Assembly: GCA_900545405.1 (NCBI GenBank)
Contig: UQYT01000001.1
Coordinates: forward strand, 49,219-113,218
Reading direction: 5' to 3'
Source of the DNA: an uncultured Eubacteriales bacterium
GTDB taxonomy: Bacteria; Bacillota; Clostridia; Oscillospirales; Oscillospiraceae
DNA: 64,000 nt
In this document: positions 1-64,000 of the stretch, piece by piece
How the letters are laid out: every line of letters starts with the position of its first letter
Position numbering within the stretch: position 1 is the stretch's first letter
Notes under the pieces: model-generated
Databases searched by the model: none
Told to the model about the DNA's origin: nothing
Seen by the model: the letters and a program-made list of their open reading frames with translations, nothing else
Translations under genes and position numbers: made by a program

Positions 1-120
1 CTTTTAGGGGCAGGGCTTTGGCTGGTGCTGCATTTTTGCTGCTCACATAACCCGTCTATGACGTTTCCGCCTGTTTCTTCTGTGAATCACCCTCTTGACT
101 TAATACCATAGGACTTGGTA

Positions 121-170
121 AATAAAAAACTCCGGGTCCTGACAGGGCATATCCTATCAGAACCCGGAGC
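121..170 (-). terminator. Rho-independent terminator candidate downstream of the histidine kinase gene. Stem CTCCGGGT ... ACCCGGAG; reads as a T-run on the minus strand.
   Basis: Inverted repeat with a flanking A-run (T-run on the minus strand) immediately 3' of the minus-strand ORF that ends at 223. Confidence 0.4.
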
Positions 171-222
171 TGAGTTTATCCGCAGGGGCTTTTGAAAAGC
201 ATGTGATTTTCAAATGAAATTC

Positions 223-1332
223 TTACGATTTTCTGACATCGCTGAGGGGCAGCGTCACGCTGAACACGATGCGGTTGTCCACGCTCTGGGCGCTTATACT
301 GCCGCCGTGGAGCTCGACTATCTCCTTGGCGATGGCGAGACCGAGGCCGGAACCGCCGGTGCGGCTCTGCCGCGCGGAGTCCAGGCGATAGAACTGCTCA
401 AAGAGCCTGTCGAGCTGCGCGGCGGGTATCGTGTCACCGTGGTTCATAAAGGTGACGTGCGCCCGCTCACCCTCGACGGAGAGGCTTATCGTGATCTCGG
501 TGTTCTCGTAGCTGTAATTTATCGCGTTGCGCAAGAGGTTATCGAACACGCGCTGCAATTTGTCCGGGTCACAGCTCATCATGACCCCGGCGGGGGCATT
601 CACCGCGCAGGTGAGGCCGCGCTCGTGCAGCATGGGGATGAACTCGTCTGCTATCTGCTCCAGCATGCGGCTGAGGTTTACGCTCCGCCGGTCGAGCGTC
701 ACGCTGGTGAGGGAAAAGCGCGTGATGTCGAAGAACTCGTTAATGAGGTCCTCCAGCCGCTCGGCCTTGTCGAGCGCTATGCCCGTGTATTTCGCGCGCT
801 GGGTCTCGGGGAGGTCCCGCTCGTCCTGCAAAAGGCTGAGGTAGCCGATGACGGAGGTGAGCGGCGTCTTCAGGTCGTGCGCGAGGTAGACGACGAGGTC
901 ATTCTTGCGCTTTTCCGCGTCCTCGGCGGCGCGGCGGGAGGCGAGCATGTCGCTCTTTATCTGGTTCATCTGGTTCTCAATGTCGTGCAGCGCGGCGGGG
1001 AGGACCACCGGCCCGTCGCCGCCCTTGTAGATCTGCTCCGTCGCCCGCACCACGTCGCCGAGGTAGCCCAGCGTCTTGCCCCAGTAGATGAGGAAGATGA
1101 CGATGTAGCCGCCGACGAGAAAGATGACCATGAAGAACGTGACGTTGTCCCGCACCGTGATGAGCAGCCCGTATATCAGCCCGCCGTTCCAGGGGATGGC
1201 GTAGCAGATGAACATGCCGAGAAAGAGCGCGACAAAGCTGCCTATCGTGAAGAGCACGCAGGCTACGACAAAGCGGGTCAGCACGCCGAGAGTCAGCGTC
1301 CTGCGGTATGCGGCTTTCTTCTCCTTATTCAA
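223..1332 (-). CDS. Sensor histidine kinase, VanS/ResE-like (HisKA + HATPase_c). Two N-terminal transmembrane segments.
   Basis: H-box HDLKTPLTSVIGYL, N-box DNLLRNAINYS, G-boxes GGSGLGLAIAKEIVELHGG. Overlaps the upstream response regulator gene by 8 nt, suggesting translational coupling. Confidence 0.85.
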   Translation of the reverse strand: MNKEKKAAYRRTLTLGVLTRFVVACVLFTIGSFVALFLGMFICYAIPWNGGLIYGLLITVRDNVTFFMVIFLVGGYIVIFLIYWGKTLGYLGDVVRATEQIYKGGDGPVVLPAALHDIENQMNQIKSDMLASRRAAEDAEKRKNDLVVYLAHDLKTPLTSVIGYLSLLQDERDLPETQRAKYTGIALDKAERLEDLINEFFDITRFSLTSVTLDRRSVNLSRMLEQIADEFIPMLHERGLTCAVNAPAGVMMSCDPDKLQRVFDNLLRNAINYSYENTEITISLSVEGERAHVTFMNHGDTIPAAQLDRLFEQFYRLDSARQSRTGGSGLGLAIAKEIVELHGGSISAQSVDNRIVFSVTLPLSDVRKS

Positions 1333-2026
1333 CCTGATACCCCACTCCCCAGACGGTCTTTATAAAGCGCGGCTTGCGCGGCGGCTCGCCCAGCTTTTCG
1401 CGCAGGCGGCCTATGTGCGCCATGACCGTATTGTTGTTGTCTAGGAATTTCTCGCCCCAGACCGCCTCGAATAGCTCCTCCGAGGACACGACCCGGCCCT
1501 GATTCTCGCAGAGATACCAGAGTATCGAAAACTCAATGGGCGTGAGCTGCACGGCCTTGCCGTAGAGCGTGCACTTGTGCGTCTCGCGGTTTATGACGAG
1601 ACCGCGGATGTCGCGCTCAGCCTCCGGCGGCTTCGGCGCGGCGGCGTCGGCCTGGTTGTAGCGCGTGTAGCGCCGCAGCTGGGTCTTGACCCGCGCCACG
1701 AGCTCCAGCGGGTTGAAGGGCTTTGTGATATAGTCGTCCGCGCCTATCGTGAGACCCATGATCTTGTCGATGTCCTCGACCTTGGCCGTGAGCATTATGA
1801 TGGGCCAGAAGTGCTCCTCGCGTATGCGCGCGCAGAGCGTGAAGCCGTCGATGTCCGGGAGCATGACGTCGAGTATCGCGAGATCGAGCTCCTCGGTCCT
1901 GACGCACTCGAGCGCGTCATGGCCGTTATAGAACTTGCGGACGGCAAAGCCCTCGTTTTTCAGATATAGTTCCACGAGGTCGGCGATCTCTACCTCGTCG
2001 TCGACCACGAGCACGGTTTGTCCCAT
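1325..2026 (-). CDS. OmpR/PhoB-family response regulator (receiver domain + winged-helix DNA-binding domain).
   Basis: Receiver motifs VLVVDDE, LDVMLPDIDG, MLTAKVEDIDK. C-terminal winged helix LTPIEFSILWYL...TVWGVGY. Start moved from the track's 2065 to the internal ATG at 2026, which has a GGAGG RBS 5 nt upstream. Confidence 0.85.
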   Translation of the reverse strand: MGQTVLVVDDEVEIADLVELYLKNEGFAVRKFYNGHDALECVRTEELDLAILDVMLPDIDGFTLCARIREEHFWPIIMLTAKVEDIDKIMGLTIGADDYITKPFNPLELVARVKTQLRRYTRYNQADAAAPKPPEAERDIRGLVINRETHKCTLYGKAVQLTPIEFSILWYLCENQGRVVSSEELFEAVWGEKFLDNNNTVMAHIGRLREKLGEPPRKPRFIKTVWGVGYQVE

Positions 2027-2046
2027 ATGTGCCTCCGTAACAAGCT

Positions 2047-2066
2047 GTTTAGCACAGTTTAGCACA
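2047..2066. promoter_or_regulatory. Perfect tandem direct repeat GTTTAGCACA x2 lying 20-40 nt upstream of the response regulator start. Candidate OmpR-family autoregulatory operator.
   Basis: Read directly from the sequence (ctGTTTAGCACAGTTTAGCACAagg). OmpR/VanR-type regulators bind direct repeats. Confidence 0.3.
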
Positions 2067-2156
2067 AGGCAGGGCGCGATTCAACGCCATTTGTGGTTGC
2101 AAGGGGAGGGGAGAGGGATTATAATGTAGTATATTTTTTCGGGAAGGTACGTCGAG

Positions 2157-3347
2157 ATGAAAGAGCTTTCAAGACTTGCAAAGAACGTGAACCCCTCAAC
2201 CACCCTGGCCATAGACGCCATGGCGAAGCAGATGCGCGCCGACGGGCTGGATGTCATCGGCTTCGGCGCGGGCGAGCCCGATTTTGAGACGCCCGTGAAC
2301 ATCCAGGACGCCGCCATAGACGCCATCCGCAAGGGCAAGACAAAATACACCCCCGCCGCCGGCATCGTGGAGCTGCGCAAGGCCGCGGCCGCCCGCCTCA
2401 AGGCCGACTGCGGCGTGGATTACGACTATACCCAGATAGTCATAGCGAGCGGCGCAAAGCACAACGTCTACATCGCCCTCGCGACGCTCATTAACCCCGG
2501 CGACGAGATAATCGTCCCCGCGCCGTACTGGGTCAGCTACTGCGAGATGGTCTCCATGCTCGGCGGCACGCCCGTGCCGGTGCTGGCGGATGAGGCGCAG
2601 CACTTCAAGATAACCGCCGCGCAGCTCGAGGCGGCTATAACGGACAAGACCAAGGCCGTCATGCTCAATAACCCCTGCAACCCGACGGGTATGTTCTACA
2701 CCAAGAGCGAGCTCGAAGCTCTGGCCGAGGTCTGCGTGAAACACGACCTCTACGTCATCGCCGACGAGATATACTACCAGCTCCTGTACGACGGACTTAA
2801 GTTCACCAGCTTCGCCTCCCTCGGCGACGAGGTCAAGGAGCGGACGATACTCATAAACGGCGTCTCCAAGTCCTACGCCATGACCGGCTGGCGCATAGGC
2901 TACGCCGCGGCGAACAAGGAGATAGCCAAGACCATGTCCAACTACCTGAGCCACTCCACCGGCGCGCCCTCCACCATCAGCCAGTGGGCGGCGGTCGAGG
3001 CGCTGAGCGGCCCGCAGGAGACCATAGAGGCCATGCGCAAGGTGTTTGAGGAGCGCCGCAACTACCTCGTCAAGCGCCTAAACAGCATCGACGGCGTGAG
3101 CTGCATCACACCGACCGGCGCCTTCTACGTCATGATGAACATCGAGAAGCTCATCGGCCGCACCCTCGGCGGCAAGCTCATAGAGAACGACGACGACTTC
3201 GGCGTCGCCTTCCTCGAAAAGGGCCTCGTGGCCGTCGTGCCCTGCTCCGGCTTCGGCATAAAGAACTTCGTCCGCTGGACCTATGCCACCTCGATGGAGA
3301 ACATCAAGGAGGGCCTCGACAGGCTGGAAAAGTTCCTCGCCGAGTAG
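2157..3347 (+). CDS. Pyridoxal-phosphate-dependent aminotransferase class I (aspartate aminotransferase-like).
   Basis: 396 aa. Motifs GFGAGEPDF, NPCNPTG and the PLP lysine region SKSYAMTGWRIGY. TATAAT-like box about 35 nt upstream. Confidence 0.8.
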   Translation: MKELSRLAKNVNPSTTLAIDAMAKQMRADGLDVIGFGAGEPDFETPVNIQDAAIDAIRKGKTKYTPAAGIVELRKAAAARLKADCGVDYDYTQIVIASGAKHNVYIALATLINPGDEIIVPAPYWVSYCEMVSMLGGTPVPVLADEAQHFKITAAQLEAAITDKTKAVMLNNPCNPTGMFYTKSELEALAEVCVKHDLYVIADEIYYQLLYDGLKFTSFASLGDEVKERTILINGVSKSYAMTGWRIGYAAANKEIAKTMSNYLSHSTGAPSTISQWAAVEALSGPQETIEAMRKVFEERRNYLVKRLNSIDGVSCITPTGAFYVMMNIEKLIGRTLGGKLIENDDDFGVAFLEKGLVAVVPCSGFGIKNFVRWTYATSMENIKEGLDRLEKFLAE

Positions 3348-3391
3348 TTAAAACAGCCCGTCCCGCATAGTGTTTGAGGGAGGGGTGATGC

Positions 3392-4126
3392 TTGATGGCA
3401 ATTTCAATAAGGCTGAGGGATGTGCTCCCGCTGCTAGCGGCGCTGGTGCTGGTGGTGCTCTGTTTTGCGCTGCCGCCCATCTACGCCGACGAGGCGGAGC
3501 CGGTCACGGCCGAGGCGGAGACCACCCGCGTCCTGATAATCGACGCAGGGCACGGCGGGGAGGACGGCGGCGCGACAACGGCGGAGGGCGTGCCCGAGAG
3601 CGGCATAAACCTCGCCATAGCGCAAAAGCTGGAGGCCCTCGCCGGCCTCTGCGGCGTGGAGAGCGTCATGACGCGCGAGAGCCAGGACATAAACTATCCC
3701 GAAAGCGCCTCCACGACCGCCCAGCGCAAGCAGGCGGACCAGAAGGCGCGCATAGAGCTCATCAACGCGCAGAGCGACGCCGTGCTCATCAGCATCCACC
3801 AGAATTTCTTCCCGACCGCGCAGCCCTCGGGCTGCCAGGTGCTCTACGGCAAGCCGGAGGGCAGCCGGGAGCTGGGCGAGCTGACGCACAGAAATCTCAC
3901 GGAGGCGCTCTGCCCCACGAGCCGCCGCGTCGCCGCGCCGATATCTGAGGACATCTACCTCATGCGCTCGGCCAAGTGCACGTCCATCCTCGTCGAGTGC
4001 GGCTTTCTCTCGAACCCGAGCGAGGCGGCGCTGCTGCAAACCGAGGACTATCAGCTTAAAATATCGGCCCTGCTGCTCGCGTCCTATCTGCAATACGAGG
4101 CGGGGTCAGACGGAATGGTGTTATGA
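3392..4126 (+). CDS. cwlD: N-acetylmuramoyl-L-alanine amidase, CwlD-like (Amidase_3 family). Signal peptide or membrane anchor at the N-terminus.
   Basis: Motifs LIIDAGHGGEDGGA, SIHQNFF and VECGFLSNPSEA are typical of CwlD-type germination amidases. N-terminal hydrophobic segment. Confidence 0.6.
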   Translation: MMAISIRLRDVLPLLAALVLVVLCFALPPIYADEAEPVTAEAETTRVLIIDAGHGGEDGGATTAEGVPESGINLAIAQKLEALAGLCGVESVMTRESQDINYPESASTTAQRKQADQKARIELINAQSDAVLISIHQNFFPTAQPSGCQVLYGKPEGSRELGELTHRNLTEALCPTSRRVAAPISEDIYLMRSAKCTSILVECGFLSNPSEAALLQTEDYQLKISALLLASYLQYEAGSDGMVL

Positions 4127-5484
4127 AACAAAAGACGGTATTCTACTGCACGGAGTGCGGCAACGAGACGGCAAAGTGGTCGGGCCAGTGCCCGGCCTGC
4201 GGCGCCTGGAACACGCTGACCGAGGCCCCGGCGCAGACCAAGTCCGGCAAGGCCGCCTCCGCGGCCTCGAGACACAGCAGCGGCAAGCCCAAGCTGCTCT
4301 CGGAGCTGGACACGCAGGAAGAGATAAGGTTCACCACCGGTGTCGGCGAGCTGGACCGCGTGCTCGGCGGCGGAGCCGTCCGCGGCTCCGTGGTGCTTGT
4401 CGGCGGCGCGCCGGGCGTCGGCAAGTCCACGCTGCTCTTGCAGCTCTGCGGCCTGGTCGGGAAGACAGAGCGCGTGCTCTATGTCACCGGCGAGGAGAGC
4501 CGCCGCCAGCTCAAGATGCGCGCCCAGCGCCTCGGCGTCTTGGAGGGCGAGATCTACGTCCTCGCAGAGACGCAGCTCGCGGAGATAGAGTCGCAGATCG
4601 AGGACTTGCAGCCCACCGTGGTCATCGTGGACTCCATCCAGACGATGTTCGACACCGAGATTGCCGCCGCGCCCGGCAGCATAAGCCAGGTGCGCGAGTG
4701 CACGATGTCCATCATGCGCATCGCCAAGGCCGACGGCTTCACGGCCTTCGTCGTGGGCCACATAAATAAGGAGGGCAACATCGCGGGCCCCAAGGTACTC
4801 GAGCACATGGTCGACTGCGTGCTCTACTTTGAGGGCGAGCAGAGCCTGAGCTACCGCATCCTCCGCGCGGCGAAGAACCGTTTCGGCTCCACGAACGAGA
4901 TAGGCGTCTTTGAGATGGCCGACACCGGCCTGCGCGAGGTGCCTAACCCCTCGGAGACCATGCTCTCCGGCCGCCCGCTGGACACTCCGGGCACCTGCGT
5001 GACCTGCGTCATGGAGGGTACCCGGCCAATCCTGGCCGAGATACAGGCCCTCGTGGCCCAGTCCGGCTACGGCAACCCCCGCCGCAACTCCAACGGCATC
5101 GACTACAACCGCGCAATGCTGCTGCTCGCGGTGCTGGAAAAGCGCGGCGGCATGAGCGTCGCGGGCTGCGACGCATACATAAACGTCGTCGGCGGCCTGC
5201 AATTGGACGAGACCGCCGCTGACCTCGCCACGCTGCTGGCCGTGGCCTCCAGCTGGAAGGACGTGGCCATCGGCTCCGACCTAGCCGCCGTCGGCGAAGT
5301 CGGCCTCTCGGGCGAGGTGCGCTCCGTGACCCAGCTGGGCCACCGCCTCTCCGAGATCGCCCGCCTCGGCTTCAGGCGCTGCATAATCCCCGCCCACGTC
5401 AAGGGCGAGGTGCCGAAGCCCAAGGGCCTGGAGCTCATCAGCGTCAAAAACGTCCGCGAGGCCATCCGGGAGGCCCTGGGATGA
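4123..5484 (+). CDS. radA: DNA repair protein RadA (Sms).
   Basis: N-terminal C4 zinc finger CTECGNETAKWSGQCPACGAWNT, Walker A GGAPGVGKST, KNRFG motif and a Lon-like C-terminal domain. Start overlaps the upstream stop by 4 nt. Confidence 0.95.
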   Translation: MKQKTVFYCTECGNETAKWSGQCPACGAWNTLTEAPAQTKSGKAASAASRHSSGKPKLLSELDTQEEIRFTTGVGELDRVLGGGAVRGSVVLVGGAPGVGKSTLLLQLCGLVGKTERVLYVTGEESRRQLKMRAQRLGVLEGEIYVLAETQLAEIESQIEDLQPTVVIVDSIQTMFDTEIAAAPGSISQVRECTMSIMRIAKADGFTAFVVGHINKEGNIAGPKVLEHMVDCVLYFEGEQSLSYRILRAAKNRFGSTNEIGVFEMADTGLREVPNPSETMLSGRPLDTPGTCVTCVMEGTRPILAEIQALVAQSGYGNPRRNSNGIDYNRAMLLLAVLEKRGGMSVAGCDAYINVVGGLQLDETAADLATLLAVASSWKDVAIGSDLAAVGEVGLSGEVRSVTQLGHRLSEIARLGFRRCIIPAHVKGEVPKPKGLELISVKNVREAIREALG

Positions 5485-6230
5485 GCGAGCGGATAATTAA
5501 AACGCCCCACCTGCCGCAAGGCAAGGTGTGGCTGGCCGCATTCGGCGCAAAATACCGTGAAATACTAGAAAAACCGCTGCAAAACCTAGGTATAACGCCG
5601 CTCTGGCTGCCCGATAACGAGGCCGTGGACCCGCGCCTCGCCGGGCACGCCGACCTGATGCTCCTGCACCTCGGCGGCGCCCGCGTCGTGACGAGCTGCG
5701 GCGGCGAGATACCGCAGACGCTTACCGCCCTCGGCTTCGATGTCATCCGCGCGGCGGAGCAGGGGAGGTCTTACCCCGCCGACGCCCGCCTCTGCGCCTG
5801 CATAGTCGGCGCGCGCTGCATCCACAACTTCAAAATAAGCGACCCGGCCATCTCCGGCTTTGAGCGCGTCGACGTGCGTCAGGGCTACGCCAAATGCTGC
5901 GCCTGCGTCGTGAACGAGGGCGCGATGATCACCTCAGATACGGGCATAGCAAAGGCCGCAGCCCGGCACGGAGTTGACGTGCTCGGGATACGGCCCGGAT
6001 ATATTGAGCTTGCAGGCTTCGACACCGGCTTCATCGGCGGCACGGCCTTCAGAATATCGGAGCGCGCCCTGGCCTTTACCGGGCGGCTTGACGCTCACCC
6101 CGACAGGGCGGATATCGAGGCCTTTCTCCGCTCGCGCGGCATAGAGCCCGTGTACCTGACTGATAGGCCCGCCTTCGACATCGGCTCCGCCGTGCCGCTC
6201 ACAGAGGCGGAAGCGATATCTTGCCCATGA
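5481..6230 (+). CDS. Conserved hypothetical protein, possibly a guanidino-group-modifying-enzyme (GME) fold. Translationally coupled to radA.
   Basis: 249 aa. Its ATG overlaps the radA stop (ATGA). It has GHADL and Cys-containing motifs reminiscent of the amidinotransferase/deiminase fold, but no confident family call is possible from sequence alone. Confidence 0.5.
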   Translation: MSERIIKTPHLPQGKVWLAAFGAKYREILEKPLQNLGITPLWLPDNEAVDPRLAGHADLMLLHLGGARVVTSCGGEIPQTLTALGFDVIRAAEQGRSYPADARLCACIVGARCIHNFKISDPAISGFERVDVRQGYAKCCACVVNEGAMITSDTGIAKAAARHGVDVLGIRPGYIELAGFDTGFIGGTAFRISERALAFTGRLDAHPDRADIEAFLRSRGIEPVYLTDRPAFDIGSAVPLTEAEAISCP

Positions 6231-7398
6231 CCGAGGGATTCTCCGCCCCGGTGACGCCCGGCAGGGTGTTCGGCAGACCCGCAAGGCAGCGGTCGCCGAG
6301 TATGGCAAAGGCTACGGCCTCTTTCGCATCGCTGCTGTACCCCAGGTCCTCCTGAGTTTTGACCTCCACGCCGAAGCGCTCGAAGCGCGCGGCAAGGCGG
6401 CTCATGAGGGTCTTGTTATAACTGCCGCCGCCGCCGACAAGCAGCTCGGCGGCCTTGTATTTCGGCAGCACATAGCGCTCATAGGCGTCGGCTATCGACC
6501 AGGCCGTCAGCTCCGTCGCCGTCGCGGCGAGGTCCTCCCAGCTGAGGCTGTGCTCACGGCCCCAGGCGAAGATGCGCTCCGCGTACTGCGTGCCGAAGAG
6601 CTCCCGGCCCGTGGTTTTCGGCAGAGGGAGGGAGTAATAGGGCTCGGCGCGGAGCATGTCGAGCAGGCGCTCGTCCACATTACCGCGTGCGGCCATGGCG
6701 CCGCCCTTATCATAGCGCTCGCGCCCGTCCGTTGCGGCGGAGACCACGGCGTCGATGAGCATGTTGCCCGGACCGGTGTCAAAGGCGTACACGGCCTCCG
6801 GCGCGCAGGCGGCGGGCAGAACGGTCATGTTGCCGATGCCGCCGATATTCTGCAAAAGCCGCGTGCGCTCTGTGCTTCTATATAATAGGTACTCCGTGAA
6901 CGGCACCAGAGGCGCGCCCTGTCCGCCCGCCGCGACGTCGGCGACGCGGAAGTCCGAGACCGTCACCAGCCCCGTCCGCTGCGCAATGACCGCGCCTTCG
7001 CCTATCTGCACCGTGCAGCGCGCGCTCTCTCCGCAGAAGGGCACCTCGTCCGGCGCGTGCCAGATGGTCTGCCCGTGGGAGGCCACAGCGTCCACGTCCG
7101 CAGGCGTGAGCCCCGCCGCGCGGATGACCGAGAGCGCCGCCTCGGCGTAGAGCCCGCCGAGGACATAGGACAACCGCCCGACCTTGTCCACCGTCGCCTT
7201 CGCCGGGTCGAAGAGCTCGAAGATGCCCGCACGCACGGCCTCGGGGAAGGGGTGGTCCTCAAAAGCGACCAGCCGCACCTCCGGCGCGTCCTGAGAGCCT
7301 GAGAGCTCCACCAGCGCCGCGTCTATGCCGTCCACCGAGGTGCCGGACATCAGCCCCACGATGCGCCTGACTGGCTTTTTTGCTATTTCTCCAAGCAT
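6199..7398 (-). CDS. anmK: Anhydro-N-acetylmuramic acid kinase (AnmK).
   Basis: N-terminal LMSGTSVDGIDAAL, GGGxxN and the overall AnmK architecture. Start set at the internal ATG (7398), which has a GAGGTG RBS. The track's 7440 start has no RBS. Confidence 0.85.
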   Translation of the reverse strand: MLGEIAKKPVRRIVGLMSGTSVDGIDAALVELSGSQDAPEVRLVAFEDHPFPEAVRAGIFELFDPAKATVDKVGRLSYVLGGLYAEAALSVIRAAGLTPADVDAVASHGQTIWHAPDEVPFCGESARCTVQIGEGAVIAQRTGLVTVSDFRVADVAAGGQGAPLVPFTEYLLYRSTERTRLLQNIGGIGNMTVLPAACAPEAVYAFDTGPGNMLIDAVVSAATDGRERYDKGGAMAARGNVDERLLDMLRAEPYYSLPLPKTTGRELFGTQYAERIFAWGREHSLSWEDLAATATELTAWSIADAYERYVLPKYKAAELLVGGGGSYNKTLMSRLAARFERFGVEVKTQEDLGYSSDAKEAVAFAILGDRCLAGLPNTLPGVTGAENPSVMGKISLPPL

Positions 7399-7458
7399 GT
7401 TTTTCACCTCTTGCTTTAGTGTCCAAAAAATACTGCGCAAACCTTACACTATGCACAG

Positions 7459-7487
7459 TTGCACTGGGATTATATGCGTGATATAAT
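7459..7487 (+). promoter_or_regulatory. Sigma-A-like promoter candidate: -35 TTGCAC, 17-nt spacer, extended -10 TGaTATAAT. Would serve the serine hydrolase-murQ-nagZ operon.
   Basis: Motifs read in the intergenic region between the divergent anmK and the 7550 ORF. Confidence 0.4.
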
Positions 7488-7549
7488 GTTACCAAAGAAG
7501 TTAAATCAATGATACAATATTTCATGGCAAAAGAAAAGGGGTTATTTTT

Positions 7550-8545
7550 ATGCTTGCCGCAGAAAAGCTGCTCCGCCGCGGCGTGGAGGAGGGAGTGTTC
7601 CCGTACGCCGAGTGGGCGCTCTTTGACCGGAACGGCATCGAGAGCAGCGGAGCGACGGCGGGGGAGGGCGGACGCTGGTTCGACCTGGCCTCGCTGACCA
7701 AGACCTTCACGGCCACGGCGCTGCTGGGCCTGGTAAAGGCCGGAGGACTGCGGCTTTCGGAGAGCGCGGGCGAGCTGCTGGCCCCGGCATCGCCGAAACT
7801 GCGCGGCTATCTCGATAAAATGAGCCTCTTTTCGCTGATGACCCACACCTCGGGCCTGCCGGCCTGGTATCCGTTCTACGCGGATGGGCGGCCGTTTTTC
7901 GAGGCCCTTGAGGAGCTCCTGGACTGCCGCGGGCTTGGAAACGGCATGGTCTACAGCGACCTCGGCTACATGCTGCTGGGCCTGGTGCTGAGCCGCAGGG
8001 CCGGAGCGCCGCTGGAGGAGGTCATCGACCCCATGGGCTTCGGCGTCCGTTACAGGCCGCCGCGGGAGCTCGACTTTGTCCCGTCCTGCCGCGACAACGC
8101 GGTGGAGGAGGGGATGTGCGCCGACCTAGGCATGAGCTTCAGCGGCTTCCGGCCGCACCGCACGGACGTGTGCGGCGAGCCGAACGACGGCAACGCGCAC
8201 TATTTCTGGCACGACGTCAGCGGCCACGCGGGCCTCTTCGGTACCGTTCAGGCCCTGGCGGGCCTCGGCAGGTTTTACCTCACGACCAACGACCCGGTCT
8301 ATCTCGGCGGCGTGACGCCGCAGCCGGGCTGCGAGGGACGCTGTCTCGTGTTCCACACCGGCGGGGCCTTCCCCACGGGCTGCGGGCACACGGGCTTCAC
8401 CGGCACCAGCCTCTGGATAGACCGCGAGCGCGGCTACGGCCTCGCGCTGCTTACTAACCGCCTCTGCTATGACCATCTGCCCCAGATAGACATGAACGCC
8501 TTCCGGCGCGCCGTCCACACGGCGCTGCTGGAGGAGCTAAAATGA
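7550..8545 (+). CDS. Beta-lactamase-fold serine hydrolase (penicillin-binding-protein-like or D-aminopeptidase-like).
   Basis: S-x-x-K motif in DLASLTKTF. Roughly 330 aa with beta-lactamase-family architecture. Embedded in a MurNAc recycling cluster. Confidence 0.75.
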   Translation: MLAAEKLLRRGVEEGVFPYAEWALFDRNGIESSGATAGEGGRWFDLASLTKTFTATALLGLVKAGGLRLSESAGELLAPASPKLRGYLDKMSLFSLMTHTSGLPAWYPFYADGRPFFEALEELLDCRGLGNGMVYSDLGYMLLGLVLSRRAGAPLEEVIDPMGFGVRYRPPRELDFVPSCRDNAVEEGMCADLGMSFSGFRPHRTDVCGEPNDGNAHYFWHDVSGHAGLFGTVQALAGLGRFYLTTNDPVYLGGVTPQPGCEGRCLVFHTGGAFPTGCGHTGFTGTSLWIDRERGYGLALLTNRLCYDHLPQIDMNAFRRAVHTALLEELK

Positions 8546-8565
8546 GAGAAAGCGAGTAGAATCTG

Positions 8566-9468
8566 ATGATACAGCTCGATCAGCTCCCGACTGAACAGCA
8601 AAATCCGAACACCGCCTGCATTGACCGGCTCTCGACGCTGGACATGGTCCGCGTGATAAACGACGAGGACAAAAAAGTCGCCTTCGCCGTCGAGAAGGAA
8701 CTCGTGAGCATAGCCGCTGCGGTGGACGCCATATACGAGGCGCTCAAGGCCGGCGGCAGGCTCATCTACTGCGGCTGCGGCACCTCCGGCCGCCTGGGCA
8801 TCCTCGACGCCGTGGAGTGCCCGCCGACCTTCTCCACTGACCCGGAGATGGTCCAGGGCGTCATTGCGGGCGGCGAACCGGCCCTTTTCCGCGCCGCCGA
8901 GGGCGCGGAGGACAACGTCGGCGCCGGGCGCGAGGACATGGAGAAGATAAACCTCAGCAGCCGCGACGTCCTCGTGGGCATCGCCGCCAGCGGCCGGACG
9001 CCATATGTGCTCGGCGCCATGGCCTATGCCAAGGAGCTGGGCGCCGTGACGGTGGCCGTCACCTGCAACAAGCACTCTCAGATGAACGCCCTCGCGGACA
9101 TCCCCATAGGCGTGGAGCCGGGTCCGGAGGTCATAACCGGCTCGACCCGCCTCAAGTCCGGGACGGCGCAGAAGATGGTGCTCAACATGCTCTCCACGGG
9201 CGCGATGATACGCCTTGGAAAAGTATACGGCAACCTCATGGTGGATGTAAAGCCCACCAACGAGAAGCTGGTCCGCCGCGCGATAAGGATAGTCGCCACG
9301 GCGGCGCACACGGACGAGGACGAGGCGAGAGCGGCCCTGGAGCAGTGCGGCTTCTCGGCCAAGACCGCCATCGTGATGCTCGTGAAGCACCTGCCCGCGG
9401 CCGAGGCCGAGCGCAGGCTTGAAGAGACGGGCGGCATAGTCGCCCGCGCCCTGGACGAGGAGGAATGA
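8566..9468 (+). CDS. murQ: N-acetylmuramic acid 6-phosphate etherase (MurQ), SIS domain.
   Basis: Matches MurQ hallmarks: [36 protein letters not shown]. Confidence 0.9.
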
Positions 9469-11021
9469 CTGTGGATATCAAAATCGCCGCAGGCCAGCGC
9501 CTCATGGCTGGTCTGCCCGGCGCCGAACTCGACCCCGGCTTTGTCTCACTCGTGCGCGAGTGCAAGGTCGGCAATGTCATACTCTTCCGCCGCAACGTGA
9601 AGAGCGCGGCGCAGCTTGAGCGGCTGTGCACCTCGCTCAGGCGGCTCATAGTGGCGGAAACGGGCTTTGAGCCCTTCATCGCCATCGACCAGGAGGGGGG
9701 CGTCGTCTCGCGCTTCTCGCCGGACATGGCCATAACTCCGGGGGCCATGGCTCTCGCCGCCGCCGGCGGGGACGCGCCTTACAGGGCGGCCCGGATAACC
9801 GCCCAGCAGCTGCGTGCCGCAGGCGTGAACTTTGACCTCGCCCCCGTGCTGGACGTGAACTCCAACCCGCTCAACCCCGTCATCGGCGTGCGCAGCTTCG
9901 GCGACGTGCCGGAGGAGGCGGCAGAGCGCGCGCTCGGCTTCATGCGCGGCCTGCTCGACGGCGGGATAATGGCCTGCGGCAAGCATTTCCCGGGCCACGG
10001 CGACACGGACACGGACTCCCACATCGGCCTGCCCAAGGTCGACAAGAGCCGCGAGGAGCTGGAAAAGTGCGAGCTCCTGCCTTTCCGCCGCGCGATTGAG
10101 GCGGGAATACCCGCCATAATGACCAGCCACGTTCTCTTCCCGGCGATCGAGCCGGAGAAACTGCCCGCGACGATGTCCCGCCGCATACTCACCGGTCTGC
10201 TGCGCGAGGAGATGGGCTTTGGCGGCGTAATAATCAGCGACTGCATGGAGATGGACGCCGTGGCGAAGTATTACGGCACCGTCCACGCGGCGACCACGGC
10301 CCTGGACGCCGGAGCCGACATCGTCTGCATCTCCCACACCGCGGCCCTCGCGCGCGAGACCGCAGAGAAGCTCTGGCAGAGCTATGCCTCGGCCGAGGGC
10401 GAGTACGCCGCCGAGCTCGAGAGGGCAGGGGAGCGGATCGCCGCCGCCAAGCGCCGTTTTACCGGCCTGCCAAGGGAGGAGACGCACATATTCAAGCTCC
10501 GCGAGTCCGCGCGCGAGCTGCTGGAGCGGAGCTTCGTACTCCTCAACGGTCCCATACCCACGCTGGGCGAACGCCCGTTTTTCACCGGCTGCGCCGGGAT
10601 ACGCGCAAACCTCGCCTCCAGCGAGATAACCGGCACGCCGTCCTTTGCCACAATCATGGCCAGGCGCTTCGGAGGCAGCTTCGACGTCTGCTCCAACGAC
10701 CCCGACTCTGAGGAGATCGCCTCCATAGTACGCAAGGCCCGCAACGCGAGCTGCATAGTGCTCAACACCAGCAGCGCCCTGCGCAGCAGCGGCCAGCTGA
10801 TACTGATGCTGGCCCTCGGCAAGCTCAAAAAGCCCATGGTGGTCATCGCCATGCGCGAGCCCTATGAGCTGCGCTACCTGCCAAAGCACGCCGCGGGCAT
10901 CGCCGCCTGGGAGTACAGCACCCGCTGCACCGCCGCCATCGCCCACTGCCTGACCGGCCAGCTCCGCTGCACGGGCCGCATGCCGCTGGGATATTTCCCA
11001 CTCGAAAGAATAAATCCATAA
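9465..11021 (+). CDS. nagZ: Beta-N-acetylhexosaminidase, glycoside hydrolase family 3 (NagZ-like).
   Basis: GH3 motifs [14 protein letters not shown], the catalytic Asp region IISDCMEM, and an additional C-terminal domain. Start overlaps the murQ stop. Confidence 0.85.
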
Positions 11022-11047
11022 AAATAGTTAAAATGAACTTTTATTTC

Positions 11048-11076
11048 TTTACATCAGCGCAGCAACATGGTATAAT
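11048..11076 (+). promoter_or_regulatory. Sigma-A-like promoter candidate: -35 TTTACA, 17-nt spacer, -10 TATAAT. Upstream of the ABC transporter operon.
   Basis: Consensus-like hexamers read in the intergenic region. Confidence 0.4.
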
Positions 11077-11144
11077 GTGCCCAATAGGGCAGTCCGGGAA
11101 AAATTCCCGGGCTGTGAGTGATAAAAATCAATAAGGAGGACGTC

Positions 11145-12449
11145 ATGAAGAAACTACTTGCACTGATTCTCGTCGCTGCCCTCTGTGTGGCTCTGCTTGC
11201 CGGCTGCGGCACGGCTGAGACCACCACCAGCGAGCCCCCTGCTGAGGACTCTTCCGCTCCCAGCGAGGACGCCGGCGGCAATACCGCTGCCACGGAGCTG
11301 AAGCTCTGGCTGCCTGTCTACCAGTTCGGCGACGGCATCTCCGACGAGGACTTCTGGAATGAGAAGCTCGACGCCTTTGAGGCTGAGAACAACTGCACCG
11401 TCACCGTTGAGATCCAGGGCTGGACCGACTACGCCACCAACATCTACACCGGCCTGCTCTCCGCTGAGGGCCCGGACGTTGTCTACGTCACCGAGACCTA
11501 CGACATCATCAGCTCCGACCTCATCATCCCCCTCGATCCCTACCTGACCCAGGAGGACTATGACCTCTATCTGTACCTCGAGCAGGGCGCCTACAACTCC
11601 AACGGCGAGCTGTGCACCTTCCCGATGATGCCGGGCAACCCCTGCGTCATGTACTTCAACATGGATATGCTTGAGGCCGCCGGCATCACCGAGCTGCCCA
11701 AGACCTGGGATGAGTTCTACGATGTCTGCCTGGCCCTCAAGGAGGCCAACCCCGACGTCATGCCCTTCACCTCTTCCTGGGGCGCTTCCAACGGCGTTTC
11801 CGCGCTGCTGACCAGCTTCTGGCCCTTCTTCTTCCAGGCCGGCGGCACCGTTCTGACCGAGACCGGCGAGCTGAACATGGACAGCGAGGCAACCCTCGAG
11901 GCCCTCAACTTCATCAAGAAGCTCCGTGACGCCGACATCCTCGACGAGAGCGCCGTCTCCATGGACGACCCGGGCGGAAAGTTCGTCAACGGCGAGGCCG
12001 CCATCGTCATCGTCGGCACCGGCACCAGCGGCAGCTTCACTGAGGCCGGCATCAACTGGGATTGCATCTTCGCCCTCGAGGGCCCTGCCGGCGCTGCCAC
12101 CAACTTCTCCGTCGACTCCCTCGCCATCAGCAAGTACTGCGAGAACCCTGAGCTCGCCGCGAAGCTTATAAAGTACATCACCAGCGCTGAGTGCATGGAC
12201 GACTTCCACACCGAGATCTACGGCATGCCGTCCCTGACCACCGACGCCACCTACACTGAGCCCGAGCCGTTCCAGAGCATGTACACCGACTACGCCGATG
12301 CCATGCACGCTGTTCCCTCCTTCGAGGGCAGCGCCTCCTTCATGGACACCTTCCAGCAGAACGTCCAGGGCATGCTCATGGGCACTCTGACCCCCGAGCA
12401 GGTCATCTCCGAGACCATGACCTATTACAACGAGCAGATAAAGCAGTAA
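11145..12449 (+). CDS. ABC transporter substrate-binding lipoprotein (solute-binding protein family 1, carbohydrate type).
   Basis: Lipoprotein signal peptide MKKLLALILVAALCVALLAGC. SBP_bac_1-like length and composition. Start set at MKKLL, which has an AAGGAGG RBS; the track's start lies 27 nt upstream. Confidence 0.85.
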   Translation: MKKLLALILVAALCVALLAGCGTAETTTSEPPAEDSSAPSEDAGGNTAATELKLWLPVYQFGDGISDEDFWNEKLDAFEAENNCTVTVEIQGWTDYATNIYTGLLSAEGPDVVYVTETYDIISSDLIIPLDPYLTQEDYDLYLYLEQGAYNSNGELCTFPMMPGNPCVMYFNMDMLEAAGITELPKTWDEFYDVCLALKEANPDVMPFTSSWGASNGVSALLTSFWPFFFQAGGTVLTETGELNMDSEATLEALNFIKKLRDADILDESAVSMDDPGGKFVNGEAAIVIVGTGTSGSFTEAGINWDCIFALEGPAGAATNFSVDSLAISKYCENPELAAKLIKYITSAECMDDFHTEIYGMPSLTTDATYTEPEPFQSMYTDYADAMHAVPSFEGSASFMDTFQQNVQGMLMGTLTPEQVISETMTYYNEQIKQ

Positions 12450-12461
12450 ACCTTTGAACCT

Positions 12462-12511
12462 GAGAAACCGGGCATGGCCGGAGAACGACGATGCCCGGTT
12501 TCTCCTATTTT
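12462..12511 (+). terminator. Intra-operon hairpin (partial terminator or attenuator) between the substrate-binding-protein and permease genes.
   Basis: 14-nt perfect inverted repeat GAGAAACCGGGCAT ... ATGCCCGGTTTCTC, followed by CTATTTT. Confidence 0.4.
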
Positions 12512-12532
12512 GAGCAAGGCGTGGTGAAAGGT

Positions 12533-13429
12533 ATGAACAACGCGAGGCGGCGCTCACCTCTGATGCGGCGGCAGGCGGCCTACGGCATTGCGTACATAAC
12601 TCCGGGTATGCTGATAGTCATGGCCTTCTGCATAGTGCCGATCTTTATGACGCTATATTACAGTTTCACAAAGTACAACCTGGCGCAGCCGCCTGAATTT
12701 CTGGCTTTTGAGAACTATCAGAAGCTCTTTACCAACTCTCAGCTGCGCAAGGCTCTGTGGAACACGGTCATCTATGTCATAATAACCGTTCCTCTGCAAA
12801 CGCTGCTGGCCATGTTTGTGGCGAACTTCCTGGCCGAGTATCTCAATAACCGCTACGGCCGCTTCCTGCGCAGCATCATCTTCATTCCGACGCTGGTCAG
12901 CTATGTCGCAGCAGCCACCGTCTGGGAGATAATCTACGCCGACAAGGGCGGCCTGCTCAACGAGTTCCTGGGCCTGTTCGGCATACAGGGCATGAACTGG
13001 CTGGGAGACCCCAGCACGGCGCTGATATGCGTCTCGCTGGTCGCCGTGTGGAAGAGCGTCGGCTACTTCACCATCATCTTCTACGCGGGCATAATGAACA
13101 TATCCGTCGACGTCCGCGAGGCGTCGATCATCGACGGCGCAACGCCCAGGCAGAGGTTCTGGCGCATAACCGCGCCGCTGCTCAAGCCCATCACGTACAT
13201 GAACGTTACGCTGGGCATCATCTGGTCCTTCCAGGCCTTTGACATCGTATACAAGCTGACCGGCGGCGGGCCGTTCAACGCCACGTCGACGATCGCATAC
13301 ATCATATACGCCTACGGCTTCCAGGACTACCGCATCGGCTACGCCTGCGCGATAGCCATCATGCTGCTGATAGTGATACTCATAATCCACCTCATCCAGC
13401 AGCGCTTCTTCGATGAAAAGGAGGACTGA
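12533..13429 (+). CDS. Carbohydrate ABC transporter permease (MalF/UgpA-like).
   Basis: Six transmembrane segments. EAA-like motif region IDGATPRQRFWRITAPLLKP. Start chosen at the internal Met after the hairpin. Confidence 0.8.
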   Translation: MNNARRRSPLMRRQAAYGIAYITPGMLIVMAFCIVPIFMTLYYSFTKYNLAQPPEFLAFENYQKLFTNSQLRKALWNTVIYVIITVPLQTLLAMFVANFLAEYLNNRYGRFLRSIIFIPTLVSYVAAATVWEIIYADKGGLLNEFLGLFGIQGMNWLGDPSTALICVSLVAVWKSVGYFTIIFYAGIMNISVDVREASIIDGATPRQRFWRITAPLLKPITYMNVTLGIIWSFQAFDIVYKLTGGGPFNATSTIAYIIYAYGFQDYRIGYACAIAIMLLIVILIIHLIQQRFFDEKED

Positions 13430-13432
13430 GTC

Positions 13433-14257
13433 ATGGTAAAGTCGGATAGAAAGCGCGCCAGCTTTTACATAGGCGTAGTGCTGGTCACGCTCTTCGCTAT
13501 GCTGTGCGTGATACCGCTCATCTACATGATCTGCGTCTCCTTTGCGCACACCTCGACGATGTATATCAAGTTTGACGACATCGACTTCACGGACTTCTCC
13601 AACTACATCTACCTGTTCGTGAACAAGGACTTCGGCCGCCCGCTGCTCAACAGCCTCATAGTCGTCGTCGCGAGCGTCATCGTGGTCGACCTCGTCTCCT
13701 GCACCATGGCCTACGGCTTTGAGAAAAAGCCCATCCCCGGCAAAAAGCCCATGTTCAACATGGTCCTGGCCACCATGATGATACCGACCCAGGTCGTGTT
13801 CATCTCGCTGTACGTCATGATGCGCAAGGCGAACATGCTCAACACCTATGTCGCGCTGGTCATCCCGCTGGTAGGCGCCTTCGGCGTTTTCATGATGCGC
13901 CAGTTCATCAGAAGCGTGCCCAATGACTTCATCGAGGCCGCCCAGATAGACGGCTGCTCGGAGCTGCGCATATATCTGCGCGTTGTGCTGCCGATGGTCC
14001 GGCCCGCGAGGATCACCCTCGCAGTGTTCACCTTCAACTCGGCCTGGAACATGTTCCTCTGGCCCCTCATCGCCACCACCAAGAACGAGATGCAGACCCT
14101 GACCCTGGCAACATCCTCGCTGACTAGCCACCTCGCCACGAACTACGGCTATCCCATGGCCGCGGCGACGATATCGTTCCTCGTGCCCTTCGTACTCTAC
14201 TGCTTCATGCAGAAGCAGTTCGTTGAGGGCATCGCCCTCGGAGGTGTCAAGGGCTGA
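13433..14257 (+). CDS. Carbohydrate ABC transporter permease (MalG/UgpE-like).
   Basis: EAA motif EAAQIDGCSELRIYLRVVLPMVRPA. Six transmembrane segments. Confidence 0.85.
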   Translation: MVKSDRKRASFYIGVVLVTLFAMLCVIPLIYMICVSFAHTSTMYIKFDDIDFTDFSNYIYLFVNKDFGRPLLNSLIVVVASVIVVDLVSCTMAYGFEKKPIPGKKPMFNMVLATMMIPTQVVFISLYVMMRKANMLNTYVALVIPLVGAFGVFMMRQFIRSVPNDFIEAAQIDGCSELRIYLRVVLPMVRPARITLAVFTFNSAWNMFLWPLIATTKNEMQTLTLATSSLTSHLATNYGYPMAAATISFLVPFVLYCFMQKQFVEGIALGGVKG

Positions 14258-15084
14258 TGCAAGGGCCGGACGTAAGCAGAATACTTTCGCGCTGGCCTTA
14301 TCCAGAAGCGGCGGTCGCGGCCTATTCCTCGGCCATGACCGCCGCTTTTAATGACCCTGAGGCCCGCAGCGCGATCGAGTCCGCGATGTCGGACTATGCG
14401 GCCGGACGCAGACTGGACGCCTGGGCGCTGCTCGCGCACCTGGAGTCGCTCGGCCCGGAGTGCGGCGTGCACGGTTATACAATGCGTATGCTCCCGCTCA
14501 TTGCGGCGCTGGACGCGGCGGAGGTGAAGTACCGCGAGCGCGGGCTTTCCGGGGAAATGTTCCGCGACTCCTTTGCGGACCTGCTCTGGAAAACGCTCGA
14601 GTGCGGCCGCCGCCACGGCGTATGGGGCTCGACCGCCGCGCTCTGGACCTGGGGATTTTTTGAGTTTCGCATCTTCGGCCTCGGCAGACTGCAATTTGAG
14701 CCCGTCGAGTACGCCGGGGCACCCGCGCTGAGCGTGCACATTCCCTCGTCCGGACCGCTCAGGCACCCTGACTGCGCGGACTCTTACTCGCGCGCGGCGG
14801 ACTTTTTTGGCCAACGCCGCTTCGTCTGCGACTCCTGGCTGCTGCACCCGGTCTGTCACGGCCTGCCCGAGGGCTCCGGCATCAGGAGCTTTGCGGCGGA
14901 CTATGAGCTGCAATTTGTGACGGACGACCCAAAATTCCTGGACGTCTGGAATATCTTCGGCTGCGCCTGGACGGGCAGCGCCGCGGACCTGCCCGCGGAC
15001 ACGACCTTGCGGCGGCTCTGGCGCGATTATCTGCTCCGGGGCGGCGTCCCCGGCCGCGGGTACGGACTGTATGAAAGTTTCTGA
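14257..15084 (+). CDS. Uncharacterised cytoplasmic protein co-transcribed with the ABC importer. Function unknown.
   Basis: 275 aa. Its start overlaps the permease stop (TGATG). No transmembrane segments. I recognise no domain. Confidence 0.5.
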   Translation: MQGPDVSRILSRWPYPEAAVAAYSSAMTAAFNDPEARSAIESAMSDYAAGRRLDAWALLAHLESLGPECGVHGYTMRMLPLIAALDAAEVKYRERGLSGEMFRDSFADLLWKTLECGRRHGVWGSTAALWTWGFFEFRIFGLGRLQFEPVEYAGAPALSVHIPSSGPLRHPDCADSYSRAADFFGQRRFVCDSWLLHPVCHGLPEGSGIRSFAADYELQFVTDDPKFLDVWNIFGCAWTGSAADLPADTTLRRLWRDYLLRGGVPGRGYGLYESF

Positions 15085-15152
15085 GAAAGAAAGTTTCAAC
15101 GGCCCGATAATTGTGCTATAATGGGTTTTAACAAGGCTTCGGGAGGAAAGAT

Positions 15153-16013
15153 ATGACGGACATCGAGATAAAAACACGGAGCATATACGACGAACTTAGC
15201 CCCGCGGAGCAGAAGGTTGCCTGGTATTTTCTCCAGAACCTCGGTTCCGTATTTGACGATCCCATAGCCGTTCTCGCGGAAAAAAGCGGCGTAAGCCAGG
15301 TAATGTGGGTGCGTTTTTGCAAGTCTTTGGGCTTTTCCGGGCTGAAGGACATGAAAAAGAACCTGTTTTTTCAGCTCAGCCAGCAGCGTGCCGAGGCTTC
15401 CGCGCCGAGCATGGACTTCCTGGACACTCGCACTTATTCAAGCGTCGAGGGCATCATAAGCGGCGTCGAGGCCGGCTCGCTGGAGGCCATACGCAGCACG
15501 GCGCAGATACAGGACACCGCAAAAATAGAGACCGTCGCGGCCAAAATAGCTCAGGCCGACTGCGTGCGCCTCTTCGGCGTCGGCGCCTCCGGGCTCGTGG
15601 CCAGCGACCTCTATTACAAGCTGCTGCGCGTGGACGTGGACGCAGTTTTCTGCACGGACCTGCACGTTCAGCTCACCTATATAACTGGCTCGAAGCCCGG
15701 CGACGTGGCCATTTTCTTCTCGAATTCGGGCAGCACCACCGAGATACTCGAGCTGGCGCAGGCGGCGCGCGACCGCGGAGCCTGCGTCGTCGCGGTTACC
15801 AAGTACGGGCCGAACCAGCTGGCCGATCTGGCGGACTATGTGCTGCCCACCTCGTCGCCGGAGCTGCAGTTCCGCAGCGGCGCCACAAGCAGCCGGCTGG
15901 CCGCGCTCTTTGTGGTGGACGTGCTCTTCACCACGCTCTGCAACAAGAACTACTCCACCGTGGCCAAGCCGCTGGCGGAGAGCTATTCCCAGTGCAGCAA
16001 GCACCACGCCTGA
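15153..16013 (+). CDS. murR: MurR/RpiR-family transcriptional regulator (HTH_6 + SIS domain).
   Basis: N-terminal HTH LSPAEQKVAWYFLQN...LAEKSGVSQVMWVRFCKSLGFSG. C-terminal SIS domain VRLFGVGASGLVA. TATAAT box upstream. Confidence 0.8.
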   Translation: MTDIEIKTRSIYDELSPAEQKVAWYFLQNLGSVFDDPIAVLAEKSGVSQVMWVRFCKSLGFSGLKDMKKNLFFQLSQQRAEASAPSMDFLDTRTYSSVEGIISGVEAGSLEAIRSTAQIQDTAKIETVAAKIAQADCVRLFGVGASGLVASDLYYKLLRVDVDAVFCTDLHVQLTYITGSKPGDVAIFFSNSGSTTEILELAQAARDRGACVVAVTKYGPNQLADLADYVLPTSSPELQFRSGATSSRLAALFVVDVLFTTLCNKNYSTVAKPLAESYSQCSKHHA

Positions 16014-16032
16014 CAAGAGAGGGGAGAGGCGC

Positions 16033-17121
16033 ATGAAGATCACAGGCTTTCGCATCGGCCTTGTCTCGGCCAGGCTCCGTGTGCCGTTCAAGACGGCGCT
16101 CAGGACCGTGGACAGCGTTGAGGACGTGATAGTCGAGCTCGAGACCTCGACCGGCCAAATCGGAAGGGGGGAGGCTCCGCCGACGGCAGCCATAACAGGG
16201 GAGACTCTCGGCTCCATCATCGCCGCGCTGCGTGATCATATCTGCCCCAAGCTCGTAGGGCGCGACATTTCGGACTTTGAGGAGCTGCAAATCGCCGTTC
16301 AGACGGCCATCGTAGGCAACAGCAGCGCAAAAGCCGCGGCGGATATCGCGCTCTGGGACCTCTATGCCCAGGACTGCGGCCTGCCGTTATATAAGCTGCT
16401 GGGCGGCGGCACGCCGAGGCTTGAGACGGACCTCACTATAAGCGTAAATAGTCCCGATATCATGGCAAAAGACACCGAATACGGCATAAATAACGGATAC
16501 AATGTTCTGAAAACCAAAATGGGCATAGACCCGGAACTGGATTTTGCGCGCCTGAGAGCCGTGCGCGGTGCGGCGAAGGACGCCAGGATACGCATCGACG
16601 CCAACCAGGCCTGGACGCCCAAACAGGCCGTGCGTCTGCTCAATCAAATGCAGGACGCCGGACTCGACATTGAGCTCGTCGAGCAGCCTGTCAAAGCCAA
16701 TGACTTGGAAGACCTGAAGTTTGTTACCGCTAACTCGCCGGTACCCGTACTCGCGGACGAGAGCGTGTTCTCGCCTAGGGACGCGCTGCGTATAATGCAG
16801 GAGCGCGCGGCGGACATGGTGAACATCAAGCTGATGAAGTGCGGCGGCATTACGAACGCTCTGAGGATAGCCTCGGCGGCTGAGGTCTACGGCGTCGAGT
16901 GCATGATGGGCTGCATGCTGGAGGCCAAAGTCAGCGTCACGGCGGCGGCGCATCTGGCTTGCGCGAGAAAGATAATAACGCGCATAGACCTGGACGGTCC
17001 GGCGCTGTGTACCGAGGACCCGGTAACGGGCGGCGCACTGTTCAACGGCCCGGAGATAACTCTGCCGGACGCTCCCGGACTTGGCATAAGCGGAATTGAG
17101 AATCTGCACTATATTGTATAA
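16033..17121 (+). CDS. Dipeptide epimerase of the enolase superfamily (L-Ala-D/L-Glu epimerase, YkfB/YcjG-like).
   Basis: Begins MKITGFRIGLV...; motifs KTKMG and DANQAW; catalytic K-x-K and D-x-D pattern. The track's ORF begins earlier (15838) inside the murR gene in another frame; the true start is the ATG at 16033, which has a GGGGAGAGG RBS. Confidence 0.85.
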   Translation: MKITGFRIGLVSARLRVPFKTALRTVDSVEDVIVELETSTGQIGRGEAPPTAAITGETLGSIIAALRDHICPKLVGRDISDFEELQIAVQTAIVGNSSAKAAADIALWDLYAQDCGLPLYKLLGGGTPRLETDLTISVNSPDIMAKDTEYGINNGYNVLKTKMGIDPELDFARLRAVRGAAKDARIRIDANQAWTPKQAVRLLNQMQDAGLDIELVEQPVKANDLEDLKFVTANSPVPVLADESVFSPRDALRIMQERAADMVNIKLMKCGGITNALRIASAAEVYGVECMMGCMLEAKVSVTAAAHLACARKIITRIDLDGPALCTEDPVTGGALFNGPEITLPDAPGLGISGIENLHYIV

Positions 17122-17127
17122 TGAGAG

Positions 17128-17165
17128 GGCCCCGAAAACTGAAAACACTCTCCGGGGCCGATTTC
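17128..17165 (+). terminator. Weak terminator candidate after the epimerase gene. Stem GGCCCCG ... CGGGGCC with an 18-nt loop.
   Basis: Inverted repeat followed by GATTTCTCC. The T-run is poor. Confidence 0.3.
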
Positions 17166-17177
17166 TCCTCCTCCAAA

Positions 17178-17203
17178 TTAAACAAAATTTTTATTTTGTT
17201 TAA
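17178..17203. repeat. Perfect AT-rich palindrome TTAAACAAAAT-tttt-ATTTTGTTTAA (11-4-11), 70 nt upstream of the tyrosine recombinase gene.
   Basis: Read directly from the sequence. It has dif/att-like architecture or could be an operator. Confidence 0.4.
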
Positions 17204-17274
17204 TTTTATATCCATTTACCCGTTTACAATTTGCTCCCCTTGCCTTACAATATAGTGGCTGGAGGTGAAACAGC

Positions 17275-18291
17275 TTGGACTACCGCAGCGAGGCGCCGCC
17301 GGTGCTCAGGGACTTTCTGAGCTACCACGAGACCATCAAGGGTCACTCGTGCGCCACGGTCGACGAGTATTTCCTCGACCTGAGAAACTTTTTCCGCTAT
17401 CTGAAAATTGAACGCGGCCTCGTCCCGCACTCCACTGAGCTTGACGATATCTCCATCCAGGACGTGGACCTCAAGCTCATAGCCTCGGTCACACTCAACG
17501 ACGTCTACGACTACATGGCCTTCCTCTCGCGCGACAAGGTCAAAAACGAGCGCAGCCACGAGCCGGAATACGGCCTGATGGCCTCCTCTCGCGCCAGAAA
17601 AATCGCCACGATACGCAGTTTTTATAAATATCTGACGGTCAAGACCAAACAGCTGGACGTAAACCCCGTCGAGGGCCTGGATACGCCGAAAACGACAAAA
17701 TCCCTCCCCCGCTACCTGACGCTCGACGAATCCCGACGCCTGCTGGACGCCGTGGACGGCGTGAACCGCGAGCGCGACTACTGCATCATATGCCTCTTCC
17801 TCAACTGCGGTCTGCGAATATCGGAGATCGTGGGCCTGAACATAGGCGACGTGCGCGGGGACTCCCTCCGCGTGCTCGGCAAGGGCAACAAGGAGCGCAT
17901 CGTGTATCTGAACGACGCCTGCCAGGCCGCTATCGAGGCCTACAAGCCCGTGCGTTCGCAGATGGTCGGCAGCTCGGTCAGCGCCCTTTTCGTCTCGAAC
18001 CGCCGCCAGCGCATGGGCAGAGAGGCTGTGCACGCCATGGTCAAAAAGACCCTGCTCAAGGCCGGGCTGGACCCGGACAAGTATTCATCGCACAAGCTGC
18101 GGCACACGGCGGCGACGCTCATGCTGCAAAACGGCGTGGACGTGCGCACCTTGCAGGAGGTCCTGGGCCACGAGCACCTGAACACGACGCAGATATACAC
18201 GCACGTTGACAACTCCGAGCTCCGCGTTGCCGCCCAGGCCAACCCGCTGGCCGAGTATATTCCGGAGCATAATGATGCCTCAGATAAATAA
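17275..18291 (+). CDS. xerC: Tyrosine site-specific recombinase, XerC/XerD-like (phage integrase family).
   Basis: N-terminal SAM-like core-binding domain. Catalytic RHRY signature: R in LRISEI, HKLRHTAAT, HEHLNTTQIYTHV. TTG start as in the track. Confidence 0.85.
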   Translation: MDYRSEAPPVLRDFLSYHETIKGHSCATVDEYFLDLRNFFRYLKIERGLVPHSTELDDISIQDVDLKLIASVTLNDVYDYMAFLSRDKVKNERSHEPEYGLMASSRARKIATIRSFYKYLTVKTKQLDVNPVEGLDTPKTTKSLPRYLTLDESRRLLDAVDGVNRERDYCIICLFLNCGLRISEIVGLNIGDVRGDSLRVLGKGNKERIVYLNDACQAAIEAYKPVRSQMVGSSVSALFVSNRRQRMGREAVHAMVKKTLLKAGLDPDKYSSHKLRHTAATLMLQNGVDVRTLQEVLGHEHLNTTQIYTHVDNSELRVAAQANPLAEYIPEHNDASDK

Positions 18292-18396
18292 TTTGCTCTT
18301 TTGTACAAATATTTCGGGCGAATTTTGAGAACATTTCCGGCTCATTTTCGTCTTTGAGCATTGCGTGACCAATACTAAGACATAGGAGAGAAAAAG

Positions 18397-19143
18397 ATGA
18401 AAATCACCAGATGCATAACCGCGCTTGCGCTTGCGCTGCTGATGATCGCCGCCCTTGCGGCCTGCGGCAGCAGCTCTAACGACCCCGCCTCACCGAGCGA
18501 GGAGGTCATAGGCGACGTGGCCTCCAGCGCCGCGCCCAGCGAGAGCCCCGAGGCCTCGGAAGAGCCCGAGGAAACTTCGGAGCCCACACCTACGCCCACT
18601 CCCACTCCGACGCCGACCCCGGCGCCCACGGCGCAGCCCACTCCGGCGCCGACGCCCACTCCCACAACCTCTGCGCAGCCCTCCGAGCAGCCTTCGGAGC
18701 CCAGCGAGGCGCCCGTCTCCCCCTCCGCGCAGCCCAGCGAGGAGCCGTCCTCCGGCAGCGTTGACCTCAGCAATTTCTTCAGCACCGTGACCTCCACTTA
18801 CGAGTTTGCATCCCTCTCTGACCTCGACAGCACGATGCTGGACAACTACTACCCCGGCCTGACTGCGATCTCCACCCTTCAGCTCATCGCCAAGATGCCC
18901 ATGATAAGCGCCTCCGGCCATGAGATAATCCTCATCCAGTGCGAGAATTCCGACGACGTTGCGACCGTGCAGAGCATACTCGAGGCCCGCAAGCAGGCCC
19001 AGGTCGACGGCGGCGCCTGGTATCCCGAGACCACCGCACTCTGGGAGAAAGCCGAGATCTGCGTCTCCGGCAACTATCTGATGCTCGTCTCGCACGAGAA
19101 CGCCGCTGACATAGCCGCCAGCTTCTACGCACTCTTTGCCTGA
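18397..19143 (+). CDS. Secreted lipoprotein with a Pro/Thr/Ser/Glu-rich low-complexity linker and a C-terminal globular domain (possibly DUF4358-like).
   Basis: Lipobox LMIAALAACGSS. A (PT)n/(PS) linker of about 90 aa. The C-terminal domain carries a conserved ILIQCENSDD block. Confidence 0.7.
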   Translation: MKITRCITALALALLMIAALAACGSSSNDPASPSEEVIGDVASSAAPSESPEASEEPEETSEPTPTPTPTPTPTPAPTAQPTPAPTPTPTTSAQPSEQPSEPSEAPVSPSAQPSEEPSSGSVDLSNFFSTVTSTYEFASLSDLDSTMLDNYYPGLTAISTLQLIAKMPMISASGHEIILIQCENSDDVATVQSILEARKQAQVDGGAWYPETTALWEKAEICVSGNYLMLVSHENAADIAASFYALFA

Positions 19144-19174
19144 TAAAATCTGACAGCCCGGAGGGACGCCGCCG

Positions 19175-20572
19175 ATGGTCTTTTCCAGCATACTGTTCAT
19201 GTTCATATATCTGCCCGTGGTGCTGTTTCTGTATTACATCTCCCCGGTCAGATGGCGCAATCCCATACTCTTCGTCGCAAACCTCGTTTTTTACGGCTGG
19301 GGCGAGCCTGTTTTCATCGTCCTCATGCTGTTTTCCATCACGATAAACTACATCAACGGCCTGCTCATAGGCCGCTGGAGGCTCACGCAGCAGAAGAAGG
19401 CCAAGACCGTCCTCGTCATCAACGTGGTCATCAACCTGGCCCTGCTCGGCTTTTTCAAGTACTACGACCTCATCGCCGAGACGCTTAGCCTCCTGCCGTT
19501 TATCGACATCAAGCCGCTGGGCATCGCCCTGCCGATAGGCATCTCGTTCTATACCTTCCAGACGATGTCCTACCCGATAGACGTCTACCGCGGCGACACG
19601 GACGTGCAGCGCAACTATATCAGCTTCGGCACCTTTGTCGCGCTCTTCCCGCAGCTCATCGCGGGCCCCATCGTGCGCTACAAGGACGTTGCGGACCAGC
19701 TCGGCTTCCGTGCCAGCAGCATTGACCAGTTCTCCTCCGGCGTCGAGCGCTTCATGGTCGGCGTGGCGAAGAAGGTGCTCATCGCAAACAGCCTCGGCAA
19801 GCTCTGGGACTACTACGCCGCCATCCCCGACGGCGGGCTCACCGTTCTCGGCTCCTGGCTGGGCATCATAGCCTTTACGCTGCAAATCTACTTCGACTTC
19901 TCCGGTTACTCGGACATGGCCATCGGCCTCGGCCGCATGATAGGCTTTGAGTTCAAGGAGAACTTCAATTACCCCTACATTTCCAGGAGCGTCACGGAGT
20001 TCTGGCGGCGCTGGCACATGTCGCTCGGCACCTGGTTCCGCGACTATGTCTACATCCCCCTCGGCGGCAACCGCTGCGGACGTGCGAGGCAGCTGCTGAA
20101 CATCCTCATCGTCTGGGCGCTCACCGGCATATGGCACGGCGCGAACTGGACCTTCCTGCTCTGGGGACTCTATTATGCGGTGTTTTTGATGATTGAGAAG
20201 GTGTTTTTGCTCAAAAGGCTCGAAAAACTGCCGGTTTTGGGCCATATCTACACCATTATCATTGTCATGTTCGGCTGGGTCATGTTCCAGCTCGACAGCC
20301 TCGCCGCCATCGGCAACTACACCAGCGCGATGCTCGGCTTCGGCGCGTCCGGGCTGGCGGAGTCCACGGACCTCTACTATCTCGGCAGCTATGCCGTGAC
20401 CTTTGTCATAGCCATCGTCGCCTCTACGCCCCTGGGCAGCCGGCTCTTCGCCAAGCTCCCGGGCAAGGTCAGGCGTTTTGCAGCCCCGGCGCTTATCGTG
20501 CTTGCACTGGTGCTGTGCACCGCGTATCTGGTGGACGCGACGTACAATCCGTTCATCTACTTCAACTTCTAA
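19175..20572 (+). CDS. MBOAT-family membrane O-acyltransferase (AlgI/DltB/PatA-like).
   Basis: Multi-pass membrane protein. Conserved His region WRRWHMSLGTWFRDYVYIPLGG is typical of MBOAT. Confidence 0.9.
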   Translation: MVFSSILFMFIYLPVVLFLYYISPVRWRNPILFVANLVFYGWGEPVFIVLMLFSITINYINGLLIGRWRLTQQKKAKTVLVINVVINLALLGFFKYYDLIAETLSLLPFIDIKPLGIALPIGISFYTFQTMSYPIDVYRGDTDVQRNYISFGTFVALFPQLIAGPIVRYKDVADQLGFRASSIDQFSSGVERFMVGVAKKVLIANSLGKLWDYYAAIPDGGLTVLGSWLGIIAFTLQIYFDFSGYSDMAIGLGRMIGFEFKENFNYPYISRSVTEFWRRWHMSLGTWFRDYVYIPLGGNRCGRARQLLNILIVWALTGIWHGANWTFLLWGLYYAVFLMIEKVFLLKRLEKLPVLGHIYTIIIVMFGWVMFQLDSLAAIGNYTSAMLGFGASGLAESTDLYYLGSYAVTFVIAIVASTPLGSRLFAKLPGKVRRFAAPALIVLALVLCTAYLVDATYNPFIYFNF

Positions 20573-20584
20573 GGAGGGCCCGGC

Positions 20585-21709
20585 ATGAACAAAAAAGCAC
20601 TGTGGGCCGAAGCCCTTATCTTCCTCGCCTTTATCGGAGCGTTCTTCATCCTGAACCTCGTGCTGCCCGACCGCCAGTTCTCCGAGCAGGAGAACCGCTA
20701 TCTCCAGATGCGGCCCGAGTTCAGCTTCAAGAGCCTCTTCAGCGGCGACTATACGTCCAAATTTGAGACCTACACCACCGACCAGTTCACCTTCCGCGAC
20801 GAGTGGATAACCCTCAAGGCCGCCAGCGAGCTGGCCCTCGGCAAGCAGGAGAACAACGACGTGCACCTCTGCGAGAACGGCACGCTCATCGAAGGTTTCA
20901 AGCGGCCCGAGAACTCCGTGCTCGACTCCAACATGTCGGCGCTCAACACGCTGGTCGGGAACACGGACGCCGACGTCTACTTCGCACTCATCCCCGATAA
21001 ATCCGACCTCTACGCCTCCCTCCTGCCGAAAAATGCGCCGAATGACAGCGAAAAAGAGGTCATTGACTACTGCTACGGCCAGTCCAACGCCACCAACGTG
21101 GACATGTACTCGGCGCTCAGCGCGCACAAGGATGAGTACATCTTCTACCGCACCGACCACCACTGGACCAGCCTCGGCGCGTACTACGGCCTCTCCGCAC
21201 TGGCCGAGAGCATGGGCCTCCCCTGCCCCGCGCTGGACTCCTACACCGACCGCCACGTCGTCTCCGAGGAGTTTTACGGCACGACCTGGTCGTCCTCCGG
21301 CTTCTCCTGGGTGGACCCGGACACGATGGAGATCTTCGTGAACGCGCCCGAGAACCTCAAGGTCACGAGCTATCCGCAGGGCAGCCCGGTCGAGGGCAAG
21401 CTCTACGACTTCAGCTTCCTTGAGAAGAAGGACAAATACTCCATGTTCATGGGCGGCAACTGCCCGATGCACGTCATCGAGACCGGCAACGAGGACAAGC
21501 CCAGCCTGCTCATCCTCCGCGACAGCTACACTGACAGCCTCATCCCCTTCCTGCTCGACGACTTCTCCGAGATCCACGTCCTTGACCTGCGCTACTACCG
21601 CGCCAGCCTGAAGGCGTATATAGAGCAGAACGATTTTGACAACGTACTCGTCTGCTACAGCGTCTCAAATTTCTGCTCGGACTCGAATATATTCCTCTTG
21701 GGTATGTGA
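20585..21709 (+). CDS. DHHW-family protein, the usual periplasmic/extracytoplasmic partner of MBOAT acyltransferases (AlgJ/AlgX/DltD-like SGNH fold).
   Basis: N-terminal transmembrane anchor. DHHW motif in YRTDHHWTSLGAYYG. Located immediately downstream of the MBOAT gene. Confidence 0.8.
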   Translation: MNKKALWAEALIFLAFIGAFFILNLVLPDRQFSEQENRYLQMRPEFSFKSLFSGDYTSKFETYTTDQFTFRDEWITLKAASELALGKQENNDVHLCENGTLIEGFKRPENSVLDSNMSALNTLVGNTDADVYFALIPDKSDLYASLLPKNAPNDSEKEVIDYCYGQSNATNVDMYSALSAHKDEYIFYRTDHHWTSLGAYYGLSALAESMGLPCPALDSYTDRHVVSEEFYGTTWSSSGFSWVDPDTMEIFVNAPENLKVTSYPQGSPVEGKLYDFSFLEKKDKYSMFMGGNCPMHVIETGNEDKPSLLILRDSYTDSLIPFLLDDFSEIHVLDLRYYRASLKAYIEQNDFDNVLVCYSVSNFCSDSNIFLLGM

Positions 21710-21736
21710 TTACTCGCTGACAGTGAGTGCAAGCAA

Positions 21737-21780
21737 CAAAAAAGCAGCCGTCCAAACGGACGGCTGCTTTGCTTTTATTC
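21737..21780. terminator. Bidirectional Rho-independent terminator between the convergent DHHW and P-type ATPase-like genes.
   Basis: Stem AAAGCAGCCGTCC-aaac-GGACGGCTGCTTT with an A-run before and TTTTATT after. Confidence 0.65.
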
Positions 21781-21783
21781 GGT

Positions 21784-23763
21784 TCAGCGTGCCTCGTGCT
21801 TGCCCTTGGGCTGCCTTATCTCGCCGTTAAAGGCGAGGATGGAGACGAGGGCCGCGCCGACGGTGGCGATGCAGTCTATAAAGACCGAGAACCACAGCGT
21901 GGAGAAGCCGAAGCCGGCGAGCAGCATCAGCACCACCTTCACAATGGCGGAGCCGCCTATGACAGCGGTGGAGAGCATCTTCGCATAGCGCGAAACGGCA
22001 ATGGCGAGGGAAATCTTGTCCACCCTGCCGCCGAAGACGGTGATATCCGTGCCGACGGGCATGGTCAGTGCTTCGACGCCGGTCATGGCGATGTCGATAT
22101 CCGCCGCGGTGTGCGAGCCGCCGAAGGTCTCGCCGCTGCCCACAAAGGTGAGCTCGCGTCCAGGGACGCAGCCGTCCTTGACCTCGGCCAGCGTGGAGCG
22201 CATCTTCTCACGGTCGCACTCGGAGTAATACTCGGGAATGCCGAGCGCCGAGGCGGCGCGGGCCGCGGAGTCGCGGCTCTCGTCCGTGAACATGATGACG
22301 CTGTCAATGCCGCAGGCCTTGAGCTCCTTGACGCCGTCTGCGGCGTCGGCACGGAGCTGGTCGGTCATGACGATGCGTCCGGCGTACTCGTCGCCGATGG
22401 AGATATAATAGGAGAAGTCGTCCGAGATGTCCGCATCCGGGACAGAGACGCCCTTCACCATCATCAGATCTCGGCTGCCTACGCAGATGCGGATGCCGTC
22501 TACCTTGACCTCCACCCCGCTGCCGGGGATCTCGACGAAGTTCTCGATGAGGTCGATATAGATGGTGTCGCCATAGCAGGCGATGACAGAGCGCGCCTGA
22601 GGCGTGTTGGAATACGCCAGAGCGTGGGCCGCGATCTTGAGCAGGACGTCCGGCTCCATGCGCTCGGACTTGATAGCCACGACCTTGGGGCTGCCCTCGC
22701 TGAGGGTTCCGGCCTTGTCGAAGGCCACCGTGCCGGTGTCGGCTACTGTGTCCATGGCGTTGCAGCCGTCAAAGAGCACACCGCTCTTGGCCGCGCCGGA
22801 CATGGCGCACAGCCGGATAAGCGGCAGCGCAACGTTCAGCACGCTGGGGCTGGCAAGAACCAGAAGCATGGCCGCGCGGCGCACGGATTCCTGGATGGTG
22901 ATGTCGAATATCAGAGGCAGCAGCACCAGGACGAGAATGGCGACGACCGTAACTATCGGCGTGAGGTAGGTCTGTATCCAGACGAAGGACTTGGGAACCA
23001 CCTCTCCCCTCTTGGCGCCGTTCTCGACGGCGGCGAAGAGCGCCGCGGCGGCGGAATCCGCGGAGGTCGAGGTGACCTCGCAGCGGAGCTCGCCGTTCTG
23101 GTTTATGCAGCCGGAGAGTATCTCGTCGCCCTCCTTCACCAGTACGGCGCCTGAGTAGTCGCCGAGCGGAGAGCGGTCGAGGCTGGCATTGCCCTCGAGC
23201 ACGATGCAGTCGCAGGGCACGCGCTCACCGGAGTGGATGACTATCGTCTCGCCGACCTCTATCGTGTCGGCGGGGACGGTCTCCTCCTCCCCGTCGCGCA
23301 CAACGTGCGCGTCGTCCGGCTCGCAGTATATCTGGTCGAGCACGGTGCGGTAGGTGCGTATGTAGGCGTACTCGACGAACAGGCAGCCGATCTGATACAG
23401 CAGCACCAGCGCCGTGCCCTCAACGGCGAAGCCGAAGATGAGTGCGAGGATGACCGACAGCGTGATCAGGACCGTCTTGTCGAGATACCGGCCGCGCAGC
23501 ACGCTCAGCACCGCGCCGGCTGCGATATCCCAGCCGGCGACGAGCACCGAGACGATAAGCAAAACAACGGGCCAGGGCTCCGGTATGGAGCGCACGAGCA
23601 GGGCCACCGCAAACGCGGCGCAGGAGACGATGAGCCTTACTATAAAGACGATGTCCAGCTCAAGCTCGTCCGAACCGCCGGGGCCGCCGCTGGCGCCGGA
23701 ACAGACGCCGGAGCAGCTGTAACGCCTCCCGACGGACTTTTCGAGGATTTCGGTAAAGTTCAT
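21784..23763 (-). CDS. P1B-type (heavy-metal) ATPase homologue with degenerate catalytic motifs. Putative pseudo-ATPase. Co-transcribed downstream of fba.
   Basis: 659 aa with the 8-TM P-type topology and a DKAGTL phosphorylation loop. However, the TM6 CPC metal site reads SPS (LASPSVL), the hinge GDGxND reads GSGETF, the N-domain HP reads TP, and there is no N-terminal HMA domain. Strong AAGGAGGGGG RBS. Confidence 0.75.
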   Translation of the reverse strand: MNFTEILEKSVGRRYSCSGVCSGASGGPGGSDELELDIVFIVRLIVSCAAFAVALLVRSIPEPWPVVLLIVSVLVAGWDIAAGAVLSVLRGRYLDKTVLITLSVILALIFGFAVEGTALVLLYQIGCLFVEYAYIRTYRTVLDQIYCEPDDAHVVRDGEEETVPADTIEVGETIVIHSGERVPCDCIVLEGNASLDRSPLGDYSGAVLVKEGDEILSGCINQNGELRCEVTSTSADSAAAALFAAVENGAKRGEVVPKSFVWIQTYLTPIVTVVAILVLVLLPLIFDITIQESVRRAAMLLVLASPSVLNVALPLIRLCAMSGAAKSGVLFDGCNAMDTVADTGTVAFDKAGTLSEGSPKVVAIKSERMEPDVLLKIAAHALAYSNTPQARSVIACYGDTIYIDLIENFVEIPGSGVEVKVDGIRICVGSRDLMMVKGVSVPDADISDDFSYYISIGDEYAGRIVMTDQLRADAADGVKELKACGIDSVIMFTDESRDSAARAASALGIPEYYSECDREKMRSTLAEVKDGCVPGRELTFVGSGETFGGSHTAADIDIAMTGVEALTMPVGTDITVFGGRVDKISLAIAVSRYAKMLSTAVIGGSAIVKVVLMLLAGFGFSTLWFSVFIDCIATVGAALVSILAFNGEIRQPKGKHEAR

Positions 23764-23805
23764 CGAACCCCCTCCTTAAAACTTGGGATCAGCGCCGGGC
23801 AGAGC

Positions 23806-24744
23806 TTAGTCGGCCTTGCCGTCGCAGCCGAGGACGTCGACGATCTTGTGGGCGACCATTTCCTTGATGGCGGCGCGGGCGGGCTTCAGGTACTGACGGG
23901 GATCGAAGTCGGCCGGATGCTCGGCGAAGTACTTGCGGATGGTGGCGGTCATGGCGAGACGCAGGTCGGAGTCGATGTTGATCTTGCAGACGGCGCTGCG
24001 GGCGGCCTGACGGAGCTGATCCTCGGGCACGCCGATGGCGCCGGGCATGTTGCCGCCGTACTTGTTGATCTCATCGACGAACTGCTGAGGTACGGAGGAG
24101 GCGCCGTGCAGGACTATCGGGAAGCCGGGCAGGTTCTTCTCAACGGCCTCGAGCACGTCGAAGCGGAGCTGCGGCTTGGTGCCGGGCTTGAACTTGTAGG
24201 CGCCGTGGCTGGTGCCGATGGCGATGGCCAGGGAGTCGCAGCCGGTGCGGGAGACGAACTCCTGGACCTCTTCGGGGCGGGTGTAGGAGGCGTGGCCTTC
24301 CTCGACCTTGACCTCGTCCTCGATGCCGGCCAGAGTGCCCAGCTCGGCCTCGACAACGACGCCGTGGTCGTGGGCGTACTCGACGACCTGCTTGGTGATG
24401 GCGATGTTCTCCTCGAAGGGCTTGGAGCTGGCGTCTATCATGACGGAGGTGAAACCGCCGTCTATGCAGCTCTTGCAGAGCTCAAAGCTGTCGCCATGGT
24501 CGAGATGCAGGCAGATGGGCAGGTTGGTCTCGATGACGGCGGCCTCAACGAGCTTCATGAGGTAAGTATGGTTAGCGTAGGCGCGGGCGCCCTTGGAGAC
24601 CTGGAGGATGAGCGGTGCGCGCAGCTCAGCGGCGGCTTCGGTTATGCCCTGGACGATCTCCATGTTGTTCACGTTGAACGCGCCAATGGCGTACCCACCG
24701 TCGTAGGCTTTGCGGAACATTTCCTTGGATGTTACGAGGCTCAT
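23806..24744 (-). CDS. fba: Fructose-1,6-bisphosphate aldolase, class II.
   Basis: Close match to class II FBA: motifs AFNVNNME, HLDHG, zinc ligands, and GTSHGAYKF. Confidence 0.95.
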   Translation of the reverse strand: MSLVTSKEMFRKAYDGGYAIGAFNVNNMEIVQGITEAAAELRAPLILQVSKGARAYANHTYLMKLVEAAVIETNLPICLHLDHGDSFELCKSCIDGGFTSVMIDASSKPFEENIAITKQVVEYAHDHGVVVEAELGTLAGIEDEVKVEEGHASYTRPEEVQEFVSRTGCDSLAIAIGTSHGAYKFKPGTKPQLRFDVLEAVEKNLPGFPIVLHGASSVPQQFVDEINKYGGNMPGAIGVPEDQLRQAARSAVCKINIDSDLRLAMTATIRKYFAEHPADFDPRQYLKPARAAIKEMVAHKIVDVLGCDGKAD

Positions 24745-24808
24745 AAAAATTATCTCCTTTGCAAGCGGTAAATTTATGCTATTGCTTATTTATTATATCC
24801 CAAACGTG

Positions 24809-24817
24809 TGATATAAT
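24809..24817 (+). promoter_or_regulatory. Extended -10 element TGaTATAAT upstream of pfk.
   Basis: Read in the fba/pfk divergent intergenic region. The -35 is weak. Confidence 0.3.
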
Positions 24818-24852
24818 CAATAACACCTTTTTAAGATTTTGGAGGTAACAGT

Positions 24853-26094
24853 ATGGAAAAAACGCTCAGGGGAGCCTGTGTCATAGGCCAGTCCGGAGGC
24901 CCGACCTCCGTCATCAACTCCAGCGCCTACGGCGTGATCAGGACTGCGCTTGACACGGACTGCATAACCAAGGTCTACGGCGCCGCCCACGGCATCAAGG
25001 GCGTGCTCGAGGACAAGCTCTACGACATGGGCGAGGAGGACGCCTATGAGCTCAGCCTGCTCATGAACACCCCCTCCTCCGAACTCGGCTCCTGCCGCTA
25101 CAAGATGGCCGATCCCGACAAGGACGACACCGACTACAAGCGCATCCTTGAGATATTCAAGAAGTACGACGTCCGCTACTTCTTCTACAACGGCGGCAAC
25201 GACTCCATGGATACCTGCGACAAGATCAGCCGCTTCATGGAGAAGAGCGGCTACGAGTGCCGCGTCATGGGCGTGCCCAAGACCATAGACAACGACCTCT
25301 ACAACACCGACCACTGCCCCGGCTTCGGCAGCGCGGCGAAGTACATCGCCACCTCCTGCGCCGAGGTATACAAGGACGCCCACGTCTATGACACCGGCAT
25401 GATCGTCATCATCGAGATCATGGGCCGTCACGCCGGCTGGCTCGCCGCCAGCTCCGCCCTCGCCGGCCTCGTGGGCTGCGGTCCGGACCTCATCTACCTG
25501 CCCGAGACCAACTTCGACATGGACCAGTTCCTCGCCGACGCCACCCGCATCTACAAGGAGAAGGGTAACTGCATCGTCGCCGTCTCCGAGGGCATCCACT
25601 ATGCCGACGGCAGCTTCGTCTCCGAGGCCAAGACCAGCGCGACCGACGGCTTCGGCCACGCCCAGCTCGGCGGCCTCGCCTCCCTGCTCGCTTCCGTCGT
25701 CAAGGAGAAGACCGGCACCAAGGTCCGCGGCATAGAGCTCTCCCTGCTCCAGCGCTGCGGCGCTCATCTCGCCTCCAAGACCGACGTCGACGAGGCCTTC
25801 ATGGCCGGCGAAGTCGCGGTCCTCTCCGCTGTCGGCGGCGAGACCGGCAAGATGGTCGCCTTTGCCCGCGAGTATGTGGACGGCAAGTACAACTGCGTGC
25901 CCAAGCTCGTGCCCCTCACCAGCGTCGCCAACTTCGAGAAGAAGGTCCCCGCCGAGTGGATACTCCCCGACGGCAAGGGCGTGACCCAGGACTTCATCGA
26001 CTATGCCCTGCCCCTCATCCAGGGCGAGCCCGAGCGCGCAACCGAGAACTCCCTGCCCCGCTACGCCAGGCTCAAGAAGGTCCTCGCTAAGTAA
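24853..26094 (+). CDS. pfk: 6-phosphofructokinase (PFK-A family, long PPi-type-like form).
   Basis: Motifs GGPTSVIN, NGGNDS, PKTIDNDL and MGRHAGWLA. The 413-aa length is typical of PPi-dependent or group-III PFKs. The phosphoryl donor cannot be decided from the sequence. Confidence 0.8.
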   Translation: MEKTLRGACVIGQSGGPTSVINSSAYGVIRTALDTDCITKVYGAAHGIKGVLEDKLYDMGEEDAYELSLLMNTPSSELGSCRYKMADPDKDDTDYKRILEIFKKYDVRYFFYNGGNDSMDTCDKISRFMEKSGYECRVMGVPKTIDNDLYNTDHCPGFGSAAKYIATSCAEVYKDAHVYDTGMIVIIEIMGRHAGWLAASSALAGLVGCGPDLIYLPETNFDMDQFLADATRIYKEKGNCIVAVSEGIHYADGSFVSEAKTSATDGFGHAQLGGLASLLASVVKEKTGTKVRGIELSLLQRCGAHLASKTDVDEAFMAGEVAVLSAVGGETGKMVAFAREYVDGKYNCVPKLVPLTSVANFEKKVPAEWILPDGKGVTQDFIDYALPLIQGEPERATENSLPRYARLKKVLAK

Positions 26095-26115
26095 ATAACC
26101 TCGCCGGAAATTGCG

Positions 26116-26148
26116 GAGCGCCGCCCATTTGGGCGGCGCTCTTTTATT
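26116..26148 (+). terminator. Rho-independent terminator after pfk.
   Basis: Stem GAGCGCCGCCC-attt-GGGCGGCGCTC followed by TTTTATT. Confidence 0.65.
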
Positions 26149-26228
26149 GCCCTCACGGCCCGGCGCGGTGTAGCATAACATGGCTTGAGGGCCTCCGCCC
26201 TCGCGACGACATTTAGGAGGCAACGAAA

Positions 26229-26678
26229 TTGGAAAACACTAACATGCAGGCCACCTGCACCTATAAACAGGGCAGCCTGCCTGGATGCGCCCCGCTTGCT
26301 CTTGCGCAGATCCCGGCGCAACAGAGCAGCGAGCCGGCCTATAAGAGCGGCGAGGCGCTCTCCCGCGGCACGCTTTTCCCGGGCCTCGATCTGCCCTTCA
26401 AGAACATCGTCAACCAGATGCCCGCCGAGACCACCGAGCTGCGCGAGCTCATGGCGCTCGACTTCGTCACGGCGGAGCTGAATCTCTATCTCGATACACA
26501 TTCCAGCGACACTCAGGCGTTCCAGACCCTGCAGTCCTTCCTGAAGATGTACGAGGAGGGCCGCAAGGAGTACGTCGCCCGCTTCGGCCCGCTCAGCCTC
26601 TCCGATCTGGCCACGGCCAAGAGCTACACCTGGCTCAACGACCCCTGGCCCTGGGACTATGTGAGTAAGGAGGGCTGA
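26229..26678 (+). CDS. cotJB: Spore coat peptide assembly protein. Apparent CotJA-CotJB fusion.
   Basis: The N-terminal half carries a CotJA-like motif (LALAQIPAQQ...YKSGEALSRGTLFPGLDLPF). The C-terminal half carries CotJB-like motifs (DFVTAELNLYLDTH, DPWPWDY). It sits directly upstream of cotJC. Confidence 0.6.
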   Translation: MENTNMQATCTYKQGSLPGCAPLALAQIPAQQSSEPAYKSGEALSRGTLFPGLDLPFKNIVNQMPAETTELRELMALDFVTAELNLYLDTHSSDTQAFQTLQSFLKMYEEGRKEYVARFGPLSLSDLATAKSYTWLNDPWPWDYVSKEG

Positions 26679-26680
26679 AC

Positions 26681-27277
26681 ATGTTCGTATATGAGAAGAA
26701 ACTGCAGTACCCCGTAAAGATCAAAAACACCAACCCTGCCCTCGCCAAGTTCATCATCAGCCAATACGGAGGCCCGGATGGGGAGCTGGGGGCGTCGCTG
26801 CGCTACCTCAGCCAGCGCTATTCCATGCCCAGTCCTGAGCTCAAGGGGCTGCTGACCGATATCGGTACCGAGGAGCTGGGACACCTTGAGATGATCGGCG
26901 CAATCGTCCACCAGCTCACGCGCAACATGACGCCCGAGCAGATCAAAAAGGCCGGATACGAGGCCTACTTCGTGGACCACACGGCCGGCGTCTACCCCAC
27001 TGCCGCCTCCGGCGCACCCTGGAATGCCGCAGGCATCGGCGTCAAGGGCGACGTTCTCGCCGACCTCTCCGAGGATATGGCCGCCGAGCAGAAGGCCCGC
27101 GTCACCTACGACAACATCCTGCGCCTGTGCGACGACCCCGACGTCAGCGACATCATCCGCTTCCTGCGCGAGCGGGAGGTCATCCACTACCAGCGCTTCG
27201 GCGAGGCCCTGCGCATCGCCTCCGAGAAGCTCGACCAGAAGAACGTGTACGCCATCAATCCCGCCTTCGATAAGTGA
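26681..27277 (+). CDS. cotJC: Spore coat protein CotJC (manganese-catalase/ferritin-like family).
   Basis: Di-metal ligand pattern ELGHLEMIGA, plus conserved blocks LRYLSQRY and EREVIHYQRF. Confidence 0.85.
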   Translation: MFVYEKKLQYPVKIKNTNPALAKFIISQYGGPDGELGASLRYLSQRYSMPSPELKGLLTDIGTEELGHLEMIGAIVHQLTRNMTPEQIKKAGYEAYFVDHTAGVYPTAASGAPWNAAGIGVKGDVLADLSEDMAAEQKARVTYDNILRLCDDPDVSDIIRFLREREVIHYQRFGEALRIASEKLDQKNVYAINPAFDK

Positions 27278-27283
27278 CACACG

Positions 27284-27318
27284 CAAAAAAGACGCCGGAA
27301 TTTCCGGCGTCTTTTTCA
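27284..27318. terminator. Bidirectional terminator between cotJC and the convergent oxidoreductase operon.
   Basis: Stem GACGCCGGAA-at-TTCCGGCGTC, flanked by an A-run and a T-run. Confidence 0.6.
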
Positions 27319-27328
27319 ATTTTGCATG

Positions 27329-28234
27329 TTACATGCCCGCGAGGGCGCAGACGGTGGCGTAGCGCTCATCTGCTGCGCGCTGGATAGAGGCAAGCTGCTC
27401 TGCGCTGAGTTTTTTGAACTTGCCTATGCCCTTTACGAAGTCTGCAACGGGTATTGGGTCAGCGTTCTTGTAGTTGAGCGTATATTTCCCCTCGGATTTC
27501 TCCCAGAGCGGGAACATATTGCTCTTCACGGCGCGTTTTGAGACCTCGATAGTCTGGTCTGGCGCGAAGCTCCAGCCCGTGGGGCAGGGCGAAAAGACGT
27601 GGAGGTAGGCAAAGCCGCGCTTTGAGGCCGCGAGGCCCTTTTCTATCTTCTCCACCATGTCCCGCATGTTCCAGGGCGTGGCCGTGGCGCAGTATTCTAC
27701 GCCGTGCATGGCGAGTATGAGCGGAATGTACTTTTGCGGCTGCTGCTTGCCGCAGAGCGCGCTGCCCAGAGGCGTCGTGGAGGTGCGCGAGCCCTCGGTG
27801 GTAGTGGAGCTGCGCTGATAGCCCGTGTTCATGTAGCCCTCGTTGTCGTAGCAGACGTAGAGCATCTTCTCACCGCGCTCGGCTGCGCCGGAGAGGCTCT
27901 GGAAGCCGCAGTCCGCCGTTGCACCGTCGCCCGCGACGGCGACGATGTTGACATCTCCCCTGCCCCGGCGCTCGTACATATGGCTCAGGCCGCTCAGGAA
28001 TGAGGCGGTGTTGTCGAGCAGCGGGATGTGGACCGGCACCTTCATGCCCGTATCGTGGCTCCAGCCTATCGCGCCGCTGCCGGCCATGCAGCCGGGCGGC
28101 ACGCATACTATCGTGTCCGGCCCCGCGAGCTGCAATACGCGCCGCAGTACCAGCTCGCCGCCGCAGCCCTGGCAGGCGGAGACGCCGGGCGACACCATGT
28201 CGGGGCTAGTTCTCAGTGTTTCTATGTAACCCAT
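27329..28234 (-). CDS. porB: 2-oxoacid:ferredoxin oxidoreductase beta subunit (TPP-binding; PorB/VorB-like).
   Basis: Motifs CQGCGG and GDGATADCG. Last gene of a gamma-delta-alpha-beta operon. Confidence 0.85.
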   Translation of the reverse strand: MGYIETLRTSPDMVSPGVSACQGCGGELVLRRVLQLAGPDTIVCVPPGCMAGSGAIGWSHDTGMKVPVHIPLLDNTASFLSGLSHMYERRGRGDVNIVAVAGDGATADCGFQSLSGAAERGEKMLYVCYDNEGYMNTGYQRSSTTTEGSRTSTTPLGSALCGKQQPQKYIPLILAMHGVEYCATATPWNMRDMVEKIEKGLAASKRGFAYLHVFSPCPTGWSFAPDQTIEVSKRAVKSNMFPLWEKSEGKYTLNYKNADPIPVADFVKGIGKFKKLSAEQLASIQRAADERYATVCALAGM

Positions 28235-28248
28235 TTTCCTGCCCCCCC

Positions 28249-29427
28249 TCAGTCCTTCATAAACCAGAGCGTGTCATACATGCCCGGCGCGTCCTTGACG
28301 CTCTCGAGCCTGTTGATGGCGCTTGCGAAGTCCGCGACGGAGATGTCCGCACCGCCGAGGCCGCCTATGGCGGAGAAACTGGCCCGGTCCGCCGCACCGG
28401 CGAGCGCCGCTCGGGTCTCGACGTACATCGGCCCGCAGTTCCAGCCGAAGGAGACGCTGCGGTCCACGCAGCAGAAGGCTCGGACGCCGCTCAACGCCTT
28501 TGCGAGCCTCGCCGCCGGGAATGGCCGGATTGCACGGAGCTTTACAAGTCCTGCGCGGATGCCGCGCTCCCGCGCCTCGTCCACCGCGTCCATACCGGCG
28601 CCGGTCATGCCGCCGACAGTGACGACGGCTACCTCGGCGTCCTCCATGCGGTACTCGCTCAGCACGCCGCCATAGCTGCGGCCGAAACTATCAGCAAATT
28701 TAGCGTCCACCTCGTCTATGACCTCCAGCGCCCGCTGCATGGCGGCCAGGTGGTTCTTGCGGTAATGCATCAGCAGCTCGCCCGGAGTCATGGGGTCGAG
28801 GGCCAGAGGCGCGTCCGGGTCGAGCAGCGCCTGGTGATTCAGGCTGTGCGGAGGAAGAAAGGCGTCTACTTCGCTCTGGGCGGGCATATCCACACCGGAG
28901 GTGAGGTGCGAGCTGTAAAAACCGTCATAGCAGACGTTCACGGGGATGCTGACCTCGGGATGCTCGGCAATCATGTAGCCCTGGATTATCATGTCCACGA
29001 TCTCCTGGTTGCTGTCGCAGAAGAGCTGTATCCAGCCTGCTTCGCGCAGGGACATGACGTCCTGCTGGCCACTCCAGATGCTCTCGGGCGAGGTCATCTC
29101 GCGCGTGGCGATGGCCATGACCATGGGCAGGCGCAGCGTGGACATCCTGAAATACGGCTCGTACATCAGCGCGAGTCCCTGGGCGCTGGTTGCGGTGAAA
29201 ACACGCCCTCCGCCTGCCGCCGCGCCCTGCACGACGCTCATCGCCGAGTGTTCGGACTCGACCTGTACGAGGTCGGAGTCCAGCCGCCCGCCGTGCACCA
29301 TCTCGGCCAGGTGCTCCACGACAGAGCTCTGCGGCGTTATGGGGTAGGCCGCGATGAGGTCGGGACGGCACAGGGCCGCGGCCTCTGCTGCGGCGTAGTT
29401 GCCGGTGAGTACCATCTTATTTCCCAT
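28249..29427 (-). CDS. porA: 2-oxoacid:ferredoxin oxidoreductase alpha subunit (PorA/VorA-like).
   Basis: N-terminal GNYAAAEAAALCRPDLIAAYPITPQS is the characteristic POR alpha-subunit motif. Confidence 0.85.
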   Translation of the reverse strand: MGNKMVLTGNYAAAEAAALCRPDLIAAYPITPQSSVVEHLAEMVHGGRLDSDLVQVESEHSAMSVVQGAAAGGGRVFTATSAQGLALMYEPYFRMSTLRLPMVMAIATREMTSPESIWSGQQDVMSLREAGWIQLFCDSNQEIVDMIIQGYMIAEHPEVSIPVNVCYDGFYSSHLTSGVDMPAQSEVDAFLPPHSLNHQALLDPDAPLALDPMTPGELLMHYRKNHLAAMQRALEVIDEVDAKFADSFGRSYGGVLSEYRMEDAEVAVVTVGGMTGAGMDAVDEARERGIRAGLVKLRAIRPFPAARLAKALSGVRAFCCVDRSVSFGWNCGPMYVETRAALAGAADRASFSAIGGLGGADISVADFASAINRLESVKDAPGMYDTLWFMKD

Positions 29428-29695
29428 CGCTGCCGCCTCCCTCGTGCTCCATGCTTATGGCCTTTTTCGGGCACTCCGCGGCGCAAATACCGCAGCCCTT
29501 GCAGAAGTCATATCTTATGTAATAGCCCCGCTCCTCCGACCACTTTATCGAGTTCACGGGGCAGTAGCCCAGGCAGATGCCGCAGTTGACGCACAGCGCC
29601 TTGTCCATTACCGGCCTGTGCGTGCGCCAGGACGCCGTGTCCAGGACGTACATGCCGCGGTTGCCCACGGGCGTCACATATTCGCGGTCATACAC
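29417..29695 (-). CDS. porD: 2-oxoacid:ferredoxin oxidoreductase delta subunit (2x[4Fe-4S] ferredoxin).
   Basis: Two CxxCxxCxxxCP motifs: CVNCGICLGYCP and CKGCGICAAECP. Confidence 0.8.
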   Translation of the reverse strand: MYDREYVTPVGNRGMYVLDTASWRTHRPVMDKALCVNCGICLGYCPVNSIKWSEERGYYIRYDFCKGCGICAAECPKKAISMEHEGGGSDGK

Positions 29696-30248
29696 CGGCC
29701 TCGCCTCCCTTCAGATAGCTCACGCTCTCATATGCCAGCTCCGCCGCGCGGCGGTTCTCCGCGCCGAAGGTGGCCTCGATCTCCGCAAGCAGCCTCTCGC
29801 GGTCTACTATGCCCACGACCTTGGTGAAGGCCCCGAGCACAGCCGTGTTGGGCAGGTTCTGGCCAAAAAGGCGCTCCGAAATACCCGTAGCGTCCACCTC
29901 GGCGACGACTCCGGCGCAGTCCGGCACTCCGAGCTCTGAGAGCGGCTTTGTGCTGTTTATGAGCACCGTGCCGCCGTCCTTGAGGCCCGCATAGGTCTGC
30001 GGCAGACCGACGAGCGTGTCGTCCATTATGACAAGGACATCCGGCTCGTATATCTGCGTCTTGCGGCGTATCTCCTCCGTGCTCAGCCTCAGATAGCCGA
30101 AGACCGGCGAGCCCTTGCGCTCGACACCGAAGAAGGGTATGAACTGCCCGTGCAGGCCGCCCTCGACCGCCGCCTTGACCACCATCTGAGAGGCCTTGAC
30201 CACGCCCTGGCCTCCCCGGCCGTGTAAGCGTATCTCCTTCAACCTCAT
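29688..30248 (-). CDS. porG: 2-oxoacid:ferredoxin oxidoreductase gamma subunit.
   Basis: Motifs RLHGRGGQGVV and the FGVERKG region are typical of POR gamma subunits. Confidence 0.85.
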   Translation of the reverse strand: MRLKEIRLHGRGGQGVVKASQMVVKAAVEGGLHGQFIPFFGVERKGSPVFGYLRLSTEEIRRKTQIYEPDVLVIMDDTLVGLPQTYAGLKDGGTVLINSTKPLSELGVPDCAGVVAEVDATGISERLFGQNLPNTAVLGAFTKVVGIVDRERLLAEIEATFGAENRRAAELAYESVSYLKGGEAGV

Positions 30249-30326
30249 CCCTCCTGTACCTATAATCGGAACGATGTTCCGTATCGTTCAAATAAATTAT
30301 GGCACCATGGGCCGTGTTTGTCAAGC

Positions 30327-31079
30327 TCAGATGCCGTAATTTTTCAGCTCATCCCTTATGCTGGCGACCACCTCGCTGAGACGCGGCTCGAGCGCGGCGC
30401 GGCTGCCGCTGACGGACACCGCAGCGGCGACACGACCGGAGGCATCGAACACCGGATAGCCCACGCAGAAGAGACCCTCGTGGGTCTCCCCATCGTCGAG
30501 GGCGTAGCCGCGCTCGCGTATGGCGGCGAGTTCGGCCTCAAGTGCGTCGGGGTCAGTTATGGTAGTCGCCGTGTAGCGGCGCAGTTCGGCGCTCTCAATG
30601 AGCTCGCGTCGGCGCTCCGGGGGCAGCCAGGCGAGGATGCACTTGCCGGTGGCCGAGGCGTGTATGGGCAGCGTGCCGCCCACGCGGGAGGACATGTACA
30701 CAAATGGCCCGGCGGAGACCTTGTTCACGATGGTGAGCTCCCCGTCGTCGAGCACAGCGAGGTGAGCCGTGGACTGATACTCCTCCGCAAGCTGAGCGAG
30801 CGCCGGGGCGAGGGCACGGGAGAGCTCGTTCCGCTCGCGGACGAGTGAGCCGTAGAGCAGAAAACCGGTGCCGAGGCGGTATTTCCCTGTCTCCGTGTTC
30901 TGCATGAGCAGCCGCCCATCCTCGAGCGAGGCCACGATGCGGGCCACGGCGGACTTGGAGAGCCCCAGCTCGCGCGAGAGCTCCGAGATGCCGCGTTCCT
31001 CCCTCTCGACAAAGCAGCCTAGCAGGCGCAGGGCGTTGGACACCGACTGTGAATATTCGCTTTTCCCGCGCTCTGCCAT
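30327..31079 (-). CDS. IclR-family transcriptional regulator.
   Basis: N-terminal HTH ISELSRELGLSKSAVARIVASL. C-terminal IclR effector domain. Located upstream of the por operon on the same strand. Confidence 0.85.
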   Translation of the reverse strand: MAERGKSEYSQSVSNALRLLGCFVEREERGISELSRELGLSKSAVARIVASLEDGRLLMQNTETGKYRLGTGFLLYGSLVRERNELSRALAPALAQLAEEYQSTAHLAVLDDGELTIVNKVSAGPFVYMSSRVGGTLPIHASATGKCILAWLPPERRRELIESAELRRYTATTITDPDALEAELAAIRERGYALDDGETHEGLFCVGYPVFDASGRVAAAVSVSGSRAALEPRLSEVVASIRDELKNYGI

Positions 31080-31093
31080 CTGCTTCCCCCGTT

Positions 31094-33743
<2,650 letters not shown>

Positions 33744-33775
33744 GGGTGATCACCCCCATGCCATTTATATGAGGG

Positions 33776-35026
33776 CTATTTGTCCAGCATTTCCGCTATT
33801 GCGTTCATTATTCCGAGCCTGCCCGACTCATAGGTCAGTCCGCCCTGCAAAAAGGCGCGGTACGGCTCGCGCATCGGGCCGTCGGCCGAGAGCTCTATGG
33901 ATGAACCCTGTATGAACGCGCCCGCGGCCATGATGACCTCGTCCTCATAGCCCGGCATCTTCCAGGGCTCGGGCGTGACGTAGGAATCCACGGGCGAGCC
34001 GGCCTGTATGCCGCGGCAGAAGCGGCAGAGGTTTTCCGCCGACTTGAGGGTTATGGTCTGGATGATATCGTACCTCGGCTCCAGCGGTCCGGGCTCGGAG
34101 TCAAAGCCGAGCTTTTCGAGCATCGCGGCGCAGAGGGCCGCGGTCTTGAGCGCCTGAGCCGTGGTGTGCGGGGCCATGAAGAGGCCCTGATACAGCTGCC
34201 TGTTCGTGCCCAGCGTGCAGCCGCACTCGCCGCCTATGCCGGGCACGGTGAGCCGGAACGCGGCGCGCTCCACCAGCTCCGCGCGGCCGGTGATGTAGCC
34301 GCCGGTGGGCGCCAGGCCGCCGCCCGGGTTCTTTATGAGCGAGCCCGCGGCGAGGTCGGCGCCGAGCATCGTCGGCTCCACCTCCTCGGTGAACTCGCCG
34401 TAGCAGTTGTCCACGACGCACACCGTCTCGGGCGACACGCGCTTGACGAGGCGGCAGATCTCGCCCACCTCCTCGGCCGAGAGCGCCCGGCGGCTGTCGT
34501 AGCCCCTCGAGCGCTGGATGAGCACGGCGCGGGGGCGCTTCTCCCCCACCTCGCGCCCTATGGCCTCCATGTCCGGGCCGCCGTCCTTCGTGGGCACCTC
34601 GGCGTACTTGACGCCGTAGAAGCCCAGCGAGCCGTAGGCGTCGCCGGAGATGCCGATGGCCGTCCTGAGCGTGTCATAGGGCGCGCCCATGAGGCACATG
34701 AGCGTCTCGCCCGGGCCCACGGCGGCGAAGAGCGCCGAAGCTATGGCATGCGTGCCGTTTACAAAGCCCGTGCGCACCAGCGCGGCCTCCGCGCCGAAAA
34801 CGCGGGCCCATATCTTGTCGAGCGTCTCGCGGCCCAGGTCGTCGTAGCCGTAGCCGGTGGTGCCGGCAAAGCAGCTCTCGGAGACCTTGAACTCCTGGAA
34901 CGCCTCCATTATGCGCCGCGTATTTATGCGCGACACGCGGTCGATCTCGGCAAATCGGCCGCTAAGCTCCGCCTCGCAGTCGTCCGCGAGGCGCTCTATA
35001 TTCGTCGGAATATCACTCAGCTTCAT
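33776..35026 (-). CDS. Methionine gamma-lyase family PLP enzyme (aluminium-resistance-protein/YnbB-like).
   Basis: About 416 aa with the Cys/Met-metabolism PLP fold and the conserved N-terminus of the YnbB family. Confidence 0.7.
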   Translation of the reverse strand: MKLSDIPTNIERLADDCEAELSGRFAEIDRVSRINTRRIMEAFQEFKVSESCFAGTTGYGYDDLGRETLDKIWARVFGAEAALVRTGFVNGTHAIASALFAAVGPGETLMCLMGAPYDTLRTAIGISGDAYGSLGFYGVKYAEVPTKDGGPDMEAIGREVGEKRPRAVLIQRSRGYDSRRALSAEEVGEICRLVKRVSPETVCVVDNCYGEFTEEVEPTMLGADLAAGSLIKNPGGGLAPTGGYITGRAELVERAAFRLTVPGIGGECGCTLGTNRQLYQGLFMAPHTTAQALKTAALCAAMLEKLGFDSEPGPLEPRYDIIQTITLKSAENLCRFCRGIQAGSPVDSYVTPEPWKMPGYEDEVIMAAGAFIQGSSIELSADGPMREPYRAFLQGGLTYESGRLGIMNAIAEMLDK

Positions 35027-36422
35027 CGTCTTTGAACCCCATAACTATCTCTCTGAATTTGTCGCCGCGCTCGGCGAAGTTCCGGAACCTGTCGAAGGAC
35101 GAGCAGGCCGGAGAAAGCAGCACTATGTCCCCCGGCGAGGCCATGGCCTTGGCCTCCAACACCGCGGTGGTGAGGTCGGGGACTATCTTTATCGGCAGGC
35201 GCATCGGGTCATAGAACACGCTGCGCCGCACGGCGATGGCTATCTGCTCCGCCGTGTCGCCCGTGAGCAGCAGGGCGCGGACGCGCTCGCATATCTCGTC
35301 GGCGAGGCCGTCGAAGCTCACGTGCTTGTCGTGGCCTCCGGCGATGAGTATCGGCTTTGCCCGCATCGCGCGCAGGCCCGCTATGGTGCGGGTCGGGCTG
35401 GTGGCGATGGAGTCGTTGATGTAGGAGACGCCGTTGAGCTTGCGTATGAGCTCCAGACGGTGGGTCACGCCGCCGTAAGTGCGCGCCACGGCGCGGCACA
35501 TCTCGGGCGAGACAACGCCGTCCACCGCCGCAAACGCGGCCATGTAGTTTTCAACGTTGTGCACGCCGGGCAGCAGGATCTCGGACTCGGGGATGATGCT
35601 CTCGACCTCGTAATTGTGGCTGCGGTAGATCATGCCGTTGCGGCAGAACACGCCGTCGGAGAGCGTCTCCTTGCGGCTGAAATACAGCACGCGGCTCTTC
35701 GCCTCCTCGCCGAAGCGGGCGGTGTAGGCGTTGTCGCGGTTCACGACCAGCACGTCGTCGGCGGTCTGGTTTGCGAAGATCTGGCGCTTGGCGTTGACGT
35801 AGTCGTCAAAGTCCGGGTGCTTGTCAAGGTGGTTCGGCGAGACGTTGGTGATGACGGCGACGTCGGGGCGTATATTGATGCTGTGCAGCTGGAAGCTCGA
35901 GAGCTCGAGCACGGCGATGTCATCCGGCTGGAAGTCCGGTATCTCGCACAGCAGCGGCTTGCCGATGTTGCCGCCGAGGTGCACGCGCCGACCAGCGGCC
36001 TTGAGCAGCTCGGCAATGATGGACGAGGTGGTGGTCTTGCCGTCGGAGCCCGTTATGCCTATCGTGCGGCAGGGGCAGAGGCGGAAGAAGATCTCCATCT
36101 CGCTGGTAACAACGGCGCCGCGCGCCTTTGCCTTGACGAGGGCGGGGTCTGTGGGCAGCAGGCCCGGGGTGCGGAAGATGTAGTCAAAGCCATCGAGGTC
36201 GTCGAGGTAGCCGGGGCCGAGCCGGAGCTGGGCACCGCGCGCACGCAGTTGCACGGCCGCGTCGCCGAGCGCCTCCTCGGTGCGCATATCGCAGACGGTC
36301 AGGGGCAGATTGTTTTTGAGCAGAAGGTCTATGAGCGGAGTATTGCTCACGCCTATTCCGAGCACGGCGATGCGCCGGCCCTTGAGGGAGTCAACATATT
36401 CCTGAAGTGTCAAAATAATCAC
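35013..36422 (-). CDS. murD: UDP-N-acetylmuramoylalanine--D-glutamate ligase MurD.
   Basis: P-loop GITGSDGKTTTSS and the Mur ligase middle and C-terminal domains. Confidence 0.9.
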   Translation of the reverse strand: MIILTLQEYVDSLKGRRIAVLGIGVSNTPLIDLLLKNNLPLTVCDMRTEEALGDAAVQLRARGAQLRLGPGYLDDLDGFDYIFRTPGLLPTDPALVKAKARGAVVTSEMEIFFRLCPCRTIGITGSDGKTTTSSIIAELLKAAGRRVHLGGNIGKPLLCEIPDFQPDDIAVLELSSFQLHSINIRPDVAVITNVSPNHLDKHPDFDDYVNAKRQIFANQTADDVLVVNRDNAYTARFGEEAKSRVLYFSRKETLSDGVFCRNGMIYRSHNYEVESIIPESEILLPGVHNVENYMAAFAAVDGVVSPEMCRAVARTYGGVTHRLELIRKLNGVSYINDSIATSPTRTIAGLRAMRAKPILIAGGHDKHVSFDGLADEICERVRALLLTGDTAEQIAIAVRRSVFYDPMRLPIKIVPDLTTAVLEAKAMASPGDIVLLSPACSSFDRFRNFAERGDKFREIVMGFKDDEAE

Positions 36423-36486
36423 CTCTCAACCTAAGATTATATCCCGAAATTCTGACGAATACAACAACTTTGTTGCATATGCCCTC

Positions 36487-36517
36487 TTGACAGCCTCCAT
36501 GCATAAAGATTTATAAT
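36487..36517 (+). promoter_or_regulatory. Promoter candidate: -35 TTGACA, 18-19-nt spacer, -10 TATAAT. Upstream of the YczE-like gene.
   Basis: Read in the murD/yczE divergent intergenic region. Confidence 0.35.
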
Positions 36518-36548
36518 AATACCAAGAAAATAAAAAAGGAGTCTTAAT

Positions 36549-37215
36549 ATGGAAAATCATGACTCCCGCAAGCGGTTTGCGGCCAGGCTGGCCCTACTGC
36601 TTGCGGGACTTGCTGTTATGGCCTTCGGCGTGGCGCTGTCCATCAAGGCAGAGCTCGGCACATCGCCCATCTCCAGCCTGCCGTATGTTACGGCCGTCAT
36701 AAGCGGGTTGAGCGTCGGCACGACGACGATAATCGTCAACTCGCTTTTCGTACTTACGCAGATAATCCTGCTGCGGAGAAACTACGAGTGGTTCCAGCTG
36801 CTGCAGATAGGCATCGCCGTGGTGTTCGGCATGCTGATAGACCTCTTCGGGCTGCTGCTGGAGCCTGTGGCGGCCGGGAACTATGCCGTGCAGTGGCTGC
36901 TTTGCGCGGGCGGAATCGTGTTTGTCGCCCTTGGCATAAGTATTGAGGTCGCGGCCAACCTCGTGCCCACCGCGGGCGAAGGTCTGGTGCTCGCCGTCTG
37001 CCAGGTGACCCCCCTTCAAGTTCGGCAACATGAAAGTCGCGCTGGACGTTACGCTCGTTGTGCTCTCAGTCGCCGCGGGCTTCATCTTCCTCGGCCGGCT
37101 CGAGGGTGTGCGCGAGGGCACGGTAGCGGCGGCACTGCTCGTGGGCCAGGTGTCCAAGATCTTTTCGAGGTATCTCACCGGCCTGCGCAAAAAGCTCGGA
37201 ACAGAGGTTGACTAA
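36549..37215 (+). pseudogene. YczE/YitT-like small membrane protein gene, interrupted by a +1 frameshift in a C6 homopolymer at about 37010-37016.
   Basis: The track shows two overlapping ORFs: 36549-37211 (frame 0) and 37030-37215 (frame +1). Frame 0 makes sense up to ...AVCQVTP and then becomes Arg-rich nonsense. Frame +1 continues FKFGNMKVALDVTLVVLSVAAGFIFLG.... Removing one C from GACCCCCCTTC restores a single 221-aa ORF. Confidence 0.6.
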
Positions 37216-37244
37216 GTCCGGACCAGAGGTTAAAATACCACATT

Positions 37245-37590
37245 GAGCGGGCCGGACGGCCGCGCGTGTCAGGCTAAAGCCGGCACGTGAGGAAAGTCCG
37301 GGCTCCATAGGGCAAGGATAACGGGTAACACCCGCCAGGGGCGACCCTCGGACAAGTGCAACAGAGATATACCGCTGGTTCCTGCGAACCAGTAAGGGTG
37401 GAAAGGCGGAGATAAGCGCCCGCCCATCGGCTGGAGACAGTTCGGTGCTGTAAACTCTATCCGGAGCAACACCGTGGAGGGACAATAGGCCGGCCCGGCC
37501 GTCCCGAGGAGGTGGCTTGAGGCGTGCGGCAACGTGCGTCCCAGATAGATGGCCGTCGATCACAGAACCCGGCTTACAGGCCCGCTCATA
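37245..37590 (+). ncRNA. rnpB: RNase P RNA (rnpB), bacterial.
   Basis: Universally conserved GGAAAGTCCGGGCTCCATAGGGCA (P4 strand) and ACAGAACCCGGCTTA (3' P4 strand). The P1 helix is GAGCGGGCC at the 5' end pairing with GGCCCGCTC at the 3' end. Confidence 0.8.
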
Positions 37591-37597
37591 ATAAGCA

Positions 37598-37632
37598 GAA
37601 AAAATGCCAGTCTCTCGACTGGCATTTTTCTT
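37598..37632. terminator. Bidirectional Rho-independent terminator shared by rnpB and the convergent MATE gene.
   Basis: Stem TGCCAGTC-tctc-GACTGGCA, flanked by AAAAAA before and TTTTTCTTTT after. Confidence 0.65.
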
Positions 37633-37633
37633 T

Positions 37634-38992
37634 TCAGTTGTACGCTGCGGCGAGGCGGATGTGGCTCCAGGTGCGGGTGTGCCAGCGCCAGAGGAAGAGC
37701 CCGGCGCGCAGGCACTCGTCGCAGGCCATGGCTATCCAGATGCCCTCGAGGCCGAGCCTGAGCGGGCCGGAGAGCAGCATTCCGCCGCCGAATGCGGTAA
37801 GCCAGGCGCTGATGACGCAGATGGTTATCGGGAAGCGTATGTCCCCACAGGCCTGGAGCGCGCGGCACATGACTATATTGACCGCCCTGCCCAGCTCCAG
37901 CGGTATCTCGATGAGCATGATGGTCTTTGCAAGCGCGATGACCCGCGCGTCGCTGGTGAAGATGCCGCAGAGCGGCTCCGCGAATATGTAGATGAGCACC
38001 GAGACCAGACCGGAAATGACTACGGAGGCGTACATCGTGCGCCGGACGCACTTGTCGGTCGCCTCGGTGTCCCCGCCGCCCATGTAGCGCGCGACGACGA
38101 CCTGCGCCGCCTGAGCCACGGCGGAGGCAAACATGTAGGAGAGCATGGCGAACATGTTGGCGTAGACGCGGGTGTTGATGACAAAGAGCTCAAACCTGTT
38201 GCAGACGGCCTGGATGCAGATCTGCGAGAGGTTGTAGGAGATGGACTCGCCGCCGGAGGGTATGCCGATGTGCAGCAGCCCCCGGAACTGCGTCTTCGGG
38301 AAGGGTTTCAGGCAGGAGACGGAGATCGCGCCCTTGCCGAAGTACCTGCGGAAGAGCAGCGCGATGACCACGACGCCGACGAGCCTGGAGAGGCCGCTGG
38401 AGATGGCCGCGCCCGCGACGCCGAGGGCTGGCAGACCGATGAGGCCGTTTATTAGCAGCGCGTTGCAGCCTATGTTCATGACGTTCACGAGGACGGATAC
38501 CAGCATCGTCTGCTTCATGAGCTGGCAGCTGCGGAAGAAGGCCGTGAAGGTCAGGTATACCGCCTGCAGCACCATACCGGCGCCGATGATGCGGATGTAG
38601 AGCACAGCCTCGTCGAATATCTCCTCGGGTACGCTCATCATGCGGTAGATGGGCCCGCAGAGGAACACCAGGATCGCGCTCACCGCGAGGCCGAAGATGA
38701 GATTCGCAAGCAGCGACACCGTGTAAGTCTCGCGCAGACGCTCCGTGCTCTTCGCGCCGAGATACTGGGAGATGAGTATCGTCGCCGCGGTGCAGATGAC
38801 CGAGAATACGATGAGCAGCAGGTTGACGATCTGGTTAGCGTTGCCGATGGCCCCGACCAGGTCCGGGTCATACCACCCGACCATGATCTGGTCCGCATTG
38901 CCGACCAGCATCTGCAATACCAGCTCAATAAAAATGGGCCACGTCAGGCTCAGAATGTTGTTTTCGTTCTTAACGGACTTGAGCTTCTCCAT
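37634..38992 (-). CDS. MATE-family multidrug/oligosaccharidyl-lipid efflux transporter.
   Basis: 12 transmembrane segments and two MatE repeats. Start set at MEKLK, which has a GGGGAG RBS. Confidence 0.85.
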   Translation of the reverse strand: MEKLKSVKNENNILSLTWPIFIELVLQMLVGNADQIMVGWYDPDLVGAIGNANQIVNLLLIVFSVICTAATILISQYLGAKSTERLRETYTVSLLANLIFGLAVSAILVFLCGPIYRMMSVPEEIFDEAVLYIRIIGAGMVLQAVYLTFTAFFRSCQLMKQTMLVSVLVNVMNIGCNALLINGLIGLPALGVAGAAISSGLSRLVGVVVIALLFRRYFGKGAISVSCLKPFPKTQFRGLLHIGIPSGGESISYNLSQICIQAVCNRFELFVINTRVYANMFAMLSYMFASAVAQAAQVVVARYMGGGDTEATDKCVRRTMYASVVISGLVSVLIYIFAEPLCGIFTSDARVIALAKTIMLIEIPLELGRAVNIVMCRALQACGDIRFPITICVISAWLTAFGGGMLLSGPLRLGLEGIWIAMACDECLRAGLFLWRWHTRTWSHIRLAAAYN

Positions 38993-39140
38993 ATTACTCC
39001 CCAACCAGAAATATTGCACAAAATTGGCATATGTAATTTAGCTAATTTATTATAGTGCCCGCCGCTGAAAAGTCAATCGGCAGAATTAACACAGTTTGGT
39101 TAGAGTAGAAAGACCCAAGTTATAAAAAATGATAGTGCAA

Positions 39141-39180
39141 TAAAACGCGTCTGCCGATTAATCTGCAGACGCGTTTGTAT
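39141..39180 (-). terminator. Terminator for the GH13 gene (minus strand).
   Basis: Stem AACGCGTCTGC-cgattaatc-GCAGACGCGTT with a T-run on the minus strand. Confidence 0.5.
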
Positions 39181-39188
39181 TGCTGTAG

Positions 39189-40877
39189 TTAGGTTTTATC
39201 AGCAGCTCGCAAAATGACCACCTGATATGGAGCAAGAATCAGACGCTCGCTGCTGTGCCAATCGGAATCCGGCACATTAGTCAAAATGAGTTCTGCTTTG
39301 CTTAGGTCCATGGGGAGCGATCTATTTGCTTTAACTTCACTGAAATTTGCCGCTATAAACCATGTTTCCCCTTCAAAATGCTTATAATATGCGAATATCT
39401 CCTTGTCTTCCGGCCAGATCAGCTCGACCTCTCCGTAAGGCATTATTGGATTGTCCTTGCGCAAGGCTATAAGCTTTTTATAGAAGTAGAAAACTGAGTC
39501 AGGGTCAGCGAGAGCCTTTTCCACGTTTATCTCTGGATAATCAGGGTTAAGCATTATCCATGGTGTTCCGCTGGTAAAGCCTCCATTTTTGCTGCCGTTC
39601 CAAGGCATAGGTGTTCTTGCGTTATCGCGGGCTTTGCGATGTATAGCGTCCCACATAAACTCCTCACCTGCACCAGTCCTGCGGCAGTTTTCTGCAAAAG
39701 TCAGGCTCTCTATGTCCCGGAGCTGACTTACGTCGGTCCAGGGCACGTTGACCATACCTAGTTCCTCGCCTTGGTAGACAAACGGCGTGCCGCGCAGAGT
39801 ATGCAAAACTGCTGCCAGCATTTTGGCGCATCTCATTCGATACTTGCCCGTTGTTCCAAAGCGAGACAGCGCTCTCGGCTGATCCTGATTCGACCAGAAC
39901 AGACCCAGCCAGCCGTCTTTGAGCTCCTTCTGCCACCTTGTGAGCCTTTCTTTGAGTTCAGGCAGCTCCCAAGGTCGGTAATACCATTTGCCAAGGGCCT
40001 GTCCATCCATGTCGATGTGCTCGAATGAAAACACGGCATCCAGCTCTCGCTTAGCTCCGGCTGTATACCTTTTGCCCTGCTCGGTACTGAGTGCGATACA
40101 TTCACCGACAGTGAAAATATCCTTATCCTTGTATACAGTCTCCGCCATCTCCTGAAGATATTCATGGATGGGATCAACGTCGCAGATATGTTCTACAGGA
40201 AAAACGTACCCGTTCATATCCGTCGGTCCAGAGGCATCCGGCAGTCCATCGGTCTTGCAAAGCAAATTAATTACGTCCATTCTGAAACCGTCGGCTCCCT
40301 TGTCCAGCCACCAGGTCATCATGTCGTATACGTCTTTTCGGACATTTGGATTGTGCCAGTTCAGGTCAGGCTGCTTTTTTGAGAAGAGATGAAGATAGTA
40401 CTCCCCTGTATGCTGATCATATTCCCACGCAGACGGAGTAAAGAACGAGGCCCAGTTGTTTGGCTCATGCCCATCTTTGCCCTCTGCCCAGATGTAGTAA
40501 TCTCGCTTGGGGTCATCCTTGCTGCTGCGGGAGCTTATAAACCACGGATGCTCGTCGGAGGTGTGGTTTACAACCAGATCCACAAGGATCTTTATTCCCC
40601 GTGAGTGCAGCTTGTCTCTGAGTTCCTCCCAGTCCTCCATGGTGCCGAAAATGTCCAGTATCTTCTGGTAGTCAGAAATATCGTACCCCATGTCATCGCC
40701 GGGAGACTCAAACACCGGCCCCAGCCATATGCCTCCGATGCCCAGGTCAGCAAGGTAATCGACCCTGTCGATGATGCCGCGCAGGTCACCTATGCCGTCG
40801 CCGTTCGAGTCTTGGAAGCTCCGTGGATATATCTGATAGAATACACACTCTTTCCACCAACGCCTTTCGAGCTCCAT
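39189..40877 (-). CDS. GH13 alpha-glucosidase (oligo-1,6-glucosidase / sucrose-isomaltase-like).
   Basis: Catalytic regions DLVVNHTSDEH, GFRMDVINL, EW and FSNQDQPR. Start set at the second Met, which has a GAGGTG RBS. Confidence 0.85.
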   Translation of the reverse strand: MELERRWWKECVFYQIYPRSFQDSNGDGIGDLRGIIDRVDYLADLGIGGIWLGPVFESPGDDMGYDISDYQKILDIFGTMEDWEELRDKLHSRGIKILVDLVVNHTSDEHPWFISSRSSKDDPKRDYYIWAEGKDGHEPNNWASFFTPSAWEYDQHTGEYYLHLFSKKQPDLNWHNPNVRKDVYDMMTWWLDKGADGFRMDVINLLCKTDGLPDASGPTDMNGYVFPVEHICDVDPIHEYLQEMAETVYKDKDIFTVGECIALSTEQGKRYTAGAKRELDAVFSFEHIDMDGQALGKWYYRPWELPELKERLTRWQKELKDGWLGLFWSNQDQPRALSRFGTTGKYRMRCAKMLAAVLHTLRGTPFVYQGEELGMVNVPWTDVSQLRDIESLTFAENCRRTGAGEEFMWDAIHRKARDNARTPMPWNGSKNGGFTSGTPWIMLNPDYPEINVEKALADPDSVFYFYKKLIALRKDNPIMPYGEVELIWPEDKEIFAYYKHFEGETWFIAANFSEVKANRSLPMDLSKAELILTNVPDSDWHSSERLILAPYQVVILRAADKT

Positions 40878-40887
40878 GCACTGCACC

Positions 40888-41934
40888 TCACTTTAGTATG
40901 ATCTCACGGCCTGCTGAAGCCGAGGCGTACATTGCACCTATGATACGCTGAACCTTGTAGCAATTCTCTGCGGAGGTTATTGGGATCTCGCCTTTTTGCA
41001 CGCAGTCTACAAAGTGCTGTATTTCGTTTCGGAAACCTTCCTTCCACGCGTCGTCTCTAACGAACAGGGGCGTAATATCTGCGCAATAGCCTTCTTCCTG
41101 ACCATAAATCACAAATGGATTGAGACTTGCTCCCTCCTTAGTCCCATATACCTTGAGATTAAAGTCCTCTTCCGGCCCATTTATTGCCCAGCTGACTGTC
41201 ACAGTCATGCTTTTTCCCTCGGCGAAGCGGACAAGCGCCACGGCAGTTTCCTCAACGTCCATGGGCCTGTCGGCAGGAGCCTCTGTGCCCCAGCTGCTCA
41301 GGCCTTTTGCCTTTGCATCTCCGAGACGGCTGTGTGTCACCGCGCTCACGGCGATCGGTTCAGGGCAGCCCATTAGGTACCAGGCGGTATCGATGGCGTG
41401 AACGCCGATATCAATGCCGGCACCGCCGCCTGAGAGAGACTTCTGCACAAACCAGCCGTTCGATGGGATACCGCGCCGTCTTATCCAGCGAACATCGGCG
41501 TGATAAATGTCACCCATCTTTCCCTGAGTCCGGCGCTCATTTATAAACATTGTCTCTGTCCTGAAACGGTTGAGCATACCCAGCATGAACGTCACACCGT
41601 TTTTCTGAGTCTCATCAAGGATCTCTTTTGCTTCAGCTTCGCTTGCTGCCATTGGCTTTTCAAGAAATATATTCTTCCCTGCCCTGGCGGCCTTCACTGC
41701 CATCTGGCAGTGAAGGTCGGTTCGCGTGCAGATTGATACGGCATCTATGTCTCCATGCCGAAGCAGTTCGTCGTAGTCAGAAAACGGCTCAGCGCCGACA
41801 GCATCTGCCAGAGCTTTCGCTTTCTCAGGTTTCCTGTCATATATTGCTGCTATTTTTACTCCGTCACACGCCTGAAAAGCGGGAATGTGAAACGTCTTGG
41901 CAACGAGTCCTGCGCCTATTATTGCAACTTTCAT
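40888..41934 (-). CDS. Gfo/Idh/MocA-family NAD(P)-dependent oxidoreductase (1 of 3).
   Basis: Rossmann motif KVAIIGAGLVAKTFH, EKP motif and the C-terminal GFO alpha/beta domain. Confidence 0.85.
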   Translation of the reverse strand: MKVAIIGAGLVAKTFHIPAFQACDGVKIAAIYDRKPEKAKALADAVGAEPFSDYDELLRHGDIDAVSICTRTDLHCQMAVKAARAGKNIFLEKPMAASEAEAKEILDETQKNGVTFMLGMLNRFRTETMFINERRTQGKMGDIYHADVRWIRRRGIPSNGWFVQKSLSGGGAGIDIGVHAIDTAWYLMGCPEPIAVSAVTHSRLGDAKAKGLSSWGTEAPADRPMDVEETAVALVRFAEGKSMTVTVSWAINGPEEDFNLKVYGTKEGASLNPFVIYGQEEGYCADITPLFVRDDAWKEGFRNEIQHFVDCVQKGEIPITSAENCYKVQRIIGAMYASASAGREIILK

Positions 41935-41947
41935 AGTTTACTCCACA

Positions 41948-42976
41948 TCAAAGGATCTCACTGAGCTGCACAACTCTCTTCTCTTTTGCGGAGAGCAGAA
42001 CTGCGGCCGCAATGGCAAGACTGTTGAGGTTGTCCTCAAGCGTTGGCAGGTCAGTCTGCTCACCGCCCAGGGCAAGATGCAGATCGTGCAGCACACCTTT
42101 ACGGTCTGTGCCCGGAAACTCACCGCATCCCAGCTCTGGTATTTTACCTGGGTCATCCGCTGCGGGGCTTATGTCCAGCCCCTTGCCGGAGAGCCATGTG
42201 ACAAGGCCCTTGCTGCATTGTATCTGCCAGTTACCTTGAAATTCCGTGGGCGCGCCGACAGAACTCATATGGCTGGAAAACTGCACCTTTGCGTCGTTTT
42301 CAAACTCTATCGTTATAAACAGCGACTCAGGCCCGCGTGTCACCGCCCACTCCGGGTTCCAGCCCAGAGCATATACGGATTTGGCATTCGAGCGAGTGAG
42401 AAACCTGAACATGTCAAAGTGGTGTATGCACACCTCATATATCTGCATGCAAACCTGTTTGCCGCGCCAACCCTGTATGTTCCAGATGTGCTCCTTGGGG
42501 TCGGTCGTCATGCCTGCGCGATAGTCAAGCTCGATAAACTCAAGCTCTCCTAACCCGCCGCCCTCTATGCCGCTCCGGACGCGCCATAGTTCCTCGCGGT
42601 AGCGGTAATTGTGACTCACGAATACGCGTTCTTTTCTGCCGCGCATCCACATTGCAAACTCCTTTGCCTCATCCATGTCGTCGCACAAAGGTTTTTCAAT
42701 GAGAACGTTCTTCCCCGCCTCGACGGCCTTTTTGGCAAACTCGATATGCGCATAGTGAGGCATCACGATTATCACAAGGTCGGCATCAAGTTTAAGCGCC
42801 TCGTCATAATCGGTGAAGCATGCCGAATCAGGAAGAGCCCACTTCTCTTTGGCTTTTGCCAAGGTTTCCTCTGTTCTCACGACAAGTGCTGTGAGTTCAA
42901 AGTTAGGGTCATCTCGTAGATACTGTACCCAGCTCTCTCCCCAGTAGCCGTAACCCACCTGTATTACTTTGATCAT
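41948..42976 (-). CDS. Gfo/Idh/MocA-family oxidoreductase (2 of 3).
   Basis: Motifs IKVIQVGYGYWG and NVLIEKPL; C-terminal GFO domain. Confidence 0.85.
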   Translation of the reverse strand: MIKVIQVGYGYWGESWVQYLRDDPNFELTALVVRTEETLAKAKEKWALPDSACFTDYDEALKLDADLVIIVMPHYAHIEFAKKAVEAGKNVLIEKPLCDDMDEAKEFAMWMRGRKERVFVSHNYRYREELWRVRSGIEGGGLGELEFIELDYRAGMTTDPKEHIWNIQGWRGKQVCMQIYEVCIHHFDMFRFLTRSNAKSVYALGWNPEWAVTRGPESLFITIEFENDAKVQFSSHMSSVGAPTEFQGNWQIQCSKGLVTWLSGKGLDISPAADDPGKIPELGCGEFPGTDRKGVLHDLHLALGGEQTDLPTLEDNLNSLAIAAAVLLSAKEKRVVQLSEIL

Positions 42977-43002
42977 TGCGTACTCCTTTCAGTGCGCAGC
43001 CA

Positions 43003-44154
43003 TTACAGCTCTTCCAGCGGTATGGGCTCAAAGCTGGTCTTGAGATCAATGGCTCTGCCGGTCCTTGCAGACTCATAGGCAGCTCCGATGATCTCGATTA
43101 CATGTCTCGCGTGCTCAGCAGTGCCGTAGGCAGGCTTACCGCCCTGTGCCCACTCGGAGAGCTGATTTATGTCCTCGAATATGTGGGACTCGCCAAGCGT
43201 GACCTGATGGTCATTCAGGTGCGGGAGGCCCATATTGGCACGAACAAAATTAAGATCGAGTTTAGTCGGGTCATAGAGCTGTATCTCGCCGTTCTTGCCA
43301 ACGATCTTGCCATCCATAATGCGGCCCTCGGTGCCGAATGTGATCGTTCCAAAGCCGTTATAGTTTCCAAAGTCGCCCTTGAGAGAGGTATATACTACTC
43401 CGTAGAAAGCATCGCCAAAGTCCAGGATCATCTGAGTGGAGTCGTCAACCTCGGACTGGATCACCCCGCCGTCATACTCAAATTCCTTTACCCTCTGGCC
43501 GGAAAAAGCAGTGACTCTCTTTGCAGGCCCGTATATGCCGGTCATGGCATGGAGCGCATAAACAGTGCAGTCCCAGATGGGCCCGCCAGCGGGCAGACGG
43601 AAGTACCAGGTCGGGTCTATTTTCTCCATGCCGTTGCCAAAGTCACGGTTGGGCTGCCAGCAGTGCCAATAGAGAACGCCCTCGGAACCGCCTATTGTCC
43701 AGCTGGGGATTCCTATCTCGCCTGTTAGGATGGCTTTACGCATTCGCCTGAGTGCGGGAGAGGTCATCTGGCCGGGAGAAGATACGAGCTTTACGCCGTA
43801 CTTTTCAGCCTCTTCTATCATTTCCGTTGCCTCTTCGGCAGTAAGGCACATGGTCTTGTTGAAGTGGACATGCTTTCCTGCACGAATTGCCTTCATTCCC
43901 TGCTCAAAATGGACGCCGATGGGAGATGCAAGAGTAACCAGCTCAACATTCGGATCGGCCAGCATCTCGTCGTAGTCCTCATAGTATTTGGGAACATTAA
44001 ACTTTTCTGCAATGTACTTCGCGCGCCCGGGGACGGGGTCCATTACCGCCGCTGTATAGACGAGCTCGCACTCATCGGGAAAAACCGTGTGCTGGCAGAC
44101 GGACTGTATGCCGGTGGAACCACAGCCGGCAACACCGATACCCATTTTTTTCAT
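43003..44154 (-). CDS. Gfo/Idh/MocA-family oxidoreductase (3 of 3). Longer form resembling NAD-dependent glycoside-oxidising enzymes.
   Basis: Motifs MGIGVAGCGSTG and GKHVHFNKTM; 383 aa. Confidence 0.85.
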   Translation of the reverse strand: MKKMGIGVAGCGSTGIQSVCQHTVFPDECELVYTAAVMDPVPGRAKYIAEKFNVPKYYEDYDEMLADPNVELVTLASPIGVHFEQGMKAIRAGKHVHFNKTMCLTAEEATEMIEEAEKYGVKLVSSPGQMTSPALRRMRKAILTGEIGIPSWTIGGSEGVLYWHCWQPNRDFGNGMEKIDPTWYFRLPAGGPIWDCTVYALHAMTGIYGPAKRVTAFSGQRVKEFEYDGGVIQSEVDDSTQMILDFGDAFYGVVYTSLKGDFGNYNGFGTITFGTEGRIMDGKIVGKNGEIQLYDPTKLDLNFVRANMGLPHLNDHQVTLGESHIFEDINQLSEWAQGGKPAYGTAEHARHVIEIIGAAYESARTGRAIDLKTSFEPIPLEEL

Positions 44155-44172
44155 TTATAAAACCCTCCGATC

Positions 44173-45159
44173 TCAGTACTTTTCAACCAGCTTCTGCATA
44201 AAGCTGACAAACTGACGTGTGCATTTTCTGTCGAACTCGTGCATTTCTTCAAGGCAGTTATAGTGCTGCTCAGGGAGTATAAATGCAGGCTCGGCCATGA
44301 GTATCATATTTTCCTTGCGCTTGGCCTTCTCGCATATGGCCTTCATTATCACGTCAAAGTCCATGATGCCTTCGCCAAGGCAGCAGCCCTTGAAAATCAT
44401 GGGCATATCCTGCCACAGATGCTCGAAAACCGGATTGTTTATAACCTTGAAATCCTTGAAGTGCGCAGCAACGGCCCAGGGCGCCAGATAGTCCACATCC
44501 GCCATCGGGTCGCAGCATATTACAGCGCCGTTCCCTATGTCAAACATTCCGCCGATGTTGGGGTGATCTATATCCTCAAGTATCTCGGCGATTTCTTTGC
44601 CCGTGAAATCACAGTGATTTTCATAGGCCATCATGATATCCGTACCTTCAAGCGCCTTGCCGAGCTCCAGCATATTCGCCTTGACAAATGCCTTGACTTC
44701 GTTGAAGCTGACGTCTTTGTTGTATCTGCTGTACTTGACCTCGAGCTTCCCATAGCCTCCTCCAAGCGTGTTGGCCCCGAAAATCTGGCATATTTCAATT
44801 ATTTTATCAAGGTATTTCCTTGCCGCCGCCGGCTCCATGCCCATTTCACCCGTGACAGGATGCTTGAGTCCGGCCAGGCTGAAAGCGGGAATGCAATACA
44901 CCACGAAGTGCACGTCGGCTTCTTTTGCCAGGGCGGCCATCTCCCTGACATAGCCCATATCGGAGAATTCAAGGTAACCAGCGTCGTACTTTTCGCCTTC
45001 CGGTATTTTGGCCACCGGCATCATCGAAAGCGAGTGCGCGTCCATGCGCTTGCACTCCTCGATATACCAGACGAAAGACTCCCTACCGGGTTTAAGGCTT
45101 TCAGGGCACCTGTTTGCAAATTGCTGAAAACCAATTTTAAAATTGAAACTGTTATTCAT
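44173..45159 (-). CDS. Sugar phosphate isomerase/epimerase (xylose-isomerase-like TIM barrel).
   Basis: AP_endonuc_2/XylA-like TIM barrel with a metal-ligand pattern E...D...H...E. 328 aa. Confidence 0.8.
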   Translation of the reverse strand: MNNSFNFKIGFQQFANRCPESLKPGRESFVWYIEECKRMDAHSLSMMPVAKIPEGEKYDAGYLEFSDMGYVREMAALAKEADVHFVVYCIPAFSLAGLKHPVTGEMGMEPAAARKYLDKIIEICQIFGANTLGGGYGKLEVKYSRYNKDVSFNEVKAFVKANMLELGKALEGTDIMMAYENHCDFTGKEIAEILEDIDHPNIGGMFDIGNGAVICCDPMADVDYLAPWAVAAHFKDFKVINNPVFEHLWQDMPMIFKGCCLGEGIMDFDVIMKAICEKAKRKENMILMAEPAFILPEQHYNCLEEMHEFDRKCTRQFVSFMQKLVEKY

Positions 45160-45196
45160 AATAATAGGATCCTCCTTTTTGCTGCTGAAAGGAAGC

Positions 45197-46039
45197 TCAA
45201 CCCTTCACAGCACCTGAAACCGTCATGGCTCTCTCCACCTGCGAACTGAACAGAGTGTAAACTAGCACAGTGGGAATGCTGGCGATGACCATCGTTGCGC
45301 CCATGGCACCCCAGTCAGTCGTATATTCTCCCTGGAAGAAGAGCAGACCCAACGGCAGTGTCTTCAGCTCCTCGCGAGTCAGCAGGATGAGCGCCAGATT
45401 ATACTCGTTCCAAACGCTCATGAATATGAAAATTGAAACTGTCGCTATGGCTGACTTTACATTTGGAACAATTACCCTGAGAAAACAGGTTAATATTGAC
45501 GCACCATCTATGCAGGCTGATTCCTCAAGCTCAAACGGCAGGCTGCGCATATAGCCGTAGAGAACCATTATTGAAAACGAAAGGTTAAATGCAGTGTAAG
45601 GTACTATGACAGCCCAAAGGGTATTGTTTATGTGCAGGTCTCGCACGAGTACGGCTATGGGAATCATGATGCACTGCAGCGGCAGGAACAGGCCAATGAG
45701 CGTGAGCATACGGAGAAAACTCTGGCCCTTGAAGCGCATCCTGGCAGTTGCATAGGCAAACATGGTAGCGAATACAACAACGAAAATTATGACCGCAGCG
45801 GTAACTTTTACGCTGTTGAAGAAGTAAGTCGGCAGGTTGAATGTGTTCCATGCCTTGGCATAGTTTTCTACCCTGAGAACAGTCGGAGGACCAAATGGGT
45901 TAGTTGCAAATATCTCGAGGTTGTCCTTAAAGGAATAGAACAGCATCCATATTAGAGGGTACAGGTTTATGACCGCGTAGATATAGAGGATCACCTTAAA
46001 TAATAAGGTCCCAACTGTCAGTTTCTTGTGATGTCTCAT
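45197..46039 (-). CDS. Carbohydrate ABC transporter permease (MalG-like).
   Basis: EAA motif ESACIDGASILTCFLRVIVP. Six transmembrane segments. Confidence 0.85.
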   Translation of the reverse strand: MRHHKKLTVGTLLFKVILYIYAVINLYPLIWMLFYSFKDNLEIFATNPFGPPTVLRVENYAKAWNTFNLPTYFFNSVKVTAAVIIFVVVFATMFAYATARMRFKGQSFLRMLTLIGLFLPLQCIMIPIAVLVRDLHINNTLWAVIVPYTAFNLSFSIMVLYGYMRSLPFELEESACIDGASILTCFLRVIVPNVKSAIATVSIFIFMSVWNEYNLALILLTREELKTLPLGLLFFQGEYTTDWGAMGATMVIASIPTVLVYTLFSSQVERAMTVSGAVKG

Positions 46040-46055
46040 TCTGCGCAGCCCCTTG

Positions 46056-46937
46056 TCAGTAAACTATGCGCTCTCGCGCTACCAGTCTGTTTATAATGAT
46101 GGACACTATGAGGCACTGGACGACCAGCATAACAGCCGAAGTACAGCCATAGCCATAGTTGCCTATCTTGAAAGCTGAACGGTACATAAGGTAAGTCAGC
46201 GTATAAGTGGCAGTGCCAGGACCGCCGCCGGTCATTATGTTCATGCTGGCAAAAGCGTTAAGACCGCCGGTTATAGCAATTATAAGGCAGTACTTGTATG
46301 TCTCCTGCATGAGCGGCATGGTTATCTTTATGTGTGCCTGCATTTTGGTGCAGCCGTCGATTCGGGCGGCCTCGAAATAGTGGTCGGGAATCGAGTTTGC
46401 AGCAGACAAGAGCAAAATAAACTGATAACCCGTGAACTGCCAGATGTTGACCATGGCTATGGCTATTATTGCAGCATGCTCATCACCAAGCCAGTTTTGC
46501 CTGTACGAGATGCCCAGTACTTCAAACAGCTTGTTTATAAGACCGTTGTCAGCATTATACATAGAGAGCCAGAGCTGCGAAACAACTGTGATGGAGAGGA
46601 CTGCGGGTATGTAATAGGAGATCCTGAAAAACTTCTTTTCTATTTTTCCGGAGTGCTTAACCGCAAAAGCCAGCACAGTTGCAATTGGTATCTGAATGCA
46701 GGCCTGTAATGCCGCAAATATTAGGCCATTTTTTAGGCCGGTGTAGAATATCGGGTCTTTGAAAAGCCTGATATAGTTGCTAATCCCGTTGAATTTAGCC
46801 GGATTTAATCCATCCCATTGAGTAAAGCTGTGTACTACCAGCACAAACATGGGATACAGGACCATAACCGTTATGAGTATCATGGTGGGAGCAATGAGGA
46901 AGATTATGACCCGCTTATTCCCAAGATACTTTTTCAT
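46056..46937 (-). CDS. Carbohydrate ABC transporter permease (MalF-like).
   Basis: EAA motif EAARIDGCTKMQAHIKITMP. Start set at MKKYLG, which has an AAAGGGG RBS. Confidence 0.85.
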   Translation of the reverse strand: MKKYLGNKRVIIFLIAPTMILITVMVLYPMFVLVVHSFTQWDGLNPAKFNGISNYIRLFKDPIFYTGLKNGLIFAALQACIQIPIATVLAFAVKHSGKIEKKFFRISYYIPAVLSITVVSQLWLSMYNADNGLINKLFEVLGISYRQNWLGDEHAAIIAIAMVNIWQFTGYQFILLLSAANSIPDHYFEAARIDGCTKMQAHIKITMPLMQETYKYCLIIAITGGLNAFASMNIMTGGGPGTATYTLTYLMYRSAFKIGNYGYGCTSAVMLVVQCLIVSIIINRLVARERIVY

Positions 46938-47015
46938 GGAATGGACACCCCTTTCCCTATCCATAAGGAGAGGCCATGCGGCCTCTCCTTAAGATTTGGT
47001 CGAAAATCTGCTTTC

Positions 47016-48353
47016 TTACTCACCAAGTACCAGAGCGATGCTCTCGATAAACTCCTCAGGCGTCATAACACCCGCAAGCAGGCTCTGGGTGCCTTCGCCG
47101 AGTACGGTATAGAGCTCCATGTTTCCGCCGCTGCCGGCAAGAACGGTGGTGCTTGTGATCTTGGGCATCCACTCGCCCAGCTTTGCCATCATTGCGGGAG
47201 GCTCAACCTCAACGGGCTTGTCGCACTGAACAGCGACGGTGGCAGCTCCGCGCTGGGTGTAGTTGTACTCTGCATACTTCTCAGCAAGGTAGCACGCAAC
47301 TTCGACGGCGACGTCGTAGTTCTCGCTCCAGGCGGACACACCAAGTCCGGCAGCAGTGCCGGAACCGCCAACGAAGGCGTACTGGGAAGTCTCGACATCC
47401 TCAGCGGTGGCGGCGGGAATGGGGATCCAGTCGGCTTTGTCTCCGAGGTATTCGTCAGTGGTACTGATCTCCCACTGGCCGTTGAGGAACATGGCAGCCT
47501 CACCGTTGTACCAGAGGTTAGTAGCCTGCTCATAGTTCAGAGTGGTAACGCCAGCGGGGAAAGCGCCGGCGGCGGCAAGACGCTCTAGATCCTGTGCAGC
47601 CTTGAGATAGCCTTCGTCACGGATGCTGGTTGTCCCCTGCTGCAGACCGGTCAGGCCCTCAGGGATGTAACGGGTAACGAGCGCATCATAGAAGGTGTTG
47701 CAGATCCACTGCTCCTTACCGAAGATCGGCAGAACAGTAATGCCCTTGGCCGTGAGCTCCTCGGAGGCGGTTACCCACTCATCAATGGTGGTAGGAATGG
47801 CAACACCGTTCTCCTCAAAAATGGCTTTGTTAACAAACAGCAGAGCGACCTCAGTGCTGGTATAGGGCAGAGTGTAGATCTTGCCGTCGGTGTGATAGAG
47901 CTTGGAGTAAGCAGCAGGCTGAACCTTGTCAAAGAAGCCGTTTTCTTCGATGTCAGCCGTAAGATCTTTCACAGCACCGGCCTGGACCATGGAGTTTATG
48001 AGGTCCGTGCCCTGAAGCGAGAAGATATCCGGCAGATCACCGGTGGCGACCATGGACTTCAGCTTCACCCCGTCGTCTGCGGGCATGGCATCCAGCTCAA
48101 GTGTTACCCAAGGCATGTCCTCCTTGAGGCACTCGACCGCATAGTCGTAGGGCAAAATAGTGTCGTCATCAGAATAGCGAACATAGATGCGAAGCGTTAC
48201 GGGCTCGTGCTCGTCACCACCGGTGGCTTCACTGGTCTGCGCGGCTCCGGTGTCCTGTGCCGGGGCGTCGCTGGGCTGCTGATCCGTGCTCCCACACGCC
48301 GCCAGGCTGAATATCATCGCAAGCGCGAGCATAAGTGCCAAAGCTTTTTTCAT
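47016..48353 (-). CDS. ABC transporter substrate-binding lipoprotein (carbohydrate, SBP family 1).
   Basis: Lipobox LALAMIFSLAACGST; 445 aa. Confidence 0.85.
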   Translation of the reverse strand: MKKALALMLALAMIFSLAACGSTDQQPSDAPAQDTGAAQTSEATGGDEHEPVTLRIYVRYSDDDTILPYDYAVECLKEDMPWVTLELDAMPADDGVKLKSMVATGDLPDIFSLQGTDLINSMVQAGAVKDLTADIEENGFFDKVQPAAYSKLYHTDGKIYTLPYTSTEVALLFVNKAIFEENGVAIPTTIDEWVTASEELTAKGITVLPIFGKEQWICNTFYDALVTRYIPEGLTGLQQGTTSIRDEGYLKAAQDLERLAAAGAFPAGVTTLNYEQATNLWYNGEAAMFLNGQWEISTTDEYLGDKADWIPIPAATAEDVETSQYAFVGGSGTAAGLGVSAWSENYDVAVEVACYLAEKYAEYNYTQRGAATVAVQCDKPVEVEPPAMMAKLGEWMPKITSTTVLAGSGGNMELYTVLGEGTQSLLAGVMTPEEFIESIALVLGE

Positions 48354-48602
48354 TCTCCTCTGCTCCTCAATTTATGAATTTCATACGGTTGTATGATACA
48401 ATTAGCATAGAGTAATAAGGCATAGATGTACATGGAATTTGCGAATATGTCTTGGAAAAAACGAACCTAATTTCTCGTATATTGTATAATTTGTGAAAAT
48501 ACTAAAATTTATAGTCTTGCAATTATGCATATAAACAATTTTGAGCAAAAATCTGATTTGCTATATTAAATGTGTATCTACTACATCTTCATTGTATTTA
48601 TG

Positions 48603-48631
48603 TTGACAAGCAATTATCAATACATTATCAT
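48603..48631 (+). promoter_or_regulatory. Strong sigma-A-like promoter candidate: -35 TTGACA, 17-nt spacer, -10 TATCAT. Upstream of the deoC-like/GH2 operon in an AT-rich 350-bp control region.
   Basis: Read from the sequence. The region is much more AT-rich than any coding sequence in the window. Confidence 0.4.
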
Positions 48632-48708
48632 ACAACTAGTGCCAGCCGAGGTGACAACTTTGTCTGACTCAATACAAGAAAGGAGCATGCATCCTTCGCG
48701 GTGTAGCA

Positions 48709-52507
<3,799 letters not shown>

Positions 52508-52533
52508 TACGTCAGACACGGGAGTGTTACAGT

Positions 52534-53313
52534 ATGGGCTTTGATTTTACTGCAAAAGTAGACCCAAATGCGTCCAGAGCGATATACCTCCAGCTTCAAG
52601 ACATAATAGAAGACCAAATCAACACAAGAAAGCTGCGCCACGGTGAAATGCTGCCATCAGAAAATGAACTGTGCGACGCATATCATGTGAGCCGCACCAC
52701 GGTCAGGCAAGCATTCCATGAATTAGAGCAACAGGGAATGATCGTTCGCAAACAGGGCTTGGGCACTTTTGTGGCCGAGCAAAAGGTTGCACGCAGCCTT
52801 GGCAACCTATACAGCTTTACTGAGGATATGAAAAAAATCGGTATGACACCATCGTCAAAGATCCTCAGTTACAGGCTGGTGCGAAAAGATGAGTGCTCGT
52901 CTCCGTTGCAAAGGTTTAAGTCAGAGCGTCTGATAGAGGTCGTCAGGCTGAGGCTGGCCAATGACACCCCGCTGTTGCTGGAAAAGACGTTCCTATCCGT
53001 AGACCTCTGTCCAGATCTATCCTGGGAGAGGCTTGAGAATAATGCGCTTTATTCCATTCTGTCGGAGCATTACGGCCTGAAACCACGCCGGGCAGTTGAG
53101 ACTTACGAGGCAATTATCATGACAGAGGAGGAAAGCAAGCTGCTCGACTGCGATAAGGGGCTGCCTGCTTTCCTGCTGAAGCGCTCCACCTGGGACCAGA
53201 ATGAGGTCATGATAGAATACACTACTTCGATTATGCCAAGCACCAGGTCAATGTTTGAAATAAATATGTACGAGGATAATGTGAAGATTTCTAGAAAAAG
53301 CACTATGCACTAA
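52534..53313 (+). CDS. GntR-family transcriptional regulator, HutC subfamily (UTRA effector domain).
   Basis: HTH LPSENELCDAYHVSRTTVRQAFHELEQQGMIVRKQGLGTFV and a C-terminal UTRA-like domain. Confidence 0.85.
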   Translation: MGFDFTAKVDPNASRAIYLQLQDIIEDQINTRKLRHGEMLPSENELCDAYHVSRTTVRQAFHELEQQGMIVRKQGLGTFVAEQKVARSLGNLYSFTEDMKKIGMTPSSKILSYRLVRKDECSSPLQRFKSERLIEVVRLRLANDTPLLLEKTFLSVDLCPDLSWERLENNALYSILSEHYGLKPRRAVETYEAIIMTEEESKLLDCDKGLPAFLLKRSTWDQNEVMIEYTTSIMPSTRSMFEINMYEDNVKISRKSTMH

Positions 53314-53340
53314 CTGGAACTAAACTGAAGGAGGAGGGGC

Positions 53341-55083
53341 ATGAGGACAAAATCTTTTCACAAAAAACTTACGGTTTCTTATATCTACCTCCTCATTGCG
53401 GTTGCAGTTATAATGCTTTTGGGCCTTGTGCTCACCGTGTGGATCAGTGTGCTGCCCAGTATGAGAATTACCATGCAGAGCAAAGTGAATGAGCTTGGGA
53501 ACCGTCTGGATGAAGAGTGCTCTTACCTCATGACCGCCATTGACTCAGCTTTTTTAAACATCAACAGCATTGACAGCACAATCCTGTTTTCAAGCGATAC
53601 GGATAATCTGAAAAAGTATAATGCTATCAATAATCATCTCTATTTGACAAGGCAGATGTATGATGGCGTAGATATGTTTTTCCTATTCGATACAGAAGGA
53701 AAAGTGTATGCCGACAGCTCCATTCTTGAGGCTGAACTGAGTTCCAGCTTCGATACGTCTTTGCATGAAGTTCTCGAGTCTGAGCATGGCAGAACCTATA
53801 GTTTTGGGCTGTATGATCCATCTGATGAAGACGGCTTGGATCCGGTTATACTCGTTGGAAAAATGCTCAGATACATTGACGACATACAAAAAATAGGTTA
53901 TCTTTATGCAATCGCAGATGACAGTGTGTTAGACAAGCTTTATGAGGAGCAAATGATCTCTGAGGGACAGAGAATCTATTTGCTCGACTCCGAGGGTGTA
54001 GTTCTGTCGTCCACGGAAAAAGATGAACTGGGTACCGTTCTTGATATCTCGGGAGATGGAACCCGTGTTCTTACTGTAGCTGATGGCGGCCTGTGGCTTC
54101 GACAGCAAAAATATGTGCCTTCTCTGCATGCAGAGCTGATACTGCTGATCCCTGCGCTAGAACTTTATAAGAGCAGCGGAATATCAGTGATCGTCGTTTT
54201 GGCAGCCCTCCTCTTCGGACTGGCCTTTGCAATCTACCAGGCAGGGATTATAACAAAAAGGACACTCTCTCCCCTGACGGCCCTCACAAATACAGCGAAC
54301 GAAATAGCCGATGGAAATATGCAGGTCCGTTGCGAGGAAAGCTCTGAGAGCACAGAAATAGCCGTCCTGTCAAAGAGCTTCAACAGTATGCTTGACAGAA
54401 TAGAGCAGCTCATTGCAAGCCTTGATGCGGTACACAAAGAGAAGCTCAGGACAGAGCTTGCGGTGCAGCAGAACAAAATCCAGCCGCACTTTCTCTATAA
54501 TGTTTTGAACACTATAAGTGCTCTGTGCCAGCTTGAAGATAATGAGGATGCCTGCCGTATTTCTCATATGACCGCCGAATACTACCGTAGTGTTTTGAGT
54601 GATGGGCAGGATATCGTGACGATTGGGCAGGAACTTGAGCATGTGCAGCTTTACTTCGAAATAGCCTCACACAGCCGCAGTGACGCTATTGTCTTTTCTC
54701 TTCAGTGCGACCCTGAAGCAGTCATTCTGCCCATACCTAAGATGACAATACAGCCTTTGGTTGAAAATGCGGTTAAGCACGCATTTCTCAGCCCACGAGG
54801 CAATACCATTGACATCTCTATATCCGTAAGTAGGAAGAGCCAGGTCAGAATTTGCGTCAAAGACAATGGCATAGGGATGAATCTCAGCAGTTTTGACGAC
54901 ATCATTTCCGGCAGGTGTGAAGGCCACTTTGGGCTTTATAGTGTCAAACGTTGCCTGGAGCTTGTGTGCGGCAAGGATTATTCTTTCAGTGCCGAGAGCG
55001 AACCAGGCAAAGGAACTGCAATCATCATTGAGTATGATGCAGGTAATATTTCAAAAGATACGGGAGCCGGCAGTCCTACATAA
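53341..55083 (+). CDS. Sensor histidine kinase, YesM-type (two TM segments flanking an extracellular sensor, HAMP, His_kinase, HATPase_c).
   Basis: H-box QPHFLYNVLNTIS; N/G-boxes NAVKHA, DNGIGM and GLYSV. Confidence 0.85.
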   Translation: MRTKSFHKKLTVSYIYLLIAVAVIMLLGLVLTVWISVLPSMRITMQSKVNELGNRLDEECSYLMTAIDSAFLNINSIDSTILFSSDTDNLKKYNAINNHLYLTRQMYDGVDMFFLFDTEGKVYADSSILEAELSSSFDTSLHEVLESEHGRTYSFGLYDPSDEDGLDPVILVGKMLRYIDDIQKIGYLYAIADDSVLDKLYEEQMISEGQRIYLLDSEGVVLSSTEKDELGTVLDISGDGTRVLTVADGGLWLRQQKYVPSLHAELILLIPALELYKSSGISVIVVLAALLFGLAFAIYQAGIITKRTLSPLTALTNTANEIADGNMQVRCEESSESTEIAVLSKSFNSMLDRIEQLIASLDAVHKEKLRTELAVQQNKIQPHFLYNVLNTISALCQLEDNEDACRISHMTAEYYRSVLSDGQDIVTIGQELEHVQLYFEIASHSRSDAIVFSLQCDPEAVILPIPKMTIQPLVENAVKHAFLSPRGNTIDISISVSRKSQVRICVKDNGIGMNLSSFDDIISGRCEGHFGLYSVKRCLELVCGKDYSFSAESEPGKGTAIIIEYDAGNISKDTGAGSPT

Positions 55084-55112
55084 TCATATCAGCGGTCAGG
55101 CGGTGTTAACAT

Positions 55113-56234
55113 ATGCTGAAAGCTCTCATAGCGGACGATGATGAGATATTTGCTAAATATGTAAGGAAATGCGTTGACTGGGAGAGCCAGTGTACAGAGC
55201 TGCTTGGACGCGCAAGGAATGGCAGAGAGGCCATAAAAATGATCTCCGACATAAATCCCGATATAGTTATAATGGATGTCGAGATGCCCGAGATGAGCGG
55301 CCTGGAATGCATAGAGCAGATCCGCACAAGCTGCAGCCAGTGCCAAATCATACTCGTAACCGGCCATGACAAGTTTAAATACGCCCAACTGGGTGCTAGA
55401 TTCGGTATAACAGATATTTTACTCAAGCCGGTCGCCAAGACCAGCCTCGACATGGCTCTGCAGCGCACAGTAAATGAGTACTGGATGAACCGCCTATCTC
55501 AGCTGGCAGCCCGAAACCTCATGGATACATCTTATGTCGTCGATATATCTGCTGTTATGCAGGAGGATGCGCCTGAACAGACTGTTCTTGGACTGAGCAA
55601 GAAGTTGAGGTCGAGGCTAAACAACAACTCCCTTGACGATATACACGATATAATAATGCAATATGTGCATTGCATTGAAAACCACGGTATATCACAGGGA
55701 AGGAATATCTGGCTTTATTCCTTCGTGGCTCTGGTGTGTCTGGACAAGCTCCAGAGTATGGGTGGTGAAATGGTACCTCCTTTTGACAATAAACTCAATC
55801 TTCTCAGCCTAGTGCGGGACGGGATGCTCAAGGGTGAAGTAGCAAATGTGCTTCTTGACTTATGCGTCAAAGCGGGTAGAGCTTCAAAAGCTCCGTCAAA
55901 GGGCCGACAGACGGCTGATGAAATTTACGGCTTAATAATGGAAAATTACCACGACCCTCATTTCAGTGTGGTTGATCTTGCTAACATGATGCATTTTCAT
56001 GAGGGGTATGTACGCAGGGTTTTCAAAGAGGCATTTGGCAAGTCGCCGAACGCAGCACTCAAGGATATACGCATGGCGGAAGCGAAGAGACTGCTGACTG
56101 AAGGGCAGCTGCAAATACAACAGGTATCTCGTCAGGTTGGCTTTGACGATGCTTCATACTTCAGCAAGTGCTTCAAGAGTTATTTCGGCTATTCTCCATC
56201 TGAAATTTTCTATAGAACCAATACAGAAGAATAA
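55113..56234 (+). CDS. Response regulator with an AraC-type HTH output domain (YesN-like).
   Basis: Receiver ALIADDDE, IMDVEMPEMSG. C-terminal AraC HTH. Confidence 0.85.
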   Translation: MLKALIADDDEIFAKYVRKCVDWESQCTELLGRARNGREAIKMISDINPDIVIMDVEMPEMSGLECIEQIRTSCSQCQIILVTGHDKFKYAQLGARFGITDILLKPVAKTSLDMALQRTVNEYWMNRLSQLAARNLMDTSYVVDISAVMQEDAPEQTVLGLSKKLRSRLNNNSLDDIHDIIMQYVHCIENHGISQGRNIWLYSFVALVCLDKLQSMGGEMVPPFDNKLNLLSLVRDGMLKGEVANVLLDLCVKAGRASKAPSKGRQTADEIYGLIMENYHDPHFSVVDLANMMHFHEGYVRRVFKEAFGKSPNAALKDIRMAEAKRLLTEGQLQIQQVSRQVGFDDASYFSKCFKSYFGYSPSEIFYRTNTEE

Positions 56235-56236
56235 GT

Positions 56237-56277
56237 AAACGTCCGAAGATCTATTACGGTCTGCGGACGTTTTAATT
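56237..56277 (+). terminator. Terminator candidate after the response regulator gene. Stem AAACGTCCG ... CGGACGTTT.
   Basis: Inverted repeat with a long loop, followed by TTAATTT. Confidence 0.4.
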
Positions 56278-56284
56278 TATCCTA

Positions 56285-56322
56285 TTGACATTTAGCACAC
56301 TACTAGTTATTATTCAGTAGTG
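56285..56322 (+). promoter_or_regulatory. PadR promoter with an overlapping operator. -35 TTGACA, 17-nt spacer, -10 TATTAT, all embedded in the inverted repeat CACTACT-N11-AGTAGTG.
   Basis: Read from the sequence. The palindrome arms flank the -10 hexamer, the classic arrangement for PadR autorepression. Confidence 0.45.
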
Positions 56323-56344
56323 CTTGACAGAAAGGAGTGACTCT

Positions 56345-56674
56345 GTGAACTCTCAATATAAGAAGGGCGTGCTGGAGCTTTGTGTGCTCTCGCTGCTCAA
56401 GAAGCGGGACTGCTACGGCTACGAGATCTCGGAATACCTCTCCCTGCACATAGACATTGCGGACGGCACGGTCTACCCCATCTTGCGCAAGCTGAAGGCG
56501 GACGGGCTGCTGACGACCTATTTGCAGGAGGAGAGCGGCGGGCCGCCGAGGAAGTATTACAAGCTGACTTCCCTCGGCGCGGAGGCATACGCGCGGGACA
56601 GGGCCGAGTACCTGACCTTTGCGCGCACGGTGCTGCAACTTTTGGAGGAGGATGACTCAAATGACCAAAACTGA
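56345..56674 (+). CDS. PadR-family transcriptional regulator.
   Basis: Winged HTH GVLELCVLSLLKKRDCYGYEISEYL...GTVYPILRKLKADGLLT. GTG start with an AAAGGAG RBS. Confidence 0.85.
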   Translation: MNSQYKKGVLELCVLSLLKKRDCYGYEISEYLSLHIDIADGTVYPILRKLKADGLLTTYLQEESGGPPRKYYKLTSLGAEAYARDRAEYLTFARTVLQLLEEDDSNDQN

Positions 56675-57395
56675 ATTTCTCACGCGCCTCGGCGCGGAGC
56701 TCAAGGCCCGTAAAGTGGCCGATATGGACGACATACTGGGCGAATACAGCCGCCACTTCGACTACAAGCTGGCCGACGGCTACTCTGAGTAGGAGATCGC
56801 CGCACGCCTGGGCAGTCCCGAGGAGCTGGCCGCTCAGTTCGAGTCCGAGGCCCCGGAAAAGAGCGAAAAGCACGGCGGAGGAGCAAGGTCCGCCGTGACC
56901 TGGACCGGTCTGGTGTTTCTGGACATCTTTGTGCTGAGCTTTTTCCTGCTGTTTGCTTGCTGGGTGCTCGTTGTGGCGTGCGCCGCCGTGTCATCGGGGC
57001 TCATCGCGCTCTGCCTGCTCATACCCTTTGACATGCAGCCGTATGTGAGTCTGCCCGAGATGCCCTACTGGTGCGGCGCGGTCTACGCGCTGGCACTGGC
57101 GGCGCTTGCCGTGCTCGCCGCGGTGGGCTGCCGGTACTTTGCCGCGCTGCTGGCGCAGCTCTGGCGGGCGTATTTCCGCTTCCACCGCAACGCCTCCGCC
57201 GCGGCTGCCGGGCGGCCGGTCCTCCCTCCCCTGCCCTGCGTGCCGCAGTTCGCGCCCGAGCGCAAGCGCCGTATGCGCCGCGTTCTGCTCGTGTCGCTCA
57301 TCGCCTTCGTGCTGTTTACCGCCGCTGCGATGGTGACATCTATGCTCACTGCGGGTGCGGTCGAGTACTGGCATGTCTGGGGCTGGTTTATGTGA
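56661..57395 (+). pseudogene. PadR-associated DUF1700/HAAS-type membrane sensor gene, interrupted by an in-frame TAG at 56790-56792.
   Basis: The ATG overlaps the PadR stop. The frame reads MTKTEFLTRLGAELKARKVADMDDILGEYSRHFDYKLADGYSE-TAG-EIAARLGSPEELAAQFESE... and continues without further stops into the track's ORF 56895-57395, which has several TM helices. TAG is used as a genuine stop elsewhere in the window (aspB, lacZ). Confidence 0.55.
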
Positions 57396-57408
57396 GGGGG
57401 CGCTGTGC

Positions 57409-58116
57409 GTGTCGGCACTCAATGTCTTTGGCCTCTGCGTCTTTGCCTCGCTGGTCTGGACGGCGCACGAGCTCTCGAAACGGCCTGAAAACCTGAGAAA
57501 ACGCGCCGTCCGGCGGCTCTCTGCCCTGCTTTTGGGCGTGAATGTCCTCAAATACGCCCTGCCGCCACTCATGGGAGGAGAGCTGGTACTGCCGGTGGAG
57601 TTTTCCGCCGCGGCGTATTTCACGACCCCGGCGATACTGCTCTTCGGGCCGAAGCGCCTGCGCTGCTGGGCGGCGTATGCGGGGCTGCTGGCAGGCTCGG
57701 TGTACTACTCCGCCATGGTCCTGGCCGGGGACGCCATATACGGCGCCTATCCGCCCTCAAGTGTGCTCCTCTCGCTCTTTTGCCACGGCTCTCTGCTCGT
57801 GCTTGGCCTCATTGTGACGGGAACGGAGAGCTTCACGCGGCGGGAGACGGCGCTTTTGCCGCTGGGAGTCGCTGTTGTAGCCGTACGCGCGGCGCTGCTC
57901 CGGCCCTGGTCCGGCGGCGGGACGCTGCTAATATACGAACTGCTCGACGCGCGCATACTGCGCTCGACTCTGCCCGCCGGGAACCTTTCCATTGCGCTGG
58001 GCGTGTACTATTTGACTGTGGGTGTTATGATACTGCTGTCGGCGCGGCTTTACCTTGCAGTGAACCGTGCGAGCCTCAGGCGCGGCGAGGAACATTTGAA
58101 GGTCGTGCCCGTCTAA
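57409..58116 (+). CDS. Polytopic membrane protein of unknown function (7-8 TM segments).
   Basis: Hydrophobic segments throughout. The start is uncertain: a GTG at about 57409 with a GAGGGGG RBS is proposed. The track's start at 57355 overlaps the preceding gene. Confidence 0.45.
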   Translation: MSALNVFGLCVFASLVWTAHELSKRPENLRKRAVRRLSALLLGVNVLKYALPPLMGGELVLPVEFSAAAYFTTPAILLFGPKRLRCWAAYAGLLAGSVYYSAMVLAGDAIYGAYPPSSVLLSLFCHGSLLVLGLIVTGTESFTRRETALLPLGVAVVAVRAALLRPWSGGGTLLIYELLDARILRSTLPAGNLSIALGVYYLTVGVMILLSARLYLAVNRASLRRGEEHLKVVPV

Positions 58117-58140
58117 GATTCCCGTTGGGAGGGTTGTGCT

Positions 58141-59556
58141 TTGCATTCGATATCTGACCGCCTGCGCGCTTACGGCAAGGTCGAGAGCTGCATCGCGGCC
58201 TGCGGCATACTCGTGCTCGCGGCGCTCTACGTATACTGGTGGACGTCAACGCCAAGGAGCCTTGCCGGGCGCGCGGCGGCGCTTGTGAGCCTTGTGCTCT
58301 TCATATGGGTCTGTCTGCGCTTTGTGCCCGTCTGGGTGGCGGCCTGGCGCGGGAATGAGCTGCCCGCGACACCGGAAGCGGCCAAGGCCGCGCCGGAGTA
58401 TATACGGCTGAAGATATTTCTCTCGCTGCTGGGCTTCTGCATCGGCATGACCCTGCTGGTCTGGCTGCTGCGCTTGCTTGAGGGCAACCACGAGAGCTAC
58501 TATGCCTCTCTGCAGTACTGGACCTACACCGACAGCCACCACTACATCGACATCGCGCGCGACGGCTACATCAGCGAGGCCGACGTTCCCGGGCTCATTG
58601 AGCTTGGGTTGCTTGCCGACGAGAAAGCCGCGATGGACAGGCTGGTGCAGCTGGTATTCCTGCCGGGCTACCCCGCTGCCATAGGGCTGATGTATCTGCT
58701 GGTGCGCAATTACATCCTCGCGGCCTTCCTCGTCTCGGCGCTCTGCTTTGCGGGGGCTGGCTGCGTGCTGTACAGCCTCTTCCGCCTGGACTACGGCCAC
58801 GCGGCGGCGCTCAGGGCGATAAAGCTGCTGTGCGTGCTGCCCGGCTCCTTCTTCTTCGCCTCACCGATGAGCGAGGGCCTGTTCCTGCTCTGCTGCGCGC
58901 TGTGCGTCTATCTCGTCCGGCGCGGTAAATTCGGCCTCGGCTGCCTTGCGGGCGCTTACGCGGCCTTCACGCGCTCGCTGGGGCTCATGCTGTTCGTGCC
59001 TGTGATATTTGAGCTCATAAGCGCGTATCTGCGAGGCGGAAAGCGCAAGAGCGCTCTGCCGCGCTTCCTCTGGGCGCTGCTCATCCCCGCGGGCTTCGGC
59101 GTCTACTGCTACATCAACTACCGCGTCTCGGGGAATCCGTTCAAGTACATGGAGTATCAGTCCGAGCACTGGGGCCAGAACTTCGGCTTCTTCTTCGGCA
59201 CCGCGGCATATCAGCTGGAGAATGCCGTGTCCTATCTGCAAAACGGCCGCAGCTCGGTCTGGGGGCTGTGGATACCGAACCTCATCTGGAGCTTCTTTGC
59301 CCTCATCATCATGATCCCCGGCGCAAAGCGGCTGCGTCCCGGCTATACGGCCTGGTTCATTGCCTATTACGTCATCGCCATCGGCGCGACCTGGCTGCTG
59401 AGCGCGCCGAGGTACCTCATAGCGATGCCCGCCGTCTGCCTCTCCCTCTCGCTTGTGACCGAAAAGCCTGCACGCGAGCGCCTGGCCTTTGCGGTGAGCA
59501 CGCCGCTCTCGCTGCTGTATCTCGTGGCGTTCACGCTTAACTTACAGGTGTGGTAA
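58141..59556 (+). CDS. Large polytopic membrane protein, GT-C-fold glycosyltransferase-like (mannosyl/arabinosyl-transferase-like topology). Function unknown.
   Basis: 471 aa with at least 10 TM segments. Loop motif YIDIARDGY and a composition typical of GT-C/DUF2029-type proteins. Assignment by resemblance only. Confidence 0.5.
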   Translation: MHSISDRLRAYGKVESCIAACGILVLAALYVYWWTSTPRSLAGRAAALVSLVLFIWVCLRFVPVWVAAWRGNELPATPEAAKAAPEYIRLKIFLSLLGFCIGMTLLVWLLRLLEGNHESYYASLQYWTYTDSHHYIDIARDGYISEADVPGLIELGLLADEKAAMDRLVQLVFLPGYPAAIGLMYLLVRNYILAAFLVSALCFAGAGCVLYSLFRLDYGHAAALRAIKLLCVLPGSFFFASPMSEGLFLLCCALCVYLVRRGKFGLGCLAGAYAAFTRSLGLMLFVPVIFELISAYLRGGKRKSALPRFLWALLIPAGFGVYCYINYRVSGNPFKYMEYQSEHWGQNFGFFFGTAAYQLENAVSYLQNGRSSVWGLWIPNLIWSFFALIIMIPGAKRLRPGYTAWFIAYYVIAIGATWLLSAPRYLIAMPAVCLSLSLVTEKPARERLAFAVSTPLSLLYLVAFTLNLQVW

Positions 59557-59561
59557 ACAAC

Positions 59562-59601
59562 AAAAAATACCGGGAAGCAATAGCTTCCCGGTATTTTTTT
59601 G
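59562..59601. terminator. Bidirectional Rho-independent terminator between the convergent membrane protein gene and the oxidoreductase operon.
   Basis: Stem TACCGGGAAGC-aata-GCTTCCCGGTA with an A-run before and T7 after. Confidence 0.7.
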
Positions 59602-59613
59602 CTTAGTTCAAAC

Positions 59614-60168
59614 TCAGCCCTGCTTGGCGGCGTGGCCGATCTCCCAGCCGCGGCGGAAGGCCTTCTCGTTGAGCGGGTTGAGCTCGGGGCGCTTGGCGCC
59701 GAGCTTCTTGAAGGCGGTCTGCAGCACGTTCTCGGCGGGCAGGACCTCGGTGTAGCCGATGATCGCACCGACCATGACGAGGTTCAGGACCTTCGGGTTG
59801 CCCAGCTCGTAGGCGATGGAGCCGGCGTCCACCTTGACGACGTGGACGTCCTTGCGGTCGGGCTCAACCGTGACAACGGAGCTGTTGATGAAGATGGTGC
59901 CGCCGGGGACGACGGCGTCCTTGAACTTGACCATGGAGGGGTCGTTAAGAGCAACGACGTAGTCGGCCTTGGTCACCTTCGGCGCGCCGACGGGGTCGTC
60001 GGAGATGACGACGTAGCAGTTGGCGGTGCCGCCGCGCATCTCAGCGCCGTAGCTCGGGAAGTAGGTGACGTATTTCTCAGTGGTCTCGCAAGCGGTGTAG
60101 CTCAGCAGCTGGCCCATGACCATGACGCCCTGGCCGCCGAATCCGGCTATGATGAAAGATTTCTCCAT
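59614..60168 (-). CDS. 2-oxoacid:ferredoxin oxidoreductase gamma subunit (KorC-like).
   Basis: Motifs IIAGFGGQGV and the gamma-subunit fold. Last gene of a delta-alpha-beta-gamma operon. Confidence 0.85.
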   Translation of the reverse strand: MEKSFIIAGFGGQGVMVMGQLLSYTACETTEKYVTYFPSYGAEMRGGTANCYVVISDDPVGAPKVTKADYVVALNDPSMVKFKDAVVPGGTIFINSSVVTVEPDRKDVHVVKVDAGSIAYELGNPKVLNLVMVGAIIGYTEVLPAENVLQTAFKKLGAKRPELNPLNEKAFRRGWEIGHAAKQG

Positions 60169-60180
60169 GCCTCTACCCCC

Positions 60181-60921
60181 TTACTTCGCGCGGAATTCGC
60201 CGAGCGGGAATTCCTTCATGATGACGTTGTGGACGTGATCGAGCGATTCCACCGGGCTCATGCCCCAGTTGGTCGGGCAGTTGGAGACAAACTCCACGAA
60301 GGAGAAGCCCTTGCCCTCGAGCTGGTACTGGAACGCCTTCTTCACCGCGGCCTTGGCCTTCTTGGCGTTGGGCACGTCGGCGGCGGTCACGCGGGCAATG
60401 TAGGCCGGGGCCTCGAGCTGGCTGAGGATCTCGCACATGTGCAGAGGCGCGCCGTGCTCGTGGATGTCGCGGCCGTAGGGCGTAGTGGTGGTCTTGACGC
60501 CGAGCATGGTGGTCGGGGCCATCTGGCCGCCGGTCATGCCGTAGATGCCGTTGTTGACGAAGATGACGGTGAAGTTCTCGCCGCGGTTGGCAGCGGACAT
60601 CGTCTCGGCCAGGCCGATAGCGGCGAGGTCGCCGTCGCCCTGGTAGGTGAACACCAGCGTCTCCGGACTGCAGCGCTTGAAGGAGCTGGCGATGGCGCAG
60701 GCCCTGCCGTGCGGGGCCGCGATGGTGTCGAAGTCGAAATAGGTAACGGCCAGGCCGCAGCAGCCGACGCCCTGCACATAGCAGGCGTTATCGACCATGC
60801 CCAGCTCGTCGAGCGCCTCGGTGACTATCTTGCAGACGCTCGAGTGCATGCAGCCGGGGCAGAAGCCCGTGACGGCGCCCTCGAAAATTCCGGAGGGCCG
60901 GGAATATACTTTTTCCATCAT
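60181..60921 (-). CDS. 2-oxoacid:ferredoxin oxidoreductase beta subunit (TPP-binding, KorB-like).
   Basis: Motifs CPGCMHS and GDGDLAAIG. Confidence 0.85.
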   Translation of the reverse strand: MMEKVYSRPSGIFEGAVTGFCPGCMHSSVCKIVTEALDELGMVDNACYVQGVGCCGLAVTYFDFDTIAAPHGRACAIASSFKRCSPETLVFTYQGDGDLAAIGLAETMSAANRGENFTVIFVNNGIYGMTGGQMAPTTMLGVKTTTTPYGRDIHEHGAPLHMCEILSQLEAPAYIARVTAADVPNAKKAKAAVKKAFQYQLEGKGFSFVEFVSNCPTNWGMSPVESLDHVHNVIMKEFPLGEFRAK

Positions 60922-60938
60922 TTTATTCTCATGCCTCC

Positions 60939-62021
60939 TTATCTGCCGCAGAGGCCGCGAGCGGCCTCGATGATGGCGCTGCGGTCGAGCACCTCGCCGC
61001 CGGAGGACAGGGCGGTGACAATCTTCGTCCTGCCGCGCACGGCGTTCTCCACGTCCACAGCAAACTGGGCGGGGATGGCCATCTCCGCGCTGACTATGCC
61101 GCGCAGAGCGCTATAATTGAGCTTGTCGTAGGCCACCTCCGGGAAGGGATAGACCTTCTTCGGGCGGATAAGGCCGGCCTTGATGCCCTCGGCACGCAGG
61201 ATGCCGACGGCGGACTTGGCGATACGGCCCGTGATGCCGTAGGCGGTGAGGATGACCTCAGCGTCCTCGGTCATGTAGTCCTCATACTCCACCTCGCTGG
61301 TCTTCCAGCTCTCGTAGAGCTCGGCGTCGCGGCGGTTCATATCCTCCTGGCTTATGCGGGTGTCGAGGCCGGGGCCGCACATGACCTTGTGCTGCGCTCC
61401 GCCCTTTTTGCCGGTGGCGGCCCAGGTCTTGGTGGCGCGGATGGCGGCCACTTCCTCAGGCGTCTTGGCCTCGGGCAGTACCACGGGCTCCATCATGGTG
61501 CCGGTGAAGCCGTCCATGAGCAGCAGCACGGGGTTGGAGTACTTGTCCGCGAGATCGAAGGCTTCCCAGGTCATGTCCACGGCCTCCTGCAGAGTGGAGG
61601 GGGACAGCACGAGCATCTTGAAGCCGCCGTTGCCGCTGGCCTTGGTGGCCTGGGTGTAGTCCTGCTGGGCGGGCTGGATGGTGCCGATGCCGGGGCCGCC
61701 GCGCTGGAAGTTGGCGACGACGACAGGCAGCCTGGCGCCGGCCATCCAGGAGATGGCCTCGCTCTTGAGCGAGATGCCGCAGCTGGAGGAGCTGGTCATG
61801 CTTCTGACGCCGGCAGCAGCGGCGCCGTAAGCCATGTTGGCGGAAGCGACTTCGCTCTCGCCCTGGATGAACACGCCGCCAACCTGAGGCATACGGCGCG
61901 CAAAATACTCGGGGACATCGTTCTGCGGGGTGATGGGATAGCCGGCGAAGAATCGGCAGCCGGCACGCACCGCGGTCTCAGCCACGGCCTCGCAGCCCTT
62001 CATGAAAATCTTCTCAGCCAT
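60939..62021 (-). CDS. 2-oxoacid:ferredoxin oxidoreductase alpha subunit (KorA-like).
   Basis: Motif FFAGYPITPQND; 360 aa. Confidence 0.85.
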   Translation of the reverse strand: MAEKIFMKGCEAVAETAVRAGCRFFAGYPITPQNDVPEYFARRMPQVGGVFIQGESEVASANMAYGAAAAGVRSMTSSSSCGISLKSEAISWMAGARLPVVVANFQRGGPGIGTIQPAQQDYTQATKASGNGGFKMLVLSPSTLQEAVDMTWEAFDLADKYSNPVLLLMDGFTGTMMEPVVLPEAKTPEEVAAIRATKTWAATGKKGGAQHKVMCGPGLDTRISQEDMNRRDAELYESWKTSEVEYEDYMTEDAEVILTAYGITGRIAKSAVGILRAEGIKAGLIRPKKVYPFPEVAYDKLNYSALRGIVSAEMAIPAQFAVDVENAVRGRTKIVTALSSGGEVLDRSAIIEAARGLCGR

Positions 62022-62022
62022 C

Positions 62023-62241
62023 TCACTTCACCTCCCTGTAAACGGTTATCGCCGCGTCCGGACAGATCGTGGCGCACATGGCGCAGCCTATGCAGGCATC
62101 CGGATTCACTGGCACGGCATACTGATAGCCCTTGGAGTTGACCGCGTCAGTAGTGCCCAGAACCTTCTGCGGGCAGGTGATGATGCAGTAGCGGCAGCTC
62201 TTGCAGGCTTCGGTATAGATCTCTACTTTGCCTTTGGCCAT
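62023..62241 (-). CDS. 4Fe-4S ferredoxin (delta subunit) of the second oxidoreductase operon.
   Basis: Sequence MAKGKVEIYTEACKSCRYCIITCP...CIGCAMCATICP carries two cluster motifs. The track's ORF (62023-62529) carries a spurious N-terminal extension. Confidence 0.75.
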   Translation of the reverse strand: MAKGKVEIYTEACKSCRYCIITCPQKVLGTTDAVNSKGYQYAVPVNPDACIGCAMCATICPDAAITVYREVK

Positions 62242-62281
62242 TACGTTTACCACTCCTTTTTTCTGATATTCGCTAAAAGAG

Positions 62282-62968
62282 TCATGTCCCCGAACCAGCC
62301 AACCACTCAGGGACAGTATTAAGGCGGATCGGAAGCAGAGGCTCCCGTATCTGCCCTTCCAGTTTGCTGCAAAGTCCCTCCAGCGCGCAGACGAAGAGCG
62401 CCTCCTCGCCGGGGAACAGTCCGCTGAAACGGCGGAGGCCCTCCAGGACATCCTCCGGCCGCGTATCAGGGCCAAGATTGGGGTTTGCGACCAGGCTGAA
62501 GCCGGAGAGCCTCGCCGCGCCGAGCACACGGCGCATGGTCACGTCTATGTCCTCCCTACTGCCGGACCAGGGGCGGAACGGGTTCACGATGTAGAGCACG
62601 CGGGTATTCTCCCCGTTGAGGAGGTGCGAGAACTGCCCTATCATGTGCGAACCGTGCGCACCGCCGCCGATGTCCATGAGCACGGCGGAGGACTCGTCCC
62701 TCAGCGTCTCAATGACGCCGGAGGCGACGGTGGGCGCGTCGAGATACTGGGCCTGGAAGTGGAACACCACTCCCTCCCTCTCGAGCTGCGCCTCGCAGTC
62801 GCGCGCGCGGAAAAGCGGCTTGGTCTGGTCCATGTCGAAGAAATGCACCCGGCGTCCCCCCTCCCGCGCCATGCGCAGGGCAAGATTGACCGCCGTCTCC
62901 GTCTTGCCGGAGCCGGCCTCGCCAATGAAAACCAGGTTTTTCTGTTCGGGTACTTTGAACTCAGCCAT
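62282..62968 (-). CDS. P-loop NTPase of unknown function, possibly GPN-loop/MinD-like. Probably first gene of the second oxidoreductase operon.
   Basis: Walker A VFIGEAGSGKTET; about 229 aa from MAEFKV. Same strand as the ferredoxin gene and 40 nt upstream of it. Confidence 0.5.
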   Translation of the reverse strand: MAEFKVPEQKNLVFIGEAGSGKTETAVNLALRMAREGGRRVHFFDMDQTKPLFRARDCEAQLEREGVVFHFQAQYLDAPTVASGVIETLRDESSAVLMDIGGGAHGSHMIGQFSHLLNGENTRVLYIVNPFRPWSGSREDIDVTMRRVLGAARLSGFSLVANPNLGPDTRPEDVLEGLRRFSGLFPGEEALFVCALEGLCSKLEGQIREPLLPIRLNTVPEWLAGSGT

Positions 62969-63097
62969 ATTGAACCGCCGTTTCTGAAAGGTTTGTGCCG
63001 CGCGCCGCGGCCTGTCGCTATTATTATAAATGCTTTCCGGGCGAAACACCAGACCAAATCGTTACGTATTAAAGTCCTGAATTCCGCATATTACGCA

Positions 63098-63128
63098 AAA
63101 ATCCCCGGCTTAGCCGGAGATTTTTGCG
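63098..63128. terminator. Terminator-like palindrome AAAAATCCCCGGCTTAGCCGGAGATTTTT downstream of the minus-strand membrane protein gene.
   Basis: Inverted repeat flanked by an A-run and a T-run. Confidence 0.4.
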
Positions 63129-63143
63129 ATTTGGTTTTGATTT

Positions 63144-63989
63144 TTACATATCCACGCCGGGGTCTGCGATATTCTTCTTTTTGAGGTACTTTTTGCTGAT
63201 CTTGTGTCCGCCGATGATGATCGCGGGCAGGACAATGATGGGCAGGTTCAGGTATCCGAGGATCGTGTAGCCCTTGGAGACAAGGACCATGATGCCGAGC
63301 TTGGAGACCAGGGCGCAGGCGATGAGCATCACGCCGACGAAGATGGCATCGCGCAGGGAGCTCTTCTTGCCCTCCTTGGGCTGGTAGTACTTGCTGAAGC
63401 GCGCGACGCCCGCGAAGGCGAAGCCGACGACCGTGCTGAGGACGGCGATGAAGACGATGATTATGTACACGACGGTCAGCCAGTCGTAGCCGAGGCGCTG
63501 GAGCAGGGAGTAGAACGGAAGGTCCTCACTGGTGATGTCGTAGACGTTAGTGTAGCTGAAGAGCATCATGCAGAGGACTATGAGCAGAATGGTGTTGGCC
63601 AGGAAGCCGGTGACGGCGGCCTTCTTGGACTCGCGGCGGTTGGGGATGTCCTCGGCGACGGAGGCGATGTTGGCGACGATGGTGGCCTGGAAGCTGCCGT
63701 AGATTATGGCGCTCCAGAGCGCGCCGAGCCAGCTGCCGCTGCCCGCGTCGGAGAGGTTCTGAGCCTGGTTGGCGATGGAACCGGAGAGGTCGCCGTCGCC
63801 GTTCACGGCGAGCAGCACCATGATGACGAGCAGGATGCCCACGACTATGAACATCATGTAGGACGAGGCCGCGCGCACCAGCTTGGCGCCGTATGCGCAC
63901 AGCAGCATGGCGCAGACGATGATTATCGCGACGCCGAGCCAGTAGTTGATGCCGAAGTTATCCTCAAGCAGGACCGCCACAGCGTTCAT
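63144..63989 (-). CDS. Polytopic membrane protein (YkvI-like or permease-like). The N-terminus may extend beyond the window end.
   Basis: 281-aa ORF that is hydrophobic throughout. The reading frame is still open at 64000, so the start is not certain. Confidence 0.5.
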   Translation of the reverse strand: MNAVAVLLEDNFGINYWLGVAIIIVCAMLLCAYGAKLVRAASSYMMFIVVGILLVIMVLLAVNGDGDLSGSIANQAQNLSDAGSGSWLGALWSAIIYGSFQATIVANIASVAEDIPNRRESKKAAVTGFLANTILLIVLCMMLFSYTNVYDITSEDLPFYSLLQRLGYDWLTVVYIIIVFIAVLSTVVGFAFAGVARFSKYYQPKEGKKSSLRDAIFVGVMLIACALVSKLGIMVLVSKGYTILGYLNLPIIVLPAIIIGGHKISKKYLKKKNIADPGVDM

Positions 63990-64000
63990 GCTGCCGCTGG

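Follow-up and report, generated by a model that had tools for sequence, protein, structure and literature searches.

P-type ATPases rank among the best understood membrane machines; to our knowledge and in the literature searched, all members characterised so far are strictly coupled pumps, and a catalytically dead lineage that is conserved has not been described. What, then, is the role of a gene, kept in many uncultured gut Clostridia, that encodes a complete P-type fold and has lost almost all the residues with which such pumps burn ATP? The gene considered here lies in a 64,000-nt window (the whole stretch of DNA that was analysed), as an open reading frame at 21784-23763 on the minus strand that starts with ATG and encodes 659 aa; its product is called the window protein below. 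Because nearly all the ATP-burning residues are lost yet the gene is kept under purifying selection, we read it as a pump turned non-pumping membrane protein. That it is a conserved non-catalytic pseudo-pump is very probable; the fuller explanation, in which this pseudo-pump would bind a ligand or an ion and act as a putative regulator or scaffold, is fairly probable from the comparisons given below. No description of a conserved pseudoenzyme family among P-type ATPases was found in the literature searched, nor anything relevant on operons that join fba to a P-type gene.

Homology to P1B-type pumps had been claimed to run from end to end of the 659 aa, and this is borne out by Pfam, NCBIfam and the alignment to ZntA. 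The window protein matches E1-E2_ATPase (PF00122, 1.7e-29, covering aa 149-326) and Hydrolase (PF00702, 1.5e-12), and has the architecture of the superfamily, with a transmembrane (TM) bundle and A, P (HAD-like) and N domains. Its closest solved structure is ZntA (4umv, E=2.2e-45; query 47-636 against ZntA 134-720), followed by the P1B-4 SPC pump sCoaT (PDB 7QBZ, E=3.9e-37). The top NCBIfam match is the heavy-metal P1B model TIGR01525, with 285.8 bits against a cut-off of 346.25, and the protein scores under the cut-offs of all P1B family models (TIGR01512, 232.9 vs 313.5; the ZntA model, 193.1 vs 1240); the sole NCBIfam cut-off that it clears is that of the generic TIGR01494 (78.3 vs 62.3). 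Judged from these alignments, it is a full-length relative of the ZntA/CadA-type (P1B-2) Zn/Cd export pumps. Its nearest canonical relatives are short CadA-like pumps without an N-terminal metal-binding domain. The AlphaFold2 (AF2) model (pLDDT 90.1, pTM 0.86) contains the A, P and N domains and the eight TM helices expected from the first reading of the sequence. Its best global Foldseek matches are P1B pumps in the E1 state (7r0g, TM 0.79; ATP7B E1, 0.75-0.77), the values for the E2P/E2.Pi states of ZntA being TM 0.45-0.49; this predicted E1-like shape should not be taken as evidence of a locked state. The gene and the parts of its product are as follows.

21784..23763, minus strand: coding sequence of the 659-aa P1B-2-derived pseudo-ATPase (open reading frame; Pfam, NCBIfam and PDB homology; AF2)
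23656..23763, minus strand: N-terminal extension, aa 1-36 (AF2 secondary structure: a short helix at aa 3-11, then the Cys-rich stub)
23695-23721, minus strand: Cys-rich stub YSCSGVCSG, aa 15-23 (predicted disordered; pLDDT <50 for aa 16-32)
23329..23655, minus strand: TM helices MA, MB, M1 and M2, aa 37-145, including the entry-site residue E115 (AF2)
22993..23328, minus strand: A (actuator) domain, aa 146-257 (Pfam E1-E2_ATPase), with the TGES-loop site at 23152-23166
22786..22992, minus strand: TM helices M3-M4, aa 258-326, with SPS (aa 305-307) at 22843-22851
22666..22785, minus strand: first half of the P-domain, aa 327-366, with DKAGT (aa 349-353) at 22705-22719
22354..22665, minus strand: N (ex-nucleotide-binding) domain, aa 367-470, with TP (aa 387-388) at 22600-22605
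22021..22353, minus strand: second half of the P-domain, aa 471-581, with TDE (aa 493-495) and GSGETF (aa 542-547, at 22123-22140)
21814..22020, minus strand: TM helices M5-M6, aa 582-650, with K609 at 21937-21939 and D630 at 21874-21876

The state of each catalytic motif was read from the HMMER pairwise alignment to ZntA, from three MAFFT multiple alignments and from the codons in the DNA, the direct codon reading covering SPS, DKAGT and GSGETF (22843-22851, 22705-22719 and 22123-22140). Motif misalignment is ruled out by these readings, with a single discrepancy: a four-residue gap in the HMMER alignment misplaces ZntA K693 onto S605, and the assignment to K609, found in all multiple alignments, is therefore cited from the latter. 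The substitutions reported by the first-pass annotation hold in the ZntA alignment and the multiple alignments, and for SPS and GSGETF in the codons as well: the CPC of TM4 reads S305-P-S307, the HP dipeptide reads T387-P388, and the Mg-binding hinge GDGxNDxP reads GSGETFGG. To these is added MxTGD, which has become MFTDE (T493-D-E, Thr kept); DKTGT reads, as first noted, D349-K-A-G-T (Asp kept, third residue changed from T to A). The A-domain was correctly recognised as a fold, but the loss of its catalytic TGES loop had been overlooked: LTGES of ZntA aligns with LGDYS, the loop being L-G-D-Y-S at aa 200-204. Leu (L382) stands where P1B N-domains have their adenine-binding Glu, and the N-domain signature E...SxHP, whose E and H each have a frequency of 1.00 in the canonical set, is absent.

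What survives in the window protein is D349, K350, T493, the P-domain lysine K520 and the GxG of the N-domain (G414/G416), together with the P1B-2 membrane residues E115 in M2 (paired with ZntA 202 in an ungapped stretch), K609 in TM5 and D630 in TM6, which we take to be the equivalents of ZntA E202, K693 and D714. It thus has the Lys and Asp of P1B-2 pumps, and lacks their CPC and the score of a curated family; of the marks of a competent ATPase, TGES, GDGxNDxP and MxTGD are all missing. Could it nevertheless still pump, driven by ATP, with non-canonical residues in place of the usual ones? The intact fold and the survivors listed above would allow it, and with four residues of the HAD-type site in place (D349, K350, T493 and K520), the window protein may be capable of some residual phosphotransfer. 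However, the Asp/Asn/Asp of the Mg-coordinating hinge, the Glu of TGES and the adenine-binding Glu and His are missing in all 28 members of the family described below, the phospho-Asp is replaced in half of them, and close relatives have no A-domain at all; as far as we know, no P-type ATPase characterised to date can do without the hinge residues, the TGES Glu, the adenine-binding Glu and His or the phospho-Asp. An active pump is consequently highly improbable.

The family comprises 28 fba-linked orthologues (24-96% identity) from Candidatus Scatomorpha and other Oscillospiraceae metagenome-assembled genomes (MAGs), all hosts being uncultured MAGs. Whether related genomes share the degenerate motifs had been put forward as a check, and these 28 sequences both share and extend the losses: TGE, GDGxND, HP and the adenine-binding Glu of the N-domain are each found in 0/28, and of TGD just the Thr/Ser is retained. 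The phospho-Asp, first described as the single surviving signature, does not have that status across the family, since it is present in 14/28 members and replaced by S, N or A in the other 14. The DxG Gly and the +10 Asn that follow the TM6 Asp are lost, and a family motif, H-T-A-A-D, lies at aa 551-555 of the window protein. In one branch of fba-linked forms (543-592 aa), the whole A-domain is deleted, with the membrane triad and the N-domain block retained. The TM4 Pro is present in 25/28, between variable flanks (SPS, SPC, NPC, DPC, SPV, SPL and others), and the membrane charges are kept throughout: K609 in 28/28, D/E630 in 28/28 and E/D115 in 28/28. In a joint alignment of degenerate and canonical sequences, the K609 column is invariant and that of D630 at least 90% conserved. 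As for the N-terminus, the Cys-rich stub YSCSGVCSG is indeed present, takes a FSCSGGCCG-like form in many orthologues and is absent from two subclades; its description as a reduced metal-binding domain is an assumption, because the nearest canonical CadA-like pumps have no such domain.

Compared with ZntA/CadA P1B-2 pumps (Shigella sonnei ZntA, PDB 4UMV/4UMW, and the ~611-aa clostridial CadA-like proteins), the window protein therefore has in common the eight-TM and A/P/N architecture, the TM5 Lys, TM6 Asp, M2 Glu and TM4 Pro, and differs in the absence of CPC, TGES, GDGxNDxP, TGD, HP and the N-domain Glu. It resembles P1B-4 pumps in having no N-terminal ferredoxin-like metal-binding domain, and many orthologues carry an S/N-P-C in TM4; P1B-4 pumps, however, keep all catalytic motifs and lack the P1B-2 Lys/Asp pair, the reverse of what is found here.

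Are these losses the trace of a gene that was recently inactivated and is now decaying? It does evolve faster than its neighbours (70% identity, vs 97% for fba, 94% for pfk and 88% for the DHHW gene), and its final TM4 Cys was lost very recently, SPS being restricted to the window protein and its closest relative, with SPC still present in a 93%-identical orthologue. Against decay, the open reading frames are intact in all 27 other species-level genomes, with lengths of 634-665 aa save two (719 aa in L036, through an extension of the frame, and 568 aa in L013, which lacks the A-domain), dN/dS across orthologues is 0.05-0.2 (0.062, 0.048, 0.16 and 0.18 in the four closest pairs), GC3 is host-like (0.86), the ribosome-binding site is strong and conserved, the fold is predicted with confidence, and the degeneracy predates divergence to <30% identity. 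A decaying pseudogene is refuted by the intact orthologues and this range of omega, and we give the idea almost no credence. Homology to an enzyme, loss of key catalytic residues and purifying selection are thus found together, as in a pseudoenzyme. The check on selection suggested at the outset gave the expected answer, and the core proposal of a retained, non-catalytic P1B homologue, neither pump nor dying pseudogene, stands on the shared degeneracy, the low omega and the confident fold.

Purifying selection on these proteins does not act where it does in pumps. The order of domain conservation is reversed relative to canonical pumps: the lowest dN falls on the N-domain in 8/8 pairwise comparisons, the column entropy of this domain is 1.22 in the family vs 2.08 in canonical pumps, and 20 of its positions are at least 90% conserved in the fba-linked family alone. 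Its core block (aa 373-430) has 57% identity to that of the relative L041, vs 28% over the full protein. The conserved part of the family is the N-domain, whereas in ZntA/CadA it is the catalytic core, and constraint has shifted to the ex-nucleotide-binding domain and to the membrane triad E115, K609 and D630. We tentatively favour a binding or regulatory module over the two alternatives discussed below, passive conduction and the regulation of an active paralogue. The conservation of the N-domain could equally mean that nucleotide is still bound without hydrolysis, and the pairing of K609 with D630 may owe its conservation to helix packing alone. The situation recalls pseudokinases and pseudophosphatases, in which the fold is kept, catalytic residues are lost under purifying selection and constraint has moved to a binding surface, with the difference that the protein described here is a polytopic membrane protein.

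A passive conduit would be a divalent-cation channel or uniporter, with ions moving past the Pro kink of M4, E115, K609 and D630 once the ATP-driven gates are disabled. Of the transport residues specific to pumps, just the charged triad, complete in every member, and the TM4 Pro have been retained, and many orthologues combine one TM4 Cys (xPC) with an N-terminal Cys cluster. On the other hand, the strongest constraint lies on the cytosolic N-domain and not on the membrane domain, the AF2 model is solely inward-open, the window protein has SPS, and one subclade has SPV/SPL in TM4 and no N-terminal Cys. Because of these last two observations, thiophilic metal binding is rejected as the conserved function. 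A variant of this proposal involves the gene upstream of the pseudo-ATPase, fba: its product, class II fructose-bisphosphate aldolase (FBA), is an enzyme that works with a divalent metal, the adjacency of the two genes is conserved, and a conduit might deliver the metal that the aldolase uses, or buffer it; most fba orthologues, however, have no pseudo-ATPase gene beside them. Overall, the conduit seems improbable to us. The surroundings of the gene in the window are given below.

23771..23777, minus strand: Shine-Dalgarno sequence AAGGAGG, 7 nt before the ATG (sequence read)
23764..23805, minus strand: 42-nt spacer between fba and the pseudo-ATPase gene, terminator-free (RNA fold z = +0.96)
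23806..24744, minus strand: fba, class II fructose-bisphosphate aldolase (open reading frame; PF01116 in orthologous loci)
24792..24820, minus strand: sigma-70-like promoter candidate TTGATT-17-TATAAT upstream of fba, called solely from its 10/12 consensus matches
21741..21770, both strands: bidirectional intrinsic terminator with a 13-bp stem, placed at the end of the putative fba/pseudo-ATPase unit and shared with the DHHW gene, which converges on it

The strong ribosome-binding site and the 42-nt distance from fba, both pointed out earlier, are confirmed by reading the sequence, and AAGGAGG is conserved among the closest orthologues. Neither a terminator nor a structured element was found in the 42-nt spacer of the window, and the two genes of this genome could plausibly be co-transcribed; the region between their counterparts in a sister subclade contains GC-rich hairpins. 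How tight is the link with fba? The latter is immediately upstream in every family locus with enough flanking sequence, and the whole neighbourhood is syntenic across these loci; the linkage may reflect just inherited synteny. Of 80 metagenomic fba orthologues sampled (77-97% identity), 59 are followed by 1.5 kb or more of sequence; a P-type-like gene lies downstream of fba in 7/59, with pyruvate kinase or other genes in the rest. An obligatory partnership with FBA is weakened by these counts.

Whereas pumps of the ZntA/CadA type are found beside ArsR/MerR metal regulators, the window gene stands behind fba. The fba-linked family belongs to a wider metagenomic clade of degenerate CadA-like sequences, with which it has in common the loss of GDGxND and the N-domain motifs LLKxAAHA, AYGGxI and EYY. 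In a neighbour-joining (NJ) tree, 117/118 GDGxND-less sequences fall into one clade; this is suggestive of a single large degenerate group, and is held as suggestive only, because long-branch attraction is possible. Members that are not fba-linked include P0133, behind an ArsR-type regulator, and P0131, beside RACo/DUF2284. Many of the wider clade keep TGE/TGD, DKTGT and HP and may therefore be partly active, the window gene being in the most degenerate, fba-linked branch; a profile search seeded with degenerate members from outside this core was dominated by canonical CadA-like pumps.

Pseudoenzymes often hetero-oligomerise with active relatives and modulate them, and by analogy the window protein might regulate whichever canonical CadA/ZntA-type pump its cell contains. 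Beyond fitting this general pattern, the proposal gains from the presence of the nearest active relatives, the short CadA-like pumps, in related Oscillospiraceae, and from the less degenerate member still found behind an ArsR/CadC-type regulator. However, no canonical P1B gene was found in the window or beside any family member, and P1B pumps are not known to dimerise through the N-domain, where the conserved surface lies; such a role appears quite unlikely.

Taken together, the explanation that we prefer, that of a non-catalytic pseudo-pump, would start from a Zn/Cd-type (P1B-2, CadA/ZntA-like) pump whose fold remained complete while its ATP-driven phosphorylation cycle was presumably disabled. 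Its gene, placed second in a unit of two, would be transcribed from the promoter of fba, and the protein would adopt an E1-like shape within the membrane, open to the cytoplasm, and act by binding instead of pumping. The remodelled pocket of the N-domain would accept some new ligand or a partner; the triad in the membrane would retain a cation site that faces the cytoplasm, or else a salt bridge with a structural role. The result would be a putative regulatory, sensing or scaffolding role with no transport.

A broader and speculative proposal, to which we attach a low probability, is that these genes are the first recognised pseudoenzyme family of P-type ATPases, an old clostridial radiation (roughly 100 sequence clusters in the sample) derived from cadC-cadA-type Zn/Cd pumps by giving up the pump cycle and retuning the pocket to another ligand or partner, in which the fba-linked branch would link glycolysis (fba/pfk) to a signal from the membrane or from a cation. 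A family that keeps the whole fold without phosphorylation chemistry would reveal other uses of the P-type scaffold, and its members, some of which are also without the actuator domain, would offer a natural series of motif knock-outs for structural work on E1-like states. The automatic labels given to these proteins, such as 'HAD-IC family P-type ATPase' or 'Cd2+/Zn2+-exporting ATPase' would overstate the capacity of gut Clostridia for metal export and, if the link with fba is functional, it would represent a new type of connection between the membrane and glycolysis.

The pseudo-ATPase gene stands behind fba, the aldolase gene, on the minus strand, in the following order.

Features of the pseudo-ATPase locus
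21741-21770: bidirectional terminator with a 13-bp stem, following the pseudo-ATPase gene
21784-23763, minus strand: pseudo-ATPase ORF, ATG start, 659 codons
23806-24744, minus strand, as the pseudo-ATPase: class II fructose-bisphosphate aldolase (fba)

The product is clearly a structural member of the P-type superfamily. Pfam recognizes an E1-E2_ATPase domain (aa 149-326, 1.7e-29) and a HAD-like Hydrolase domain (aa 345-519, 1.5e-12), and the best NCBIfam models are heavy-metal P1B ones (TIGR01525 at 285.8 bits, TIGR01512 at 232.9, then two ZntA models). These P1B scores all lie far under the curated cut-offs and the generic P-type model TIGR01494 alone passes, which is why orthologues are labelled 'HAD-IC family P-type ATPase' in the sources; neither Pfam nor NCBIfam holds a curated model specific for the family. 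The closest solved structure, that of the Zn pump ZntA (4umv), aligns over query residues 47-636 (E=2.2e-45), and an AlphaFold2 model based on an 85-sequence alignment (mean pLDDT 90.1, pTM 0.86) has eight long helices at the MA, MB and M1-M6 positions together with A, P and N domains, disorder being confined to residues 16-32 and the last seven, so that the end-to-end P1B homology proposed in the first-pass annotation holds.

Residues were read from a ZntA alignment and three independent MSAs, with codons verified in the DNA, and the losses noticed earlier (SPS, TP, GSGETFGG) are borne out. That observation, if anything, understated the degeneracy: the A-domain fold is present as claimed, but its TGES loop is gone too, a loss that had been overlooked.

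Motif states in the window protein, and counts over 28 sequences (the window and 27 fba-linked genomes)
A-domain TGES loop: L-G-D-Y-S, aa 200-204; TGE in 0/28
GDGxNDxP hinge: G542-S-G-E-T-F-G-G; GDGxND in 0/28
N-domain HP: T387-P388; HP in 0/28
N-domain adenine-binding Glu: L382; Glu in 0/28
TGD: T493-D-E
DKTGT: D349-K-A-G-T; phosphorylated Asp in 14/28, otherwise Ser, Asn or Ala
TM4 CPC: S305-P-S307; Pro in 25/28, with variable neighbouring residues
Membrane triad: E/D115 in 28/28; K609 in 28/28; D/E630 in 28/28

What the window protein retains is the phospho-Asp, the Thr of TGD, the P-domain Lys K520 and the GxG of the N-domain (the former nucleotide-binding domain), and, in the membrane, the TM4 Pro, the M2 Glu E115 (ZntA E202), the TM5 Lys K609 and the TM6 Asp D630 (ZntA D714); K609 is one of just three positions that never vary among 85 aligned sequences, degenerate and canonical. 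By sequence, the protein falls outside the catalytically competent pumps, and outside the P1B-2 pumps in everything save the TM5/TM6 Lys/Asp pair.

These losses are shared. A search of 5.8 billion proteins returned about 56 full-length homologues (640-670 aa, 34-99% identity), all devoid of the motifs missing in the window protein, canonical SCPC/TGES/DKTGT/GDGIND pumps first appearing at about 32% identity. With one genome per species, the family was found in 25 species-level genomes, its hosts being Candidatus Scatomorpha spp. and other uncultured Oscillospiraceae/Eubacteriales of the chicken and human gut. TGE, GDGxND, HP and the N-domain Glu are absent from 28/28 orthologues, while the phospho-Asp, taken in the first-pass annotation for the one catalytic signature left, is not a family trait. 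SPS is limited to the window protein and its 96% relative, and a 93% relative still has SPC; the SPS state is recent. Judged by its residues, the protein lacks Post-Albers chemistry, having no Mg site, dephosphorylation Glu or adenine-binding residues, and elsewhere in the family the Asp is often gone and the actuator sometimes so. A pump kept active by non-canonical residues, third among the rival explanations, is essentially excluded.

The gene is nevertheless clearly maintained despite faster evolution than its neighbours (70% identity, against 97% for fba, 94% for pfk and 88% for the DHHW gene). Pairwise Nei-Gojobori dN/dS amounts to 0.062 and 0.048 in the two closest pairs, and the following three give 0.16-0.20; these values are of the same order as for the neighbouring DHHW gene and indicate purifying selection on orthologues sharing the degenerate motifs. 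GC3 (0.86) is that of host genes. A decaying pseudogene, the last-ranked rival, is essentially excluded by the intact orthologous reading frames and the dN/dS values. Compared by rank alone, as the two sets differ in depth, column entropies order the domains inversely in the family and in canonical relatives: among the latter, the N-domain varies most of all cytosolic domains (2.08 bits) and TM1-2/TM3-4 vary least (1.15), while within the family the N-domain varies least (1.22) and the second half of the P-domain and the A-domain vary most. Conservation of 90% or more is reached at twenty N-domain positions in the family only (for example K376, H380, Y384, Y397, E418, D445 and Y460), and the N-domain has the lowest dN of any domain in 8/8 pairwise comparisons. 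The block aa 373-430, which spans precisely the elements that build the adenine pocket of P1B pumps, shares 57% identity with a relative whose overall identity is 28%. The former nucleotide pocket would therefore have been retuned, not abandoned.

Two deep branches go further. One of 634 aa (loci L041/L042) has TGS, SAL for CPC, SAEGT for DKTGT, and HSAADLD; in another, of 543-592 aa (P0092/L013, L098, L099, L102, L112, L119, L120), a short linker replaces the entire A-domain. Both keep the membrane triad and the N-domain block; fold, charged triad and N-domain are under selection in the family. Some A-domain-less forms, encoded directly behind fba, are no longer detected by Pfam.

The pseudo-ATPase most likely does not pump and would instead act in the membrane through binding. 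Its model is most like E1 inward-open P1B structures (TM-score 0.79 for 7r0g, 0.75-0.77 for ATP7B E1), well above ZntA E2P/E2.Pi (0.45-0.49), and a branch that has shed its A-domain fits a cytoplasm-facing binding site more readily than gated transport. A regulatory, sensing or scaffolding role is therefore favoured, in which the N-domain pocket would be the working part and a cytoplasm-facing cation site possibly a second one. Among the rivals, a passive conduit ranks first, and a regulator of an active paralogue second.

The nearest active relatives are short (about 611 aa) CadA-like Clostridia pumps with SCPC, a TM5 Lys and a TM6 DxG, therefore of P1B-2 type, and without an N-terminal metal-binding domain. 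When 1.84 billion representatives clustered at 50% identity were searched with a profile, about 50 of the best 150 hits were degenerate too, in diverse manner, and a neighbour-joining tree of 258 sequences, in which long-branch attraction is possible, placed 117/118 GDGxND-less proteins in one clade, with a 107-member subclade devoid of canonical pumps. Outside the fba branch, a very degenerate member (L095, 6001-7983) adjoins unrelated RACo/DUF2284 genes, and another (L096, 5636-7992), with ASPGAM and SDGLSE, keeps TGD, DKTGT and HP and lies directly behind an ArsR/HTH_5 regulator, as in classical cadC-cadA operons. These two members suggest that a metal-resistance pump decayed step by step and that the fba-linked branch is the most derived.

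The 42 nt between the fba stop codon and the pseudo-ATPase start contain no terminator-like hairpin, a terminator follows the gene, and a sigma-70-like promoter match (10/12) lies upstream of fba; co-transcription is therefore a reasonable inference. AAGGAGG stands 7 nt ahead of the ATG, and the junction RNA does not fold better than shuffles (z = +0.96). Pfk and fba are divergently oriented, and a DHHW/MBOAT/lipoprotein cluster converges from the opposite side. This conserved three-gene cluster (18397-21709), probably a cell-envelope O-acylation system, uses the pseudo-ATPase's bidirectional terminator and encodes an MBOAT acyltransferase, a DHHW/ALGX protein and a lipoprotein (DUF4358 in relatives) whose long linker is rich in Pro, Thr, Ser and Glu. 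Pfk is adjoined by a spore-coat pair, CotJA/CotJB-CotJC (Mn-catalase family; 26229-27277); in several relatives (L003, L005, L009) CotJC is called as a mere 60-72-aa fragment, pointing to a truncated or rearranged site. Elsewhere in the window, a low-GC3 block (39189-56234; 0.52-0.68, against 0.8-0.9 in the rest) is probably a horizontally acquired carbohydrate-utilization island, with a GH13 alpha-amylase-family enzyme, two Gfo/Idh/MocA oxidoreductases, a xylose-isomerase-like TIM-barrel protein, an ABC sugar transporter (two permeases and a binding protein), a DeoC/LacD aldolase, a GntR/UTRA regulator and an AraC-type response regulator.

Wherever the flank of a family locus is long enough, fba lies immediately upstream on the same strand, also in the two deep branches described above, which have lost the DHHW cluster. 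A functional reading of this linkage is tempered by the synteny of the whole neighbourhood in these genomes and by metagenomic fba orthologues (80 fetched, 77-97% identity, 59 with at least 1.5 kb downstream), just 7/59 of which precede a P-type-like gene, several preceding a putative pyruvate kinase. In sister lineages (L103-L106, L108, L117; fba 84-86% identical) the next gene is a 579-aa ORF (601 aa in L117, through an ORF extension), whose sequence reads as a pyruvate kinase with a C-terminal PEP-utilizer-like extension; different genes therefore fill the slot behind fba in different lineages. One subclade (L025, L027, L028, L031, L035) has spacers of 90-125 nt with GC-rich hairpins, suggesting attenuation or partial decoupling, and an ACACCCG-like conserved element just 5' of the RBS. 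This arrangement, which the window lacks, could be an attenuator, a partial terminator or a separate promoter.

Pseudo, inactive or degenerate P-type ATPases are not described in the 8 million papers searched, and the family, real, conserved and undescribed there, occurs in uncultured bacteria only. Characterized P-type ATPases are all strictly coupled (2023 review, PMC10654040), and the pseudo-ATPase would work unlike any of them.

Follow-up and report, generated by a model that had tools for sequence, protein, structure and literature searches.

A Strain-Variable, Horizontally Acquired Carbohydrate Island at the MATE–PadR Junction in a Human-Gut Member of the Oscillospiraceae

Among the relatives of Candidatus Scatomorpha and Flavonifractor is an Oscillospiraceae bacterium of the human gut in which a 13-gene carbohydrate locus of lower G+C content separates a MATE efflux gene from a PadR-family regulator gene. 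How did this block come to lie there, and what could it bring to its host? The analysis covered a stretch of 64,000 nucleotides, hereafter the window, and related contigs. The block is a real, ordinary, horizontally acquired accessory island that varies among strains and carries an uncharacterised enzyme set.

Composition and Borders of the Island

The island and its native flanks comprise the following features:
37244–37592, plus strand: rnpB (RNase P RNA, class A; Rfam RF00010, 262 bits)
37634–39019, minus strand: MATE efflux gene, native left-flank core gene (Pfam MatE 3.5e-50; GC3 0.88)
39049–39076, minus strand: promoter-like site of the MATE gene (TTGACT-16-TATAAT, 11/12 matches)
39098–56281, no strand: island, about 17.18 kb of inserted DNA missing from the empty-site alleles (empty-site alignments and G+C)
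56285–56322, plus strand: native PadR promoter (TTGACA-17-TATTAT) with the palindrome CACTACT-N11-AGTAGTG
56345–56674, plus strand: PadR-family regulator, native right-flank gene (Pfam PadR 6.5e-19; GC3 0.79; gene call in L080)

The G+C, codon and tetranucleotide profiles were strongly non-uniform, bearing out the lower-G+C block reported in a first-pass annotation. In 1-kb steps, the G+C content was 0.44–0.57 across positions 39001–56000 vs 0.58–0.69 in the rest of the window; with borders taken from the empty-site alignments, it was 0.491 in the island vs 0.620 in the flanks. GC3 was 0.573 (0.49–0.68) in the 13 island genes and 0.844 (0.70–0.92) in 44 flank genes, two disjoint ranges (Mann–Whitney U = 0, p = 5.6e-8, 13 vs 44 genes). 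A leave-one-out codon-model test assigned 13/13 island genes to the island model and 43/44 flank genes to the flank model. The correlation of tetranucleotide z-scores with the flanks was 0.34–0.41 inside and 0.88–0.92 outside. The composition of the island is foreign by these four measures.

The G+C step was completed in about 200 bp at each end, and strong terminator hairpins were present at both edges, in agreement with the sharp borders beside terminators described earlier. The sequences of L001, L120 and L122 aligned to the window through position 39097 and again from 56282; the alignment of L026 stopped at 39059 and resumed at 56283. The extent first proposed, 39020–56320, captured the block with coordinates approximately 40–80 bp too wide at each end. 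The promoter-like site of the MATE gene is intact, 21 bp to the left of the insertion point and within sequence common to the empty-site alleles; the PadR promoter is intact 4 bp to the right of the island and conserved in every occupied and empty allele.

The left flank is conserved among relatives, with 86–97% amino acid identity for MATE orthologues in Scatomorpha-like Oscillospiraceae and 93–97% nucleotide identity for rnpB in the empty-site relatives L001, L002 and L026. The proximity of rnpB noted in the first-pass annotation is confirmed, with the gene 1.5 kb to the left of the island start, and is irrelevant to the insertion. As an insertion target rnpB was rejected: the native MATE gene intervenes, and MATE adjoins rnpB in empty-site relatives too.

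Empty and Occupied Sites

Eight contigs (L001, L026/L117, L099, L100, L101, L104, L120, L122) had an empty site, at which MATE directly adjoins PadR. Two of them, L120 and L122, belong to the window's own species, with flanks 96–99% identical to the window at the nucleotide level. The same species also has the occupied site, so that some of its strains lack the block and others carry it. A second species was polymorphic too (L026 empty, L086 occupied, flanks 96.8–98.8% identical). With the block not syntenic in all relatives and empty junctions even in its own species, the proposal of a horizontally transferred module is supported. The right junction position was identical in three island alleles (window, L086 and L088); the left junction was observed only in the window's own species, L086 and L088 contributing the right junction only.

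In metagenome-derived sequence, a G+C step of 13 points is what a chimeric join of two organisms' contigs during assembly or binning classically looks like. Such an artefact is to all intents ruled out here because at least nine independent same-species assemblies (L080–L085, L096–L098), from different samples and pipelines, show the same junctions, with both junctions or a continuous alignment recurring at about 98% nucleotide identity. The island was also found at this junction in two further species-level lineages, with 84–85% identity across the junctions.

The empty alleles of four lineages have in common a 31–36 bp spacer containing GAGAAAATTTGAAA, and this conserved stretch is missing from the occupied allele; the insertion is therefore the derived state. 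The reverse history, in which the block was ancestral to the clade and deleted repeatedly, the empty sites being secondary losses and the low G+C the result of a transfer long ago or of locally biased mutation, is unlikely. It would account for the occupation of the same junction in three species-level lineages and for the window and L086 differing to a similar degree in island and flanks, and accessory DNA is often lost through recombination with empty alleles. However, deletion cannot regenerate the spacer, and L026 and L100 suggest an outgroup that has the empty spacer. The island GC3 is still about 0.27 below that of the host despite the supposed long residence, the silent-site identity between the window and L088 falls sharply exactly at the island edge, and the neighbourhood is not conserved at all in Flavonifractor and similar more distant relatives.

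Returning to insertion as the derived state, the three island alleles were mutually 80.7–82.6% identical, that is, approximately 81–83% whatever the host distance, compared to 91–93% for the flanks of the window and L088. At third codon positions, the identity between these two was 56–65% in island genes and 77–89% in adjacent flank genes. From the constancy of the allele identity and the silent-site drop at the edge, we infer that homologous recombination between core flanks spread the island, as read from short flanks (1–3 kb) on metagenome contigs, L088 being a single 10.6-kb contig. The window and L086 may have co-diverged vertically. Accessory loci exchanged via homologous recombination of core flanks, such as capsule and sugar-utilisation loci, exist in naturally recombining Firmicutes. 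They share with the island a foreign composition, an intergenic position flanked by conserved core genes, variable presence within species, allelic divergence at a single site and a lack of mobility genes. The island differs in its host, an uncultured gut Oscillospiraceae for which transformation, conjugation or transduction are all possible routes; to our knowledge, no such recombination dynamics have been described for this lineage.

The Module in Other Contexts and the Search for Mobility Genes

Homologous 13-gene modules were found in unrelated contexts in L091 and L092, where the module G+C equalled that of the flanks (0.49–0.54). The module of L090 had a G+C of 0.53 vs 0.47 in its flanks, and in L089 and L094, which come from related high-G+C hosts, it was located at other sites with a higher G+C. 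In contigs with a G+C of about 50–54%, the module has a native composition. All its close homologues were metagenome proteins.

The sharp intergenic borders, the position of rnpB 1.5 kb away and an IS element that is active nearby in another strain (L121) could point to the decay of an integrative element (an ICE, an IME or a prophage) or to transposon-borne cargo that has lost its recombinase. This origin appears very improbable. No integrase, relaxase, transposase or phage gene was identified by Pfam among the 13 island products, confirming what had been said of integrases and transposases. The island has no tRNA or tmRNA as insertion target and no match to plasmids or phages, and the check for short direct repeats at both borders, proposed earlier, found none, nor were inverted repeats found at the ends. 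A native gene stands between rnpB and the island, and the six other contexts of the module are also devoid of adjacent mobility genes.

Gene Content and Regulatory Sites

All 13 gene calls of the first-pass annotation were upheld by Pfam and NCBIfam (13/13). They form two divergent operons. The leftward operon contains:
39143–39176, minus strand: intrinsic terminator closing the operon (17-nt inverted repeat I9; T-run on the minus strand after the hairpin; fold −28.2 kcal/mol, z −8.0)
39189–40886, minus strand: GH13 alpha-glucosidase, oligo-1,6-glucosidase type (Pfam Alpha-amylase 1e-157)
40888–41934, minus strand: Gfo/Idh/MocA oxidoreductase, 348 aa, DgpA-like (Pfam)
41948–42976, minus strand: Gfo/Idh/MocA oxidoreductase, 342 aa, divergent (Pfam)
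43003–44154, minus strand: Gfo/Idh/MocA oxidoreductase, 383 aa, divergent (Pfam)
44173–45159, minus strand: xylose-isomerase-like TIM-barrel enzyme, 328 aa (Pfam AP_endonuc_2 1.3e-16)
45197–46039, minus strand: ABC sugar permease, 280 aa (Pfam BPD_transp_1)
46056–46964, minus strand: ABC sugar permease (Pfam BPD_transp_1)
47016–48353, minus strand: extracellular sugar-binding protein of the ABC importer (Pfam SBP_bac_1, SBP_bac_8)

The GH13 gene probably starts at 40877, as in public gene calls of 562 aa, and the second permease at 46937, as in 293-aa public calls (L080). The closest PDB entry to the GH13 enzyme was the oligo-1,6-glucosidase 1UOK (679 bits); the protein scored above the NCBIfam PRK10933 subfamily cut-off and below the TreC equivalog cut-off. 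The best solved relative of the 348-aa oxidoreductase was DgpA (7xr9, 1.1e-45), aligned end to end with family-level identity only. PDB relatives of the other two were weak: 3e82 (4e-15) and DgpA2 9m37 (5e-12) for the 342-aa protein, 4gqa (4e-17) and the scyllo-inositol/L-glucose dehydrogenase 5ya8 (1.5e-14) for the 383-aa protein. The TIM-barrel enzyme had no sequence match in NCBIfam or PDB. With its AlphaFold model (pLDDT 92), all Foldseek matches were at 11–17% identity and TM 0.55–0.64, the solved relatives, ketose 3-epimerases included, being equally distant; its fold neighbours include 2-hydroxy-3-keto-glucal hydratase, DgpB/C and 3-keto-glucoside lyase. Only 38 cluster representatives among 1.84 billion were retrieved at E ≤ 1e-30, and by sequence the enzyme belongs to a small uncharacterised subfamily. 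The sugar-binding protein gene has the highest G+C of the island (0.573), and the PDB relatives of its product were weak, every one an oligosaccharide binder.

The divergent regulatory region and the rightward operon contain:
48389–48401, no strand: perfect palindrome TTGTATGATACAA (exact match), 35 bp upstream of the binding-protein gene
48603–48631, plus strand: promoter of the DeoC-GH2-regulator operon (TTGACA-17-TATCAT, 11/12 matches)
48709–49425, plus strand: deoxyribose-phosphate aldolase, DeoC (NCBIfam TIGR00126, 190.8 bits vs cut-off 117.3)
49532–52507, plus strand: GH2 LacZ-type beta-galactosidase, 991 aa (Pfam Glyco_hydro_2_N, Glyco_hydro_2_C, Bgal_small_N)
52534–53313, plus strand: GntR/HutC-family regulator with UTRA effector domain (Pfam GntR, UTRA)
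53341–55083, plus strand: YesM-type sensor histidine kinase (Pfam; dCache, HAMP, His_kinase, HATPase)
55113–56234, plus strand: YesN-type response regulator with AraC-type DNA-binding output domain (Pfam Response_reg, HTH_18)
56240–56273, plus strand: intrinsic terminator closing the operon, final island element (fold −19.4 kcal/mol, z −4.7)

The palindrome is a candidate operator of a GntR/HutC-type repressor. In the window alone it was not significant (38/100 shuffles); its TTGTAT..TACAA core was conserved in five module variants (window, L086, L090, L091, L092), L087 being uninformative since its aligned stretch begins downstream of the site. In the promoter region of the rightward operon, TTGACA and ACATTAT.ATACA were invariant in 6/6 aligned variants. 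The GH2 reading frame is open from a TTG at 49403, public gene calls start at 49532, and the homologue P0001 is 97% identical and 991 aa long. The terminator of this operon occupied the same position in L086 and L088, with stem sequences that differ yet still pair. The island DeoC is 70% identical to that of the L092 variant. It is not obvious what a bona fide DeoC would do in a 3-keto-glycoside route.

Proposed History and Function

We consider it very probable that the segment 39098–56281 is a horizontally acquired, non-self-mobile chromosomal accessory island, taken as one account with the following proposals on origin, spread and function. The 13-gene module would come from a lineage of Clostridia whose G+C is about 50% and would have been inserted once, by illegitimate recombination, into the short intergenic region between the divergent MATE and PadR promoters, replacing about 31 bp and leaving both promoters intact. 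Since then, the locus would have been an allele that is either present or absent, with gain, loss or exchange, both within a species and between related ones, by homologous recombination via the conserved core flanks.

Judging from protein families, the YesM/YesN-type two-component system would sense an extracellular sugar, the GntR/HutC repressor would probably bind TTGTATGATACAA, and together they would control the two operons. The importer described in the first-pass annotation has its binding protein and two permeases and no ATPase; a sugar kinase is also absent, so the locus is not fully self-contained. The leftward operon would import small glycosides, borrowing a host ATPase, for cytoplasmic processing by the GH13 enzyme, three NAD-dependent oxidoreductases and the TIM-barrel enzyme. 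The most likely chemistry would be C3-oxidation followed by isomerisation, elimination or reduction, acting on alpha-glucosides that hydrolases handle poorly. The rightward operon would contribute the beta-galactosidase and the aldolase. Of the polysaccharide or glycoside utilisation proposed earlier, the glycoside part is favoured: uptake of intact small glycosides or oligosaccharides, not of polysaccharides, is probable, as carbohydrate-binding modules are absent from the Pfam-annotated island enzymes and a signal peptide from the oxidoreductase inspected. Small alpha-glucosides or beta-galactosides are the predicted substrates, with a DgpA-like oxidoreductive branch.

It is possible, if less probable, that the oxidoreductases and the TIM barrel act on a monomer liberated by GH13 and GH2, in an inositol-like, polyol or rare-sugar route leading to a kinase and an aldolase. 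All three oxidoreductases weakly match IolG and inositol dehydrogenases, the neighbours of the TIM barrel include IolI and ketose 3-epimerases, and DeoC is conserved beside the module, followed in L092 by a Khk/PfkB kinase. Against this, IolD, IolB and IolC homologues are absent, the window's version of the island is without a kinase, and the best characterised relative of the 348-aa protein is a glycoside 3-oxidase, DgpA.

The island can be compared with known systems. YesM/YesN-controlled carbohydrate loci with a CUT1-family ABC importer are found in Bacillus, Paenibacillus and Clostridia. They resemble the island in the Cache/HAMP/His_kinase sensor, the AraC-output regulator, the binding protein with two permeases, the cytoplasmic glycoside hydrolases and the lack of a dedicated ATPase; the island adds the GntR/HutC regulator, the three oxidoreductases, a novel TIM barrel and DeoC. 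The ycjM-V cluster of E. coli encodes a GH13-type phosphorylase, an ABC importer, the TIM-barrel epimerase YcjR and the Gfo-family reductase YcjS, and is proposed to convert unusual glycosides to glucosides via 3-keto intermediates. Compared by description, both loci group a GH13 enzyme, an ABC importer, a TIM barrel (matching no NCBIfam model in the island) and Gfo-family oxidoreduction, whereas the island has three oxidoreductases, DeoC and GH2, and neither a GH65 enzyme nor a beta-phosphoglucomutase.

In the gut strain PUE and in Dorea, C-glycosides are deglycosylated by the DgpA-DgpB/C system (PMC9939296, PMC8563793, PMC11239390). The island likewise has, in a gut host, a full-length DgpA homologue (the 348-aa oxidoreductase, 1e-45) clustered with a xylose-isomerase-like TIM barrel. 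However, the DgpA similarity is at family level, the single TIM barrel has no sequence match to DgpC, a DgpB-like partner is absent, and the GH13, GH2 and ABC sugar importer suggest sugars, not polyphenol C-glycosides. In Bacteroides thetaiotaomicron, BT2156-BT2160 forms a 3-keto-disaccharide route for the alpha-glucosides trehalose, leucrose, palatinose and maltitol; the system is located in the periplasm, its proteins carrying Tat or signal peptides, and includes a 3-keto-glucoside hydrolase of the DUF1080 type (PMC8121099). The island enzymes, in contrast, all look cytoplasmic, DUF1080 is absent, and against the NCBIfam families BT_2158 and BT_2159 the scores were 25–33 bits, far below the cut-offs of 650–750. 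The set of two Gfo-family dehydrogenases, an IolE-like TIM barrel and a dedicated regulator nevertheless resembles that of the island, and the alpha-glucoside substrates fit its oligo-1,6-glucosidase-type GH13.

Composition and Limits of the Island

The 1-kb G+C profile ranged from 0.44 to 0.57 over positions 39001-56000 and from 0.58 to 0.69 in the rest of the window. At a 200-bp resolution the profile dropped at 38800-39000 and rose at 56300-56500, in keeping with the sharp boundaries that the first-pass annotation had described. The limits of the island were fixed by alignments with empty sites, at positions 39098-56281, giving a size of 17.18 kb. The proposal of a block of lower G+C in a non-uniform profile was borne out at every level of the comparison. 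The G+C content of the island was 0.491 versus 0.620 in the flanks, and the mean GC3 of its 13 genes, called from the difference in G+C between third and second codon positions, was 0.573 (range 0.49-0.68) versus 0.844 in the flank genes (0.70-0.92), the two ranges being disjoint (Mann-Whitney U=0, p=5.6e-8). When codon models were tested leave-one-out, 13/13 island genes fitted the island model better and 43/44 flank genes the flank model. The tetranucleotide z-score correlation with the pooled flanks, calculated in 8-kb chunks, was 0.34-0.41 in the block and 0.88-0.92 outside. The island shows the deviating composition and codon usage of a horizontally acquired genomic island.

Internal differences were also visible. 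The left operon had a higher G+C (about 0.52) than the right operon (about 0.47), and the binding-protein gene at 47016-48353, with a G+C of 0.573 and a GC3 of 0.68, stood clearly above the remaining island. The cassette itself may be mosaic or unevenly ameliorated, judging from these differences.

Two other segments, at 11001-14000 and 17000-22000, had a total G+C of 0.56-0.59. They were rejected as extra islands, as their genes had a GC3 of 0.80-0.89 and a host-like codon usage; the lower value comes from G+C-poor first and second codon positions and not from foreign DNA. The gene at 36549-37211, between the Mur ligase gene and rnpB, had the least host-like codon usage among the flank genes (GC3 0.66-0.70) and was the sole flank gene with a negative codon-model score. 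Its strand is ambiguous: the plus-strand ORF matched DUF6198 at 3e-8, and the minus-strand ORF had no match.

Gene Content

All 13 gene calls of the first-pass annotation hold. The genes form a leftward and a rightward operon, listed here with their ends and with the nearby rnpB gene.

37244-37592, rnpB (class A), identified with Rfam
39143-39176, hairpin followed by a T-run at the end of the leftward operon (fold -28.2 kcal/mol, z -8.0)
39189-40886, minus, GH13, leftward operon
40888-41934, minus, Gfo/Idh/MocA oxidoreductase (348 aa), leftward operon
41948-42976, minus, Gfo/Idh/MocA oxidoreductase, leftward operon
43003-44154, minus, Gfo/Idh/MocA oxidoreductase, leftward operon
44173-45159, minus, xylose-isomerase-like TIM barrel, leftward operon
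45197-46039, minus, permease, leftward operon
46056-46964, minus, permease, leftward operon
47016-48353, minus, sugar-binding protein, leftward operon
48709-49425, plus, DeoC, rightward operon
49532-52507, plus, LacZ-type GH2 (991 aa per public gene calls), rightward operon
52534-53313, plus, GntR/UTRA regulator, rightward operon
53341-55083, plus, YesM-type kinase, rightward operon
55113-56234, plus, YesN-type AraC-output response regulator, rightward operon
56240-56273, hairpin followed by a T-run at the end of the rightward operon (fold -19.4 kcal/mol, z -4.7)

The terminators expected at the edges of the block were thus present as strong hairpins with T-runs. The locus had been called self-contained, with its own regulators. 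As in other Gram-positive carbohydrate utilisation loci, it clusters a transporter (binding protein and two permeases), carbohydrate-active enzymes (GH13 and GH2) and regulators (GntR, sensor kinase and response regulator), and this part of the description stands. The ABC importer is incomplete, since an ABC ATPase domain is absent from all island products, so that the locus is not fully self-contained; the importer presumably uses a shared MsmX-like ATPase.

Empty and Occupied Sites

The left flank is core chromosome, with genes for an NAD-dependent DNA ligase, YunB, a Met-gamma-lyase-family protein, a Mur ligase, rnpB and the MATE efflux protein (37634-39019, minus). The right flank carries PadR (56345-56674, plus), a HAAS-domain protein, two unknown genes and a 2-oxoacid:ferredoxin oxidoreductase cluster. 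A scan with the MATE protein, using one genome per species, assigned the host to the uncultured Oscillospiraceae. The top hit was a Eubacteriales MAG (97% aa), followed by Candidatus Scatomorpha species (89-92% aa) and then by Flavonifractor, Lawsonibacter and Intestinimonas (about 65-72%). An exact-sequence look-up of the window MATE protein returned no match; the ORF start probably differs from that of the public gene calls.

Contigs and loci of relatives, designated by L numbers, were called occupied where the island was present and empty where the MATE and PadR genes were adjacent. In the empty contig L001, positions 1-1399 corresponded to window 57680->56282 and positions 1431-5602 to window 39097->34940. 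In L026, the match ran over window 59556->56283, then came 36 bp, then 39059->30631. Both contigs have PadR immediately next to the MATE gene. The orthologous site was also empty in L117 (grouped with L026), L099-L101, L104, L120 and L122, an absence characteristic of a horizontally acquired genomic island. In a metagenome scan, the window's own species was represented by occupied human-gut contigs (L096-L098, about 98% nt) and by two empty ones, L120 (flanks 96.3% and 99.0% nt) and L122 (98.2% and 97.1% nt), which means that the island is strain-variable within that species; the empty contigs L099, L100, L101 and L104 belonged to another species. A second polymorphic species was seen in the pair L026 (empty) and L086 (occupied), whose flanks were 96.8-98.8% identical. 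The comparison among relatives therefore went in favour of the proposed acquisition, the site being empty in several of them, including two contigs of the window's species. The island and its junctions recurred in at least nine independent assemblies (L080-L085, L096-L098), which excludes a chimeric contig.

The first-pass annotation was right in both its observation and its interpretation: the block is a horizontally acquired, strain-variable carbohydrate island, which is real, well delimited and without mobility genes. It is a known kind of object, a textbook case. What remains of interest is that empty and occupied alleles are documented both inside single species and between species, and that the enzyme set (the DgpA-like oxidoreductase trio, the new TIM-barrel family, GH13 and DeoC) is uncharacterised. 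The empty and occupied alleles from human-gut metagenomes document that a whole sugar-utilisation pathway varies between strains of an uncultured Oscillospiraceae lineage, a strain-level metabolic difference of the kind that shapes gut niche partitioning.

Several smaller differences were observed in the flanks. In another strain of the same species, an insertion of about 1.5 kb with a transposase-like ORF split the MATE gene (L121, positions 793-2294, near window 38264-38272), and the assembly of sample ERZ1106963 broke at the same point (L122, L128). Together these indicate an IS element active beside the island site, outside the island. The HAAS-domain gene downstream of PadR (56661-57395) was interrupted in the window at codon 44, where a stop codon in frame (56790-56792) replaces E. 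It was also split in L081 and intact (244 aa) in L080 and L082-L086; the stop is probably a strain-specific pseudogene mutation or a sequencing error. In the UMGS893-like species (L086, positions 20052-20465, against window 59556/59563) orf471 was separated from the oxidoreductase genes by an extra DUF3788 gene that the window lacks; this gene is a second small case of presence/absence variation and lies in the right flank. The idea of an integration hotspot with alternative cargo found no support: in L005, L006, L036, L105 and L123, which are more remote relatives, the genes upstream of MATE were rearranged and compositionally native.

Anatomy of the Insertion

Empty alleles consist of AACACAGTTT, about 31 bp and CTATTGACATTT. 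Their spacer (31-36 bp) includes a GAGAAAATTTGAAA motif. Four lineages (L001, L026, L100, L120/L122) retain this motif in their empty alleles and the occupied allele lacks it, which indicates that the empty state is ancestral. On this sequence comparison, the occupied state results from an insertion in place of the spacer, and precise excision cannot account for the empty alleles. The insertion point falls between two promoter-like sites, both undamaged:

39076-39049, minus, MATE promoter-like site
56285-56313, PadR promoter-like site, overlapping the conserved palindrome CACTACT-N11-AGTAGTG

At the right junction, terminator and T-run are followed after a few bases by the TTGACA of PadR; this junction was identically placed in the window, L086 and L088, and the stems of the three terminators differed in sequence with the pairing kept. 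The shared junction position speaks for a single insertion in an ancestor, with the alleles diverging afterwards.

None of the marks of a classical integrase-mediated island (ICE, IME, prophage-like) was found. As had been noted from the start, no integrase or transposase lies inside the block: the 13 products all fall in families other than integrases, recombinases and transposases, and neither end carries an integrase or recombinase gene. Short direct repeats at the two boundaries had been suggested as a signature to look for; among the direct and inverted repeats searched for in 38900-56500, none joined the two ends, and neither att-type repeats nor a target-site duplication was found, a GTTT microhomology at the ends being the only likeness seen by eye. 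Insertion into a tRNA, tmRNA or small-RNA gene was likewise not seen. The scan of the window for tRNA and tmRNA genes was empty, the Rfam scan returned nothing besides rnpB, and rnpB lies 1.5 kb from the island with a native gene in between.

Divergence and Proposed Exchange of the Alleles

The three island alleles at the MATE-PadR junction were about equidistant in their right half (window-L086 82.6%, window-L088 80.7%, L086-L088 80.8%), and their flanks were unequally distant. Window and L088 were 91-93% identical in the flanks; window and L086 were 80-82% identical over the genes from PadR to orf471 and 92.6% over the oxidoreductase genes. Third-codon-position identity between window and L088 was 56-65% in the island genes from DeoC to the response regulator and 77-89% in the adjoining flank genes PadR, HAAS and orf235; between window and L086 there was no such step. 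The third-position step and the unequal flank distances imply that in at least one of these lineages the island allele and the flanks were inherited separately.

We infer, from short metagenome flanks, that homologous recombination through the conserved core flanks is the simplest mechanism, given the mismatch between alleles and flanks, the presence/absence within two species and the lack of a mobility gene. The cassette would be exchanged through these flanks, and such recombination could bring it in, replace it or restore an empty allele. The cassette is without mobility genes and exists as divergent alleles at one chromosomal site in several species.

The Module in Other Contexts

The homologous gene set, or module, was also found in other genomic contexts (L089, L090, L091, L092/L093 and L094), as expected of a horizontally acquired island, and this recurrence marks the cassette as a travelling unit among gut Clostridia. 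L090 (GCA_964535405.1) carried all 13 genes, with a GH2 at 57% aa and the TIM barrel and one oxidoreductase swapped in order; its flanks were unrelated and of lower G+C (module 0.53, flanks 0.47). Module and flanks matched in composition in L091 (0.49 and 0.52) and in L092/L093 (0.54 and 0.53). In L089 and L094, from hosts related to that of the window, the module was richer in G+C (0.57-0.61) and occupied two different sites elsewhere in the chromosome. Plausible sources are lineages with about 50-54% G+C. All close module homologues were metagenome proteins. A blastn search in 'distant' mode with the two island halves found no plasmid carrier in PLSDB, and the same kind of search for phage carriers gave one 120-bp match at 74% identity, regarded as noise.

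The window holds two paralogous 2-oxoacid:ferredoxin oxidoreductase gene sets, at 27329-30248 and at 59614-62021 and beyond. In L089 the G+C-richer module lay directly beside a homologue of the 27329-30248 set (85% nt), so that related hosts carry the module at a different site. The variant in L092/L093 (positions 1-11683) had four Gfo/Idh/MocA genes, a Khk/PfkB-type kinase after DeoC instead of GH2, and a glucuronide/hexuronate cluster on the other side of the module. This variant hints that kinase and aldolase form the downstream end of the pathway.

Enzymes and Possible Pathway

The GH13 enzyme was closest to the Bacillus cereus oligo-1,6-glucosidase 1UOK (679 bits over residues 6-560), and named homologues were about 54% identical. 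It scored above the cut-off of the PRK10933 (TreC-like) subfamily and below the TreC equivalog cut-off; by its full-length match it is assigned to the oligo-1,6-glucosidase / TreC-like subfamily. The 348-aa oxidoreductase aligned end to end with DgpA (7xr9, 1.1e-45), the glycoside 3''-oxidoreductase of gut strain PUE (PMC9939296, PMC11239390), a similarity at the family level only; the other two oxidoreductases had weak relatives only. The 348-aa protein starts directly at its Rossmann-type MKVAIIGAG motif without a signal peptide and is therefore cytoplasmic, and the remaining island enzymes are assumed to be likewise. DeoC scored 190.8 bits, above the TIGR00126 equivalog cut-off of 117.3. 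Its divergent placement beside the binding-protein gene is conserved, and the L092 DeoC, next to the kinase, was 70% identical. The PDB search with the binding protein returned weak, uninformative oligosaccharide binders only.

The TIM barrel had no PDB sequence match (E<=1e-3) and no NCBIfam match. Its family is tiny: a word-indexed search of 5.8 billion proteins gave 37 matches, and when 1.84 billion cluster representatives were scanned in full with HMMER, 38 passed E<=1e-30, with one full-length close cluster only. The structure model (pLDDT 92) retrieved generic xylose-isomerase-like barrels with Foldseek, at 11-17% identity. The best TM-score (0.64) was with the 2-hydroxy-3-keto-glucal hydratase AtHYD; ketose 3-epimerases, IolI, DgpB/C (rank 36, TM 0.54) and a 3-keto-glucoside lyase were also in the list. 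Since the superfamily matches were all generic, they do not point to a particular reaction. A rival reading, less likely than not, is that a released polyol, inositol or rare sugar is what the oxidoreductases and the barrel break down.

The best analogy for the island enzymes is BT2156-2160 of Bacteroides thetaiotaomicron, which combines two Gfo-family dehydrogenases with an IolE-like barrel (PMC8121099). The island differs from it in lacking dehydrogenases of the BT_2158/BT_2159 families (NCBIfam 25-33 bits against cut-offs of 650-750) and the DUF1080 3-keto-glucoside hydrolase domain. It differs from DgpABC in having a single TIM-barrel gene without a gene for a small partner subunit, hence no DgpB and no DgpB/DgpC lyase. 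These absences, and scores far below cut-off, place the locus outside both systems. By analogy it could work like one of them without being either, a reading that we hold at somewhat less than even weight.

The enzymes stay together as a set even where protein identity has fallen to about 57%. We propose, as a tentative and rather doubtful reading, that the core of the module (the ABC importer, the DgpA-like and two further Gfo/Idh/MocA oxidoreductases, the TIM barrel, the oligo-1,6-glucosidase-type GH13 and the divergent DeoC) might form an undescribed cytoplasmic oxidoreductive glycoside route of human-gut Clostridia. This Gram-positive counterpart of BT2156-2160/DgpABC would proceed via 3-keto intermediates, act on dietary alpha-glucosides or plant glycosides resistant to ordinary hydrolases, and pass from one gut species to another as one recombining cassette. 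If true, such a 3-keto-glycoside route would carry a chemistry discovered only recently into the cytoplasmic pathways of gut Firmicutes. The biochemical lead, more useful than the island itself, is an enzyme set whose TIM barrel belongs to a family lacking characterised members and which includes three Gfo-family oxidoreductases, one of them related to DgpA.

Regulatory Region

The divergent intergenic region between the two operons contains two conserved elements:

48389-48401, palindrome TTGTATGATACAA
48603-48631, promoter TTGACA-17-TATCAT

The palindrome TTGTATNATACAA showed no statistical enrichment in the window alone; it is only its conservation across variants that gives it weight. The core was present in five module variants (window, L086, L090, L091 and L092), and the aligned stretch of L087 begins downstream of it. 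The promoter was conserved in 6/6 aligned variants, and its -10 region resembles the palindrome half-site. Palindrome and promoter are likely targets of the GntR/HutC repressor.
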